Translations under genes and position numbers: made by a program
Notes under the pieces: model-generated
What the model saw: the letters and a program-made list of their open reading frames with translations, nothing else
Database searches by the model: none
What the model was told of the DNA's origin: nothing
Shown: positions 1 through 64,000 of the stretch, one piece after another
Position numbering within the stretch: the stretch's first letter is position 1
Layout of the letters: every line of letters begins with the position of its first letter
Source: Eledone cirrhosa
Taxonomy: Eukaryota
Assembly (NCBI GenBank): GCA_964016885.1
Contig: OZ024742.1
Coordinates: 346,890,001 to 346,954,000, forward strand
Length of the DNA stretch: 64,000 bases
Direction: 5' to 3'

Positions 1-3000
1 CAACATTAAGATACTTGTAATATAAGCCTAAATTAAGATACTCGTAATATAACCCTACATTAAGATACTTGTATTATAAGTCTACATTAAGATACTTGTA
101 TTATAAGCCCACATTAAGATATTTTTAATATAAGCCTTCATTAAGATACTTGTAATATAAGCCTACATTAAGATACTTGTAATATAAGCCTACATTAAGG
201 TACTTGTATTATAAGCCTACATTAAGATACTTGTATTCTAAGCCCACATTAAGATACTTGTAATATAAGCCTACATTAAGATACTTGTAATATAAGCCTA
301 CATTAAGATACTTGTAATATAAGCCTACATTAAGATACTTGTAATATAAGCCTACATTAAGATACTTGTAATATAAGCCAACATTAAGATACTTGTAATA
401 TAAGCCTACATTAAGATACTTGTATTATAAGCCGACATTAAGATACTTGTAATATAAGCCTACATTAAGATACTTGTATTATAAGCCCACATTAAGATAC
501 GTGTAATATAAGCCAACATTAAGATACTTGTAATATAAGCCTACATTAAGATACTCGTAATATAAGCCTACATTAAGATACTTGTAATATAAGCCCACAT
601 TAAGATACTTGTAATATAAGCCAACATTAAGATACTTGTAATATAAGCCTAGATTAAGATACTCGTAATATAAGCCTGCATTAAGATACTTGTAATATAA
701 GCCAACATTAAGATACTTGTAATATAAGCCTACATTAAGATACTTGTAATATAAGCCAACATTAAGATACTTGTAATATAAGCCTACATTAAGATACTTG
801 TATTATAAGCCGACATTAAGATACTTATAATATAAGCCTACATTAAGATACTTGTATTATAAGCCCACATTAAGATACGTGTAATATAAGCCAACATTAA
901 GATACTTGTAATATAAGCCTACATTAAGATACTCGTAATATAAGCCTACATTAAGATACTTGTAATATAAGCCAACATTAAGATACTTATATTATAAGCC
1001 CACATTAAGATACTTGTAATATAATCCCACATTAAGATACTTGTAATATAATCCCACATTAAGATACTTGTAATATAAGCCCACATTAAGATACTTGTAA
1101 TATAAGCCAACATTAAGATACTTGTAATATAAGCCTACATTAAGATACGTGTAATATAAGCCGACATTAAGATACTTGTAATATAAGCCTACATTAAGAT
1201 ACTTGTAATATAAGCCTACATTAAGATACTTTTAATATAAGCCTACATTAAGATACTTGTAATATAAGCCAACATTAAGATACATGTAATATAAGCCTAC
1301 ATTAAGATACTTGTAATATAAGCCTACATTAAGATACTTGTAATATAATCCCACATTAAGATACTTGTAATATAAGCCAACATTAAGATACTTGTAATAT
1401 AAGTCTACATTAAGATACGTGTATTATAAGCCTACATTAAGATACTTGTAATATAATCCCACATTAAGATACTTGTAATATAAGCCTTCATTAAGATACT
1501 TGTAATATAAGTCTACATTAAGATACTTGTAATATAAGCCTACATTAAGATACGTGTAATATAAGCCCACATTAAGATACTTGTAATATAAGCCTACATT
1601 AAGATACTTGTAATATAAGCCGACATTAAGATACTTGTAATATAAGCCTACATTAAGATACTTGTAATATAATCCCACATTAAGATACTTGTAATATAAG
1701 CCCGCATTAAGATACTTGTAATATAAGCCGACATTAAGATACTTGTATTATAAGCCAACATTAAGAAACTTGTAATATAATCCCGCATTAAGATACTTGT
1801 AATATAATCCCACATTAAGATACGTGTAATATAAGCCTACATTAAGATACGTGTAATATAAGCCAACATTAAGATACTTGTAATATAAGCCTGCATTAAG
1901 ATACTTGTAATATAAGCCTACATTAAGATACTTGTATTATAAGCCTACATTAAGATACTTGTAATATAAGCCAACATTAATATACTTGTAATATATGCCT
2001 ACATTAAGATACTCGTAATATAAGCCCACATTAAGATACTTCTAATATAAGCCTACATTAAGATACTTGTGTTATAAGCCGACATTAAGATACTTGTAAT
2101 ATAATCCCTCTTTAAGATACTTGTAATATAATCCCACATTAAGATACTTGTAATATAAGCCAACATTAAGATACTTGTAATATAAGCCTACATTAAGATA
2201 CTTGTAATATAAGCCCGCATTAAGATACTTGTAATATAAGCCCGCATTAAGATACTTGTAATATAATCCCACATTAATATACTTATAATATAATCCCACA
2301 TTAAGATACGTGTAATATAAGCCTTCATTAAGATAGGTGTAATATAAGTCAACATCAAGATACTTGTAAGATAAGCCTACATTAAGATACTTGTAATATA
2401 AGCCTACATTAAGATGCTTGTATTATAATCCTACATTAAGATACTTGTATTATAAGCCAACATTAAGATACTTGTAATATAAGCCTACATTAAGATACTT
2501 GTATTATAAGCCTACATTAAGATACTTGTATTATAAGCCCACATTAAGATACTTGTAATATAATCCCACATTAAGATACTTGTAATATAATCCCACATTA
2601 AGATACTTGTTATATAATCCAACATTAAGATACTTGTATTATAAGCCTATATTAAGATACTTGTAATATAAGCCTACATTAAGATACTTGTAATATAAGC
2701 CAACATTAAGATACTTGCAATATAAGCCAACATTAAGATACTTGTAATATAAGCCGACATTAAGATACTTGTAATATAATCCCACATTAAGATACTTGTA
2801 ATATAAGTCTACATTAAGATACTTGTATTATAAGCCTACATTAAGATACTTGTATTATAATCCCACATTAAGATACTTGTAATATAAGCCTACATTAAGA
2901 TACTTGTATTATAAGCCCACATTAAGATACTTGTATTATAAGCCCACATTAAGATACTTGTAATATAAGCCTACATTAAAATACTTGTATTATAAGCCCA

Positions 3001-6000
3001 CATTAAGATACGTGTAATATAAGCCAACATTAAGATACTTGTAATATAAGCCTAAATTAAGATACTCGTAATATAACCCTACATTAAGATACTTGTATTA
3101 TAAGTCTACATTAAGATACTTGTATTATAAGCCCACATTAAGATATTTTTAATATAAGCCTTCATTAAGATACTTGTAATATAAGCCTACATTAAGATAC
3201 TTGTAATATAAGCCTACATTAAGGTACTTGTATTATAAGCCTACATTAAGATACTTGTATTCTAAGCCCACATTAAGATACTTGTAATATAAGCCTACAT
3301 TAAGATACTTGTAATATAAGCCTACATTAAGATACTTGTAATATAAGCCTACATTAAGATACTTGTAATATAAGCCTACATTAAGATACTTGTAATATAA
3401 GCCAACATTAAGATACTTGTAATATAAGCCTACATTAAGATACTTGTATTATAAGCCGACATTAAGATACTTGTAATATAAGCCTACATTAAGATACTTG
3501 TATTATAAGCCCACATTAAGATACGTGTAATATAAGCCAACATTAAGATACTTGTAATATAAGCCTACATTAAGATACTCGTAATATAAGCCTACATTAA
3601 GATACTTGTAATATAAGCCCACATTAAGATACTTGTAATATAAGCCAACATTAAGATACTTGTAATATAAGCCTAGATTAAGATACTCGTAATATAAGTC
3701 TACATTAAGATACGTGTAATATAAGCCTACATTAAGATACTTGTATTATAAGCCAACATTAAGATACTAGTAATATAAGCCCACATTAAGATACTTGTAA
3801 TATAAGCCAACATTAAGATACTTGTAATATAATCCTACATTAAGATACTTGTATTATAAGCCCACATTAAGATACTTTTAATATGATTCCACATTACGAT
3901 ACTTGTTATATAATCCCACATTGGGATACTTGTAATATTAGCCTATATTAAGATACTTTTAATATAAGCCTACATTAAGATACTTGTATTATAAGCCTAC
4001 ATTAAGATACTTGTATTATAAGCCCACATTAAGATACTTGTAATATAATCCCACATTAAGATACTTGTAATATAATCCTACATTACGATACTTGTTATAT
4101 AATCCCACATTAAAATACTTGTAATATAAGCCGACATTAAGATACTTGTAATATAAGCCAACATTAAAATACATGTAATATAAGCCTACATTAAGATACT
4201 TGTAATATAAGCCTACATTAAGATACTTGTAATATAATCCCACATTAAGATACTTGTAATATAAGCCAACATTAAGATATTTGTAATATAAGCCAATATT
4301 AAGATACTTGTAATATAAGCCTACATTAAGATACTTGTAATATAATCCCACATTAAATACTTGTAATATAAGCCAACATTAAGATACTTGCAATATAAGT
4401 CTACATTAAGATACTTGTAATATAAGCCTATATTAAGATACGTGAAATATAAGCCCACATTAAGATACTTGTAATATAAGCCTACATTAAGATACTTGTA
4501 ATATAAGCCGACATTAAGATACTTGTAATATAAGCCTACATTAAGATACTTGTAATATAATCCCTCATTAAGATACTTTTAATATAAGCCCACATTAAGA
4601 TACTTGTAATATAAGCCTTCATTAAGATACTTGTATTATAAGCCTACATTAAGATACTTGTAATATAATCCCACATTAAGATACTTGTAATATAATCACA
4701 CATTATGATACGTGTAATATAAGCCTGCATTAAGATACGTGTAATATAAGCCAACATTAAGATACTTGTAATATAAGCCTGCATTAAGATACTTGTAATA
4801 TAAGCCTACATTAAGATACTTGTATTATAAGCCTACATTAAGATACTTGTAATATAAGCCAACATTAAGATACTTGTAATATAAGCCTACATTAAGATAC
4901 TCGTAATATAAGCCCACATTAAGATACTTCTAATATAAGACTACATTAAGATACTTGTATTATAAGCCGACATTAAGATACTTGTAATATAATTCCACAT
5001 TAATATACTTATAATATAATCCCACATTAAGATACGTGTAATATAAGCCTTCATTAAGATACGTGTAATATAAGTCAACATCAAGATACTTGTAATATAA
5101 GCCTACATTAAGATACTTGTAATATAAGCCTACATTAAGATACTTGTAATATAAGCCTACATTAAGATACTCGTAATATAAGCCTACATTAAGATACTTG
5201 TATTATAAGCCTACATTAAGATACTTGTATTATAAGCCCACATTAAGATACTTGTAATATAAGTCCATATTAAGATACTTGTAATATAAGCCTACATTAA
5301 GATACTCGTAATATAAGTCTACATTAAGATACGTGTAATATAAGCCTACATTAAGATACTTGTATTATAAGTCAACATTAAGATACTTGTAATATAAGCC
5401 AACATTAAGATACTTGTAATAAAAGCCAACATTAAGATACTTGTATTATAAGCCTACATTAAGATACTTGTAATATAAGCCTACATTAAGATACTTGTAA
5501 TATAAGCCAAAATTAAGATACTTGTAATATTAGCCAACATTAAGATACTTGTAATATAAGCATACATTAAGATACTTGTAATATAAGCCTACATTAAGAT
5601 ACTTGTAATATAATCCCACATTAAGATACTTGTAATATAAGCCCGCATTAAGATACTTGTAATATAAGCCGACATTAAGATACTTGTATTATAAGCCAAC
5701 ATTAAGATACTTGTAATATAATCCCGCATTAAGATACTTGTAATATAATCCCACATTAAGATACGTGTAATATAAGCCTACATTAAGATACGTGTAATAT
5801 AAGCCAACATTAAGATACTTGTAATATAAGCCTGCATTAAGATACTTGTAATATAAGCCTACATTAAGATACTTGTATTATAAGCCTACATTAAGATACT
5901 TGTAATATAAGCCAACATTAATATACTTGTAATATATGCCTACATTAAGATACTCGTAATATAAGCCAACATTAAGATACTTCTAATATAAGCCTACATT

Positions 6001-9000
6001 AAGATACTTGTATTATAAGCCGACATTAAGATACTTGTAATATAATCCCTCTTTAAGATACTTGTAATATAATCCCACATTAAGATACTTGTAATATAAG
6101 CCAACATTAAGATACTTGTAATATAAGCCTACATTAAGATACTTGTAATATAAGCCCGCATTAAGATACTTGTAATATAAGCCTTCATTAAGATATTTGT
6201 AATATAAACCCACATTAATATACTTATAATATAATCCCACATTAAGATACGTGTAATATAAGCCTTCATTAAGATACGTGTAGTATAAGTCAACATCAAG
6301 ATACTTGTAAGATAAGCCTACATTAAGATACTTGTAATATAAGCCTACATTAAGATGCTTGTATTATAATCCTACATTAAGATACTTGTATTATAAGCCC
6401 ACATTAAGATACTTGTAATATAAGCCTACATTAAGATACTTGTATTATAAGCCTACATTAAGATACTTGTATTATAAGCCCACATTAAGATACTTGTAAT
6501 ATAATCCCACATTAAGATACTTGTAATATAATCCCACATTAAGATACTTGTTATATAATCCCACATTAAGATACTTGTAATATAAGCCGACATTAAGATA
6601 CTTGTAATATAATCCCACATTAAGATACTTGTAATATAAGCCTACATTAAGATACGTGTAATATAAGCCAACATTAAGATACTTGTAATATAAGCCAACA
6701 TTAAGATACTTGTAATATAAGCCAACATTAAGATACTTGTAATATAAGCCAACATTAAGATACTTGTATTATAAGCCTATATTAAGATACTTGTAATATA
6801 AGCCTACATTAAGATACTTGTAATATAAGCCAACATTAAGATACTTGCAATATAAGCCAACATTAAGATACTTGTAATATAAGCCTACATTAAGATACTT
6901 GTAATATAAGCCTACATTAAGGTACTTGTATTATAAGCCTACATTAAGATACTTGTATTCTAAGCCCACATTAAGATACTTGTAATATAAGCCTACATTA
7001 AGATACTTGTAATATAAGCCTGCATTAAGATACTTGTAATATAAGCCAACATTAAGATACTTGTAATATAAGCCTACATTAAGATACTTGTAATATAAGC
7101 CAACATTAAGATACTTGTAATATAAGCCTACATTAAGATACTTGTATTATAAGCCGACATTAAGATACTTATAATATAAGCCTACATTAAGATACTTGTA
7201 TTATAAGCCCACATTAAGATACGTGTAATATAAGCCAACATTAAGATACTTGTAATATAAGCCTACATTAAGATACTCGTAATATAAGCCTACATTAAGA
7301 TACTTGTAATATAAGCCAACATTAAGATACTTATATTATAAGCCCACATTAAGATACTTGTAATATAATCCCACATTAAGATACTTGTAATATAATCCCA
7401 CATTAAGATACTTGTAATATAAGCCCACATTAAGATACTTGTAATATAAGCCAACATTAAGATACTTGTAATATAAGCCTACATTAAGATACGTGTAATA
7501 TAAGCCGACATTAAGATACTTGTAATATAAGCCTACATTAAGATACTTGTAATATAAGCCTACATTAAGATACTTTTAATATAAGCCTACATTAAGATAC
7601 TTGTAATATAAGCCAACATTAAGATACATGTAATATAAGCCTACATTAAGATACTTGTAATATAAGCCTACATTAAGATACTTGTAATATAATCCCACAT
7701 TAAGATACTTGTAATATAAGCCAACATTAAGATACTTGTAATATAAGTCTACATTAAGATACGTGTATTATAAGCCTACATTAAGATACTTGTAATATAA
7801 TCCCACATTAAGATACTTGTAATATAAGCCTTCATTAAGATACTTGTAATATAAGTCTACATTAAGATACTTGTAATATAAGCCTACATTAAGATACGTG
7901 TAATATAAGCCCACATTAAGATACTTGTAATATAAGCCTACATTAAGATACTTGTAATATAAGCCGACATTAAGATACTTGTAATATAAGCCTACATTAA
8001 GATACTTGTAATATAATCCCACATTAAGATACTTGTAATATAAGCCCGCATTAAGATACTTGTAATATAAGCCGACATTAAGATACTTGTATTATAAGCC
8101 AACATTAAGAAACTTGTAATATAATCCCGCATTAAGATACTTGTAATATAATCCCACATTAAGATACGTGTAATATAAGCCTACATTAAGATACGTGTAA
8201 TATAAGCCAACATTAAGATACTTGTAATATAAGCCTGCATTAAGATACTTGTAATATAAGCCTACATTAAGATACTTGTATTATAAGCCTACATTAAGAT
8301 ACTTGTAATATAAGCCAACATTAATATACTTGTAATATATGCCTACATTAAGATACTCGTAATATAAGCCCACATTAAGATACTTCTAATATAAGCCTAC
8401 ATTAAGATACTTGTGTTATAAGCCGACATTAAGATACTTGTAATATAATCCCTCTTTAAGATACTTGTAATATAATCCCACATTAAGATACTTGTAATAT
8501 AAGCCAACATTAAGATACTTGTAATATAAGCCTACATTAAGATACTTGTAATATAAGCCCGCATTAAGATACTTGTAATATAATCCCACATTAATATACT
8601 TATAATATAATCCCACATTAAGATACGTGTAATATAAGCCTTCATTAAGATAGGTGTAATATAAGTCAACATCAAGATACTTGTAAGATAAGCCTACATT
8701 AAGATACTTGTAATATAAGCCTACATTAAGATGCTTGTATTATAATCCTACATTAAGATACTTGTATTATAAGCCAACATTAAGATACTTGTAATATAAG
8801 CCTACATTAAGATACTTGTATTATAAGCCTACATTAAGATACTTGTATTATAAGCCAACATTAAGATACTTGTAATATAATCCCACATTAAGATACTTGT
8901 AATATAATCCCACATTAAGATACTTGTTATATAATCCAACATTAAGATACTTGTATTATAAGCCTATATTAAGATACTTGTAATATAAGCCTACATTAAG

Positions 9001-12000
9001 ATACTTGTAATATAAGCCAACATTAAGATACTTGCAATATAAGCCAACATTAAGATACTTGTAATATAAGCCGACATTAAGATACTTGTAATATAATCCC
9101 ACATTAAGATACTTGTAATATAAGTCTACATTAAGATACTTGTATTATAAGCCTACATTAAGATACTTGTATTATAATCCCACATTAAGATACTTGTAAT
9201 ATAAGCCTACATTAAGATACTTGTATTATAAGCCCACATTAAGATACTTGTATTATAAGCCCACATTAAGATACTTGTAATATAAGCCTACATTAAAATA
9301 CTTGTATTATAAGCCCACATTAAGATACGTGTAATATAAGCCAACATTAAGATACTTGTAATATAAGCCTAAATTAAGATACTCGTAATATAACCCTACA
9401 TTAAGATACTTGTATTATAAGTCTACATTAAGATACTTGTATTATAAGCCCACATTAAGATATTTTTAATATAAGCCTTCATTAAGATACTTGTAATATA
9501 AGCCTACATTAAGATACTTGTAATATAAGCCTACATTAAGGTACTTGTATTATAAGCCTACATTAAGATACTTGTATTCTAAGCCCACATTAAGATACTT
9601 GTAATATAAGCCTACATTAAGATACTTGTAATATAAGCCTACATTAAGATACTTGTAATATAAGCCTACATTAAGATACTTGTAATATAAGCCTACATTA
9701 AGATACTTGTAATATAAGCCAACATTAAGATACTTGTAATATAAGCCTACATTAAGATACTTGTATTATAAGCCGACATTAAGATACTTGTAATATAAGC
9801 CTACATTAAGATACTTGTATTATAAGCCCACATTAAGATACGTGTAATATAAGCCAACATTAAGATACTTGTAATATAAGCCTACATTAAGATACTCGTA
9901 ATATAAGCCTACATTAAGATACTTGTAATATAAGCCCACATTAAGATACTTGTAATATAAGCCAACATTAAGATACTTGTAATATAATCCCACATTAAGA
10001 TACTTGTAATATAATCCCACATTAAGATACTTGTAATATAAGCCCACATTAAGATACTTGTAATATAAGCCAACATTAAGATACTTGTAATATAAGCCTA
10101 CATTAAGATACGTGTAATATAAGCCGACATTAAGATACTTGTAATATAAGCCTACAGTAAGATACTTGTAATATAAGCCTACATTAAGATACTTTTAATA
10201 TAAGCCTACATTAAGATACTTGTAATATAAGCCAACATTAAGATACATGTAATATAAGCCTACATTAAGATACTTGTAATATAAGCCTACATTAAGATAC
10301 TTGTAATATAATCCCACATTAAGATACTTGTAATATAAGCCAACATTAAGATACTTGTAATATAAGTCTACATTAAGATACTTGTAATATAAGCCTACAT
10401 TAAGATACGTGTAATATAAGCCCACATTAAGATACTTGTAATATAAGCCTACATTAAGATACTTGTAATATAAGCCAACATTAAGATACTTGTATTATAA
10501 GCCTATATTAAGATACTTGTAATATAAGCCTACATTAAGATACTTGTAATATAAGCCAACATTAAGATACTTGCAATATAAGCCAACATTAAGATACTTG
10601 TAATATAAGCCGACATTAAGATACTTGTAATATAATCCCACATTAAGATACTTGTAATATAAGTCTACATTAAGATACTTGTATTATAAGCCTACATTAA
10701 GATACTTGTATTATAATCCCACATTAAGATACTTGTAATATAAGCCTACATTAAGATACTTGTATTATAAGCCCACATTAAGATACTTGTATTATAAGCC
10801 CACATTAAGATACTTGTAATATAAGCCTACATTAAAATACTTGTATTATAAGCCCACATTAAGATACGTGTAATATAAGTCAACATTAAGATACTTGTAA
10901 TATAAGCCTAAATTAAGATACTCGTAATATAACCCTACATTAAGATACTTGTATTATAAGCCTACATTAAGATACTTGTATTATAAGCCCACATTAAGAT
11001 ATTTGTAATATAAGCCTTCATTAAGATACTTGTAATATAAGCCTACATTAAGATACTTGTAATATAAGCCTACATTAAGGTACTTGTATTATAAGCCTAC
11101 ATTAAGATACTTGTATTCTAAGCCCACATTAAGATACTTGTAATATAAGCCTACATTAAGATACTTGTAATATAAGCCTACATTAAGATACTTGTAATAT
11201 AAGCCTACATTAAGATACTTGTAATATAAGCCTACATTAAGATACTTGTAATATAAGCCAACATTAAGATACTTGTAATATAAGCCTACATTAAGATACT
11301 TGTATTATAAGCCGACATTAAGATACTTGTAATATAAGCCTACATTAAGATACTTGTATTATAAGCCCACATTAAGATACGTGTAATATAAGCCAACATT
11401 AAGATACTTGTAATATAAGCCTACATTAAGATACTCGTAATATAAGCCTACATTAAGATACTTGTAATATAAGCCAACATTAAGATACTTATATTATAAA
11501 CCCACATTAAGATACTTGTAATATAATCCCACATTAAGATACTTGTAATATAATCCCACATTAAGATACTTGTAATATAAGCCCACATTAAGATACTTGT
11601 AATATAAGCCAACATTAAGATACTTGTAATATAAGCCTACATTAAGATACGTGTAATATAAGCCGACATTAAGATACTTGTAATATAAGCCTACATTAAG
11701 ATACTTGTAATATAAGCCTACATTAAGATACTTTTAATATAAGCCTACATTAAGATACTTGTAATATAAGCCAACATTAAGATACATGTAATATAAGCCT
11801 ACATTAAGATACTTGTAATATAAGCCTACATTAAGATACTTGTAATATAATCCCACATTAAGATACTTGTAATATAAGCCAACATTAAGATACTTGTAAT
11901 ATAAGTCTACATTAAGATACTTGTAATATAAGCCTACATTAAGATACGTGTAATATAAGCCCACATTAAGATACTTGTAATATAAGCCTACATTAAGATA

Positions 12001-12645
12001 CTTGTAATATAAGCCCACATTAAGATACTTGTAATATAAGCCTACATTAAGATACTTGTAATATAATCCCACATTAAGATACTTGTAATATAATCCCACA
12101 TTAAGATACTTGTAATATAAGCCCACATTAAGATACTTGTAATATAAGCCTACATTAAGATACTTGTAATATAAGCCCACATTAAGATACTTGTATTATA
12201 AGCCGACATTAAGATACTTGTAATATAATCCCACATTAAGATACTTATAATATAATCCCACATTAAGAAACGTGTAATATAAGCCCACATTAAGATACGT
12301 GTAATATAAGCCAACATTAAGATACTTGTAATATAAGCCCACATTAAGATACTTGTAATATAAGCCCACATTAACATACTTGTAATATAAGCCAACATTA
12401 AGATACTTGTAATATAAGCCTACATTAAGATACTTGTAATATAAGCCTACATTAAGATACTTGTAATATAATCCCACATTAAGATACTTGTAATATAAGC
12501 CTACATTAAGATACTTGTAATATTATCCCACATTAAGATACTTGTAATATAAGCCTACAATAAGATACTTGTAATATAAGCCAACATTAAGATACTTGTA
12601 ATATAAGCCCACACTAGGATACTTGTAATATAAGGCCGCATTCAA
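1..12645. repeat. 27-bp tandem satellite (consensus CATTAAGATACTTGTAATATAAGCCTA), roughly 465 monomers, open at the window start
   Basis: Continuous 27-bp periodicity read directly. It degenerates at about 12610-12645. There is one 1-bp deletion near 4357. Confidence 0.98.
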
Positions 12646-13254
12646 GAAACCATAAGAGAAATATCAACGCACACACGCACTTGATTAGTCAAAGATAGAT
12701 TTATGAAGGCCCGTCACCAACTGAATTCAATGGAATCCTGGCCTGTTGGACCCACCTCCATCTTCAGAAACTATAATTATATACTCTTAAAATATACATT
12801 ATTTTGTTAAAATCTAATTACTATGTCCTTCTTATCTAAAAAACGAAAAAGCTTAATTTTAAAACTAACTACTTCTGAATGACTTTGTCGTGACTGGTTG
12901 TTGTAAGAAAGTATTTTGATATTTGGTTGCAGCAAGGAGGTCCTTTTAATCTAATGATATTTATATTCTCTCTGTCAGTGTGGATTATTTCGCTGGGTTT
13001 TCTGTTACTCTTTGGTATTTAAAATACGTTCATCTTAGTGTTTAAATTAAAATAATAAGAGATAGACGGAAACATAATAATAAGAAATATATATTTTGTT
13101 GGAATTTTTTTAATTCTATCAAAAGGCGGCAAGTTCCCCATGTCTGGGTGTTGGACTTGTGATCGTGAGTTGTACTCTCAATCACTTAGCACCAATGACG
13201 TCCGAATAAACATCTGCTGAACATCTGAGCTTGCTAATCTACTCTTAATATAAT

Positions 13255-13430
13255 AATTGTTTCTACTTTTGGCACAAACCCAGCTATTACCCAGTTCATT
13301 ACTGGTACTTTATTCTATCGACCCCGTAAAGTTAACCTCGGCGGGATTTGAACTCAGATCATAAAGGGCCGTAACTCTATGCTGCAAAGCATGGCGTCCG
13401 ACCCTCTACCGATACTGCCAATCCACCAAT
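13255..13430 (-). mobile_element. tRNA-derived SINE with Meta-like central domain (octopus OR-type)
   Basis: Reverse complement of the ...GAGTTCAAATCCCGCCGAGGTTAACTTT...GGGGTCGATA... repeat seen at 20815 and 22780. It contains a B-box-like GAGTTCAAATCCC. Confidence 0.7.
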
Positions 13431-13444
13431 AACAGTTACTGATT

Positions 13445-13625
13445 TAGGCCAGCAATTTTGCTGGGAGGGGAAAGTCGATTAAATTGACCCCAGTGTGTAG
13501 CTGGTACTTTATTTTATCGACCCCGTAAGGATGAAAAGTAAAGCTAACCTTGGCGCGATTTGAACTATTTGAACGCCACAAAGGATGTTGTCCGACGCTC
13601 TACCGATTACTGCTAATCCACCGTT
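13445..13625 (-). mobile_element. SINE, same family as 13255-13430
   Basis: GGTACTTTATTTTATCGACCCCGTAAGGATGAAA is the reverse complement of the family core. Confidence 0.7.
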
Positions 13626-13759
13626 AATATATATATATTGTTTATTCAAGTAGACACAATCACTGAGCCATGACCACCTTAATATTTGACACAATTATTA
13701 TTATTATTTGTCATATGATACTTACGTATTGGAGAACTTAGAACATTTTTTGCATAATC

Positions 13760-13975
13760 ACGTGATCATTTTCAACCAAGCCTTTTTGTATCGGTCACCG
13801 CTGATACCTTAGGCATCCCCGGACCCCGTACAGTCGAGCTCCTCCGTAAAGTTGGTACGTCAACAATCCGTCTGAAGAAGGAGTCCCACGAGGTGGGGTG
13901 ACTATTACAGTGGGTGTCGCTGGCCATTGTCCGCGGAAATGCTCTTGCAGTTTTGTCTGTGAGGTGCAATCGAAC
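13760..13975 (+). pseudogene. 3' fragment of a CRE-like (RLE) non-LTR retrotransposon ORF
   Basis: Manual translation from 13785 gives FVSVTADTLGIPGPRTVELLRKVG...G*LLQWVSLAIVRGNALAVL. This resembles the F.P..ETLG..G...QR.S.A..RGNA C-terminus of CRE-clade endonucleases. One in-frame stop. Confidence 0.6.
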
Positions 13976-14220
13976 ATCGCTTCGCCTTGGCCTAGCGTCT
14001 GCCACCCTCTCCCGTTCCCCCTCACTTTTTTCCGTGGCCTAATAGTCCTTGCCCTTCCCCTCCTTTACACCACTTTCCTTACAGCCAGATCCTCCCTCCT
14101 TTACCTTTACGCTCATTTTTCATTACTTAATGCTGTTTTTATCTTTTTTTAATATTTCCACCCACCAAATTGTTTGGTAAACAGATATGAAATTCTCTCA
14201 ATAAAAACTAAGGAAATCGA

Positions 14221-15768
14221 ATGAGCGGTGAAACACTTACGGCACAGCTCCGCATCTTTCCATCTCAACTTTCACAGATCCAATGAGCGGTGAAACACTT
14301 ACGGCACAGCTCCGCATCTTTCCATCTCAACTTTCACAGATCCAATGAGCGGTGAAACACTTACGGCACAGCTCTGCATCTTTCCATCTCAACTTTCACA
14401 GATCCAATGAGCGGTGAAACACTTACGGCACAGCTCCGCATCTTTCCATCTCAACTTTCACAGATCCAATGAGCGGTGAAACACTTACGGCACAGCTCTG
14501 CATCTTTCCATCTCAACTTTCACAGATCCAATGAGCGGTGAAACACTTACGGCACAGCTCCGCATCTTTCCATCTCAACTTTCACAGATCCAATGAGCGG
14601 TGAAACACTTACGGCACAGCTCCGCATCTTTCCATCTCAACTTTCACAGATCCAATGAGCGGTGAAACACTTACGGCACAGCTCCGCATCTTTCCATCTC
14701 AACTTTCACAGATCCAATGAGCGGTGAAACACTTACGGCACAGCTCCGCATCTTTCCATCTCAACTTTCACAGATCCAATGAGCGGTGAAACACTTACGG
14801 CACAGCCGCGCATCTTTCCATCTCAACTTTCACAGATCCAATGAGCGGTGAAACACTTACGGCACAGCCCCGCATCTTTCCATCTCAACTTTCACAGATC
14901 CAATGAGCGGTGAAACACTTACGGCACAGCTCTGCATCTTTCCATCTCAACTTTCACAGATCCAATGAGCGGTGAAACACTTACGGCACAGCTCCGCATC
15001 TTTCCATCTCAACTTTCACAGATCCAATGAGCGGTGAAACACTTACGGCACAGCTCTGCATCTTTCCATCTCAACTTTCACAGATCCAATGAGCGGTGAA
15101 ACACTTACGGCACAGCTCCGCATCTTTCCATCTCAACTTTCACAGATCCAATGAGCGGTGAAACACTTACGGCACAGCCCCGCATCTTTCCATCTCAACT
15201 TTCACAGATCCAATGAGCGGTGAAACACTTACGGCACAGCTCCGCATCTTTCCATCTCAACTTTCACAGATCCAATGAGCGGTGAAACACTTACGGCACA
15301 GCTCCGCATCTTTCCATCTCAACTTTCACAGATCCAATGAGCGGTGAAACACTTACGGCACAGCCCCGCATCTTTCCATCTCAACTTTCACAGATCCAAT
15401 GAACGGTGAAACACTTACGGTACAGCCCCGCATCTTTCCATCTCAACTTTCACAGATCCAATGAGCGGTGAAACACTTACGGCACAGCTCCGCATCTTTC
15501 CATCTCAACTTTCACAGATCCAATGAGCGGTGAAACACTTACGGCACAGCCCCACATCTTTCCATCTCAACTTTCACAGATCCAATGAGCGGTGAAACAC
15601 TTACGGCACAGCCCCACATCTTTCCATCTCAACTTTCACAGATCCAATGAGCGGTGAAACACTTACGGCACAGCCCCACATCTTTCCATCTCAACTTTCA
15701 CAGATCCAATGAGCGGTGAAACACTTACGGCACAGCCCCGCATCTTTCCATCTCAACTTTCACAGATC
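14221..15768. repeat. 62-bp tandem repeat, 25 near-identical copies
   Basis: Unit ATGAGCGGTGAAACACTTACGGCACAGCTCCGCATCTTTCCATCTCAACTTTCACAGATCCA. Copies start at 14221+62n and the last starts at 15709. Confidence 0.97.
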
Positions 15769-15839
15769 ATAACAATTGTAAAACCGTCCAAGTTATTGTC
15801 AATAAATCTTTTTAAATACTTCAAGCATATTTTCAATTT

Positions 15840-16465
<626 letters not shown>

Positions 16466-16554
16466 ACTTCCTTTTCCGCTTCATCTAAGTCTTCGGGTAT
16501 TAAAGAAAAAAAAAAAAAAAAAAAGCACAAAGAATGGTAATGTGTTAATGGCTT

Positions 16555-16885
16555 CTTGTGGTTTGCCCATGTCTATCTTGTGGTTTGCCCATGTCTATCT
16601 TGTGGTTTGCCGATGTCTATCTTGTGGTTTGCCGATGTCTATCTTGTGGTTTGCCCATGTCTATCTTGTGGTTTGCCCATGTCTATCTTGTGGTTTGCCG
16701 ATGTCTATCTTGTTGTTTGCCGATGTCTATCTTGTGGTTTGCCCATGTCTATCTTGTGGTTTGCCCATGTCTATCTTGTGGTTTGCCGATGTCTATCTTG
16801 TGGTTTGCCGATGTCTATCTTGTGGTTTGCCCATGTCTATCTTGTGGTTTGCCCATGTCTATCTTGTGGTTTGCCCATGTCTATC
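16555..16885. repeat. 22-bp minisatellite, about 15 copies
   Basis: Unit CTTGTGGTTTGCC(C/G)ATGTCTAT. Confidence 0.95.
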
Positions 16886-17007
16886 AAGTCAGACACCTCC
16901 GCAGAATAAGACAAACTTTCCTCCATAACAGAGATTGCAGACATCATGCAGGAGACTGAGATAAGCTTTTAATGGCTGGTCTATCATTTGCCGACATACA
17001 AATAACT

Positions 17008-17145
17008 GGTACTCCGTCGGTTACGACGACGAGTGTTCCAGTTGATACTATCACGTGAAATTAACGTGTAAGTGACTGGGCATTCTACTGATACGTGTAC
17101 ACTTAACGTAGCTCTCAGGGAGATTCAGTGTGATATTGAATGTGA
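17008..17145 (-). mobile_element. 3' fragment of the SINE at 17230-17548, inverted
   Basis: ACTCCGTCGGTTACGACGACGAGTGTTCCAGTTGA is the near reverse complement of 17509-17545. Confidence 0.7.
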
Positions 17146-17229
17146 CTTCCAACCACAAAACGCTAACCACAAAACTATGCTCCTTCACCGATATATAGAT
17201 ACAGCTAATATAAATGTCCATATGTGAAT

Positions 17230-17548
17230 GCGGGTGGCTTTGTGGTTAAGGTATTCGGCTCTCAACTGTAAGGTCGTGAGTTCGATTCCCGACGGCGTAT
17301 TGTGTTCTTCAGCAATACACTTTATTTCACATTGCTCCAGTTCACTCAGCTGACAATAATGAGTTGTACCTGTAATTCGAAAGGCCTGTCTTTTCACATT
17401 CTGTGTCACGCTGAATCTCCCTGAGAGCTACGTTAAGGGCACACGTATCTGTCGAATACTCAGCCGCTAACACGTTAATTTCACAAGCAGGCTGTTCCGT
17501 TGATCGGCTCAACTGGAACACTCATCGTCGTAACCGACGGAGTGCCAG
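17230..17548 (+). mobile_element. tRNA-derived SINE (CORE/V-like centre; octopus OK-type)
   Basis: A-box-like TGGCTTTGTGG and B-box GAGTTCGATTCCC, followed by GTGTTCTTCAGCAATACACTTTATTTCAC, which is shared with the copy at 19003. Confidence 0.7.
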
Positions 17549-17641
17549 AAATATAAATGTCCATATAAAATAAGGAAATCACGGCACATCTCAACATCAC
17601 ATTTCACATGTTTCCATTAAAAAGAAACCCCAGGAAACATT

Positions 17642-17817
17642 TCATACTCGACATCTGACGTCATACTGACATCTTACGTCATACTCGACATATGCCGTCA
17701 TACTCGACATCTGACATCATACTCGATATCTGACGTCATACCCGACATCTGACGTCATACTCGACATCTGACGTCATACTGACATCTGACGTTTTACTCG
17801 ACATCTGACGTCATACT
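17642..17817. repeat. 19-bp minisatellite, about 9 copies
   Basis: Unit TCATACTCGACATCTGACG. Confidence 0.9.
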
Positions 17818-17884
17818 TTCCATTTTATTTCCTCCATCCCATCACCGGAGTTGGAGGATTTCTAACAGTCGAAGTAACAAGAGA

Positions 17885-18478
17885 TTACAGACGAGATCCA
17901 GTGATGGACCACTATTGCTTCGCACCGCCATTGTTACAGACGAGATCTCGTGATGGACTACTATTGGTAGCCACCGCCATTGTTACACACGAGATCTCGT
18001 GATGGACCACTATTGCTTCCCATCGCCATTGTTACAAACGAGATCTCGTGATGGACCACTATTGCTTCCCATCGCCATTGTTACAAACGAGATCTTCTGA
18101 TGGACCACTATTGGTTCCCACCGCCATTGTCACAGACGAGATCTCGTGATAGACCACTATTGGTTCCCACCGCCATTGTTACAGACGAGATCTCATGATG
18201 GACCACTATTGCTTCTCACCGCCATTGTTACAGACGAGATCTCGTGATGGACCACTATTGCTTCCCATCGCCATTGTTACAAACGAGATCTTCTGATGGA
18301 CCACTATTGGTTCCCACCGCCATTGTTACAGACGAAATCTCGTGATGGACCACTATTGGTTCCCACCGCCATTGTTACAGACGAGATCTCGTGATGGACC
18401 ACTGTTGGTTCCCGCTGCCATTGTTACAGACGAGATCTCGTGATGGACCACTATTGGTAGCCGCCGCCATTGTTACAG
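17885..18478. repeat. 49-bp minisatellite, about 12 copies
   Basis: Unit TTACAGACGAGATCTCGTGATGGACCACTATTGGTTCCCACCGCCATTG. Confidence 0.93.
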
Positions 18479-18649
18479 TTGTTGGAGCAACTGAACAGCC
18501 TGCTCGTGAAATTAACATGTAAGTGACTAAGAATTTCACAGACACGTGTACCCATTAACTAACTTCTCAGGGAGATTTGGCGTAACTATGTGTGTCATGG
18601 TTGACTTTCATGGTTAAATATGAGTATATTATATTGGTAGTCCTCGTGT

Positions 18650-18840
18650 GCGATGGATTGTCAATGATCGGTAGAGCGTAGGACAACATGCGTTGTTACG
18701 TTCTGAGTTCAAATCTCGCCCAGGTGAGCTTAGCCTTTCATCCTTACGGGCTCGATAAAATAAAGTACCAGTAACGTACTGGTGTCGGTTGAATCGAATT
18801 TCCCTTTCACTAAAATTGTTGGTCTTGTGCCTAAATCAGA
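18650..18840 (+). mobile_element. SINE, Meta-like family
   Basis: GAGTTCAAATCTCGCC...GCCTTTCATCCTTACGGGCTCGATAAAATAAAGTACCAG. Confidence 0.7.
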
Positions 18841-18892
18841 AAGCATTATATTGGTACTCAAGTTCCACCTGTGTTAATGGCTCTTTTCTTTC

Positions 18893-18910
18893 GTGTGTGT
18901 GTATATATAA

Positions 18911-19001
<91 letters not shown>
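18893..19001. repeat. (TA)n/(TG)n microsatellite
   Basis: Read directly. Confidence 0.95.
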
Positions 19002-19002
<1 letters not shown>

Positions 19003-19003
<1 letters not shown>

Positions 19004-19115
19004 GGCGTGTGGCTGAGTGGTTAGGGAATTGGATTCACAATCGTGAGGTTGTGAGTTCGATTCCTGGACCGGGCGATGCGTTATGTACTTGAGCAAGACA
19101 CTTTATTTCATGTTT
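19003..19115 (+). mobile_element. tRNA-derived SINE head
   Basis: TGGCTGAGTGGTT (A box), GAGTTCGATTCC (B box), then CTTGAGCAAGACACTTTATTTCA. Confidence 0.7.
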
Positions 19116-19227
19116 CTCCTTCTACCTGGAGTTGCGACCTGGAAAGACCGACGAAAACATTGTTTCCTCGGTCTGATTTGACGAAAGACGATCGATCCTT
19201 TTATATATATATATATATATATATATA

Positions 19228-19653
19228 CACGTGGGAAAGTAAAAAATCGGAGAATAGACCGTTAAAACATGTTTATTTAAAATATCACCTACGTACGTTT
19301 CGCCCAGTTGGGCTTCTCAAGGGCATAAATAATCACAAGTGTTCCTTATATTGCTCGGAATATTCAGAGCAATATAAGGAACACTTGTGATTATTTATGC
19401 CCTTGAGAAGCCCAACTGGGCGAAACGTACGTAGGTGATATTTTAAATAAACATGTTTTAACGGTCTATTCTCCGATTTTTTTACTTTCCCACGTGCTTA
19501 CGCTCTGCTAACTCTCTAGCCCACTAAATATTAACACTTCGAATATTTAATACTGCCGGCACTAGTATCGAGCACCTTTGGCATACGCTACTTGGCAAAT
19601 AACTATATGTATCACCTATCCCCCCTTTTTTTCTCTTTCTCGATACGTAAATA

Positions 19654-19655
<2 letters not shown>
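19228..19655 (+). mobile_element. Penelope-like terminal fragment with inverted duplication (palindrome 19228-19496), embedded in (TA)n
   Basis: Arms of about 134 bp differ by one indel and one near-centre mismatch. It contains a minimal hammerhead-like motif followed by AATAAA. The family assignment is inferred. Confidence 0.6.
19401..19435 (+). ncRNA. Minimal type-I hammerhead ribozyme-like motif (U3-A8 core variant)
   Basis: CC-TTGAGAA-GCCC[AACT]GGGC-GAAAC[GTAC]GTA-GG. Confidence 0.55.
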
Positions 19656-19685
<30 letters not shown>

Positions 19686-19856
19686 GAACTGGTCATTCCG
19701 TTTAGTTAGCCATGATGCAATCCAAATGTGATGATGTCTCCAGGGTCTTTCGTAACGAAGCCAGTGAAATATGTATAGTGTTTTTGCAAGAATAAAACTT
19801 TAAAAGGATATCCCCAGTCCGGCCTGCTGTTATTTTAATCAAATTTATATATATAT

Positions 19857-19937
<81 letters not shown>

Positions 19938-19941
<4 letters not shown>

Positions 19942-20228
19942 GTATAAAATCAATACAATATTATTACCTCATTACCAGAGGTTTCCCGAATGAGGCGAAT
20001 ACGAAATAAACGACTTCATTCGTTCGTCAGACGAGGCAATATCGAGTTATTGCCTCGTCTGACGAACGAATGAAGTCGTTTATTTCGTATTCGCCTCATT
20101 CGGGAAACCTCTGGTAATGAGGTAATAATATTGTATTGATTTTATACATTAAATTTTGCTCTGATACTGACATAGAGCACTCTTCATTTCTATGACCTTT
20201 TCTGTTTCTAACTGAAATTTCAATACCT
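19938..20228 (+). mobile_element. Second palindromic element (104-bp arms 19938-20041 and 20048-20151) in (TA)n, probably Penelope-like
   Basis: Arms are apparently exact reverse complements around a 6-nt spacer TCGAGT. It contains a CTGACGA...GAAAC core. Confidence 0.55.
20057..20126 (+). ncRNA. Hammerhead ribozyme-like motif
   Basis: CTGACGA (20059-65); stem II CGAATGA/TCATTCG; GAAA (20104-07); stem III CCTC/GAGG; GTA triplet. The A-G mismatch at the base of stem II and the weak stem I lower confidence. Confidence 0.45.
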
Positions 20229-20814
20229 ATATATATATATATATAACTAAAAATGTTTTTCCTGTGGAAATCATACTTACATGAAATTGTATATGTGTGT
20301 GCGTCTGTGTGGTAGCTAAATCTCTCTGAAACAGCAGCCTCATTATTCTTGAAAAAAGAACTGAATGCTTTCGGTTATAAGTTATTCACGGTCAAAGTTG
20401 ACCAGTGACTAAATAAAGGTTTTAGCTGTATTAATATCAATCTCATCTCAAAACATTTCTACACTTACAACAATCTCTACCAGTGTTTCACCAACTGATA
20501 TTTGATGAATTTCACATTTAAATTCTCAACTTAGAACGCAACAAGTTTGTCGAGCTATGTATGGCAACTAAAGGAAAACACGCAAACTTTTGAAATGTCA
20601 TTTTTCATTTTTGCCTACAGCTGGAAATATATCACGGGGAGAACTTTCGGTAATATATATACTTTATTTTATTTTAAACGTCACAGTAAACTTTATACTG
20701 AAGCATTTCCTTCGTAAAGTAATAGAGAAGAAAAATTATAATATGAACTAAACATTGGAAACATGACCTTCAAATTAATATCTAATTGACGTCATGAATA
20801 AATGTTATGTATTC

Positions 20815-21002
20815 GGTGGATTGGCAGTATCGGTATAAGATCGAACACCATGCTTTGACGCATAGAGTTATGGCCCTTGCCATTCTGAGTTCAAATCCCG
20901 CCGAAGTTAACTTTGCCTTTCATCCTTGCGGGGTCGATAAAATAATGTACCAGTAATGCACTGGGATAATTGCTGGCCTTGTGCCAAAAAGTAGAAACAA
21001 TT
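20815..21002 (+). mobile_element. SINE, Meta-like family, near full length
   Basis: GGTGGATTGGCAGTATCGGT...GAGTTCAAATCCCGCCG...GCCTTTCATCCTTGCGGGGTCGATAAAA...GCTGGCCTTGTGCCAAAAAGTAGAAAC. Confidence 0.75.
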
Positions 21003-21096
21003 ATTTAATTATTTAAAAGCTACATAAACTTAAATAGTCTGCAAGATATACACCGCTGCCAAGTTTACCAACTTTCAAACCAAATAGGTCATCAGT

Positions 21097-21513
21097 TTTC
21101 TCTCTCTTTCTTTCTCTCTCTCTCTCACTCTCTCTCTCTTTATATCTCTCTCTCTCTTTCTCTTTCTCTCTTTCTGTCTCCCCCTCTCTCTCACTCTCTC
21201 CCTCTCTATCTCCCTCTCTCTCGGTGTCTCTCTTTCTCTCACACACACATACTCTCTCTCTCACACACACACACACACACATACTCTCTCCCTCTCTCTC
21301 TCTCATTCTCTCTCATTCTCTCACTTTCTCTCTCTCGGCCCTTCTCTCTCTCTCTCAGCCTCTCTCTCTCTCACACTCTCTCTCGTACAATCTCTCTCTT
21401 CCTCTCTCTCTCCCACTCCCTCTCTTTCTCTTTCTCTCCCGGCCTCTCTCTCTCTCTCTATCTCTATGTATCTATCTATCTATCTCTCACTCTCTCTCCC
21501 TCTCTCTCTCAGC

Positions 21514-21549
<36 letters not shown>

Positions 21550-21573
21550 TACACTCTCTCTCTCTACCTCCCT

Positions 21574-21647
<74 letters not shown>
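21097..21647. repeat. (CT)n-rich microsatellite
   Basis: Read directly. Confidence 0.95.
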
Positions 21648-21649
<2 letters not shown>

Positions 21650-21725
21650 AAATTCTCATAAAAACCTTAATCCTAATTTACGTTGCTGCAAAATTTGTCC
21701 CGCGGCATACTCCATATTTGCCTCA

Positions 21726-21979
21726 GACACAGACACACGTACACACACACACACACATGTACACGTACACACATAAATATGTGGGTGGGTGTGTATGTAT
21801 ATACATATATATGTATATGCATGAATGTATGTATGTACGTATGTGTGAATGTGTGTATGTATGCATGTATGTATGTATTTATGTATGTATATATGTATGT
21901 ATGCATGTATGTATGTATATATGTATGTATGTGTGTATGTATGCATGTATGTACATATTTATGTATGCCTGTACATATG

Positions 21980-22010
<31 letters not shown>

Positions 22011-22070
22011 ATATATGTATCTATGTATGCATGTATGTATGTAGGTATGTTTATATGTATGTGTATATGT
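21726..22070. repeat. (CA)n/(TATG)n microsatellite
   Basis: Read directly. Confidence 0.92.
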
Positions 22071-22262
22071 GAACTATACCTTCAGATTTATGCCTGTGAT
22101 TATTAGGCCATGTGGTATGTTAGTAACTGCCTCAATACAAATCTTGAGAAGCTGGGCTTCACAGGAAGAGAAAGAACACAACTAGTTAGGAAATTACAAG
22201 TACAATCCATTAATGGAACAGTAAAATATCAAAACATTCTAAAAATGTTACATCTAATAACT
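22070..22262 (+). mobile_element. 3' end fragment of an RLE-type LINE (shorter second copy at about 23238-23315)
   Basis: Translates as NYTFRFMPVII...YVSNCLNTNLEKLGF...VRKLQVQSINGTVK, similar to the IPVVVGALG-type C-terminus of RLE elements. The 3' part recurs at 23238. Confidence 0.5.
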
Positions 22263-22484
22263 GCATATACACACGTACAGATACAAAGCGTATTCACATG
22301 CACACATACAACTGAAAACACACACATCCACACATACGATAACATCCATATCTGCACACACACACACGCATGCATGCAGACATACATACATATCTACCTA
22401 GTTTATGTTGTGTAAATTCCAATGAGAGTCTTGTGTCTATGTTAGACACCGACTCTCTCTCTATTGGTAAACATTTGTGAAATA

Positions 22485-22678
22485 ATTGTTTCTACTTTTG
22501 GCACAAGGCCAGCAATTATCCCAGTGTATTACTGCTACTTTATTTTATCGACCCCGTAAGGATGAAAGGTAAAGTTAACCTCGGCGGGATTTGAACTCAG
22601 AATGGCAAGGGCCGTAACTCTATGCCTCAAAGCATGGCGTCCGACCCTCTACCGATACCGATACAGCCAATCCACCGT
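22485..22678 (-). mobile_element. SINE, Meta-like family
   Basis: Near reverse complement of 20815-21002. Confidence 0.75.
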
Positions 22679-22779
22679 CAATTTGAAAGCAGAACATACA
22701 CACATACATACATAAATACATGATGGCTGCCCTCTCATTATCGAGTATGACCATTGCACGATATACCATTATTAATAGT

Positions 22780-22950
22780 TATTGGCAGTATCGGTAGAGG
22801 GTCGGACGCCATGCTTTCCAGCATAGTTACGTCCCTTTACGATCTGAGTTCAAATCCCGCCGAGGTTGACTTTGCCTTTCATCCTTACGGGGTCGATAAA
22901 ATAAAGTACTGGGTAATTGCTGGCCTTGTCCCTAACGTAGTAACAATTAT
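22780..22950 (+). mobile_element. SINE, Meta-like family
   Basis: Same core as 20815-21002. Confidence 0.75.
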
Positions 22951-23529
22951 TAATAGTTATTAATTTATTCTATCATGCAATACCTCTGCGTGAAGATATT
23001 TTTTAAAGTGAGGAAAAACTGTGCACTGAGCTAATCCCACTCTCTGAGCAACAGTAGCTATAATCCGAAAAGAAGAAAAGATCAACATCATCGGTTACTA
23101 CTGAGCCGCAGGTTTTATATCGGAGTTGTCAAAGGCTAGGAGTACTTCAATCCCAGTGGTTTAACCGCGCGGTAGATGTGTATATACATATTTACACACT
23201 TTCGGATGGCCTTTGACTCTTATGAGTTCTTCCGCCCTTAGGAAATTACAAGTACAATCCATTAATGGAACAGTAAAAATATCAAAACATTCTAAAAATT
23301 TTGCATCTAATTACTGCATGTGCAGATGTACATACATTCATACATACATGATGGCTGCAAACTCTGCTAAGAGTACTGCAATATATATATATATATACAA
23401 ATATAAATTAGCGAGGATCGTATTTCGGCTATTGGAAATTAGCTAAAGACACCTTCTGAGGAGTGAGGCAAGCGCTGCATAGAAGCTAGTGTTCTAGAGC
23501 AACAACGTAAGTTAAGAGGCCAAACACAC

Positions 23530-26035
23530 AAGAAACAGCTCACCTTGAAGAACAAACATGGGAAAATATAACAGTTGAACAGCTGCGCTTGGCTCTAAGA
23601 AAAACCAGCAAATGGAAATCCCCAGGAAAAGACAAAATACAAAACTTTTGGATAAATGCCTTCACAGAGTCTCATGAGCTGTTAGCCCAACTTTACAATG
23701 AAATAGTTAAGGAGCCAGAAAAGATACCATCATGGCTAGTTAACGGCATTACATTCCTGCTACCGAAGAATGATGAGACAAACAATCCCAAAAATTACAG
23801 ACCGATAACCTGCTTGACCACAATGTATAAAATGTTAACATCAGTCCTAACTGAATACACATATGACCACCTGATAACAAATGACCTATTTCCCATTGAG
23901 CAGAAAGGGTGTAAACGAGGCTCATATGGCTGTAAGGATCAGCTTCTGGTTAACAAAATGATACTGGAAGATTGTCATAATAGACACAAAAATCTATCGA
24001 TTGCTTGGATAGATTATAAAAAAAGCATTCGATAGTTTGCCACACAGTTGGATTGAAAAATGTTTAGAGATTTTCAAAATATCCCCCGTTGTCAGGAGGT
24101 TTTTGTCATCCAGTATGGGGACATGGAGAACGACACTCCTTTTGAATAGTGAAACAAAATCACTGGAAGCTGGAGAAGTTAACATTAATTGTGGAATTTT
24201 TCAGGGTGACTCTTTATCACCGCTTTTATTCTGCATCGCACTTATACCATTAAGTAAAATGCTCAATGAAACAAAACATGGATATAGAGTCTATGACAAA
24301 ACCATTAATCACCTGTTCTACATGGATGACCTGAAACTATTTGCAAAAAATGATGAACAATTGCAAGGGCTATTATCCACTGTGAAGCAGTTCAGTGATG
24401 ACATTAAAATGGAGTTTGGACTGGATAAATGCGCCAAAGCAACGTTCACCAGAGGAAAGCTGCTGAAGAGTTCAGACATTAATCTTGATCGGGGGAACGT
24501 GATAAGAGCGCTTGATCAAGAAAAAACTTACAAATATCTAGGTGTTTGTGAAGGAGACGGAATCAAGCACTCGACAATGAGGGAAAGGATAAGGAAGGAA
24601 TGTTACCGCAGAGTCAGAGCAATCTTAAGAACGGAATTGAATGCAAGGAATAGGATCGATGCCATAAACACGCTTGCCACACCAGTAGTAACCTACAGTT
24701 ACAATGTCATCAACTGGTCAAGCACAGAGATCCGTAGGCTCGATACAAAAATCCGAAAATTCTTAACCATGCACAGAATGCATCACCCTAAGGCAGACAT
24801 AGATAGAATATATCTCCCTAGGAAAGAAGGAGGACGTGGGTTAGTCCAGTTAGACATTGCGTTGAAAACTGCAACAATTGGATTATCCACATATCTAAGG
24901 GAATCACATGATTGGATGATCAAACTCGTTTTGAAACACGAAAGCACCAAAAGATCATATTCCATTACAAAAGATGCACAAAGATACAGTAATGGACTAC
25001 AAATTTCAGAAGTCCCATTTACTGCTGAAATGGAAAACACAGAAAAAGCAAAGCAGGTAAAAGTAACTGCAAAGAAAGAACTGCTACAGAAACTGGCTAA
25101 GAAATGGCAAGAAAAGCCTCTGTATGGAAACTACCCAGAGCGAGCTAACAATCCTGATGTTGACAAAACTTTAACCCATCAGTGGTTGGCATCCTCTGGA
25201 CTGAAATCGGAGACTGAAGGACTGATTATATCGGCACAAGATCAGTGTCTGCCAACAAAAAATTACCAAGCCAACATAATAAAAAATGGGTGCAGCCCAT
25301 TATGCCGTGTATGCAAAAAACAACCAGAGACCATTGACCATATAATTTCAATGTGCAGTCCTATAGCTCCAACCGAATACCTAAACAGGCATGACAGAGC
25401 TGCACAATACATACATTGGATAATGTGTAAGCATTTTGACCTGCCCCATCAAAAGAATTGGTGGGAGCATCAACCACCTCCCATACTTGAAAAAGATCAC
25501 ATCTCAATCTTGTGGAACTTTAGCATCCAAACAGACCGAAAAATAGATGCAAATAGACCTGATATAATATTGAAGGACTTTCAAAGGAGGGTATGCCTGC
25601 TAATTGATATGTCTGTTCCAATAGACAAGAATGTATCTATAAAAACATTTGAAAAATTGAGCAAGTATAAGGACCTGGAGATAGAAATTGGAAAAATGTG
25701 GAAATTGAGAACTAAAACAATACCAGTGGTTGTAGGCGCTCTGGGAATGATACCTAAGGGGTCTAACGACTACTTATCGCAAATCCCAGGAAACCCGCGT
25801 ATAGGAGAAATACAAAAGATAGTACTAATGGGAACTGCCCATATACTAAGGAAGATCCTGTCAATATAAGTACATCACAAGTCTAAACACTAAGGATGCA
25901 TGTGTGAATATATATGTTCTTTCTTGAACATGGCGGACCTTGTTGTCTCTTGAGGTCACTGGTTGTGACTTGGTAATAACTCGTATGAACATAAAGCAAG
26001 ATAAATGCAGCTATAATAATAATAATAATAATAAT
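23530..26035 (+). mobile_element. 5'-truncated Dong/R4-like RLE non-LTR retrotransposon (family A, copy 1) with (TAA)n tail
   Basis: RT motifs YRPITCL, IFQGDSLSP and YMDD; CCHC knuckle CRVC...H...C; RHD; RPD...LID...KY endonuclease. Identity to 38349 onward starts at 23530. Confidence 0.92.
23589..25869 (+). pseudogene. RT-RLE polyprotein with a +1 frameshift in the A-run at about 24018-24025
   Basis: ORFs 23589-24035 and 24037-25869 join into the reading frame seen in copy 2 (IDYKKAFDSLPH). Confidence 0.9.
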
Positions 26036-29000
26036 GCTTATTCTTTTGGGGTTTTTTTTTTCTTTGCCTGTTTGTTTGTTTGTTTATTTATGTTCGTCTA
26101 CAGCGCGATAGTGCCACACAAAAATCACTGGGAGTGATGAAATCACCGGTGGTTATGTAACCATACATTCACCAATCCTCGATAAGAGTGTTTAAATGTC
26201 GAACCTAAACAGTTCGAATAACGGTGAAGTGGAGACTAGAATGTCATGTGACAGACTCTCACCCAGCAGGTGCTCCCTGGCTCAGCAGCAGGGACCTGGC
26301 TGTCAACCAAATACTGCTGGTGACGGAGGAAGAAGAAGAAGGAAAGGGACCAGAACCAACTGGACGAAAGAATTGAATAGAACTATTATGCAATGTTACC
26401 TGAAGAGTAACCCCAAGGAGAAAGGCTATAGGAAACGGATGCATAACATCTGGAACGAGATTGGTCTATTTAAATTAGATGAACAAAAATTGACCGGGCA
26501 GGCTCGGGTAATAAGAACTAATGGCTGGAACTGGAGGAACTAAGCAGAGAGATTAGGTTGGAAATGGAGACTGGAGTATGTCAGGCAAACGAGCCAGTGG
26601 GAAATGAAGGTGAAAAGGTTGAGAGAACGGAGGAACTATCCGAAGCAGACAATGATCCGAATGCTGAAATAAATAATACCTGGAACAAAGATACGGCCAT
26701 TGAGGAGATGAATGTTGACGGGCTAGGGCAAGATTTGGTTGATATCCTAAACTTAGTGGTAGATGAAATGAACAATGATAGTGGGAAACCTATGAACCTA
26801 AGATTTGTAGACAGGAACAAGTTAAAAGAAACAACAGCTAAGTTAAACAAAGTCATCCCATACCTTGAGGCGAGGAGCCTTCACCAGTGCAACAATATCC
26901 TCAAAGCAACAGCAAATGCGGGGAGGAAATTACTTGGCACAAAAGAGAGAGGAAACAACAAACAAGAAAGATCAGAACCTTGGTGGAAGAAACGACTGAA
27001 TGGTCAAATCAGGGAAATGAGAAATGACATTGGAAAGCTTGAGTCCCTACTGAATGGGACACTAAAAAACATAGACACTAAAAATAGACTGGAAATAAAG
27101 TACAAAACTAGGAGGAAAAAGCTAAATATTATCATAGAGGAACTGAAGCAACGCATTGTAGCAAAGAGTGCAAAAATTAGGCGATACGAGAGCAGAGTCA
27201 GTCAGTATAGACAGAACCGTATGTTTGACAACAACCAGAAGATGTTGTTTGGACAGCTTGAATGGAAAGAAAGAGGAAACGACTTGATCCCTGAGGCGGA
27301 ACAAACTAAGACATTCTGGAGAGGTATATGGGAGCAGGATGTTAAACATAATGACCAGGCAGTGTGGATTGAGACAGTACAAAAGGAGATTAGTGAACAG
27401 GCACACCAACAAACTGATTTGAGTATCACAGTTGAAACTCTTAAGGGGCAGGCCAAAAATCTAACCAACTGGAAATCACCAGGCCCAGATGGTGTGCAGG
27501 GGGATTGGATTAAAAATATAACATCCCTCCACCCGAAACTGACACCATGTTCAATGACTGCTTGATGTCAGGTGAGGTACCAGAGTGGTTGATAAAAGGT
27601 ACCACAGTTCTGGTAATGAAACACCGAATCAAGAGTAATGATGTTACCAACTATAGACCTATCACATGTCTGTCCGTAATGTGGAAACTGTTGACAAGCA
27701 TTGTGTCTGAGGAAATCTACCATCACCTCCACACAAACAACTTCTTACCGGACGAACAGAAAGGATGCCGAAAGAATTCCCGTGGTACAAAGGACCAGTT
27801 ATTTATCGATAAGATGGTAATGAGGAATTGCAAGTGGAGACACACTGGTCTTGCCATGGGATGGATAGACTACAAAAAGGCATTTGACATGGTGCCTCAT
27901 TCTTGGATCACCAAAAGCTTAGAGATCTTCAAGGTGGCAGATAACATCAGACAGTTGTTGAGCAAAAGTATGAAGTCCTGGAAAACAGAGTTAACATCAG
28001 CTGGAGAATCCTTGGGAGGCGTGAAGATCAAGAGAGGTATCTTCCAGGGAGATAGCCTGTCCCCTCTGTTGTTTGTCCTTGCCCTGATGCCCCTGACCAT
28101 TATACTGCGAAAAGTGAGAGCAGGATACAAGTTGGGAAAGGGAGAGCTTACCATCAATCACCTCCTCTTCATGGACGATCTTAAGCTCTTCAGGAAGAGT
28201 GAGAAGGAGTTGGGTGTGCTTGTTGACAGTCCGTATTTTCAGCAATGATATATGTATGCAATTTGCTATTAGTAAGTGTGGAGTCCTTGTGATGAAGAGG
28301 GGTAAATTGAGCAGAAGCAACGGAATCCAGGTACCAACAGGTGAGATGATAAAGGAAATTGACACTGAAGAAGGATACAAGTATTTGGGTGTTCTGGAGG
28401 CTGATGACAACAAGAACAAAAAAAATGAAGGAATTGATAAGATCTGAATACATTCGAAGAGTAAGGAGCGTATTAAAGTCACATCTGAACAGTAGGAATG
28501 CCATAAGTGCAGTAAATTCCCGAGCTGTGTCTATTATTAGGTACAGTGCGGGAATTGTGAGATGGAATGTTGCTGAACAAAAAGAAATGGATAGGAAGAC
28601 TAGGAAGCTATTGACTATCTACAACATGTTCCACAAGAGGAGTGATGTCGATAGACTCTACTTAAGGAGATCTGAAGGTGGAAGACGTCTTATCAGCATA
28701 GAGGACTGTGTTCAGATGGAGAAAAACAACCTAAACAAATACGTGACTGATAGTAAGGAGCCAATGCTCAGAATTGTACTGAAGGCGGAACAATAGACCA
28801 GGGGATGTCCAAGGAGGAAATAACAACAAGGAGAAAGAGCAGCCTTCATGAAAAATCCCTTCATAGTACCTTCTTTGAGAAAACTGAATTCAGAGATCCA
28901 CAGACATGGAACTGGTTGAAAAGAGGAGACCTCAAAAAGGCTACAGAAGGAATGCTAATGGCTGCGTAAGAGCAGGCCCTCAAAACGAAGTGGCTGAAAC

Positions 29001-29656
29001 ACCATATTTACAAGGAGGAGGCTAGCACACTGTGCAGGATCTGTGGAGAGAGGAGACTGTGGCTCACATTGTATCCGAGTGTAAACACCTAGCCCAGACT
29101 CACTATAAAGGCTGGAGACATGATGTGATGGGCAGGGTGATCCACTGGCACCTATGCAAAGTAAACAATTTACCACATTCTGAGAAGTGGTATGAGCATA
29201 AGCCAGAGTCGGTGATGGAAAACGATCAGGTGAAGGTGCTGTGGGATTTTAGGATACAGACGGACAAGAAACTGGAACACAATAGACCTGGCCTGGTGGT
29301 TTTGGACAAAGAAAAAAGATCGTGTCTGATTGTGGATGTGGCCTGCTCATTCGACACGAGAATGCAAGAAAGGGAGAGGGAGAAAATTAACCGATACCAG
29401 GACTTAAAGTGGGAGGTAAAAAGTATTTGGAACTGCCATGAAGTCAAAGTGGTCCCGATTGTCATAGGCACACTAGGTACTATCTCAAAAGGTTTCCAGG
29501 GATGGTTAAAGAAAATTGGCCCCGCCCCGCGTTTTGGAACACTTCAAAAGTCATGCTCCGATACGTCCTGAATATCTAAGGCTGCAGGTAGTGGCTTGAT
29601 ATTCATTTCAACAAAGTTTCCAGTTAACTAACATCAATGACTGAGACTCAAAGAAC

Positions 29657-29706
<50 letters not shown>
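26036..29706 (+). mobile_element. Near full-length, degraded Dong/R4-like element (family B) with (TAA)n tail
   Basis: Six ORF pieces from 26196 to 29571 with KSPGPDG, YRPITCL, IFQGDSLSP, FMDD, ETVAHIVSEC, RHD and NRP(G)LVVLD motifs. Multiple frameshifts and stops. Confidence 0.9.
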
Positions 29707-29708
<2 letters not shown>

Positions 29709-29939
29709 TTTTCTTTATTAACCTACATAAAGTAGACATTAAGGACAGCACAGGACAGTACAGGACGGTACAAATGGGCATTTCTGCGTGTAAAAAAAAC
29801 AGAGGATGAAATAAAATAACAAAGAAAAATTCCCCAATAGGGGGGAGACTTCCGAGGGACATTTGTGGAGAAAGCCCATTAAAAGACCACAGTGGCCCTG
29901 ACCACCAGGGCAAGTGCCCTCTCCCAGTTTTCCACCTTT

Positions 29940-32900
29940 AATTTACAGACACATACTCAGAGAAGGCCCATTCATTCGGGCCATACTTGCTTCTCTCACC
30001 CATCTTTCAACAAAATGCTGGGAAGAGAGCACTTCCCTCTCTACCCTGATTTTCCTTTTCAGATGAAATTTGAAAAAGTTAATCAGGGCATCACCGAAGA
30101 GGTAAGTGCTCGTCTTCAGCCCTTTCAAACGTGTCCACTATACTATCTCTTTCGCCATGGCCACCAGACAGATAAAAACTGCCTGCCCTTCCCGGCTAAA
30201 GGAAGAGGGCGGGGCAATCCTCACGATGGACTCAGCTGATAGCTGGATCCGTCCTACACGTGACAGCAGGTGTTCGACATAAACCCACAAGTCAGCAATG
30301 CTCGGACACTGGACGAGTGCGTGCAGGACGGTTTCGTCGCCCTGTGCGCATCTCGGATATGCCCGGCTGACGGCACCTCCATGCCTGTAAAGTTTATCCC
30401 GAACTGGCAAAGCACCCCGGTAGCACTGCCAGGCCAGGGATTTTTGGAAGTTGTCCATAGGCCCCGGCCCGAAAGTCCTTCCAAAGAGATTGGCTAGTTG
30501 ATTTTCGTCGACGCCTAGAGTTTCTCCAAGTACGTCGTCGCTCTTCCCCTCCACTAATCCCCTATAGAACGCCAAGGTGGAGTTTCCACCGATCACATTG
30601 CCCGATTGGTCGAGGGCTGTGAGCGCCTGAAGACATTCCAGTCTCCAAGCGCTCCCTCTCGGTCTTCGCTTGACCCAGGACTGCAGCTCCGTCAAGGAGA
30701 CGAGCTGGGGAAAAACGTGTCTAGCAAACGGCGACCACACCTGATCACCGTCGAGGAAGAGGTGGAGATGTCGTAGCCTGAGCGCGTGTCTGCGCATCAT
30801 CAGCCACGGCATGCCCAGCCCTCCACGTAGCGGGTGTTGACAGCAGATGGACCGCCTGACCATCGGAGCGCGTCCCTTCCACAAGAAGCGAAAGAGCAAA
30901 CGCTCCAGCGCAGTCAGGCGGGGCTTAGGACAAGGTACGACGGTCAGGCGGTAGTAGATGACGGACGCGATGTACGCGTTAGCCACCTCCGCTCGACCTT
31001 TCAGGGATAGCTTCCTCTCGGCCCATTTCTGGGTGAGAGAAGCCACCCTGCTCGTCACCTCGTCCCAGTTTGTGTCCGTCTGGAGGTCTGGACCGAATCA
31101 GACCCCTAGCAATTTAACCGGTCCGTCTGTCCAGCGCCCGACGACGCTGTTGGACGGCATGGACCTGCCTCTCCAGGTGCCGAGCTGCAGGCCCACTGAC
31201 TTTTCCTGGTTGATCATTGCTCCTGTCACCGCTTCGTATTCTCTTAGTGTAGTGCCGATCGCCTCGATGTGTTTGGCGTTCGACACCACTACGGTGACAT
31301 CGTCGGCATATGCTGACACGGATCTTCCGCATCCTAGTTCGCGCGGGATCCCCTTCACGTCTCCAGTTTGTGCAGTAATGGCTCGAGAGTCAATACGTAC
31401 AATAGGGACGAGAGGGGACATCCTTGGCGGACCGAGCGCATGATGTTGAACGGTTCCGAAAGGTGACCGTTCACTCTCACTACAGAGCAGATGTTGCTGT
31501 GCATGGCAGCGATCCAGCCTCTGAAGACGGGCCCAAAGCCAGCCGCCCTCAGGACTGCCTCTAGGTAACGATGGTCGACCCTATCGAAGGCTTTCGACTG
31601 ATCTAAATTGATCAAAGACCCACCCGTGCCAGGTTCCCTAGCTACCCTCTCTACGATGTATCGCATGAGGTGGAGGTTGTCGTGGATGGATCTGTCGGGA
31701 ATAGCGCATGTATGTGCCTCTCCCACCAGACCACCAATGCTAAGCGCCAACCTCTTTGCTAGCACCTTGGCCAAAATCTTGAACTCTGTGTTTAGCAGAG
31801 TTATGGGCCTAAAATTATCTATGTTATCCCCCTTGTTTGGATCCTTTCTCAGCAGCGCCACCGCTCCTCGGCTCCCAGAGCTGGGAATTCTCCCGTTCTG
31901 TTGCCAGTTGCAGTAGACGTCCGCCAAGAGGCCTCCGAACAAGTTTGGCATTTGTACGTAAAGTTCATAGGGCAGACCATCCAAACCAGGCGATTTACCC
32001 CTTGTGCAACTAGTCATTGCATCCCGTACTTCAGCGGTTGTTATCGGCTTTTCGCAACACTCCGCCTCAGTGGCCGAAAGCCGCGGCAGTCCGTCGAGGT
32101 AGACACTAAAGTCCATCCCTCGACCCGGCCCGCCACTGCCCCCGAACAGTTGAGCGAAGTGTCGCTGAAAAGCTTCACACATTTGCCCGGGATCGAGTAG
32201 CATGCGCCCGTCGTGGTCCACCAAAGACCGGATCGTGGCTTTGTTGCCACAACGCGCCTCCGCCACTCGGGCCCATTGAACGGCTTTCGTCCCCTCGTGT
32301 CTGAGAGCACGCACCCTAGCTCTGACAACGCAGCCTTCGTGCTTTGCATTGAAGAATTGGTCAAGGGCCAATTTCGCCGCAAGTACGTCGGTCGCGAAGC
32401 CTTTGCTAAGCGCCTCATCTAATTTTCTAACTAGTTCTCCCTCTGTTCTATTTTTCTCTATTGCTAAAGTCTTACTAAACCTAATGGACTCTATTCTAAT
32501 TGCTCTTTTCAGAGCAAACCACCACTTGTTGTTGACGATGGCCCCCGTCAACGCCCGCTTAACTAGTTCGCTAATCCGGTCTCTGTAGGCCTTGCGCGCT
32601 GGTAAGGACGCGTTTAGCTTCCAGTAGCCGGGTCCTCGCCTATGAAGCCTATCTAAGTCAAGCACACAGATCACGAATTTGTGGTCCGTGTAGCTGACTA
32701 TCTTGAATTGTGGACAGATTATGCTAGACCTATCTATTTCCCTACAAAATACTCTATCTAGATATGATCTGGATGACCCTATGCGATTTGTCCAAGTCCA
32801 CATTGGTACATTCGGGAAATCCATTCGGTACCTGTCAGACAGTTCAAAACGTCTGAGCAGGTTGGTGAGACTCTTGCACCCTCCTTCCCTATCCACTAAT

Positions 32901-33361
32901 CCCACACAATCCCAGCGTACATCTAAGATCCCGTTCCAGTCGCCCACTAACACTAAAGAGCGGGACGTTCCAAGAAAGGTCTCCAGACGCCGGAAGAAAT
33001 CAGGCCGCCCTGCTCCTGTCGGGGCATAGACGGCCACTAACCTGAAAGCTTGCCCGTCTCCGCTGGTCACGTCCAACACCACCAACTTACCTTCTGGGTC
33101 CAGGAAGATGGCCCGTATGGCGAGATCCAAACCTCTCCGAAAAAGCACAGCAACTCCTCCCCCCGATCCCGGACGGCTGGGAGATGCGTACACATCGTAG
33201 CCGCCGAAGATCGGTGCGAAATCCTGTGCTTCGGAGATTCTGGTCTCGCTGATGGCCACTACATCTATGTTTAGTGACCTGAGGTCGTTGAGCAGGTGGC
33301 CCTGCTTCCATGACGACCCCAAGCCACGCGCATTTATGCTGCCTATTCTGAGTGAGGTCAT
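29940..33361 (-). pseudogene. Tx1-like ORF2: APE endonuclease plus reverse transcriptase, with a frameshift near 31355 and premature stops
   Basis: SINARG, ISET, GDWN, YLDR, TDH; KSPGLDG, FRPITLLN, DQSKAFDRV, RQGCPLS, AYADD; C-terminal ETVLHALVQC. Confidence 0.92.
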
Positions 33362-33395
33362 GTTGAAAAGGAGTGGAAAAGATGGGAAAGACCAC

Positions 33396-35390
33396 TTACC
33401 TTACTTCTCGTAGGGGAAGGACGGTTTTTCCATCCTTTTCACTGCTTGTGGCCTCCTCAGGAAGGATGTCCTTATAAATCCTCCTGGAGAGTGCTTGTCG
33501 GAAGTCTCCGATGTCTTTGGGGAATTTTTATTTTAGTGTCATGTACGTTTTCTGTGTGATGCGAGTGATTTGTATGTGTGGAGGTGGTGTGAATTTTGGG
33601 GTTGTTGTGTAGTCTTTTTCTGTGATGCTGGTGTTGTGTTGGATGTAGTGTAATAATTGCTTGTTGTTCAAATTTAATGCTGTGTAGTGTGTATCGTTTT
33701 GGTTGTTTTGTTTTGATTGCGTTTTTATTGTGGGTTTGTTTCTGTTTCGCATTTTGGTGACTTTTGTGGTGTAGGTGATGGTGGTGTTGGAGTTAATGAT
33801 GGTGATGGTGTTGGTGTTTGGGTTGATGGGGTTGGTGATGCTGGTGTGGATGGTGGCATATCTGTCCTAACTTTTTTGTTTCTTAGTTTATTTGTTTCCC
33901 TCTGTATTTTGTTTTTGGAGGGGGAAGGAAAAGAATTTTTTCTTTTTTGGTTTCTTTTTTTTTTTCCGGATATCGTTTCCCACTCCTCGTCGTCACAATC
34001 TGTCTCCAGTTGTGATAGGCCGGGGAGTGGAAAATCCTCCACAGGCGTTAGTTTTGGTTGTGGCGTGGTGGATGGTGTAGGCGCTGGTGCTAGTTCTGAA
34101 GCGATGGGTGGTGGTGGTGTTGGTTTTGCTGGTGGTGGTGGTGGTGGTGGTGTTGGTTTTGCTACTGTTGCTGGGGTTGTTGCTGTTATAGTTGCTTCTG
34201 TTGTTGCTGCTACAGTTGTTGCTGCCATCTCTGCTACTGGTGGTGTTGATGGTTGTGTCACAGGGGTGGGTAGGAGAGGTGGCCTCAACCTTTTAGCCTG
34301 AGGGCAGAAAGCCCTTAGGTGGGTTCCTTCACCACAAACGACACACCTAGGTCTTCTGCCCTCGACAATTACCGTGAGGTGGCTGCCGTCAGTGAGGTCT
34401 ATTACCTCGGGGATCTCCTCAATGCTTTTTTGGTCCGCTTGGATCAGGAGCTCCATCTCAGATCCGGACCAGTTCTCCTGCTTTTCTTTTGCTATTGCTA
34501 TTATTTTGGTGTTGGCTTCGATGTCGGCGAGGACGGCCGCTATTAGCCAGGGAATTTCGATGGCCGGTGGAACGTGGGTCACCCTGATCTTTACGAGTCT
34601 CTGGCCACAATAGCTTGGGACGAGTGTTAAGTCGTCACTTCTTAATGGGGCCATGGAGTGTTCTCTAGCCTCCTCTGGTGTTTCAAAGAACACGTCCATG
34701 GTTCCATACTTTTGCCCACGTCTGATGTGGGTTTTTCTTGCCCACACATGTCCCAAAGCTTTTGGGATTTGGGACTCGGATACCCGTTCCACTCGGCGCG
34801 ATTTTACATTTATTGTTCGATACGACACGGTGCATAGGCGCCGATGCTCCATTTTTTTAGGTGGGGGTGAGGCTGACCCTGTACCCATCTTTCTTTACCA
34901 TTTGTTTGGCATTTTCTAAATCCTCCTGAGTTACCGTAAATGCTTCGAACTGTTTTGCTACTCTGGCGAAACTGAGGGGGGTTTTTATAATGTCATTGTT
35001 GTTGTTGTTGCTATCGTTATTTGTGTTAATATTAATTTTAGTTTCAGTTGTGGTGGTGGTGACGTCAGTCGTCTTTGGTGGGGAAGAGTCCATTTTGCTT
35101 GATTTCATTTCGACATCACGAGTTAATTTATTTTTTTCTTCTTTTGTTTCTGTTGTCGCGGTGGTGGTGGGGGTGGTGGTTGTCGCGGTGGTGGTGGAGG
35201 CTTTAACACCTGCAGTCATTGGTAATGGCGGGAAATGAATGTCTGCCTGAGACAAATTTAAAATATTTCTACTGCTTATATTTTTTTTTGTGTTGGCAAA
35301 CGTAGTAACATTTACAATGGTGGTGTCGGTGTGAGGTGTTAATTTGTGAGGAAGGCTTTCAGCTGCTTGGTGCAGAGGTGAATTAGCCAT
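33396..35390 (-). pseudogene. Tx1-like ORF1 (gag-like, zinc knuckle), frameshifted
   Basis: ORF pieces 34857-35390, 33725-34888 (CVVCGEGTHLRAFC) and 33528-33752. It ends DGKTVLPLREVR* at 33396. Confidence 0.8.
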
Positions 35391-35585
35391 TTTTTTTCAA
35401 AGAAATTTTTTGATAATAATAAAAGTTTAAATTTTGGGCACAAGGCCCCAATCTTTTTGGGTGTCCTTTTCGGAAAACAATGTATGTTTAACAATAAAAA
35501 TTTTCCATAAATGGCAATTTTTAACAAACGGAAATAACAAACCTTTGCGGAGCTCACGATGATACGATTTACTACGTAGGTCGCC

Positions 35586-35633
<48 letters not shown>
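35586..35633. repeat. (TAA)n microsatellite
   Basis: Read directly. Confidence 0.95.
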
Positions 35634-35915
35634 CCAGGATTTGGAATTGCCATGAAGTCAAAGTGATGCCGATTGTCATGGGCGCACTGGGGACTATCTC
35701 CAAAAGTTTCCAGGGATGGCTAAAGAAAATCGGCCCCTTCACGCTTTTTGGAACGCTTCAAAAGGCATGCTTGCTGGGAACAGCAAGAACCCTCCGATAC
35801 GTCCTGAATATTTGAGGCTGCAGGTAGTGGCTTGATATTCATTCCAACGGACTTTCCAGTTAACCAACATCAATGACTGAGATTCAAGGAATAACAACAA
35901 TAATAATAATAATAA
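35634..35915 (+). mobile_element. Severely 5'-truncated Dong/R4 family B copy with (TAA)n tail
   Basis: Similar to 29426-29660. It retains KACLLGTARTLRYVLNI*, which is partly deleted in the long copy. Confidence 0.85.
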
Positions 35916-36849
35916 GGGAAGAAGACGCACGAGGTGGTAGAACGTCACGAAATTACTCCCGTAAGTTTTTTGATTTTTAACATATTTAAATCAATTGTGA
36001 AAGAACAATTCTTAGCACAAATGTTGCATAAAGGCACCGAATGAGGTCCCATAAAGTTTCGGATCCATATTATATTGTTGTATCGCTCAAATATTCAATT
36101 TTGTATTATATATTTTGTATTCAAAAAAAGAAAATGGTTATAAATGGAACAAAACACCCTCTGTCTACACTATATAGAACAGCAGCAATTTCAATTTCAC
36201 CAACACCAGAAACTTGATACACTACCTATCCCATCACACTAAATATAACAGCTAGATAACGGCAATTTCACCAGCATCATAATAATAATTACTATTATTA
36301 TTGTCTCAAATTTTAAAAAATGTTTAATTCAAATTTTACGGGAATATGTCAACACAAAATATAATAAAAATATATATTAAACATACGAACACAAACTCAT
36401 AGATACTATATCAGTAACCACAACACCACCGCTGCCACCACCCCACCACATCTATCATCGCCGCCACCACTCATTCAATGCTACTGACACTATTCCCCTG
36501 TTAACTTGAGAGAGAAAAGGGGAGGTGGCGGTAGCACTAGACAAGAGAGAGGCTAGCAAAAGATATAAATAGATTGACTTGGTGACCTTGCCACCCACCG
36601 GACAAACGTCTACATCAACAATTATGGGACTGCTGGCTCACCCCTTCCTCACCAACAATATAAAAAGCCCCGGCACCACCACCGACATAGCCAACAACAA
36701 TAACAGCCAACTACAACAAAAAGTATATTATATTATTGTAATGCACTGGGTGATTGCTGGCCTTGTGCCTGGAGTGGAGACAATTATTAATAATTTCATT
36801 CTTAAGCCACGCAATGCTCACATTAAGGAACCACTCATGATAATAACAA

Positions 36850-39800
36850 TTTTAAAAAAAAAAACAACAAAAAGAAAACCCCGTGACCAAGAAATACCGG
36901 GATGGCGGCCGGCGGGGAATAGCCATGTCTCTAGGGGAGAACAACCCCTCTAGTCTTGGTTGACACTCGTTCTAGAAGTGGTAACACGAAATGATTACCC
37001 CTTGGCGGATAAGGATAAAACGCGACAAAATAAAGTAAATGTCTAATGATAAAATCTCATACCGGATCGGCCGTCACCCGGGTAAAAAAGGGCCGCGTCC
37101 CCCAGAGAGGAACCAGACTGGGGTCGAAAAATCAGCTAATGGTTCAAACCTTCCCATCACTTCGGAGCTGGAGACCTCCCATAACCGGAATACTCCTACT
37201 GTTGGCCCTCCATGCTCACCACCAAGAAATCCAAAGAAAAAGAGAGAAAAATGGTCAAGGGAAGATAATAAAGAAGTCCTTGAGGCTTTCTACACTGCCA
37301 TGTACTACCCATCAAATACATCGAATACAGAACAAACATATATCAACTGGAAAAAGAAACATCCGAAAACAGAGGCTTATTTACAGTAACAAACTAGCCA
37401 ATATACGAAGAAATATTGTAAGAAAAAAGTTACTAACTGATATAGAAATTGATCAGATCAAGCTAGTAGCACAAAGTCAGCGAAGGGAAAATGAAGCATG
37501 TGTCAGTGAAAACGAGGTAAACTGTAACACTTCGAATCCCAGGGTTGGGGCGGAATCACTGGCAACAGAACAAATTAAAGAAAGGAGCGAAAAAGTGGAG
37601 GGAGTGCATGCTCAGGATGAAACTCCAAATGAAAATAATGAGATCGTAAATGATAAAGAAATGAATGAGAATGAACTTGCCAACTTGAAGGATGAAATTA
37701 TGATCGAATGGATGAAAATGAAAGAATCTGACATGGGGCAACGAGACACCCTCCCTAAGATCCAGAACTCCAAACAGAACCAAAAGATAATACACAAGAC
37801 TAACATAATTCTCAAAAACATTATCATCACAAACAAACTAAACATTACTGACTTAAATCATCTCTATTATGCATCGGCTAAAGTCACCACTCACTTATGT
37901 GGAGTGAAGATGAAAAAACAAAGGAATTCCCACAAGAAATCTACTTGGCAAGATAACATCAATCGCCAAATAAACCTTCTCCGATCTGACATAAAAATGT
38001 TAACAAACTATAAAGTAGGTGAACATGTTAAACAAACTAAACTTAGAAAATTGAAAAAAAAGTACAGTATAAGATCAACATGTGACATAGACATGCTGAT
38101 AGAAACAATCAAGCAAAAAGTGACGGCCAAAGCTGCTCGTATAAGGCGCTTTCAAAAACGATCTAGATTCTATAAGGACAATAATATGTTCAAAAACAAC
38201 CAAAGAAACTTCTACAGAAAAATTGGTAAGTCAACAATAACTGCTAAATCAATACCACCCAAGGAGGAAGTGCAAGAATTCTGGGAAAAGATCTGGGCCG
38301 AAGAAAAAGTTCATAACATACGTGCCCCATGGATAGACAGACAAATGAAAGAAACAGCTCACCTTGAAGAACAAACATGGGAAAATATAACAGTTGAACA
38401 GCTGCGCTTGGCTCTAAGAAAAACCAGCAAATGGAAATCCCCAGGAAAAGACAAAATACAAAACTTTTGGATAAATGCCTTCACAGAGTCTCATGAGCTG
38501 TTAGCCCAACTTTACAATGAAATAGTTAAGGAGCCAGAAAAGATACCATCATGGCTAGTTAACGGCATTACATTCCTGCTACCGAAGAATGATGAGACAA
38601 ACAATCCCAAAAATTACAGACCGATAACCTGCTTGACCACAATGTATAAAATGTTAACATCAGTCCTAACTGAATACACATATGACCACCTGATAACAAA
38701 TGACCTATTTCCCATTGAGCAGAAAGGGTGTAAACGAGGCTCATATGGCTGTAAGGATCAGCTTCTGGTTAACAAAATGATACTGGAAGATTGTCATAAT
38801 AGACACAAAAATCTATCGATTGCTTGGATAGATTATAAAAAAGCATTCGATAGTTTGCCACACAGTTGGATTGAAAAATGTTTAGAGATTTTCAAAATAT
38901 CCCCCGTTGTCAGGAGGTTTTTGTCATTCAGTATGAGGACATGGAGAACGACACTCCTTTTGAATAGTGAAACAAAATCACTGGAAGCTGGAGAAGTTAA
39001 CATTAATTGTGGAATTTTTCAGGGTGACTCTTTATCACCGCTTTTATTCTGCATCGCACTTATACCATTAAGTAAAATGCTCAATGAAACAAAACATGGA
39101 TATTGAGTCTATGACAAAACCATTAATCACCTGTTCTACATGGATGACCTGAAACTATTTGCAAAAAATGATGAACAATTGCAAGGGCTATTATCCACTG
39201 TGAAGCAGTTCAGTGATGACATTAAAATGGAGTTTGGACTGGATAAATGCGCCAAAGCAACGTTCACCAGAGGAAAGCTGCTGAAGAGTTCAGACATTAA
39301 TCTTGATCGGGGGAACGTGATAAGAGAGCTTGATCAAGAAAAAACTTACAAATATCTAGGTGTTTGTGAAGGAGACGGAATCAAGCACTCGACAATGAGG
39401 GAAAGGATAAGGAAGGAATGTTACCGCAGAGTAAGAGCAATCTTAAGAACGGAATTGAATGCAAGGAATAGGATCGATGCCATAAACACGCTTGCCATAC
39501 CAGTAGTAACCTACAGTTACAATGTCATCAACTGGTCAAGCACAGAGATCCGTAGGCTCGATACAAAAATCCGAAAATTCTTAACCATGCACAGAATGCA
39601 TCACCCTAAGGCAGACATAGATAGAATATATCTCCCTAGGAAAGAAGGAGGACGTGGGTTAATCCAGTTAGACATTGCGTTGAAAACTGCAACAATTGGA
39701 TTATCCACATATCTAAGGGAATCACATGATTGGATGATCAAACTCGTTTTGAAACACGAAAGCACCAAAAGATCATATTCCATTACAAAAGATGCACAAA

Positions 39801-40850
39801 GATACAGTAATGGACTACAAATTTCAGAAGTCCCATTTACTGCTGAAATGGAAAACACAGAAAAAGCAAAGCAGGTAAAAGTAACTGCAAAGAAAGAACT
39901 GCTACAGAAACTGGCTAAGAAATGGCAAGAAAAGCCTCTGTATGGAAACTACCCAGAGCGAGCTAACAATCCTGATGTTGACAAAACTTTAACCCATCAG
40001 TGGTTGGCATCCTCTGGACTGAAATCGGAGACTGAAGGACTGATTATATCGGCACAAGATCAGTGTCTGCCAACAAAAAATTACCAAGCCAACATAATAA
40101 AAAATGGGTGCAGCCCATTATGCCGTGTATGCAAAAAACAACCAGAGACCATTGACCATATAATTTCAATGTGCAGTCCTATAGCTCCAACCGAATACCT
40201 AAACAGGCATGACAGAGCTGCACAATACATACATTGGATAATGTGTAAGCATTTTGACCTGCCCCATCAAAAGAATTGGTGGGAGCATCAACCACCTCCC
40301 ATACTTGAAAAAGATCACATCTCAATCTTGTGGAACTTTAGCATCCAAACAGACCGAAAAATAGATGCAAATAGACCTGATATAATATTGAAGGACTTTC
40401 AAAGGAGGGTATGCCTGCTAATTGATATGTCTGTTCCAATAGACAAGAATGTATCTATAAAAACATTTGAAAAATTGAGCAAGTATAAGGACCTGGAGAT
40501 AGAAATTGGAAAAATGTGGAAATTGAGAACTAAAACAATACCAGTGGTTGTAGGCGCTCTGGGAATGATACCTAAGGGGTCTAACGACTACTTATCGCAA
40601 ATCCCAGGAAACCCGCGTATAGGAGAAATACAAAAGATAGTACTAATGGGAACTGCCCATATACTAAGGAAGATCCTGTCAATATAAGTACATCACAAGT
40701 CTAAACACTAAGGATGCATGTGTGAATATGTGTGTTCTTTCTTGAACATGGCGGACCTTGTTGTCTCTTGAGGTCACTGGTTGTGACTTGGTGATAACTC
40801 GTATGAACATAAAGCAAGATAAATGCAAATAATAATAATAATAATAATAA
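36850..40850 (+). mobile_element. Full-length Dong/R4-like element (family A, copy 2) with (TAA)n tail
   Basis: The single ORF is broken into 37039-37389, 37046-39106 and 39140-40687. It is nearly identical to 23530-26035 over the shared part. Confidence 0.92.
37039..40687 (+). pseudogene. RT-RLE polyprotein with a frameshift near 37380 and a nonsense TGA at 39104-39106
   Basis: GGATATTGAGTC here versus GGATATAGAGTC in copy 1. All RT, CCHC and PD-D motifs are present. Confidence 0.9.
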
Positions 40851-43800
40851 TGATTTCTTTATTAACCACAAGGGTTTACATAAAGTAGACAGGGGGGAGA
40901 CTTCCGAGGGACATTTGTGGAGAAAGCCCAGTAAAAGGCCACAGTGACCCTGACCACCAGGGCAAGTGCCCTCTCCCAGTTTTCCACCTTTAATTTACAG
41001 ATATATACTCAGAGTAAGCCCATTCACTCGGGCCATTCTTGCTTCTCTCACCCATCTTTCAACAAAATGCTGGGAAGAGAGCACTTCCCTCTCTACTCTG
41101 ATTTTCCTTTTCAAATGAAATTTGAAAAAGTCAATCAGGGGATCACCGAAGAGGTAAGTGCTCGTCTTCAGCCCTTTCAAACGTGTCCACTATACTATCT
41201 CTTTCGCCATGGCCACCAGACAGATAAAAACTGCCTGCCCTTCCCGGCTAAAGGAGGAGGGCGGAGCAATCCTCACGATGGACTCAGATGATAGCCGGAT
41301 CCGTCCTACACGCGACAGCAGGTGTTCGACATAAACACACAAGTCAGCAATTTTCGGACACTGGACGAGTGCGTGCAGGACGGTTTCGTCGCCCTGCGCG
41401 CATCTCGGACATGCCCGGCTGACGGCACCTCCATGCCTGTAGAGTTTATCCCGAACTGGCAAGGCTCCTCGGTAGCACTGCCAGGCCAGAGATTTCTGGA
41501 AGTTGTCCATAGGCCCTGGCCCGAAAGTTCTTCCGAAGAGATTGGCTAGTTTATTTTCGTCGACGCCTAGAGTTTCCCCAAGTACGGCGTCGCTCTTCCC
41601 CTCCACTAATCCTCTATAGAACGCCGAGGTGGAGTTTTCACCGATCACATTGCCAGATTGGTCGAGGGCTGTGAGTGCCTGAAGACATTCCAGTCTCCAG
41701 GCGCTCCCTCTCGGTCTTCGCTTGACCCAGGACTGCAACTCCGTCAAGGAAACGAGCTGGGGAAATACGTGTCAAGCAAGCGGCGACCACACCTGATCAC
41801 CGTCGAGGAAGAGGTGGAGATGTCGTAGCCTGAGCGCGTGCCTGCGCATCATCAGCCACGGCATGCCCAGCCCTCCACGTAGCGGGTGTTGACAACAGAT
41901 GGACCGCCTGACCATCAGAGCGCGTCTCTTCCACAAAAAGCGAAAGAGCAAACGCTCCAGCGCAGTCAGGCGAGGCTTAGGACAAGGTACGACGGTCAGG
42001 CGGTAGCAGATGACAGACGCGATGTACGCGTTAGCCACCTCCACTCGACCTTTCAGGGATAGCTTCCTCTCCGCCCATTTCTGAGTGAGAGAAGCCACCC
42101 TGCTCGTCACCTCGTCCCAGTTTTTGTCCGTCTGGAGGTCCGGACCGAACCAGAACCCCAGCAATTTAACCGGTCCGTCCGTCCAGCGTCCGAGGACGCT
42201 GTTGGACGGCATGGACCTGCCTCTCCAGGTGCCGAGCTGTAGGCCCACTGACTTTTCCTGGTTGATCATTGCTCCTGTCACCGCTTCGTATTCTCTTAGT
42301 GTAGTGGCGATCGCCTCGATGTGTTTGGCGTTCGACACCACTACGGTGACATCGTCCGCATATGCTGACACGGATCTTCCGCATCCTAGTTCGCGCGGGA
42401 CGCCCCTCAACGTCTCCAGTTTGTGCAGTAATGGCTCGAGAGTCAATACGTACAAGAGGGACGAGAGGGGACATCCTTGGCGGACCGACCGCATGATGTT
42501 GAACGGTTCCGAAAGGTGACCGTTCACTCTCACCACAGAGCAGATGTCGCTGTGCATGGCAGCGATCCAGCCTTTAAAGACGGGCCCAAAGCCAGCCGCC
42601 CTCAGGACTGCCGCTAGGTAACGATGGTCGACCCTATCGAAAGCTTTCGACTGATCTAAATTGATCAAGGGCCCACCCGTGCCAGGTTCCCTAGCTACCC
42701 TCTCTACGATGTATCGCATGAGGTGGATGTTGTCGTAGATGGATCTGTCGGGAATGGCGCATGTCTGCGCCTCTCCCACCAGACCACCAACGACAAGCGC
42801 CAACCTCTTTGCTAGCACCTTGGTCAAAATCTTGAACTCTGTGTTTAGCAGAGTTATGGGCCGGAAATTATCTATGTTATCCCCCTTGTACGGATCCTTT
42901 CTCAGCAGTGCCACCGCTCCTCGGCTCACAGAACTGGGAATTCTCCCGTTCTGTTGCCAGTTGCAGTAGACGTCCGCCAAGAGGCCTCCGAACAAGTCTG
43001 GCATCTGTACGTAAAGTTCATAGGGCAGACCATTCAAACCAGGCGATTTACCCCTTGTGCAGCCAGTCATTGCCTCCCTTACTTCAGCGGCTGTTATCGG
43101 CTTTTCGCAACACTCCGCCTCAGTGACCGAGAGCCGCGGCAGTCCGTCGAGGTAGACACTAAAGTCCATCCCTCGACCCGGCCACCGCTGCCCCCGAACA
43201 CCTGAGCGAAGTGTCGCTGAAAAGCTTCACACATTTGCCCGGGATCGAGTAGCATGCGCCCGTCGTGGTCCACCAAAGACCGGATCGTGGCTTTGTTGCC
43301 ACAACGCACCTCCGCCACTCGGGCCCATTGAACGGCTTTCGTCCCCTCGTGTCTGAGAGTACGCACCCTAGCCCTGACAACGCAGCCTTCGTGCTTTGCA
43401 TTGAAGAATTGGTCAAGGGCCAATTTCGCCGCAAGCACGTCGGTCGCAATGCCTTTGCTAAGCGCCTCGTGTAATTTTCTAACTAGTTCTCCCTCTGCTC
43501 TATTTTTCTCTATTGCTAAAGCCTTACTAAACCTAATGGATTCTATTCTAATCGCTCTTTTCAGAGCAAACCACCACTTGTTGTTGACGATGGCCCCCGT
43601 CAACGCCGGCTTAACTAGTTCGCTAATCCGGTCTCTGTAGGCCTTGCGCGCTGGTAAGGACGTGTTTAGCTTCCAGTAGCCGGGTCCTCGTCTATGAAGC
43701 CTATCTAAATTAAGCACACAGATCACGAATTTGTGGTCCGTGTAGCTGACTATCTTGAAATTGTGGACAGCCTATCTATTTCCCTACAAAATACTCTATC

Positions 43801-46280
43801 TAGATATGATCTGGATGACCCTATGCGATTTGTCCAAGTCCACATTGGCACATTCGGGAAATCCAATCGGTACCTGTCAGACAGTTCAAAACGCCTGAGC
43901 AGGTTGGTGAGGCTCTTGCACCCTCCACCCCTATCTGCTAATCCCACACAGTCCCAGCGTGCATCTAAGATCCCGTTCCAGTCGCCCACTAACACTAAAG
44001 AGCGGGACGTTCTAAGAAAGGTCTCCAGACGCCGGAAGAAATCAGGCCGCCCTGCTCCTGTCGGGGCATAGACGGCCACTAGCCTGAAAGCTTGCCCGTC
44101 TCCGCTGGTAACGTCCAGCACCACCAACTTACCCTCTGGGTCCAGGAAGATGGCCCGTATGGCGAGATCCAAACCTCTCCGAAAAAGCACAGCAACTCCT
44201 CCCCCCCCCCGATCCAGGACGGTTGGGAGATGCGTACACATCGTAGCCGCCGAAGATCGGTGCGAAGGCCCGTGCTTTGGAGATTCTGGTCTCGCTGATG
44301 GCCACTACATCTATGTTTAGTGACCTGAGGTCGTTGAGCAGGTGACCCTGCTTCCATGACGACCCCAAGCCACGCGCATTTATGCTGCCTATTCTGAGTG
44401 AGGTCATGTTTAAAATAGAGTGGAAAAGATGGGAAAGACCACTTACCGTACTTTTTGTAGAGGAAGGATGATTTTTCCATCCCTTTTCACTTGATCGTCT
44501 GGTGAAGGGACCGTTGAATCGTCCCTTTGGCTGGTCGACGGCTCTTCTATGAGTATGTCCGAATATACTCTCCGGTTGAGAGTCCCTCCTAGGTCTCTGA
44601 AATCACCAACTGCGTTGGGGAATTTCGTTTTAATGTTTGTGTATTGTTTCTGTGCTATTTTTAGAAGTCTTATGTTAGTTGGCGTTTTGATTGGTGCTGG
44701 TATTATGTAGTCGTGCTGTGAAATGTCTGTGTGTTCAATTATGTAAGTCATTAGTTTCTTGTTGTGTGTATTTATTGCCGTGCATTTGTTTTTCTGGGTG
44801 TGGGGTATGGTTCTGCTATCTTCTTGTCGTTGTTGCTGGGTGTGTGTGTTTTGTTGTTGTGTTTGCGATGTTGGTGCTTGTGTTGTTGAAGGTGTTGTTG
44901 TTGTTGGCGGTGGGGTTGTCGCCGGTGGTGATGGTGGCGCTCGTGTGGGTGGTGATGGTGTTGGTGGTGTTGCTGCTGTGAATCTCTTTGCAGTAGCCTT
45001 TACCCTTTTTTCATTTCTTTCCTCCCTTTTCGAAGGCGACGATGCACTGCTTCTGCGTTTGTGCCTTTTTACGACCTTTTGCCATCCCTCTCCCACTTCA
45101 CACTCCATGTCTGATTCTGTGAGGTCGGGGAGGGGTACCAGCTCCACTCTTTCACTTGTTGTTGTTGGTGATGTTTGCACTGGAGTCTCTGTTGCAGCTG
45201 CATTTGGTATTACTGTTGTTGTTGTTAATACTTCCACTGCTGCTGCTGTTTTTGATTTCCGTGACGTGGGTATGGGTGCCACGGACCTATCGTTCCTGGT
45301 TGCCGCTTGTCCTGTTGCTGATAGCCGTGGAGCCGGTTTCGGAAGGAGGGGGCTTTTCTCCTTTCTCAGGGTCTTCTCGTTGCAGGGGGTCCTGAGGTGA
45401 GTCTTCGATCCACAGCGAAAACATTTCGGGCGTTTGCCCTCAACACTTATGGGCAGTTGAGTGCCGTTATCGAAGTCTATCACATCCGGGATAGCTTTGA
45501 TGCACTCCTGGTTGGTTTGGATTAACATCTCAATGGAGGTGCCGACCCAATCTTTGCTGCTGTTGTTGTTGTTGTTGTTGTCGTCAGAGCTGCTGTTACT
45601 TTTGTTGTTGCTGCAGGTACTACGACTACTGCCGCCGCCGCTGTTGCTGTGGTTGTTGTTGTTGTTGCTGCTGTTGCTGTTGTTGTTGCTGCTAATGCTG
45701 TTGTTGTTGATGCTGCTGCTGATGCTGTTGCAGCTGCTACTGTTGTTTTCCTTGTCACTGTTGCTGCTGTTGCTGTTATTACGGCTGCTACTGCTATTAT
45801 TCCTGACGTCAGACGAATGAAATGGGTTTTCGTATTTCCCGCACACCTTTTTCGTCGTTGTCGTTGTCGTCGTGGAGAAATCTTGCACGCTTTGCACGTG
45901 ATTTTTCTTTTCTGGCGTCGCTTGCGAAAGAGAAGGGAGGGAGAGAGACACATTTAGAGAAGGGAGGGAGAGAGACAATCTTCTCTCTGCTGTAGTGACG
46001 ATTGAGGAAGAAGAAGAAGACGGAATGAGTGGGAGTGACCTATGAAAATTCTTTTTCGTGGCCATGTTTTTTTTTTTGTTTAAAATAAATATTGGGCACA
46101 AAACCCCAATAAGCGGTTATTTAACTCCGAAGGGCCAAATAACGGGCAGAAAGATCCCTCTCACGAGGAGGAGGGTGTTTTTGTCTACAATTTGGTTAAA
46201 GTTTTAAACAATTTACAATTGTTATAGCGGTAAAATTTACAATACCTTACAGAGCCGAGCCTCCCTCAACCATAGCATTC
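40851..46280 (-). mobile_element. Tx1-like element, family A' (ORF2 close to 29940-33361, ORF1 divergent), flanked by (TAA)n
   Basis: ORF2 pieces 44407 to about 40990; ORF1 44443-46101 with CFRCGSKTHLRTPC. Confidence 0.92.
44443..46066 (-). CDS. Tx1-like ORF1, open but apparently internally deleted; Asn/Ser- and Pro/Thr-rich with one zinc knuckle
   Basis: ORF track 44443-46101, with the likely ATG at MATKK. The domain preceding W.G..E.L.Q in the other ORF1s is missing. Confidence 0.6.

Positions 46281-46345
<65 letters not shown>
46281..46345. repeat. (TAA)n microsatellite
   Basis: Read directly. Confidence 0.95.
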
Positions 46346-46347
<2 letters not shown>

Positions 46348-46538
46348 TATGATTGAAAATTATACCCGGACCACCGGAAATGTTGGTAATATCCAGTATG
46401 GGGTTTCTGCAACTCCTAAATCAAGTACTGTCTGCTTAAGCAAATAATACTAAGCTTTTGGTATGATGATCGAACATATATATATATAATTATATAAAGT
46501 ATAACGAAAGTGCTCAAGCGCTGAAATGCTATAAAGAC

Positions 46539-46735
46539 AGTTTATAAAGTAGGGTGAAGACTCTTAAAAGACAGAAACAGAGTTTGCCAACGACAGCTAT
46601 GAGGAATTGAAACCCCATATCTTCCAGATATCTAGCCTTATCTGGAAAATATGGGTTTCAATACGTTTTCCTCATAACCGTCGTTGGCAAACTCTTTTTC
46701 TGTCTTTTAAGGGTCTTCACCCTATTTTATAAACT
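46539..46735. repeat. Imperfect fold-back inverted repeat, about 197 bp
   Basis: AGTTTATAAAGTAGGGTGAAGAC...GTCTTCACCCTATTTTATAAACT, with pairing continuing to the centre near 46638. Confidence 0.85.
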
Positions 46736-48545
46736 ACACCATCACCACATAACATATCCCTCCCACACGCCCCTGATGACGATTCATCACCAGACGAGGA
46801 TACTTCTCCATCCCCAAGTGAAGATGAAGGAGAGCCTCGTAAATCAAAAAACAAAAAAAGAGACACCACAAAGCCACAAAAACAACAATCACCAACACGA
46901 ACACACAACCACCAACACAAACAACAAACATCCCCCCCCCCCTACCAGCAAAATAAACACCAACACCACCCCAAACACAAATGCCCACCAAAAATAAAAC
47001 TACAAATGAACAACAAACCAAAACAACACAACAAAACAAAACAAACAATATACATACATTAACACAAACAACAAAAACCTAATGGAGGTCATCTCCCAAG
47101 ATCCCAAAGTAGAAACTGAGGGGAAAACTTTTGTCAAGGCAGACTCTCAACCACACCTAAAACTGATAAGGGTTTCGATATAAACCTATCAGAAATTAAA
47201 AGAACAATTTTCACAGGACGTTGGCAACCCCTGTCAAAAGCCCATTAATCGCGTCCTATTAAAATGTTTCCCTACCCCACTCAACGCCCCCACCAGCACC
47301 CAAATGGAGATTGAACAACCCGATCTCCATGAAACGAAAAGGTAAGTGCATCTTTTCGTCCTTTTTCGCCAACTCTTCTCCACCAACATGACTAATTTAC
47401 GAGTTGGACGTGTGAATGTGCGTGGCCTAGGGATGCCCTGGAAACAGGACCAACTTTTAAACGACCTTAGGTCACACAGTATGGATGTGATAGCCATCAC
47501 CGAGTCCAGGATCCACAACAGGCAGCAACTAATCCCCATCTTCAATAACTTTGAGATCTACGCATCTCTCAGTCAGCCAGGAGGTGGAGGGGGAGTGGCT
47601 GTCATGTTTCGGAAAAAACCTGGACTTCGAAATACAGCAAGTACACTTGGTGGTCGGAGGGTAGACTGGTGGCCCTAGACGTGAACAGTATTGGAGGTGG
47701 AGCTTTCAGACTGGTGGCCAATCGCGGCCAGACATCTTTAAACGTCTAGAGTATTTTCTTGGAACGTCTCGCTCCTTGATTTTAGTGGGGGACTTGGATG
47801 GTATCCTAGACGCACGATGGGACTATGTAGGATCATATCCCAGTAGAGGGGGGAGCAACAGCCTCAAAATTTTCGATCAATTCCAACTGGCCTATAGGTA
47901 TCGACTAGATTTCCCGACTGCACCACAATGGACGTGGACAAACCACAGCGAGACATCTAGATCGTATTAAGACAGGTTCTTTATTAGAGAGAGAGACAAG
48001 ATGTTAAGCTGTCCACAAATGCACATAGTTGCCTATTCAGACCACAAACTAGTCATCTGCATAGTCAACCGTGATAGATTACATAGACAAGGACCCGGGT
48101 ACTGGAAGCTGAACATGTCACTACCGAGACGTAAAGCCTACAGTGAACGGATAAGTAGATTAGTTAAGCAACAGTTGACGGGAGCCATCGTCAACAACAG
48201 ATGGTGGTACTCTCTCAAGAGAGCAATTAGAGTAGAGTCGATAGACTTCAGCAGAGAATTAGCCTTAGAGGAAAACAAAACAGAAACACAACTAGTAGCC
48301 AAGGTAGAGGAAGCGCTTAGGACTGGCAACGCAGCTAGAGTGCTAGCAACGAGAACGGCACTGGACCAGTTCTTCGACGCGAAACACGAAGGCTGCGTGG
48401 TCAAAAGTAAATCACGTGCTCTAGGAAACGAGGGAGCAAAAGCTGTTAGCTGGGCCCAAGTGACAGAGGCGAAAAGTTGCAACAAGTCCACGATTTGGTC
48501 TTTGAAAGACCAAAACGGACGCGTGCTACTTGACCCCAACCAGCT
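46736..48545 (+). mobile_element. Internal fragment of a Tx1-like element (family C): ORF1 end plus degraded APE region
   Basis: ORF1 ends MEIEQPDLHETKR* at 47345. ORF2 starts MTNLRVGRVNVRGLG at 47388 and includes YSDHK and GPGYWKLN. Confidence 0.88.
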
Positions 48546-51265
48546 ATGTTGGTGAAGAAGAGTTGGAGAAAAAGGACGAAAAGGTGCACTTACCTTTTCG
48601 TTTCCTGGAGATCGGGTTGTTCAATCTCCATTTGGGTGCTGGAGGGGGTGTTGGGTGGGTTGGGGAAACCTTTTAACAGGACGTTGATGGGTTTAACAGG
48701 ACGTTGGTGGGTTTAATAGGACGTTGATGGGTTTGTAGTGACCTACATTCCGCGGACTCACATACATTCTCTGTGCGTGATTTGGCTCAGCTCAGCCAAT
48801 CAGCGCCAGTAGAAGAGGATGTATCCCTACGCGTTCTGAGGGAGAAATAGCCCGCAAAGATTTGAGGACGCCACCACTTCCAGGCTAGATGACTTCCAGG
48901 CTTGACCATGCTAAGTAAACACCGCTTGTTCTTTTGCTCCGCCAGCGCAAACAATATGTAACGACAAAACATTCCTACGGAGCTGGCTAAACGTCTTCAG
49001 CCAGTTGACCGTATTTTCTCTTGTAATCTTAATTGAATTATTTCATTTCTCTCGGCATGCCAACTTAACTCACTTCTTAACTTCTGTTAATAAATAATGT
49101 AAAACCAAGCAAAAGTCGTTTTCGATATTCCTATCATATCTTTCTACCAAACCTGGTTCCTCGTGGCAACATTACAACTTCTGAAATATACTTCTCCGCT
49201 AAATTGGAATTTACATTTTCAACCAAATTGGTGACAACAACATTTCTTTCACCAAGGTTTCTGGTAGGGGTTGCCCACGTCTTGCGAAAATTTATTTTTC
49301 AGGTCACTATAGGTCTCCATAGAAACCCTTACAAGTTTAAGGTGTGGAGACGATTCCGCTTTGACGAAAGTTTTGCCCTCCGTCTCCACCTTGAGGTTTT
49401 GGGAGATGACCTCAATCAAACTCTTGTTGTTTGTGTTGATGTATGCGTATTGTTGTTTGTGTTTTTGTTGTGTTGTTTTAGTTTGTTGTTCGTCCGGGAG
49501 TTTTCTTTTTATGGTGGGTGCTTGTGTTTGGGGTTGGGTTGGTGTTGGTTTTGCTGGCACGGAAATGTTTGACTGTGGTGTTGTTTGTGTTGTTGTTTGT
49601 GTCTGTAGTTGTGCGTTGGTGTTGGTGATTGAAGTTTTGGGGGTTTTGTGGTGTCTCTTTTCTTGTTTTTTAGATTTCCGAGGCTCTCCTTCTTCTTCAC
49701 TTAAAGAAGGGGAAGCAGCATCATCTGTCGATGAATAATCATCGTCAGGAGTGTGGGGTAGGGGTATGTTGTATGGTGGTGGTGTTTCGGTGTGTGTGTT
49801 TGCGGTAGTATTTGATGGAGTGGGATGATGTGGGGCTGTGTTCTTCAGGGGTGTTGTGTGTGTATTTTCTGTTGTTGTTGAATGAGTGGCTGTTTGTTTT
49901 GGTGTGTTTGCTCGTTTCGTCTGTTGTTGTACTTGTGGTGGTTGTTGTTTTGGTGTTGGTGTTGGTAATAGTGTTTTTTTAATGATGTTGTTGTGGTGTG
50001 TTTGTGAAGGACAGGAGGCTTTTAGATGCGCTGTGCTACCACAGCGAAAGCAATGAAGTTTTCGACCCTCCACCGTAATGTCTATTTTGTTGTTGTCGTC
50101 GATGACGACTTTTTCAGGTATTTTGGAGATTCTCTCCGGCCTCATTTGCATCAGAATCTCCAAATCAGTACCCGCCCACCTTTGTCTAATAGACTTTCGT
50201 ATCGAAAGAATCATATCAGTCCCTGGCTCTACGAAGCCAGCCTAGATCCACCAGATGTTAATGTGTGGTGGTATATTTTATATTTTTATTTTTTGTGTCC
50301 TTTTTCCCATGTACGTAGGGAAAAAGGTGGATGCTTTTGACACCATTGGTGTCACAGAATGTTTTTGGGTGAGTGCCTCGCTTTTAAACAGTACGGAAAC
50401 ACTTCCGTGCTGTTTTCCTCTTTGGGGAAAGTCAATATTTGTTAGAGTCTCCTTGAAGGTGGCTTCTATATCTCCTTGACTAACAAATATCGGATTTCTC
50501 GTTGTGTTGGAGACAATCCTAAAGATCACTGTCCTACGAACTGTATCTTCTTTTATTTCGAGGGGTGAGTTAATTCTAATCCCACATTTGTCTTCGAAAG
50601 TTACAAATTGTCTCCCTTGCTGGAGCATATCTCTTGCATTGGAGATGTCAAGATTTATAAAATCTTGTTTTTTGTTCACTGTTTCAGCGAAAGACATTTT
50701 TTTGTGTGGTGTTGCTGTTGTTGTTGTTATCGTTGTTAGCCTCGGTGTTGGAAATCTCAATTTCTTGACGAGGTGAAACTTTATGTGCAGATGTATCTAT
50801 GGAGTTGTTGATGTTGTCTTTTTCATATGTATGTATGTTAATAGGTTTAATTCCTGTGTTTTCCTGTGTGTTATTGTTACTTTTCTCCGCTTCTACGGTA
50901 GAAATTTTAAAATCTTCAAGTGGCAATATTTTTTTCTCTTTCTTGACTGTCGTATCTATGGCAACGTCCATAGTAGCAGAAGCAGATATAACGTTAATAT
51001 CTGCCTCTCTACCTCTCTTCTCTCTGTCGACTGTCTCTAGCGTTCTTTCCGAGCTTTTCATGTTTTATAGTTGGCAAAATTTGATATTTTAAAACAACTT
51101 TTAAATTAAATTTTCGCCCCGAACGGGGCGAAAAATGGAATTACAACCCAGCTGCCAATTCAGCTTGGGGGTTAATCTACAAAATGATAAGTTTTTTCAA
51201 ACAATTAGTTCGGTTTTTTGCATAGAAATTAACCAAAAAGCTTACCGGCGATGTTTCACGATTCA
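48546..51265 (-). mobile_element. 5' half of a Tx1-like element (family C): 5'UTR plus frameshifted ORF1, interrupted by an insertion
   Basis: ORF pieces 50684-51061, 50278-50760 and 49249-50214 (CFRCGSTAHLKASC). Homologous in reverse to 46736-47390. Confidence 0.85.
48734..49255 (+). mobile_element. About 520-bp insertion with GGTT(T) target-site duplication; probable solo LTR
   Basis: Absent from the homologous position of the + copy (about 47235-47245). It starts TGTAGTG, has CCAAT and AATAAA, and is flanked by GGTT at 48730-33 and 49256-59. Confidence 0.55.
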
Positions 51266-51294
51266 GGCAGATAAAGAGATAGATAGATAGATAA

Positions 51295-54200
51295 ATTTCT
51301 TTATTAGCCACAAGGGCACAAAAGAAGGCGACAAATAGAAATGGGAAATTTACATACAGGTATATGAAAATAAAACTATTAATAAAATAACAAATAACAA
51401 TTGATATCCCCAATAGGGGAGAGGCGTTACACAAGGGTTGTACACACCCCGAAAAATGTACAACCCTCATCTCCAGGAGCACCAAGAGTGAGTACTCCAA
51501 TCCTCCTTTTCCTCAACCTACAGGCTTATATAGAGAGAAGGCCCAACCACTCGGGCCATCTTTGCCACATTCACCCACCTTTTATAAAATTTGCTGGGGT
51601 ACAGCACCTTTCTCTCCATCCTGATTCTTCTTACAAAATGATATTTGAAAAAACGAATCAGTTGCTCGCCGGAGAGAAAGGTGTCTGACCTTAGCCCTTT
51701 TAACCTCGTCAACCATATAACCTCTTTCACCATAGCCATAACACATAGGAAAACCGCCTCTCCCTCGTTTTTGAAGGAGGGTGGCAGTTTGATCATGACA
51801 ATGGACTCGGTGGTCAACTGGATTGGTCCCACCCGCGACAATAGTCGTTCTACATAGCCCCACAGGTCAGTAACGCCCGGGCGGTGTACAAATGCGGGCG
51901 CGACGGTTTCCTCGTCGCGCACGCATCTCGGACAGATCTTTTTCGAAGGGTCCCTACCCGGGCGCCCGTGTCTGTAGAGCTTGTCTCGAACTGGTAGAGC
52001 TCCTCGGTAGCACTGCCAGGCCAGAGACTTTTGGAAGTTGTCCATTGGTCCCGGGCGGAAGGTCCTACCGATCAGACTGATCAGTTCGTCCTCCTCTACG
52101 CCGAGAGTTTCTCCGAGTGTGTTGTCGCACTTGCTGCGGACCAACCCTCTATAGAATGTCGAAGTGGGTCTCCACTGATCGCCGGGTCCGTTTGCCAGAG
52201 GACTGTGAGCGCCTGAGCACATTCGTTGTGCCAGTCGCCCATTTTCCTCGGTCTTTGCTTGACCCAGGACTGCAGCTCGGTCAGCGAGACGAGTCGTGGG
52301 AAGGTTCTCCACACCGGTTGTCTAGTGAGGAATACGTGGAGGTGCCGCAGCCTGAGCGCGTGTTTGCGCATCGTCAGCCACGGCATACCCAGCCCTCCGT
52401 TTGAAGGGTGTTGGCAGCACATGGATCTTCTCACCAAAGGAGCCCGTTTCTTCCAAAGGAATTGGAAGAGCGCGCGCTCCATTTTGGTGAGCGTTTTGGC
52501 TGGACAAGGCACGACGGTCAAGCGGTAGTAGATGACGGACGCTATAAAAGTATTCGCCACCTCCGCTCGACCTTTCAAGGATAGTTTGCACTCGGCCCAC
52601 TTCTGGGTGAGAGCAAACACCTTGGCCGTCACCTCGTTCGAGTTCTTCTCCACCTGGAGGTCCGGACCAAACCAGACTCCGAGCAGCTTTACCCGTCCTT
52701 CCGTCCAGCGTCCGACAACGCCATCGGAAGGCATCGGTTTGGCTCCCCACGTTCCGTGTTGCAAACCGACAAATTTGTCCCGGTTCAGCTTTGCTCCTGT
52801 GAACCTTTCGTATTCCTCCAGTAAGGTGCCGTTCTCCCCGATTTGCGAGGTGCTCGACACCATTACTGTCACGTCGTCGGCGTAGGCCAACGCCGCTTTT
52901 CGCAGTCCCGGTTCCAAAGGGATGCCCTGCAATAGCTCCAACTTCCGCAGTAGTGGCTCGAGAATCAGTACGTACAGAAGGGAGGAGAGATGGATCGCGT
53001 GGTATGGAACGGCTCCGAGAGGTAGCCGTTCACCTTGACCCTTGAGCAGATGTTGCTGCTGTGCATTGCAGCAATCCAGCCCCTGAACACGGGTCCGAAG
53101 CCTGCCGCCTCGAGCACTGCATCCAGATAACGATGGTCAACCCTATCGAAAGCCTTAGACTGATCCAAGTTGTTCAGGGCCCCACCGAAGCCGGGTTTAC
53201 ACCCTACCCTCTCTATGATGTATCGCATGAGGTGCAGGTTGTCGTGTATGGACCTGGTCGGGATTGCGCATGTCTGCGCTTCTTCCACCAGGTTTTCAAC
53301 GACAAGCGCCAGCCTCTTTGCCAATACCTTGGCCAAAATCTGTAACTCTGTGTTGAGCAGAGTTATGGGCCGGAAGTTTCCTATGTCATCCCCCTTGTTC
53401 TCCTCCTTCCTGACTAACGTTATTACGCCCTTGGTCACAGAATTGGAAATTCTCCCGTTCTGCTGCCAGTTGCAGTAGACCGCTTCCAGGAGACCGGAGA
53501 ATAAGTCCGGCATTGCTACGTAAAATTTGTAGGGTAGACCGTCGAGACCTGGAGATTTGCGTTTGCCGCATTGGCTCAGCGCGTCCCCTATCTCAGCGGC
53601 CGAAATCGGCCTTTCGCAGAACTTCGCCTCGCTGTCCGAGAGTCGCGGTAGGCCGTCGAGGTATGGACCGAAATCCATATCCCCTCCCGGTCCCGACGCG
53701 CCGCCCTGCCCGAACAGTTGAGCAAAGTGCCGCTGAAAGGCCGCACACATTTGCTTCGGCTCATGTATCACGCGTCCGTCTTGGTCCTTCAAAGACCGAA
53801 TCGTGGACTTGTTGCCACTTTTCGCCTCCGTTACTCAGGCCCAGCTAACAGCTTTGGCTCCCTCGTTTCCCAGAGCACGTATTTTGCTTCTGACAACGCA
53901 GCCTTCATGCTTCGCGTCGGAGAACTGGTCCAAAGCCTTCTCGTCGCTAGCACGCTGGCTACGTTGCCACTCCTAAGTGCCTCTTCTACTTTATCTACCA
54001 GTTCCTTTTCGGTCTTATTTATATCTAACACTAATTCTTTACTAAAACCTATCGAGTCTAATCTAACTGCCCTCTTGACCATCTGTTGTTGACACTGGCC
54101 CCCGTCAAGTGCTGCTTAACTAAAGTGCTAATCCGTCTACTGTAGACTTTGCATGTCGGTAACGACAAGTTCAGCTTCCAGTAGCCGGGTCCCTGTCTAT

Positions 54201-56554
54201 GGGTTTTGTCAAGGTTGACTAAGCAGGTCACTAATTTGTGATCTGAATAGGCAACCATGAACATTTGTGGACAGATTAACATGTCCCTATCCTTCTTTCT
54301 AACTAGAACCCTATCTAGGTACGATCTAGATGTTCCGCTACGATTAGTCCACGTCCACAGTGGCACAGTCAGAAAATCTAGTCGATATATATCAGCCAGG
54401 TCAAATCGGCCGATTAACTGTTTGAGGCTGTTTCACCCCCTCTATCGGGACATGCTCCCACATAGTCCCAACGTGCATCTATGATTCCATTCCGGTCCCC
54501 CACTAATAGCAGGGAGCGGGACGTTCCCAGAAAAGTCTCTAGACGTTTGAAGAAGTCTGGCCGCAGTGTCCTGGATGGGGAATATGCGGCCACCAGCCTG
54601 AAGGCTCTACCTTCACTACCGTCAACGTCTAGGACCACCAGTCGACCCTCCGGGTCCAGATGTACCGTCTGTGTTACGAGGTCCAGGTGTTTCCGCAGCA
54701 AAACGGCAACCCACCCCCACCTCCCGGCTGACAGAGAGATGCATAGATCTCAAAGTCGTCGAAGATGGGGGCCAGTTGTCGCTCGCTGTGGATCCTGGAC
54801 TCGCAAATGGCTACTACATCCATACTGTGCGACCTGAGGTCGTTTAAGAGTTTGCCCTGTTTCCAGGGCATCCCCAGGCCGCGTACATTCACACATCCAA
54901 CTCTTATATTGGCCATGTTGGTGCTGAAAAGTTAAAAGAAGAGGAAAAGAAATCACTCACCTCTTCGTCTCCTGGGGACCAAGCTGCACAATTTCCATGT
55001 GGGTGTTGGAGGGGTTGTTTGGTGGGGTGGTGGTCTCTGGAGGGGTGACGACGGAGGTGTTTGTGGGGGAGGGTTGTCAGGTGGGGTGGGGTGTCTGAGG
55101 TGGGGGTGGGGAAACATTTCAAAAAGGATGCGGTTATAGGAAATGTTTCTTTTAACTGTTTATGTGTGTCCATGGAGATCCTAATCATTTTAAGATTAGG
55201 AAACTCCGCAGAATGTGTAAAAGTTTTCCCTTCGGTCTCCACCGAAGGGTTTTTATATATGGCGTCTGTTAAAGTTTTATTGTTAGTATTTATGTAGGTG
55301 TAACATTTTTGTTGTGTTGTGTTGCTTTTTTTCTGTGGTTCTTGTGTGTGTTTACGTTTTGTAGTAGGTGTATTGTTTTCAGGAGGGGGTGTTTTTGTTT
55401 GTGCTGTTTGCGTCGCTTGTATTGGTGTTGGTGTGTTTGTTGCATTTTTGTTTGTGTTATGTCTTTTATTTTTATTTTTTTTTACTGATCGGAAAGGCTC
55501 TCCCTCATCGTCACTGGGTGACGATGATGAGGCCTCATCCGTGTTGTTGGGGAGGGGTACATTTTGGGGAGCTGTTATGTGTGTGTGGGTGTTTCTGGAG
55601 TTGTTTTTTGGTGAGAAGGGGTTGGGTGGGACTGTGTTTGCAGTTTGGTTTGTTTTTGTGTGTTGCTGTTGTGGTGGTGGTGGTGGTGGTGGTGGCGGTT
55701 GTGTTGTTGTGTTGGGTGTCGGCAGTAGTGCCTTTTTTTAATGCAGTTAATTGAGGACAGGAAGCCCTCAGGTGACCACTGCTTAAACAGTGGTAACATG
55801 AAGGCCGTCTACCCTCAACAGAAATGTTTATGTAGGAATTCCCATCCAGAGGCATACGTTGTGGTATACTAGCTATCCGTTCTGGTCTCATTTGGACCAG
55901 AACTTCTAAGCTTGTACCGTTGAATATGCCCCTGGGGGACTTTCCTACCGAAATTACTGTATCTTCATCAACATTGATGAAACTAGCTAATATCCACCAG
56001 ATGTTTACATTTGGTGTGATATTTGTTACTTTTATTTGTTGGGTCCTTTTTCCCATGTATGTGGGGGAAAAGGTGTAGAGGGGGGGGGGGGACACAATTG
56101 GCGACACAGAATATTTCTGTGCCGTCAATTGGTCTTTCATTATTATTGATAAACTCCCGAAGAGTTTTCTCTTCTGTATGTAGGTAATGTCCTTCATGGA
56201 GTTTCTTAGAACCAGCTCAATTTCGTTTTGAGTTAATTGAGCTGGTTTTCTGGTGGTATTTGAGATTGTCCTAAAAACTATGGTTTTCGGGACAGTGTCT
56301 CTACGCAATTCTTGGGGAGAAGTGATGCTAAAAGCGCCATTCTCACCAAAAGTTATATATTACTTGGCATCTCTTAGCAATTCTCCGTCATTAGAGATGT
56401 CAATCTGTGTATATAGTTCTGTCTTTTGGACAGTTTGTGCAAATGAAACCTTTTTTCCTTGTTTGTGGAGTTGTTCTTGTTGGTGTTGTTGTCATTATTG
56501 TTGGTGTTGTTGGTGTTGCTGTCATCATTGTTGCTGTTGTTGTCATTGCTGTCG

Positions 56555-56590
<36 letters not shown>

Positions 56591-56910
56591 TTGTAGTTCT
56601 CAATTGCTTGATCTGTGGTTGCGAAATTCATTTGTGAAGTTGTGTTTTCGTTCATAGCATTGTTGTTATTGTTGTTGCTGGTACTGCTGGTTGTGTTGTT
56701 TTGGTTTGTTGCTATGGCAACGTCAAGTTGTCAGTCAGCAGGTGGAGAAAATCCTTCCTCTGGCTGACCTTTGTCTTTGACATCTGCTACTATGACAGTG
56801 GCAGGGGGAAGTTGTAAGTATATCTTCCCCTTTCCTCCTTCGAATGTTGGTGAAGAAGCTTCAGCCATTTTTTTTAAATGTTAGCTTTTCCAAAAAGAAA
56901 CGTTTTATGT
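51295..56910 (-). mobile_element. Near full-length degraded Tx1-like element (family D) bounded by (GATA)n
   Basis: ORF2 pieces from 54916 to 51518 (MANIRVG, YSDHK, KSPGLDG, AYADD). ORF1 pieces with CYHCLSSGHLRASC end MEIVQLGPQETKR*. Confidence 0.9.
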
Positions 56911-56923
56911 ACAGATAGATAGA

Positions 56924-57745
56924 TCACTTTCTTTTTATTTGCCACCAGGGCATCAAAGAGTGGGACAAGTACAATGGGGGAGTTTACATAAAAAGGCGTC
57001 CTCAATAAGGAGGAGGCAATAACAAAATATAAAAATATAAAAATATAAAAATATAAAATATAACAAAAATAAATTGAATAACAAAATCCTCAATAGGGAG
57101 GAGGCGCCTTGGGGGGTCGCACACACCCCCGAAAAAAGTGTGCAACCCTTCTCCTCAGGAGCACAGAGAGAGGGTGCTCCCTTGATCTTTCATCTTTCTC
57201 ACCTACAGTCTGATGTAGAGTGAAGGCCCATTCACTCGGGCCATTCTCGCCACTTTCACCCATCTTTCATAGAAACGGCTGGGGTGCAGCACCTCTCTCT
57301 CCATCCTGATCCTTCTTCCGAAATGATATCGGAAGAAACGGACCAGTTGTTGGCCAGAGAGAAAGGTGTCTGACCTCAGTCCTTTCAGACGTGTCCACCA
57401 TACAACCTCTTTCGCCATGGCTATTACGCACAGAAACACCGCCTCTCCTTCGTTTTTGAAGAGGGGAGGCGGCTTGATCGTTACAATAGACTCGGTGGTC
57501 AACCGGATCGGTCCCACCCGTGACAGCAGTCGTTCGACATAGCCCCACAGATCGGCTACGCCCGAGCAGTGTACCAATGCGTGTGCAACGGTTTCCTCGT
57601 CGCACACGCATCTGGGACAGATCTTTTTCGAGGGGTCCCTACCCGAGCGCCCGTGTCTGTAGAGCCTTTCTCGAACGGGCAGAGCCCCTCGATAGCACTG
57701 CCAGGCCAGGGACCTCTGGAAGTTATCCATAGATCCTGGGCTGAA
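56924..57745 (-). mobile_element. 5'-truncated Tx1-like copy related to family D
   Basis: PGSMDNFQRSLAWQCYRGALPVR...CPRC...ETVAHALVHC...LYIRL* plus a 3'UTR similar to 51295-51518. Confidence 0.9.
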
Positions 57746-57746
57746 T

Positions 57747-57830
<84 letters not shown>

Positions 57831-57855
57831 TACAAGTGTGTGTGTGTGTGTGTGG
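57746..57855. repeat. (GATA)n followed by (TG)n microsatellite
   Basis: Read directly. Confidence 0.95.
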
Positions 57856-58254
57856 TTTATTTACGTCTATTATGGAGTGGTGATCGAGTAATTCCAGATT
57901 TATTTGCTCGTATTGTTGTCGGGTAAGGCTGGAGAAAATGAATTCCTATATCTACACTCCGATTTTAATTTCAACTGAACAAGTTGAGATTGAAATCTAT
58001 TTTGGATTTTCTAATCATGGGATTTTATATGGTTTGCCGGAAGTATACTACTAATGGACCACGTGACGAGAACTGCAGCCTTATCTCTATAGCGGTAGCA
58101 GTAAGGCCAATGGCTCCTTGCACATCTTCATAAAAATTGACTGAAATCTACAGCTAACACATATGCAGTTGTAGATAATCTCCTGAGAGGTTGTATCTCA
58201 TGGGAAGTTTTTCTTGTGTTTTCATGATAGAGGCTTCCCAGCACTATAATTGAA

Positions 58255-58356
58255 AAACAACGTTAAATAAAGAGTTGTGCTCAAAAACACAACATATCGC
58301 ACGGGTCAGGTATCGAACTGAAGACCTTACGATCATAAGTCCAACACATTAACCAG
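58255..58356 (-). mobile_element. Degenerate tRNA-derived SINE head
   Basis: GGTATCGAACT is the reverse complement of a B box. GCTCAAAAACACAAC resembles the reversed core. Confidence 0.45.
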
Positions 58357-59000
58357 TAACTCACACATCTCAACTACCACAACACACTAACTCACACACA
58401 TCTTAACTACCTAACTCACACATCTGAACTATCACACTAACTTTCACAACTTAACTACCATAACACACTAACTTACACACATCTCAACTACCACAACACA
58501 CTAACTTACACAAATTAACTTCCACAACACACTAACTTACACACATCTCAACTACCACAACACACTAACTCACACAAATTAACTTCCACAACACACTAAC
58601 TCACACATCTTAACTACCACAACACACTAACTCACATACAACTTTACTATCACAACACACCAGCTTACACATCTTAACTACCACAACACACTAACTTACA
58701 CATCTTAACTACCACAACACACTAACTTACACATCTCAACTACCAAACACACTAACTCACGCATCTTAACTACCACATCACACTAACTTACACATCTCAA
58801 CTACCACAACACACTAACTTACACATCTCAACTACCAAACACACTAACTTACACATCTCAACTACCAAACACACTAACTCACGCATCTTAACTACCACAT
58901 CACACTAACTTACACATCTCAACTACCACAACACACTAACTTACACATTTCAATTACTACAACACACTAACTCACACTAACCACTAACTCAACACTTCCA
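58357..59000. repeat. About 29-31-bp C/A-rich minisatellite
   Basis: Unit approximately CACACATCTCAACTACCACAACACACTAACT. Confidence 0.9.
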
Positions 59001-59214
59001 TCACACAAATATTTCATGTTGCTATGGGCTGACGAATCTTAACACTGACCAAGGAAGTGCATAATATAGTAATTTCTATTCAGACCAGCCTAAATCTATC
59101 ATTATCTCCATAGTTGGACTGAAAACATACATGCTTTTTCTCCCCCAACCTTTTTCGTTTCTTCCTCTTCTCATTCTACTCTATCTTTCTATTTCTTCTT
59201 TAATTTTTCATTGT

Positions 59215-59740
59215 ATCTTCTGATGAAGGACTAGTGTCCGAAATATTAAAACTCTTTTCCTACTATATCAAGCATTAAACTAATATATATCTTTAAAAAA
59301 ACAAAGTTGGAAATGTGTCTCTTAGAATCTCCAGGTTGCTCGCCTCTGAATCCACCTTCAATGTGCATGCGGATTATTATAACGTGGCTCTCGACAAGGC
59401 TGGCTGCAATGAACAAATAAAATGTATTCCCGATAAACTAAGCAGGAGACGAACTTATTACTCCACCAGGAATAGCATATCAAATACCCACCAAAACCTA
59501 AATAACTGAAATAAAACCTGCACAACCGAAACCATCGATAAATCCAAAACCAGATCTTCGGATTTGAAAACACCAAAGCACTCTCGCTCCAGGTCCTACT
59601 TGTGGTTTAATCTTTCCCATAATGAATTTGTCACTACTAAAATATCTTCACTTTTCTTTAGACTATTAGATGAAAGCTTCCCTCCCACACGCAGGTATCT
59701 AAATGGAAAATACATGTATAAAAACATCGTTTCCTAATCT
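59215..59740 (+). mobile_element. Penelope-like element remnant: hammerhead-like terminus plus ORF fragments
   Basis: CTGATGA-A-GGAC[TAGT]GTCC-GAAA at 59220-59243; SLRISRL...FNVHADYYNVAL; RSRSYLWFNLSHNEFVTTKI...RLLDESFP, resembling the PLE WFNPP linker motif. Confidence 0.65.
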
Positions 59741-60044
59741 TGTTCCTCTTCTTTTTCTTCTACTTCGTCTTCTCCTTCCTCTTCTTTTCTTCTTCTTTCT
59801 GCCAAACTAGGGGTGGGAGATGATATCAAGAATTAATGTAGCAGAGACGATGCCTCCCCTAACCGCACCCCATAAAATATAATCTTGCACAAACACTTTG
59901 CTGAAAATTTAAAAACATTTGTTAAAATATAATCACAGTCTGTTGAAAAAAAACTTACAAATGGAAAACGATGTTTGACTAAACAGACGCCATTTTAAAC
60001 ACCAACACAAACGGTCACCTTGTCTCACGACTTTATTGATAAAG

Positions 60045-60925
60045 GTCAAGCAGGAAGGTAACATTACTTTGCCTCTCAAAAAACAAGGGCTTCTGTGTAC
60101 CCTCAAAAGAGCATTTAAAGAAAGACCTGTCGATGTATGGAGTGATGTGGTCCCCAAACGAAAGGGACATGATGACGTTTCAACAAACAGGTGCAAACAC
60201 AAACACTAACACAAACTTAGAAATATTGGAAGATACATAGAACAAAACAATACAAATAAGTTATTTGTAACAGAAACAGATGTTGGTAGATAACAAAGAC
60301 ATTTTCACAACACAGACAATAAGAAATGTCTTGAGGCAAAGACAATAGCTCTCACCGTGGAATATCTCTCAAAAGAACATTAAAATAATGGAGACGTTAG
60401 TCGCGAAAGTTTCTGCTTTCTTTTCTGATGATCTTCTTGTCAAACAGGAAAGGGACATAATCGTGTCTCATGAAAGGCCTCAGGGTGGTGGGTCTCAGTG
60501 AAGCCTGAAAGAAGCGATTAAAGGAAGACCTACCAATGTGTGGGGTGATGTGGTCTCAACACAATAGGAACTTGGTGATGTATAAACAAACAGATGCAAC
60601 TACAAACACAGACTTTGAAATATCGAAAGATTCTAAGAAGAAATACAAACAAGATGTTTGTAAAAGAAACAAGGGTACTGGAGACTAACCAAACATATTT
60701 TCGCAACACAGACAATAACAAAAATAGTTATATCAGTCTCTTGAGGCAAAGAAAAAAGCTTTCAACATGGAAGATATCTTAAAAAAACAATAAAATATAA
60801 TGAAGAAGTTCGTAGATTTTATTGAAGAAACGTCAGGTGGAAAGGTGACATACATCTGTCTCTCGTGCCCTCAAAGGAGCAATTAAAGGAGGTCTTCAAT
60901 GTGGGGGACGGTGTGATCTCCATAG
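60045..60925. repeat. Old diverged tandem duplication, about 400-bp unit, two copies plus a partial third
   Basis: Shared blocks TTAAAG.AAGACCT...GATGTGGTC, CAACACAGACAATAA and TCTTGAGGCAAAGA at about 400-440 bp spacing. Confidence 0.7.
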
Positions 60926-60954
60926 ACAGGGGTAGCAAATATAAGAGTGTATGT

Positions 60955-61185
60955 CTGACTGGGTCATATTAACCAATGACTGGGTCGTATTAACTAATGA
61001 CTGGGTCATATTAACTAATGACTGGGTCATATTAACCAATGGTTGGGTCGTATTAATGACTGTGTCATATTAACCAATGACTGGGTTGTATTAACCAATG
61101 GCTGGGTCGTATTAACTAATGGCTGGGTTGTATTAACTAATGGTTGGGTCGTATTAACGAATGGCTGGGTCGTATTAACCAATTG
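60955..61185. repeat. 21-bp minisatellite, about 11 copies
   Basis: Unit TGACTGGGTCATATTAACCAA. Confidence 0.9.
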
Positions 61186-61430
61186 CTAGGCCCCTGGGCT
61201 CTCAGGTACTTCATGCTCCCTCTGGCACCTCAATCTTTCCATCTGTTTTCCTTTATATTTTCTACTAAATCACGATATCAATGACCAGCTAGTTACCTGG
61301 CTCAAAGAAACTATTTCCAAGTCTGAAACCAGCGATAAAAACATCAAAACCAAATTACATCCATCATGACTGACAATACACATTCTCTCTATCATGTCAA
61401 GGGAACTCACTGAATTTATATATTTTCCAA

Positions 61431-62158
61431 TACTGTTCCGAAAATAATGGCCGATTTCAGAAACATAATTTTATTCTGGAAAAATTAACAACAGAAATGT
61501 TTTGATTAGTCAAAGTATGAGCCGTGAACAATCTATGCATCTCTGCCTATTGACTATTCGGTCAAGAAAAGGATCATTGGTGTTTCGCAGAAAGAACATT
61601 GAGCACACTTCAAAACGCCAAACTTTTTGATTTTCATTGAGCTCATGCGGTACCCATTTATCAAGCTTTTTCACCTTACCAATCTTCTGCAGAGGGCATG
61701 AGACCGTTGCAATACCGATACCAAGTGCCTGAGACATTTCTCTGACACCTTGACGTAGGTTTTGTTCAACAATTACTTTCAATTGTTCATTGTCAAGACT
61801 ACATGACTGTCCTCTGCCTTCTTCATCTTCAAGGCTCTCATCACCACTACAGAATTTCTGAAACCACCTTCGTACTGTGTGATCACTTATGGGCCCCTCT
61901 CCCCATGCTCTGTTGATATTGGCAGCTGTTTGGGAGGCATTGTGCCCAAGCTTGAACTCATGCAAGAAAAGCGAAGGTCCTTTTTTGTCATCTTCACAAT
62001 TAAAGGCGCCTTGGCTTCAAGAATGTTTTCTGTCTGAAATAAGTATAAAATTATTAAGTATGTCGAAATTCACCTAAAATATAATTAAAATACTATGATA
62101 AAATTGCGTTTCAAAACACAGCACTTAGAGCGGCCATTATTTTCAGAACAACCTAATA
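61431..62158 (-). mobile_element. Internally deleted mariner (Tc1/mariner) DNA transposon
   Basis: ORF 61510-61965 has the HTH region (TVRRWFQKF.SGDESLEDE) and WVPHEL but lacks the DDD domain. TIRs are TGTTCCGAAAATAATGGCCG (61434) and CGGCCATTATTTTCAGAACAACCTAATA (62131-58). Confidence 0.9.
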
Positions 62159-63729
62159 GTAGAGCAAATTTTATCTGTGTACCACAGTAAATATACTGTA
62201 AACATTTGAATTAACCAATCTGTTTTGATATATTTTCTGCTAAATCATGGATGCCAAAAGATGATGTTGCAAATTTTTATGATCAGTCTGCTAATAATGT
62301 CTACTAAGATTTAATACTGCAAATTTTAACAGTGTTCAGCGGTGAATATACTATAAACATTTGTATTAAGAAATCTGTTTTGTTTTATAACTTTTTTTTT
62401 TTCTGATTAATCATTAGAAAAAGCTAAGAGTTAATACTGCAAATTTTAACAATGGTAACTATATTGTAAATATTTAAATTAATAAATTTGTTTTTAGTTA
62501 TTTTCTGCTAATTCATTTCAACATGTTAAAAGTTAATTACTGAAAGAAGTAAAATAATAAAAATGCTAAAAGAATCGTATTTGACATGGAAGGTGATGGA
62601 AAGTCAGTAGTAATGTGTGGTTATGTTAATGATAAAACTGTCTGTCACGATTTTGTCTCAACGAATAACATTAACAACATCTTTGAAGGAAGTTAATTAA
62701 ATCTTTCAGAATTATCCATTTTAATAGCTTCACCAATAAAAATTAACAATTGACATATGTTTAGTAGAAAACTGTGAACATAAATTTCATTTCAAAGCAG
62801 ACGATAGGTTTTTTGTGGGGATGGTGGTGAAAATAATAAAACTCCGTTAGAGAATTTAAACAAAAATAGCAAGTAAATATATATTTTGAACATTCACATA
62901 TCTTTTGAAAAGTACTTCAGAATTTGAAACCTGTTAATTATTCATAATTTGTCTCTATATAATTAAGATAATATTGTTTTCTTCATTTTTTTCCCGGTTG
63001 ATTTGTATAAAGAAAACCGCCATTTGTCAGCCCACCCACCCCGTTGCAAGTGGCTTAGTCGTGGTTTCAGTACTTGAATCAGGTGACGAGTTGTATTCGT
63101 GAGATAAAACACTATTTTCTACTAGAAGTTGTGTCAGGCAGATAGTATCAGCAATGGAATGAATGACCAATGGAAACATATATTTGGTTTGATCTGATGA
63201 TAGACTCCATTTTAAGCTATACATATTGAGACCTAATACTCCTTGCTTTATCGTTCCTGTTCCTCTCATTTATGACATTTATAGTCCTTTCCTCTACTTT
63301 CCTATACAGATCTGCCATTCTTTACCCCTTCCCCCCTTTTTCATTATTTAATTTCGTTTTTATCTGTTTTTCCTATTTCCATTATTGTATAACTTCTGTT
63401 TGTGAAATATAGATGACAATATGTTTATGTATAACAGATAACAAAATAAAATTTTCCTAAATTAATGGATTAAGCAAACCTTCCCCGACCCTCAAAAAAT
63501 ATGAAAGGTTGTTGACAATATATAAATAGTTATATAAATCTCAGTTTTTCATAGAAAGGGAAAGGAAAAGGCCCTTAACTCATAATGGGGTCGTAGGAAC
63601 GTTGTCCTGACATATAACATGTCTTGAGTATTAAAAACCTGGTAGAATACAGCCCTTTCAAAGGCTGACCGTAACTGATTTCTTCTGAAGTGTGAGAGAG
63701 ATCATGAGAGAGATATGGATAAAAAGAGA

Positions 63730-63860
63730 TAACTGGTATTTTATTTATGGTCTACGAAAGAATTAAAGGCAAAGTTGGTGAGATTTGAACTCAGAGCATA
63801 GTAGTCCCGAACAAATACTTAGGTATTTAATTAAACACCGTAACGGCTCTGTCAATTCCG
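63730..63860 (-). mobile_element. Degenerate Meta-like SINE
   Basis: CTGGTATTTTATTT...AAAGGCAAAGTTG...GATTTGAACTCAG. Confidence 0.5.
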
Positions 63861-64000
63861 TGTCTTACCTGCCAATTCCCCGTCTCTTGTGGATTGGAGG
63901 TTAAAAAGTACTTCAGCCTGTTTTAACTGTGATGTTTTAACTATGCTTGTAAATTTTAATATGGCCTCGGGTGTGATTAAAAGTCATTTGTCATCAAAAC

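Follow-up and report, generated by a model that had tools for sequence, protein, structure and literature searches.

Why do five LINE copies in one 64,000-nucleotide stretch of the Eledone cirrhosa genome (contig OZ024742.1; hereafter the window) end their first open reading frame (ORF1) inside what looks like a 5' splice site? LINEs need unspliced RNA, and splice sites within them are usually deemed harmful. The original prediction was that the ORF1 stops of these Tx1-like elements lie within a splice-donor consensus, followed by a pyrimidine tract and the start of ORF2, and that this arrangement is a conserved switch. In this report we examined the motif in the window and across the clade, and asked which of several explanations best accounts for it.

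Results

The splice-donor motif was confirmed at all five predicted sites (Table 1; the first coordinate originally quoted for each is that of the -1 G), with ORF1 stop-to-ORF2 ATG distances of 34, 35, 42, 42 and 40 nt. ORF1 ends in Arg-stop at donor +2 to +4 in all five copies, as claimed, which could be read directly from a 557-codon open frame in the copy at 44447 and was deduced from less broken family copies for the other four, in which ORF1 is broken. The motifs are real, but they are not five independent cases: they represent only three families, the copies at 33400 and 44447 agreeing in their spacer and in the final ~42 nt of ORF1, and those at 47341 and 48594 belonging to a single family (B).

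ORF2 contains the Pfam domains Exo_endo_phos (APE endonuclease) and RVT_1 (reverse transcriptase, RT), with human L1 ORF2p as its best solved relative (E=2e-52), and ORF1 carries in many copies a CX2CX4HX4C (CCHC) knuckle that is a weak match to Pfam zf-CCHC (E=0.02-0.09). The 3' ends of families A, J, I, M and P lie in (ATT)n, most of those of B, C, D, H and K in (TATC)n-like runs, and that of F in another repeat. We consider these to be probable Tx1 elements, a label set by features (APE/RT ORF2, separate CCHC ORF1 and target preference). As outlined in PMC4494074, the microsatellite-targeting Tx1 elements Kibi and Koshi are similar in having two ORFs, a CCHC ORF1, an ORF2 with APE and RT, and insertion into microsatellites, here (ATT)n or (TATC)n-like.

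Table 1. LINE features in the window (a slash marks the boundary at a donor)
Feature	Coordinates	Strand	Remarks
Element 1, family A1 L1/Tx1-group LINE	29708..35585	-	In (AAT)n run; ORF1 and ORF2 broken
Element 1 donor AG/GTAAGT	33394..33401	-	Over ORF1 stop
Element 1 predicted 5' stem arm	33356..33407	-	ORF1 end, donor, pyrimidine spacer, ORF2 ATG (33361)
Element 1 predicted 3' stem arm	29903..29951	-	ORF2 stop (29945-29943), purine tract, donor-complementary stretch
CAG in family A1 ORF1	33442..33444	-	42 nt 5' of donor; A1 site of A2 join, putative splice acceptor
Element 2, hybrid family A2	40852..46280	-	Within (TAA)n tail of another LINE
Element 2 hybrid junction	44489..44490	-	Last base of P exon 44490, exactly at P donor, then A1 sequence
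Element 2 donor CG/GTAAGT	44441..44448	-	Over ORF1 stop; ORF2 ATG at 44407
Element 2 predicted 3' stem arm	40955..41002	-	ORF2 stop 40997-40995; duplex -40.5 kcal/mol
Family B copy (partial element), donor AG/GTAAGT	47340..47347	+	ORF2 ATG 46 nt past donor +1
Second family B copy, donor AG/GTAAGT	48588..48595	-	Inversion junction cuts ORF2 start (48547)
Family C donor AG/GTGAGT	54955..54962	-	ORF2 ATG at 54916
Family C predicted 3' stem arm	51480..51526	-	Duplex -41.2 kcal/mol

The motif extends well beyond the window. In the first 100 consecutive genome matches, of 13,377, to an ORF2-start pattern blind to the donor, G/GTRRGT lies within 60 nt 5' of the ORF2 start in 90 of the 98 clade members; the remaining two matches belong to another LINE clade and lack the motif. 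It occurs with three stop variants (GTAAGT, GTGAGT and GTAGGT), and is retained in three subfamilies (I, J and C2) in which ORF1 stops in a different frame, at donor +6 to +8. Arg-stop within the hexamer is therefore not a general rule, and because the motif is kept where ORF1 ends in another frame, it is the donor, not the Arg-stop, that is the conserved feature. Among 15 representatives, which were anchored on the motif itself, -1G, +1G, +2T and +6T are present in 15/15 and +5G in 14/15, the flanking columns being variable; the deepest families share a fourfold-site identity of no more than 0.52-0.56. Within ORF2, strong donor words are rarer than expected (4 observed versus 13 expected from shuffles and 11 antisense). 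Poly(A) hexamers are found within 500 nt 5' of the donor in 15 of 19 representatives versus 10 expected, and ORF2 itself is depleted of poly(A) signals (6 versus 17); since the excess is mild and ORF2 is depleted, a need for U1 protection is only a possibility. The donor-to-ATG distance spans 25-47 nt in all three phases, and on this ground a conserved frameshift or readthrough was rejected. A first metagenome scan gave no match. The sequence evidence supports reading the motif as a conserved, functional 5' splice site and not merely as an Arg-stop context. What stands of the proposed conserved switch is this site, which persists across frames and stops and coincides exactly with the junctions of three hybrids.

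These three multi-copy hybrids have the ORF1 of one family joined exactly at its donor to a CAG of another element, and the only sequence common to both parents at each junction is AG. A2 joins P to A1, with about 91-93% identity to P upstream (in better-covered copies) and 96.6% to A1 downstream. It makes up 10 of the 98 sampled elements, including the 44.4-kb window copy (element 2), which consists of family P ORF1 followed by the last 43 nt of ORF1, the spacer, ORF2 and the 3' UTR of A1; some A2 copies have an open ORF1 (713-714 codons) and an open ORF2 (1139 aa). Family P gave 81 pattern matches, most with an intact donor. In D' a C donor is joined to a D CAG at -23, and in the third hybrid, a 75-nt repeat, a C donor is joined to a C-type CAG. 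C precedes the junction AG in 3/3 hybrids (probability about 0.03 from local CAG/AG counts), and the A1 acceptor is weak, scoring 5.8 by a crude measure that is a simple in-house pyrimidine count and not a trained model. Parents are still found head to tail: an A-type element lies downstream, in the same orientation, of 6 of 20 P copies, and close neighbours in the sample are on the same strand in 16/16 cases.

A donor-aimed search was the source of two of the three hybrids; in the unbiased set of 98, the donor base is the end point of both multi-copy non-homologous ORF1 junctions (A2 and D'). Coverage of the background of other junctions is not complete, because an unbiased second survey recovered only one of the three hybrids; its 16 candidates were mainly indels or homologous divergence, with one genuine internal deletion that lacks GT-AG ends. 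An initial survey was discarded as too noisy, and searches from the D, F and A1/A2 donors found no additional hybrids. As judged from the junctions, neighbouring copies have probably been spliced together at the donor to found new hybrid families. The window contains one of these: the 44.4-kb copy, counted among the original five with its hybrid nature missed, is itself likely splice-born.

The pyrimidine tract reported after the ORF1 stop is present, but it makes more sense as one side of a predicted stem with co-varying positions, in which donor, spacer and ORF2 start pair with the ORF2 stop and 3' UTR; that the C/T tract complements a purine tract 3' of the ORF2 stop had been overlooked. 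Complementarity between spacer and 3' UTR is lineage-matched, with ORF2 start and stop in register. In 19 representatives, cognate duplexes average -26.0 versus -22.0 kcal/mol with permuted partners, and fixed-register pairs near start and stop form in 141 of 165 cells versus 133.8 when permuted and 40-66 when slid, the permutation p-values being too small given that the families are related. Double changes include G-C to A-T, and a long-range helix is predicted in 7/7 global folds. The arms of element 1 form a predicted duplex of -43.8 kcal/mol whose outer helix is retained in a 3.6-kb global fold, and the 3' arm of family C holds a purine tract, a stretch complementary to GTGAGT and the ORF2 stop TAG (51520-51518), which is also a candidate acceptor (TAG/GT). 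Only 8 of 19 duplexes pair every base of the donor, and the donor's own pairing with the 3' UTR is not significantly family-specific (p=0.07). On these models, the stem likely switches the donor off in the finished RNA.

Spliced products were sought among contigs and genomic copies. Against element 1, no donor-joined contig was seen among the 15 joints listed of 1120 from four runs of unrecorded type. When contigs of three runs, again of unrecorded type, were compared with the donor junction alone, no joint emerged; unspliced contigs bridge the donor, and none of the 10 loose ends listed of 22 lies at it. Genome pattern searches, which are blind to some acceptor contexts, found no fused or extended ORF1-ORF2 retrocopy and 0 ORF2-less retrocopies. 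Copies eligible for the ORF2-less search are estimated at ~6,300 of the B/C/D/F/K types and ~2,300-2,800 of the A type, and the lack of ORF2-less ones fits mostly unspliced element RNA. The first pattern gave nine matches, all small or microhomology deletions; the second gave 39, of which the 30 examined comprise 13 D', 3 of a duplication and 14 deletions; further patterns returned one unrelated match, 29 point mutants, one insertion mutant and, in the last, none. A pooled degenerate pattern produced only noise (696 versus 659 in the control).

Discussion

Our best explanation, which we advance tentatively and give a little less than an even chance, is that the conserved donor at the ORF1 end is bound by U1 snRNP while the LINE RNA is still being made and later becomes buried in the 3' UTR stem, so that the RNA is kept unspliced. 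We hold with similar caution, as a possibility not far from even, that this is a timed switch in which U1 holds the donor until the 3' UTR has been made, the stem clamps ORF2 and sets full-length versus ORF2-less RNA, and the donor grafts ORF1 onto a neighbour to create new autonomous families. During transcription of ORF2 the 3' arm would not yet exist and U1 would occupy the donor, where, by analogy with the plant element EVD, it might keep 3' ends from forming too early on the intronless RNA of ~6 kb. Synthesis of the 3' UTR would let the stem close on the donor, the ORF2 start and the ORF2 stop; the closed stem would block splicing and yield a full-length template, and ORF2 initiation would require the stem to be opened by ribosomes finishing ORF1. 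Rarely, in the read-through RNA of a head-to-tail array, the donor would be spliced to a CAG close to where the next element's ORF1 ends, giving a complete hybrid able to retrotranspose.

A surface-level literature search brought up no Tx1 report of a conserved donor, a stem that closes ORF2 or a family born by splicing, but separate parts of this scheme have parallels. In phage MS2, the Min Jou interaction is a long-distance RNA pairing over a start codon that gates translation, and the major donor of HIV-1 blocks the 5' poly(A) site, i.e., a donor acting without splicing; these elements are unrelated and the likeness is in principle only. Closer are Arabidopsis Ty1/Copia EVD and Drosophila copia, which, as presented in PMC5580714, carry a conserved U1 site in the structural gene, close to its end; the one in EVD makes a gag-only RNA possible and also prevents unspliced transcripts from terminating too early. 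According to the same account, these are LTR elements with a single gag-pol ORF that require splicing for gag, whereas the LINEs studied here are two-ORF non-LTR elements whose ORF1 has its own stop, with a predicted long-range stem over the site. Human L1 SpIREs are, as described in PMC5860796, likewise genomic copies with junctions matching splice donor and acceptor, but they are spliced within one element and termed dead ends. In our hybrids, for which splicing is the probable origin, the parents are different, neighbouring elements, A2 is abundant and some copies have both ORFs open.

The main rival, somewhat unlikely in our view, is that ORF2 is a regulated intron, removed from the donor to the TAG/GT at the ORF2 stop (in family A, to a 3' UTR CAG) to give an ORF1-only mRNA as in Drosophila copia, at a ratio set by the stem. 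In 13 of 19 representatives the ORF2-stop AG is among the ten best of ~260 AGs, and it is the most consistent site by the crude pyrimidine score; TAG/GT is retained in most families, family A has a strong 3' UTR CAG (ranks 1-2), and ORF2-less RNA without ORF2p in cis would be expected to leave few retrocopies. However, the searches above revealed neither an ORF2-less retrocopy nor a donor joint, the most abundant family (A) has TAA as its ORF2 stop, and its 3' UTR CAG, rejected as a clade-wide acceptor, is conserved in A and M only and missing in J, I and the B-K group. Moreover, pairing already accounts for the conservation of TAG-GT, and ORF1 could be translated from full-length RNA anyway, as it is in L1.

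It is improbable that selection acts on the stem and the stop-codon context alone, coupling ORF2 translation to ORF1 termination, with the donor likeness incidental and the hybrids side effects. The ORF1 stop, ORF2 AUG and ORF2 stop are indeed all under the stem, G follows both stops in most cases, and ORF1 still ends near the ORF2 start in all three hybrids. Yet subfamilies I, J and C2, whose displaced stops are followed by A, C or T, keep GTRAGT including its wobble positions, and the central donor bases of the D group and I are invariant although unpaired, whereas stem positions outside the donor vary freely.

We regard as very improbable that the hybrids are products of template switching by reverse transcriptase at the 2-nt AG microhomology and that the motif is an inherited relic. 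Other donor-adjacent deletions (L094 and L108) have microhomology without AG, all families have a single ancestor, and the motif is missing in 7 of the 8 distant L1/Tx1-group elements compared; against this, A2 and D' both end on the donor base in the unbiased sample, and the motif is invariant despite the low fourfold-site identity. Lastly, removal of a 37-53-nt mini-intron, fusing ORF1 and ORF2 in frame through the in-phase AG that most families have at ORF2 codon 5, is largely refuted, since family B has CGA at that codon and one B subfamily also lacks the codon 8 AG, the introns of F and D would be only 39-42 nt, a fused RNA would be expected to retrotranspose in cis but the genome pattern searches turned up no resulting copy, and no such joint was seen in the contigs of the three runs.

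A clade with over 13,000 ORF2 starts in which a near-perfect donor is kept, others are purged and the site is hidden in a stem that joins the start of ORF2 to its stop as well would control the fate of LINE RNA and the dosage of ORF2 in a new way. Exchange of ORF1 and 5' ends is known among L1/Tx1 lineages, and splicing between neighbours would be a concrete, testable route for ORF1 exchange; the genome still contains both parents as well as the precursor arrays.

Results

The first finding of this analysis is that the 5′ splice-site sequence G|GTRRGT, found at the end of ORF1 in two-ORF LINEs, upstream of the ORF2 ATG, is real and extends across a whole clade of elements of an already known kind. 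These elements, labelled Tx1 on their features, have a CCHC in ORF1 and an ORF2 of 1139-1146 aa with APE and RT; the closest named ORF2 relative comes from Argonauta (73% identity), which suggests an octopod host, and human L1 ORF2p is the best relative with a solved structure. All five donors originally noted in the window were found (5/5), although they represent only three families: 33400 and 44447 belong to A, 47341 and 48594 to B, and 54961 to C. We cite a sample that is independent of the motif, from the 3.0-Gb animal assembly that contains the window (346890001-346954000), in which an ORF2-start pattern gave 13,377 matches (3 in the control). Among the first 100, G|GTRRGT is present in 90 of 98 clade members and point-mutated, deleted or replaced by GTAATT in the other eight, while it is absent from the two remaining ORF2 starts, which come from a different LINE clade. 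The hexamer variants GTAAGT, GTGAGT and GTAGGT represent all three stop codons. The location of the ORF1 stop inside the donor holds for the window copies but not for subfamilies I, J and C2, in which the stop lies at +6 to +8 in another frame; there, the motif is intact although ORF1 (open for 408, 333 and 643-644 codons, respectively) reads through it in a different frame. Over 15 representatives, -1G, +1G, +2T and +6T are invariant, +5G is present in 14 and the adjoining positions are variable. ORF2 fourfold-site identity between the deepest families is 52-56%, and strong donor words are under-represented within ORF2. A shared frameshift is ruled out since the donor-to-ATG distance occurs in all phases. 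Of eight distant L1/Tx1-group elements (26-31% ORF2 identity), one (L308, 28%) carries a donor over the ORF1 stop, G|GTGAGTAA at L308:1920-1945, and seven do not; chance could account for this single case, so within the scope of this comparison the motif is specific to the clade. The clade has two microsatellite targets, which leads to head-to-tail arrays.

Microsatellite targets and other features of the window
Feature	Positions	Strand
(AAT)n runs flanking A-type elements, including tails of other LINEs	29657-29707, 35586-35633, 40828-40851, 46281-46349	
(GATA)n-like runs flanking C/D-type elements	51285-51295, 57747-57830	
Inversion junction of two family B copies, ~10 nt near-identity across ORF2 start	48520-48560	
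27-bp satellite, ~468 copies, 92% matches	3-12634	
Mariner/Mos1-type transposase HTH fragment	61513-62016	-

The second finding is the existence of hybrid families joined exactly at the donor, which on sequence grounds provide good fossil evidence for a working splice site. In D′, C sequence runs up to the exact C donor and D sequence follows directly after a CAG, 23 nt upstream of the D donor. This junction, confirmed by alignment, was present in 13 of 30 matches examined from a donor-directed search, which also yielded four D′ loci with an extra 75-nt repeated piece spanning CAG to the C donor position; an automated junction survey missed both D′ and the hybrid family A2. The latter, represented by the 44.4-kb window element, has an ORF1 unlike that of A1 and is 96.6% identical to A1 starting 43 nt upstream of the donor, with CAG directly preceding the A1 partner sequence. 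In the genome, the A2 left flank with any base but T after it has 81 matches; among 30 of these, 24 represent a distinct family, P, whose donor lies exactly at the junction point, and six are A2 point mutants. A2 makes up 10/98 of the sample and D′ 1/98, and two A2 copies (L201, L202) have both ORFs open. Template switching is a less likely origin of the hybrid junctions. Parental overlap at each of the three is AG only, and CAG accounts for 2/13, 2/4 and 3/7 of the AGs in the partner regions (joint chance ~0.03). A same-orientation A-type element lies downstream of 6/20 P copies and close neighbours in the sample are 16/16 same-strand, which makes a read-through precursor RNA spanning neighbouring elements plausible. 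Separately, L187 combines a family I 5′ part with a family A 3′ end, and further recombinants exist within ORF2. Contigs with loose ends at window 33439 show that the A2 left flank also occurs in run X4 and in run X6, which carries a different organism code, and the 44.4-kb element lacks, at 40852-40900, the 3′ UTR portion carrying the pyrimidine tract and CAG of other A copies.

The third finding is complementarity, with covariation, between the spacer and the first 43 nt past the ORF2 stop. In 19 representatives, mean duplex energy is -26.0 kcal/mol for cognate and -22.0 for permuted pairs, with p overstated because the representatives are related, and 15/19 cognate duplexes outdo composition shuffles at 13/300 or better. 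With flanks included, the predicted duplex (-32 to -56 kcal/mol) extends from the last ORF1 codons through the ORF2 start, which it sets opposite the ORF2 stop. In a fixed register, 141/165 cells are paired over 15 representatives (133.8 permuted, 40-66 slid), compensating double changes occur in families A and H, and minimum-energy folding of the entire 3.6-kb region retains the helix in 7/7 cases tested. Each of the three hybrids inherits both arms from a single parent. Eight duplexes pair the whole donor hexamer and the other 11 part of it, and families A, B, C1, F and J show matching changes in its partner; family specificity of donor-only pairing was not found (p=0.07). In view of the complementarity and folds, the pyrimidine tract noted after the donor is probably a stem arm. 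Such modelled pairing can also explain AAC-ATG and TAG-GT.

Discussion

Could the donor serve regulated removal of ORF2 by splicing? ORF2 terminates TAG|GT in most families, and by a crude pyrimidine score the ORF2-stop AG is among the top 10 of ~260 AGs in 13/19 representatives, the most consistent site, which favours this idea. However, family A, ending in TAA, has no such AG, and spliced-retrocopy patterns found no ORF2-less or fused retrocopies in the genome (eligible copies, estimated from the sample: ~6,300 of B/C/D/F/K type, 2,300-2,800 of family A); we consider regulated removal the main rival, less likely than the reading preferred below. The family A 3′ UTR CAG is not found in J, I or the B-K group. 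None of the listed runs is recorded as RNA. No splice joint at the donor occurs in X4/X6 contigs, which bridge it unspliced; since contigs drop rare forms, this counts only weakly. Over the last 200 nt of an element (29750-29943), X4 contig depth is far above ORF2 depth, and X1 differs; a short partner element with the same 3′ end is possible.

Published work offers parallels. In EVD, one conserved U1 site serves both a gag-only RNA and a block of early termination, and in Drosophila copia, pol is removed by splicing (PMC5580714). Human SpIREs are spliced retrocopies termed dead ends (PMC5860796). For Tx1 elements, target preference is described (PMC4494074), and the Octopus vulgaris repeat annotation reports 13 recently active L1-Tx1 families, with splicing not mentioned in the passages available (PMC13282606). 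The kind of element is known; neither the donor nor the stem was found described for Tx1 elements in the mainly open-access literature searched.

Our preferred reading, which we hold tentatively, is one of U1 docking, stem masking and rare splicing into the next element. U1 would bind the donor before the 3′ arm is transcribed, which fits mildly with poly(A) hexamers in the 500 nt preceding the donor in 15/19 representatives (expected 10) if U1 is protective. The stem would then cover the donor, ORF2 start and ORF2 stop, and in rare escapes the donor may be spliced into the next element.
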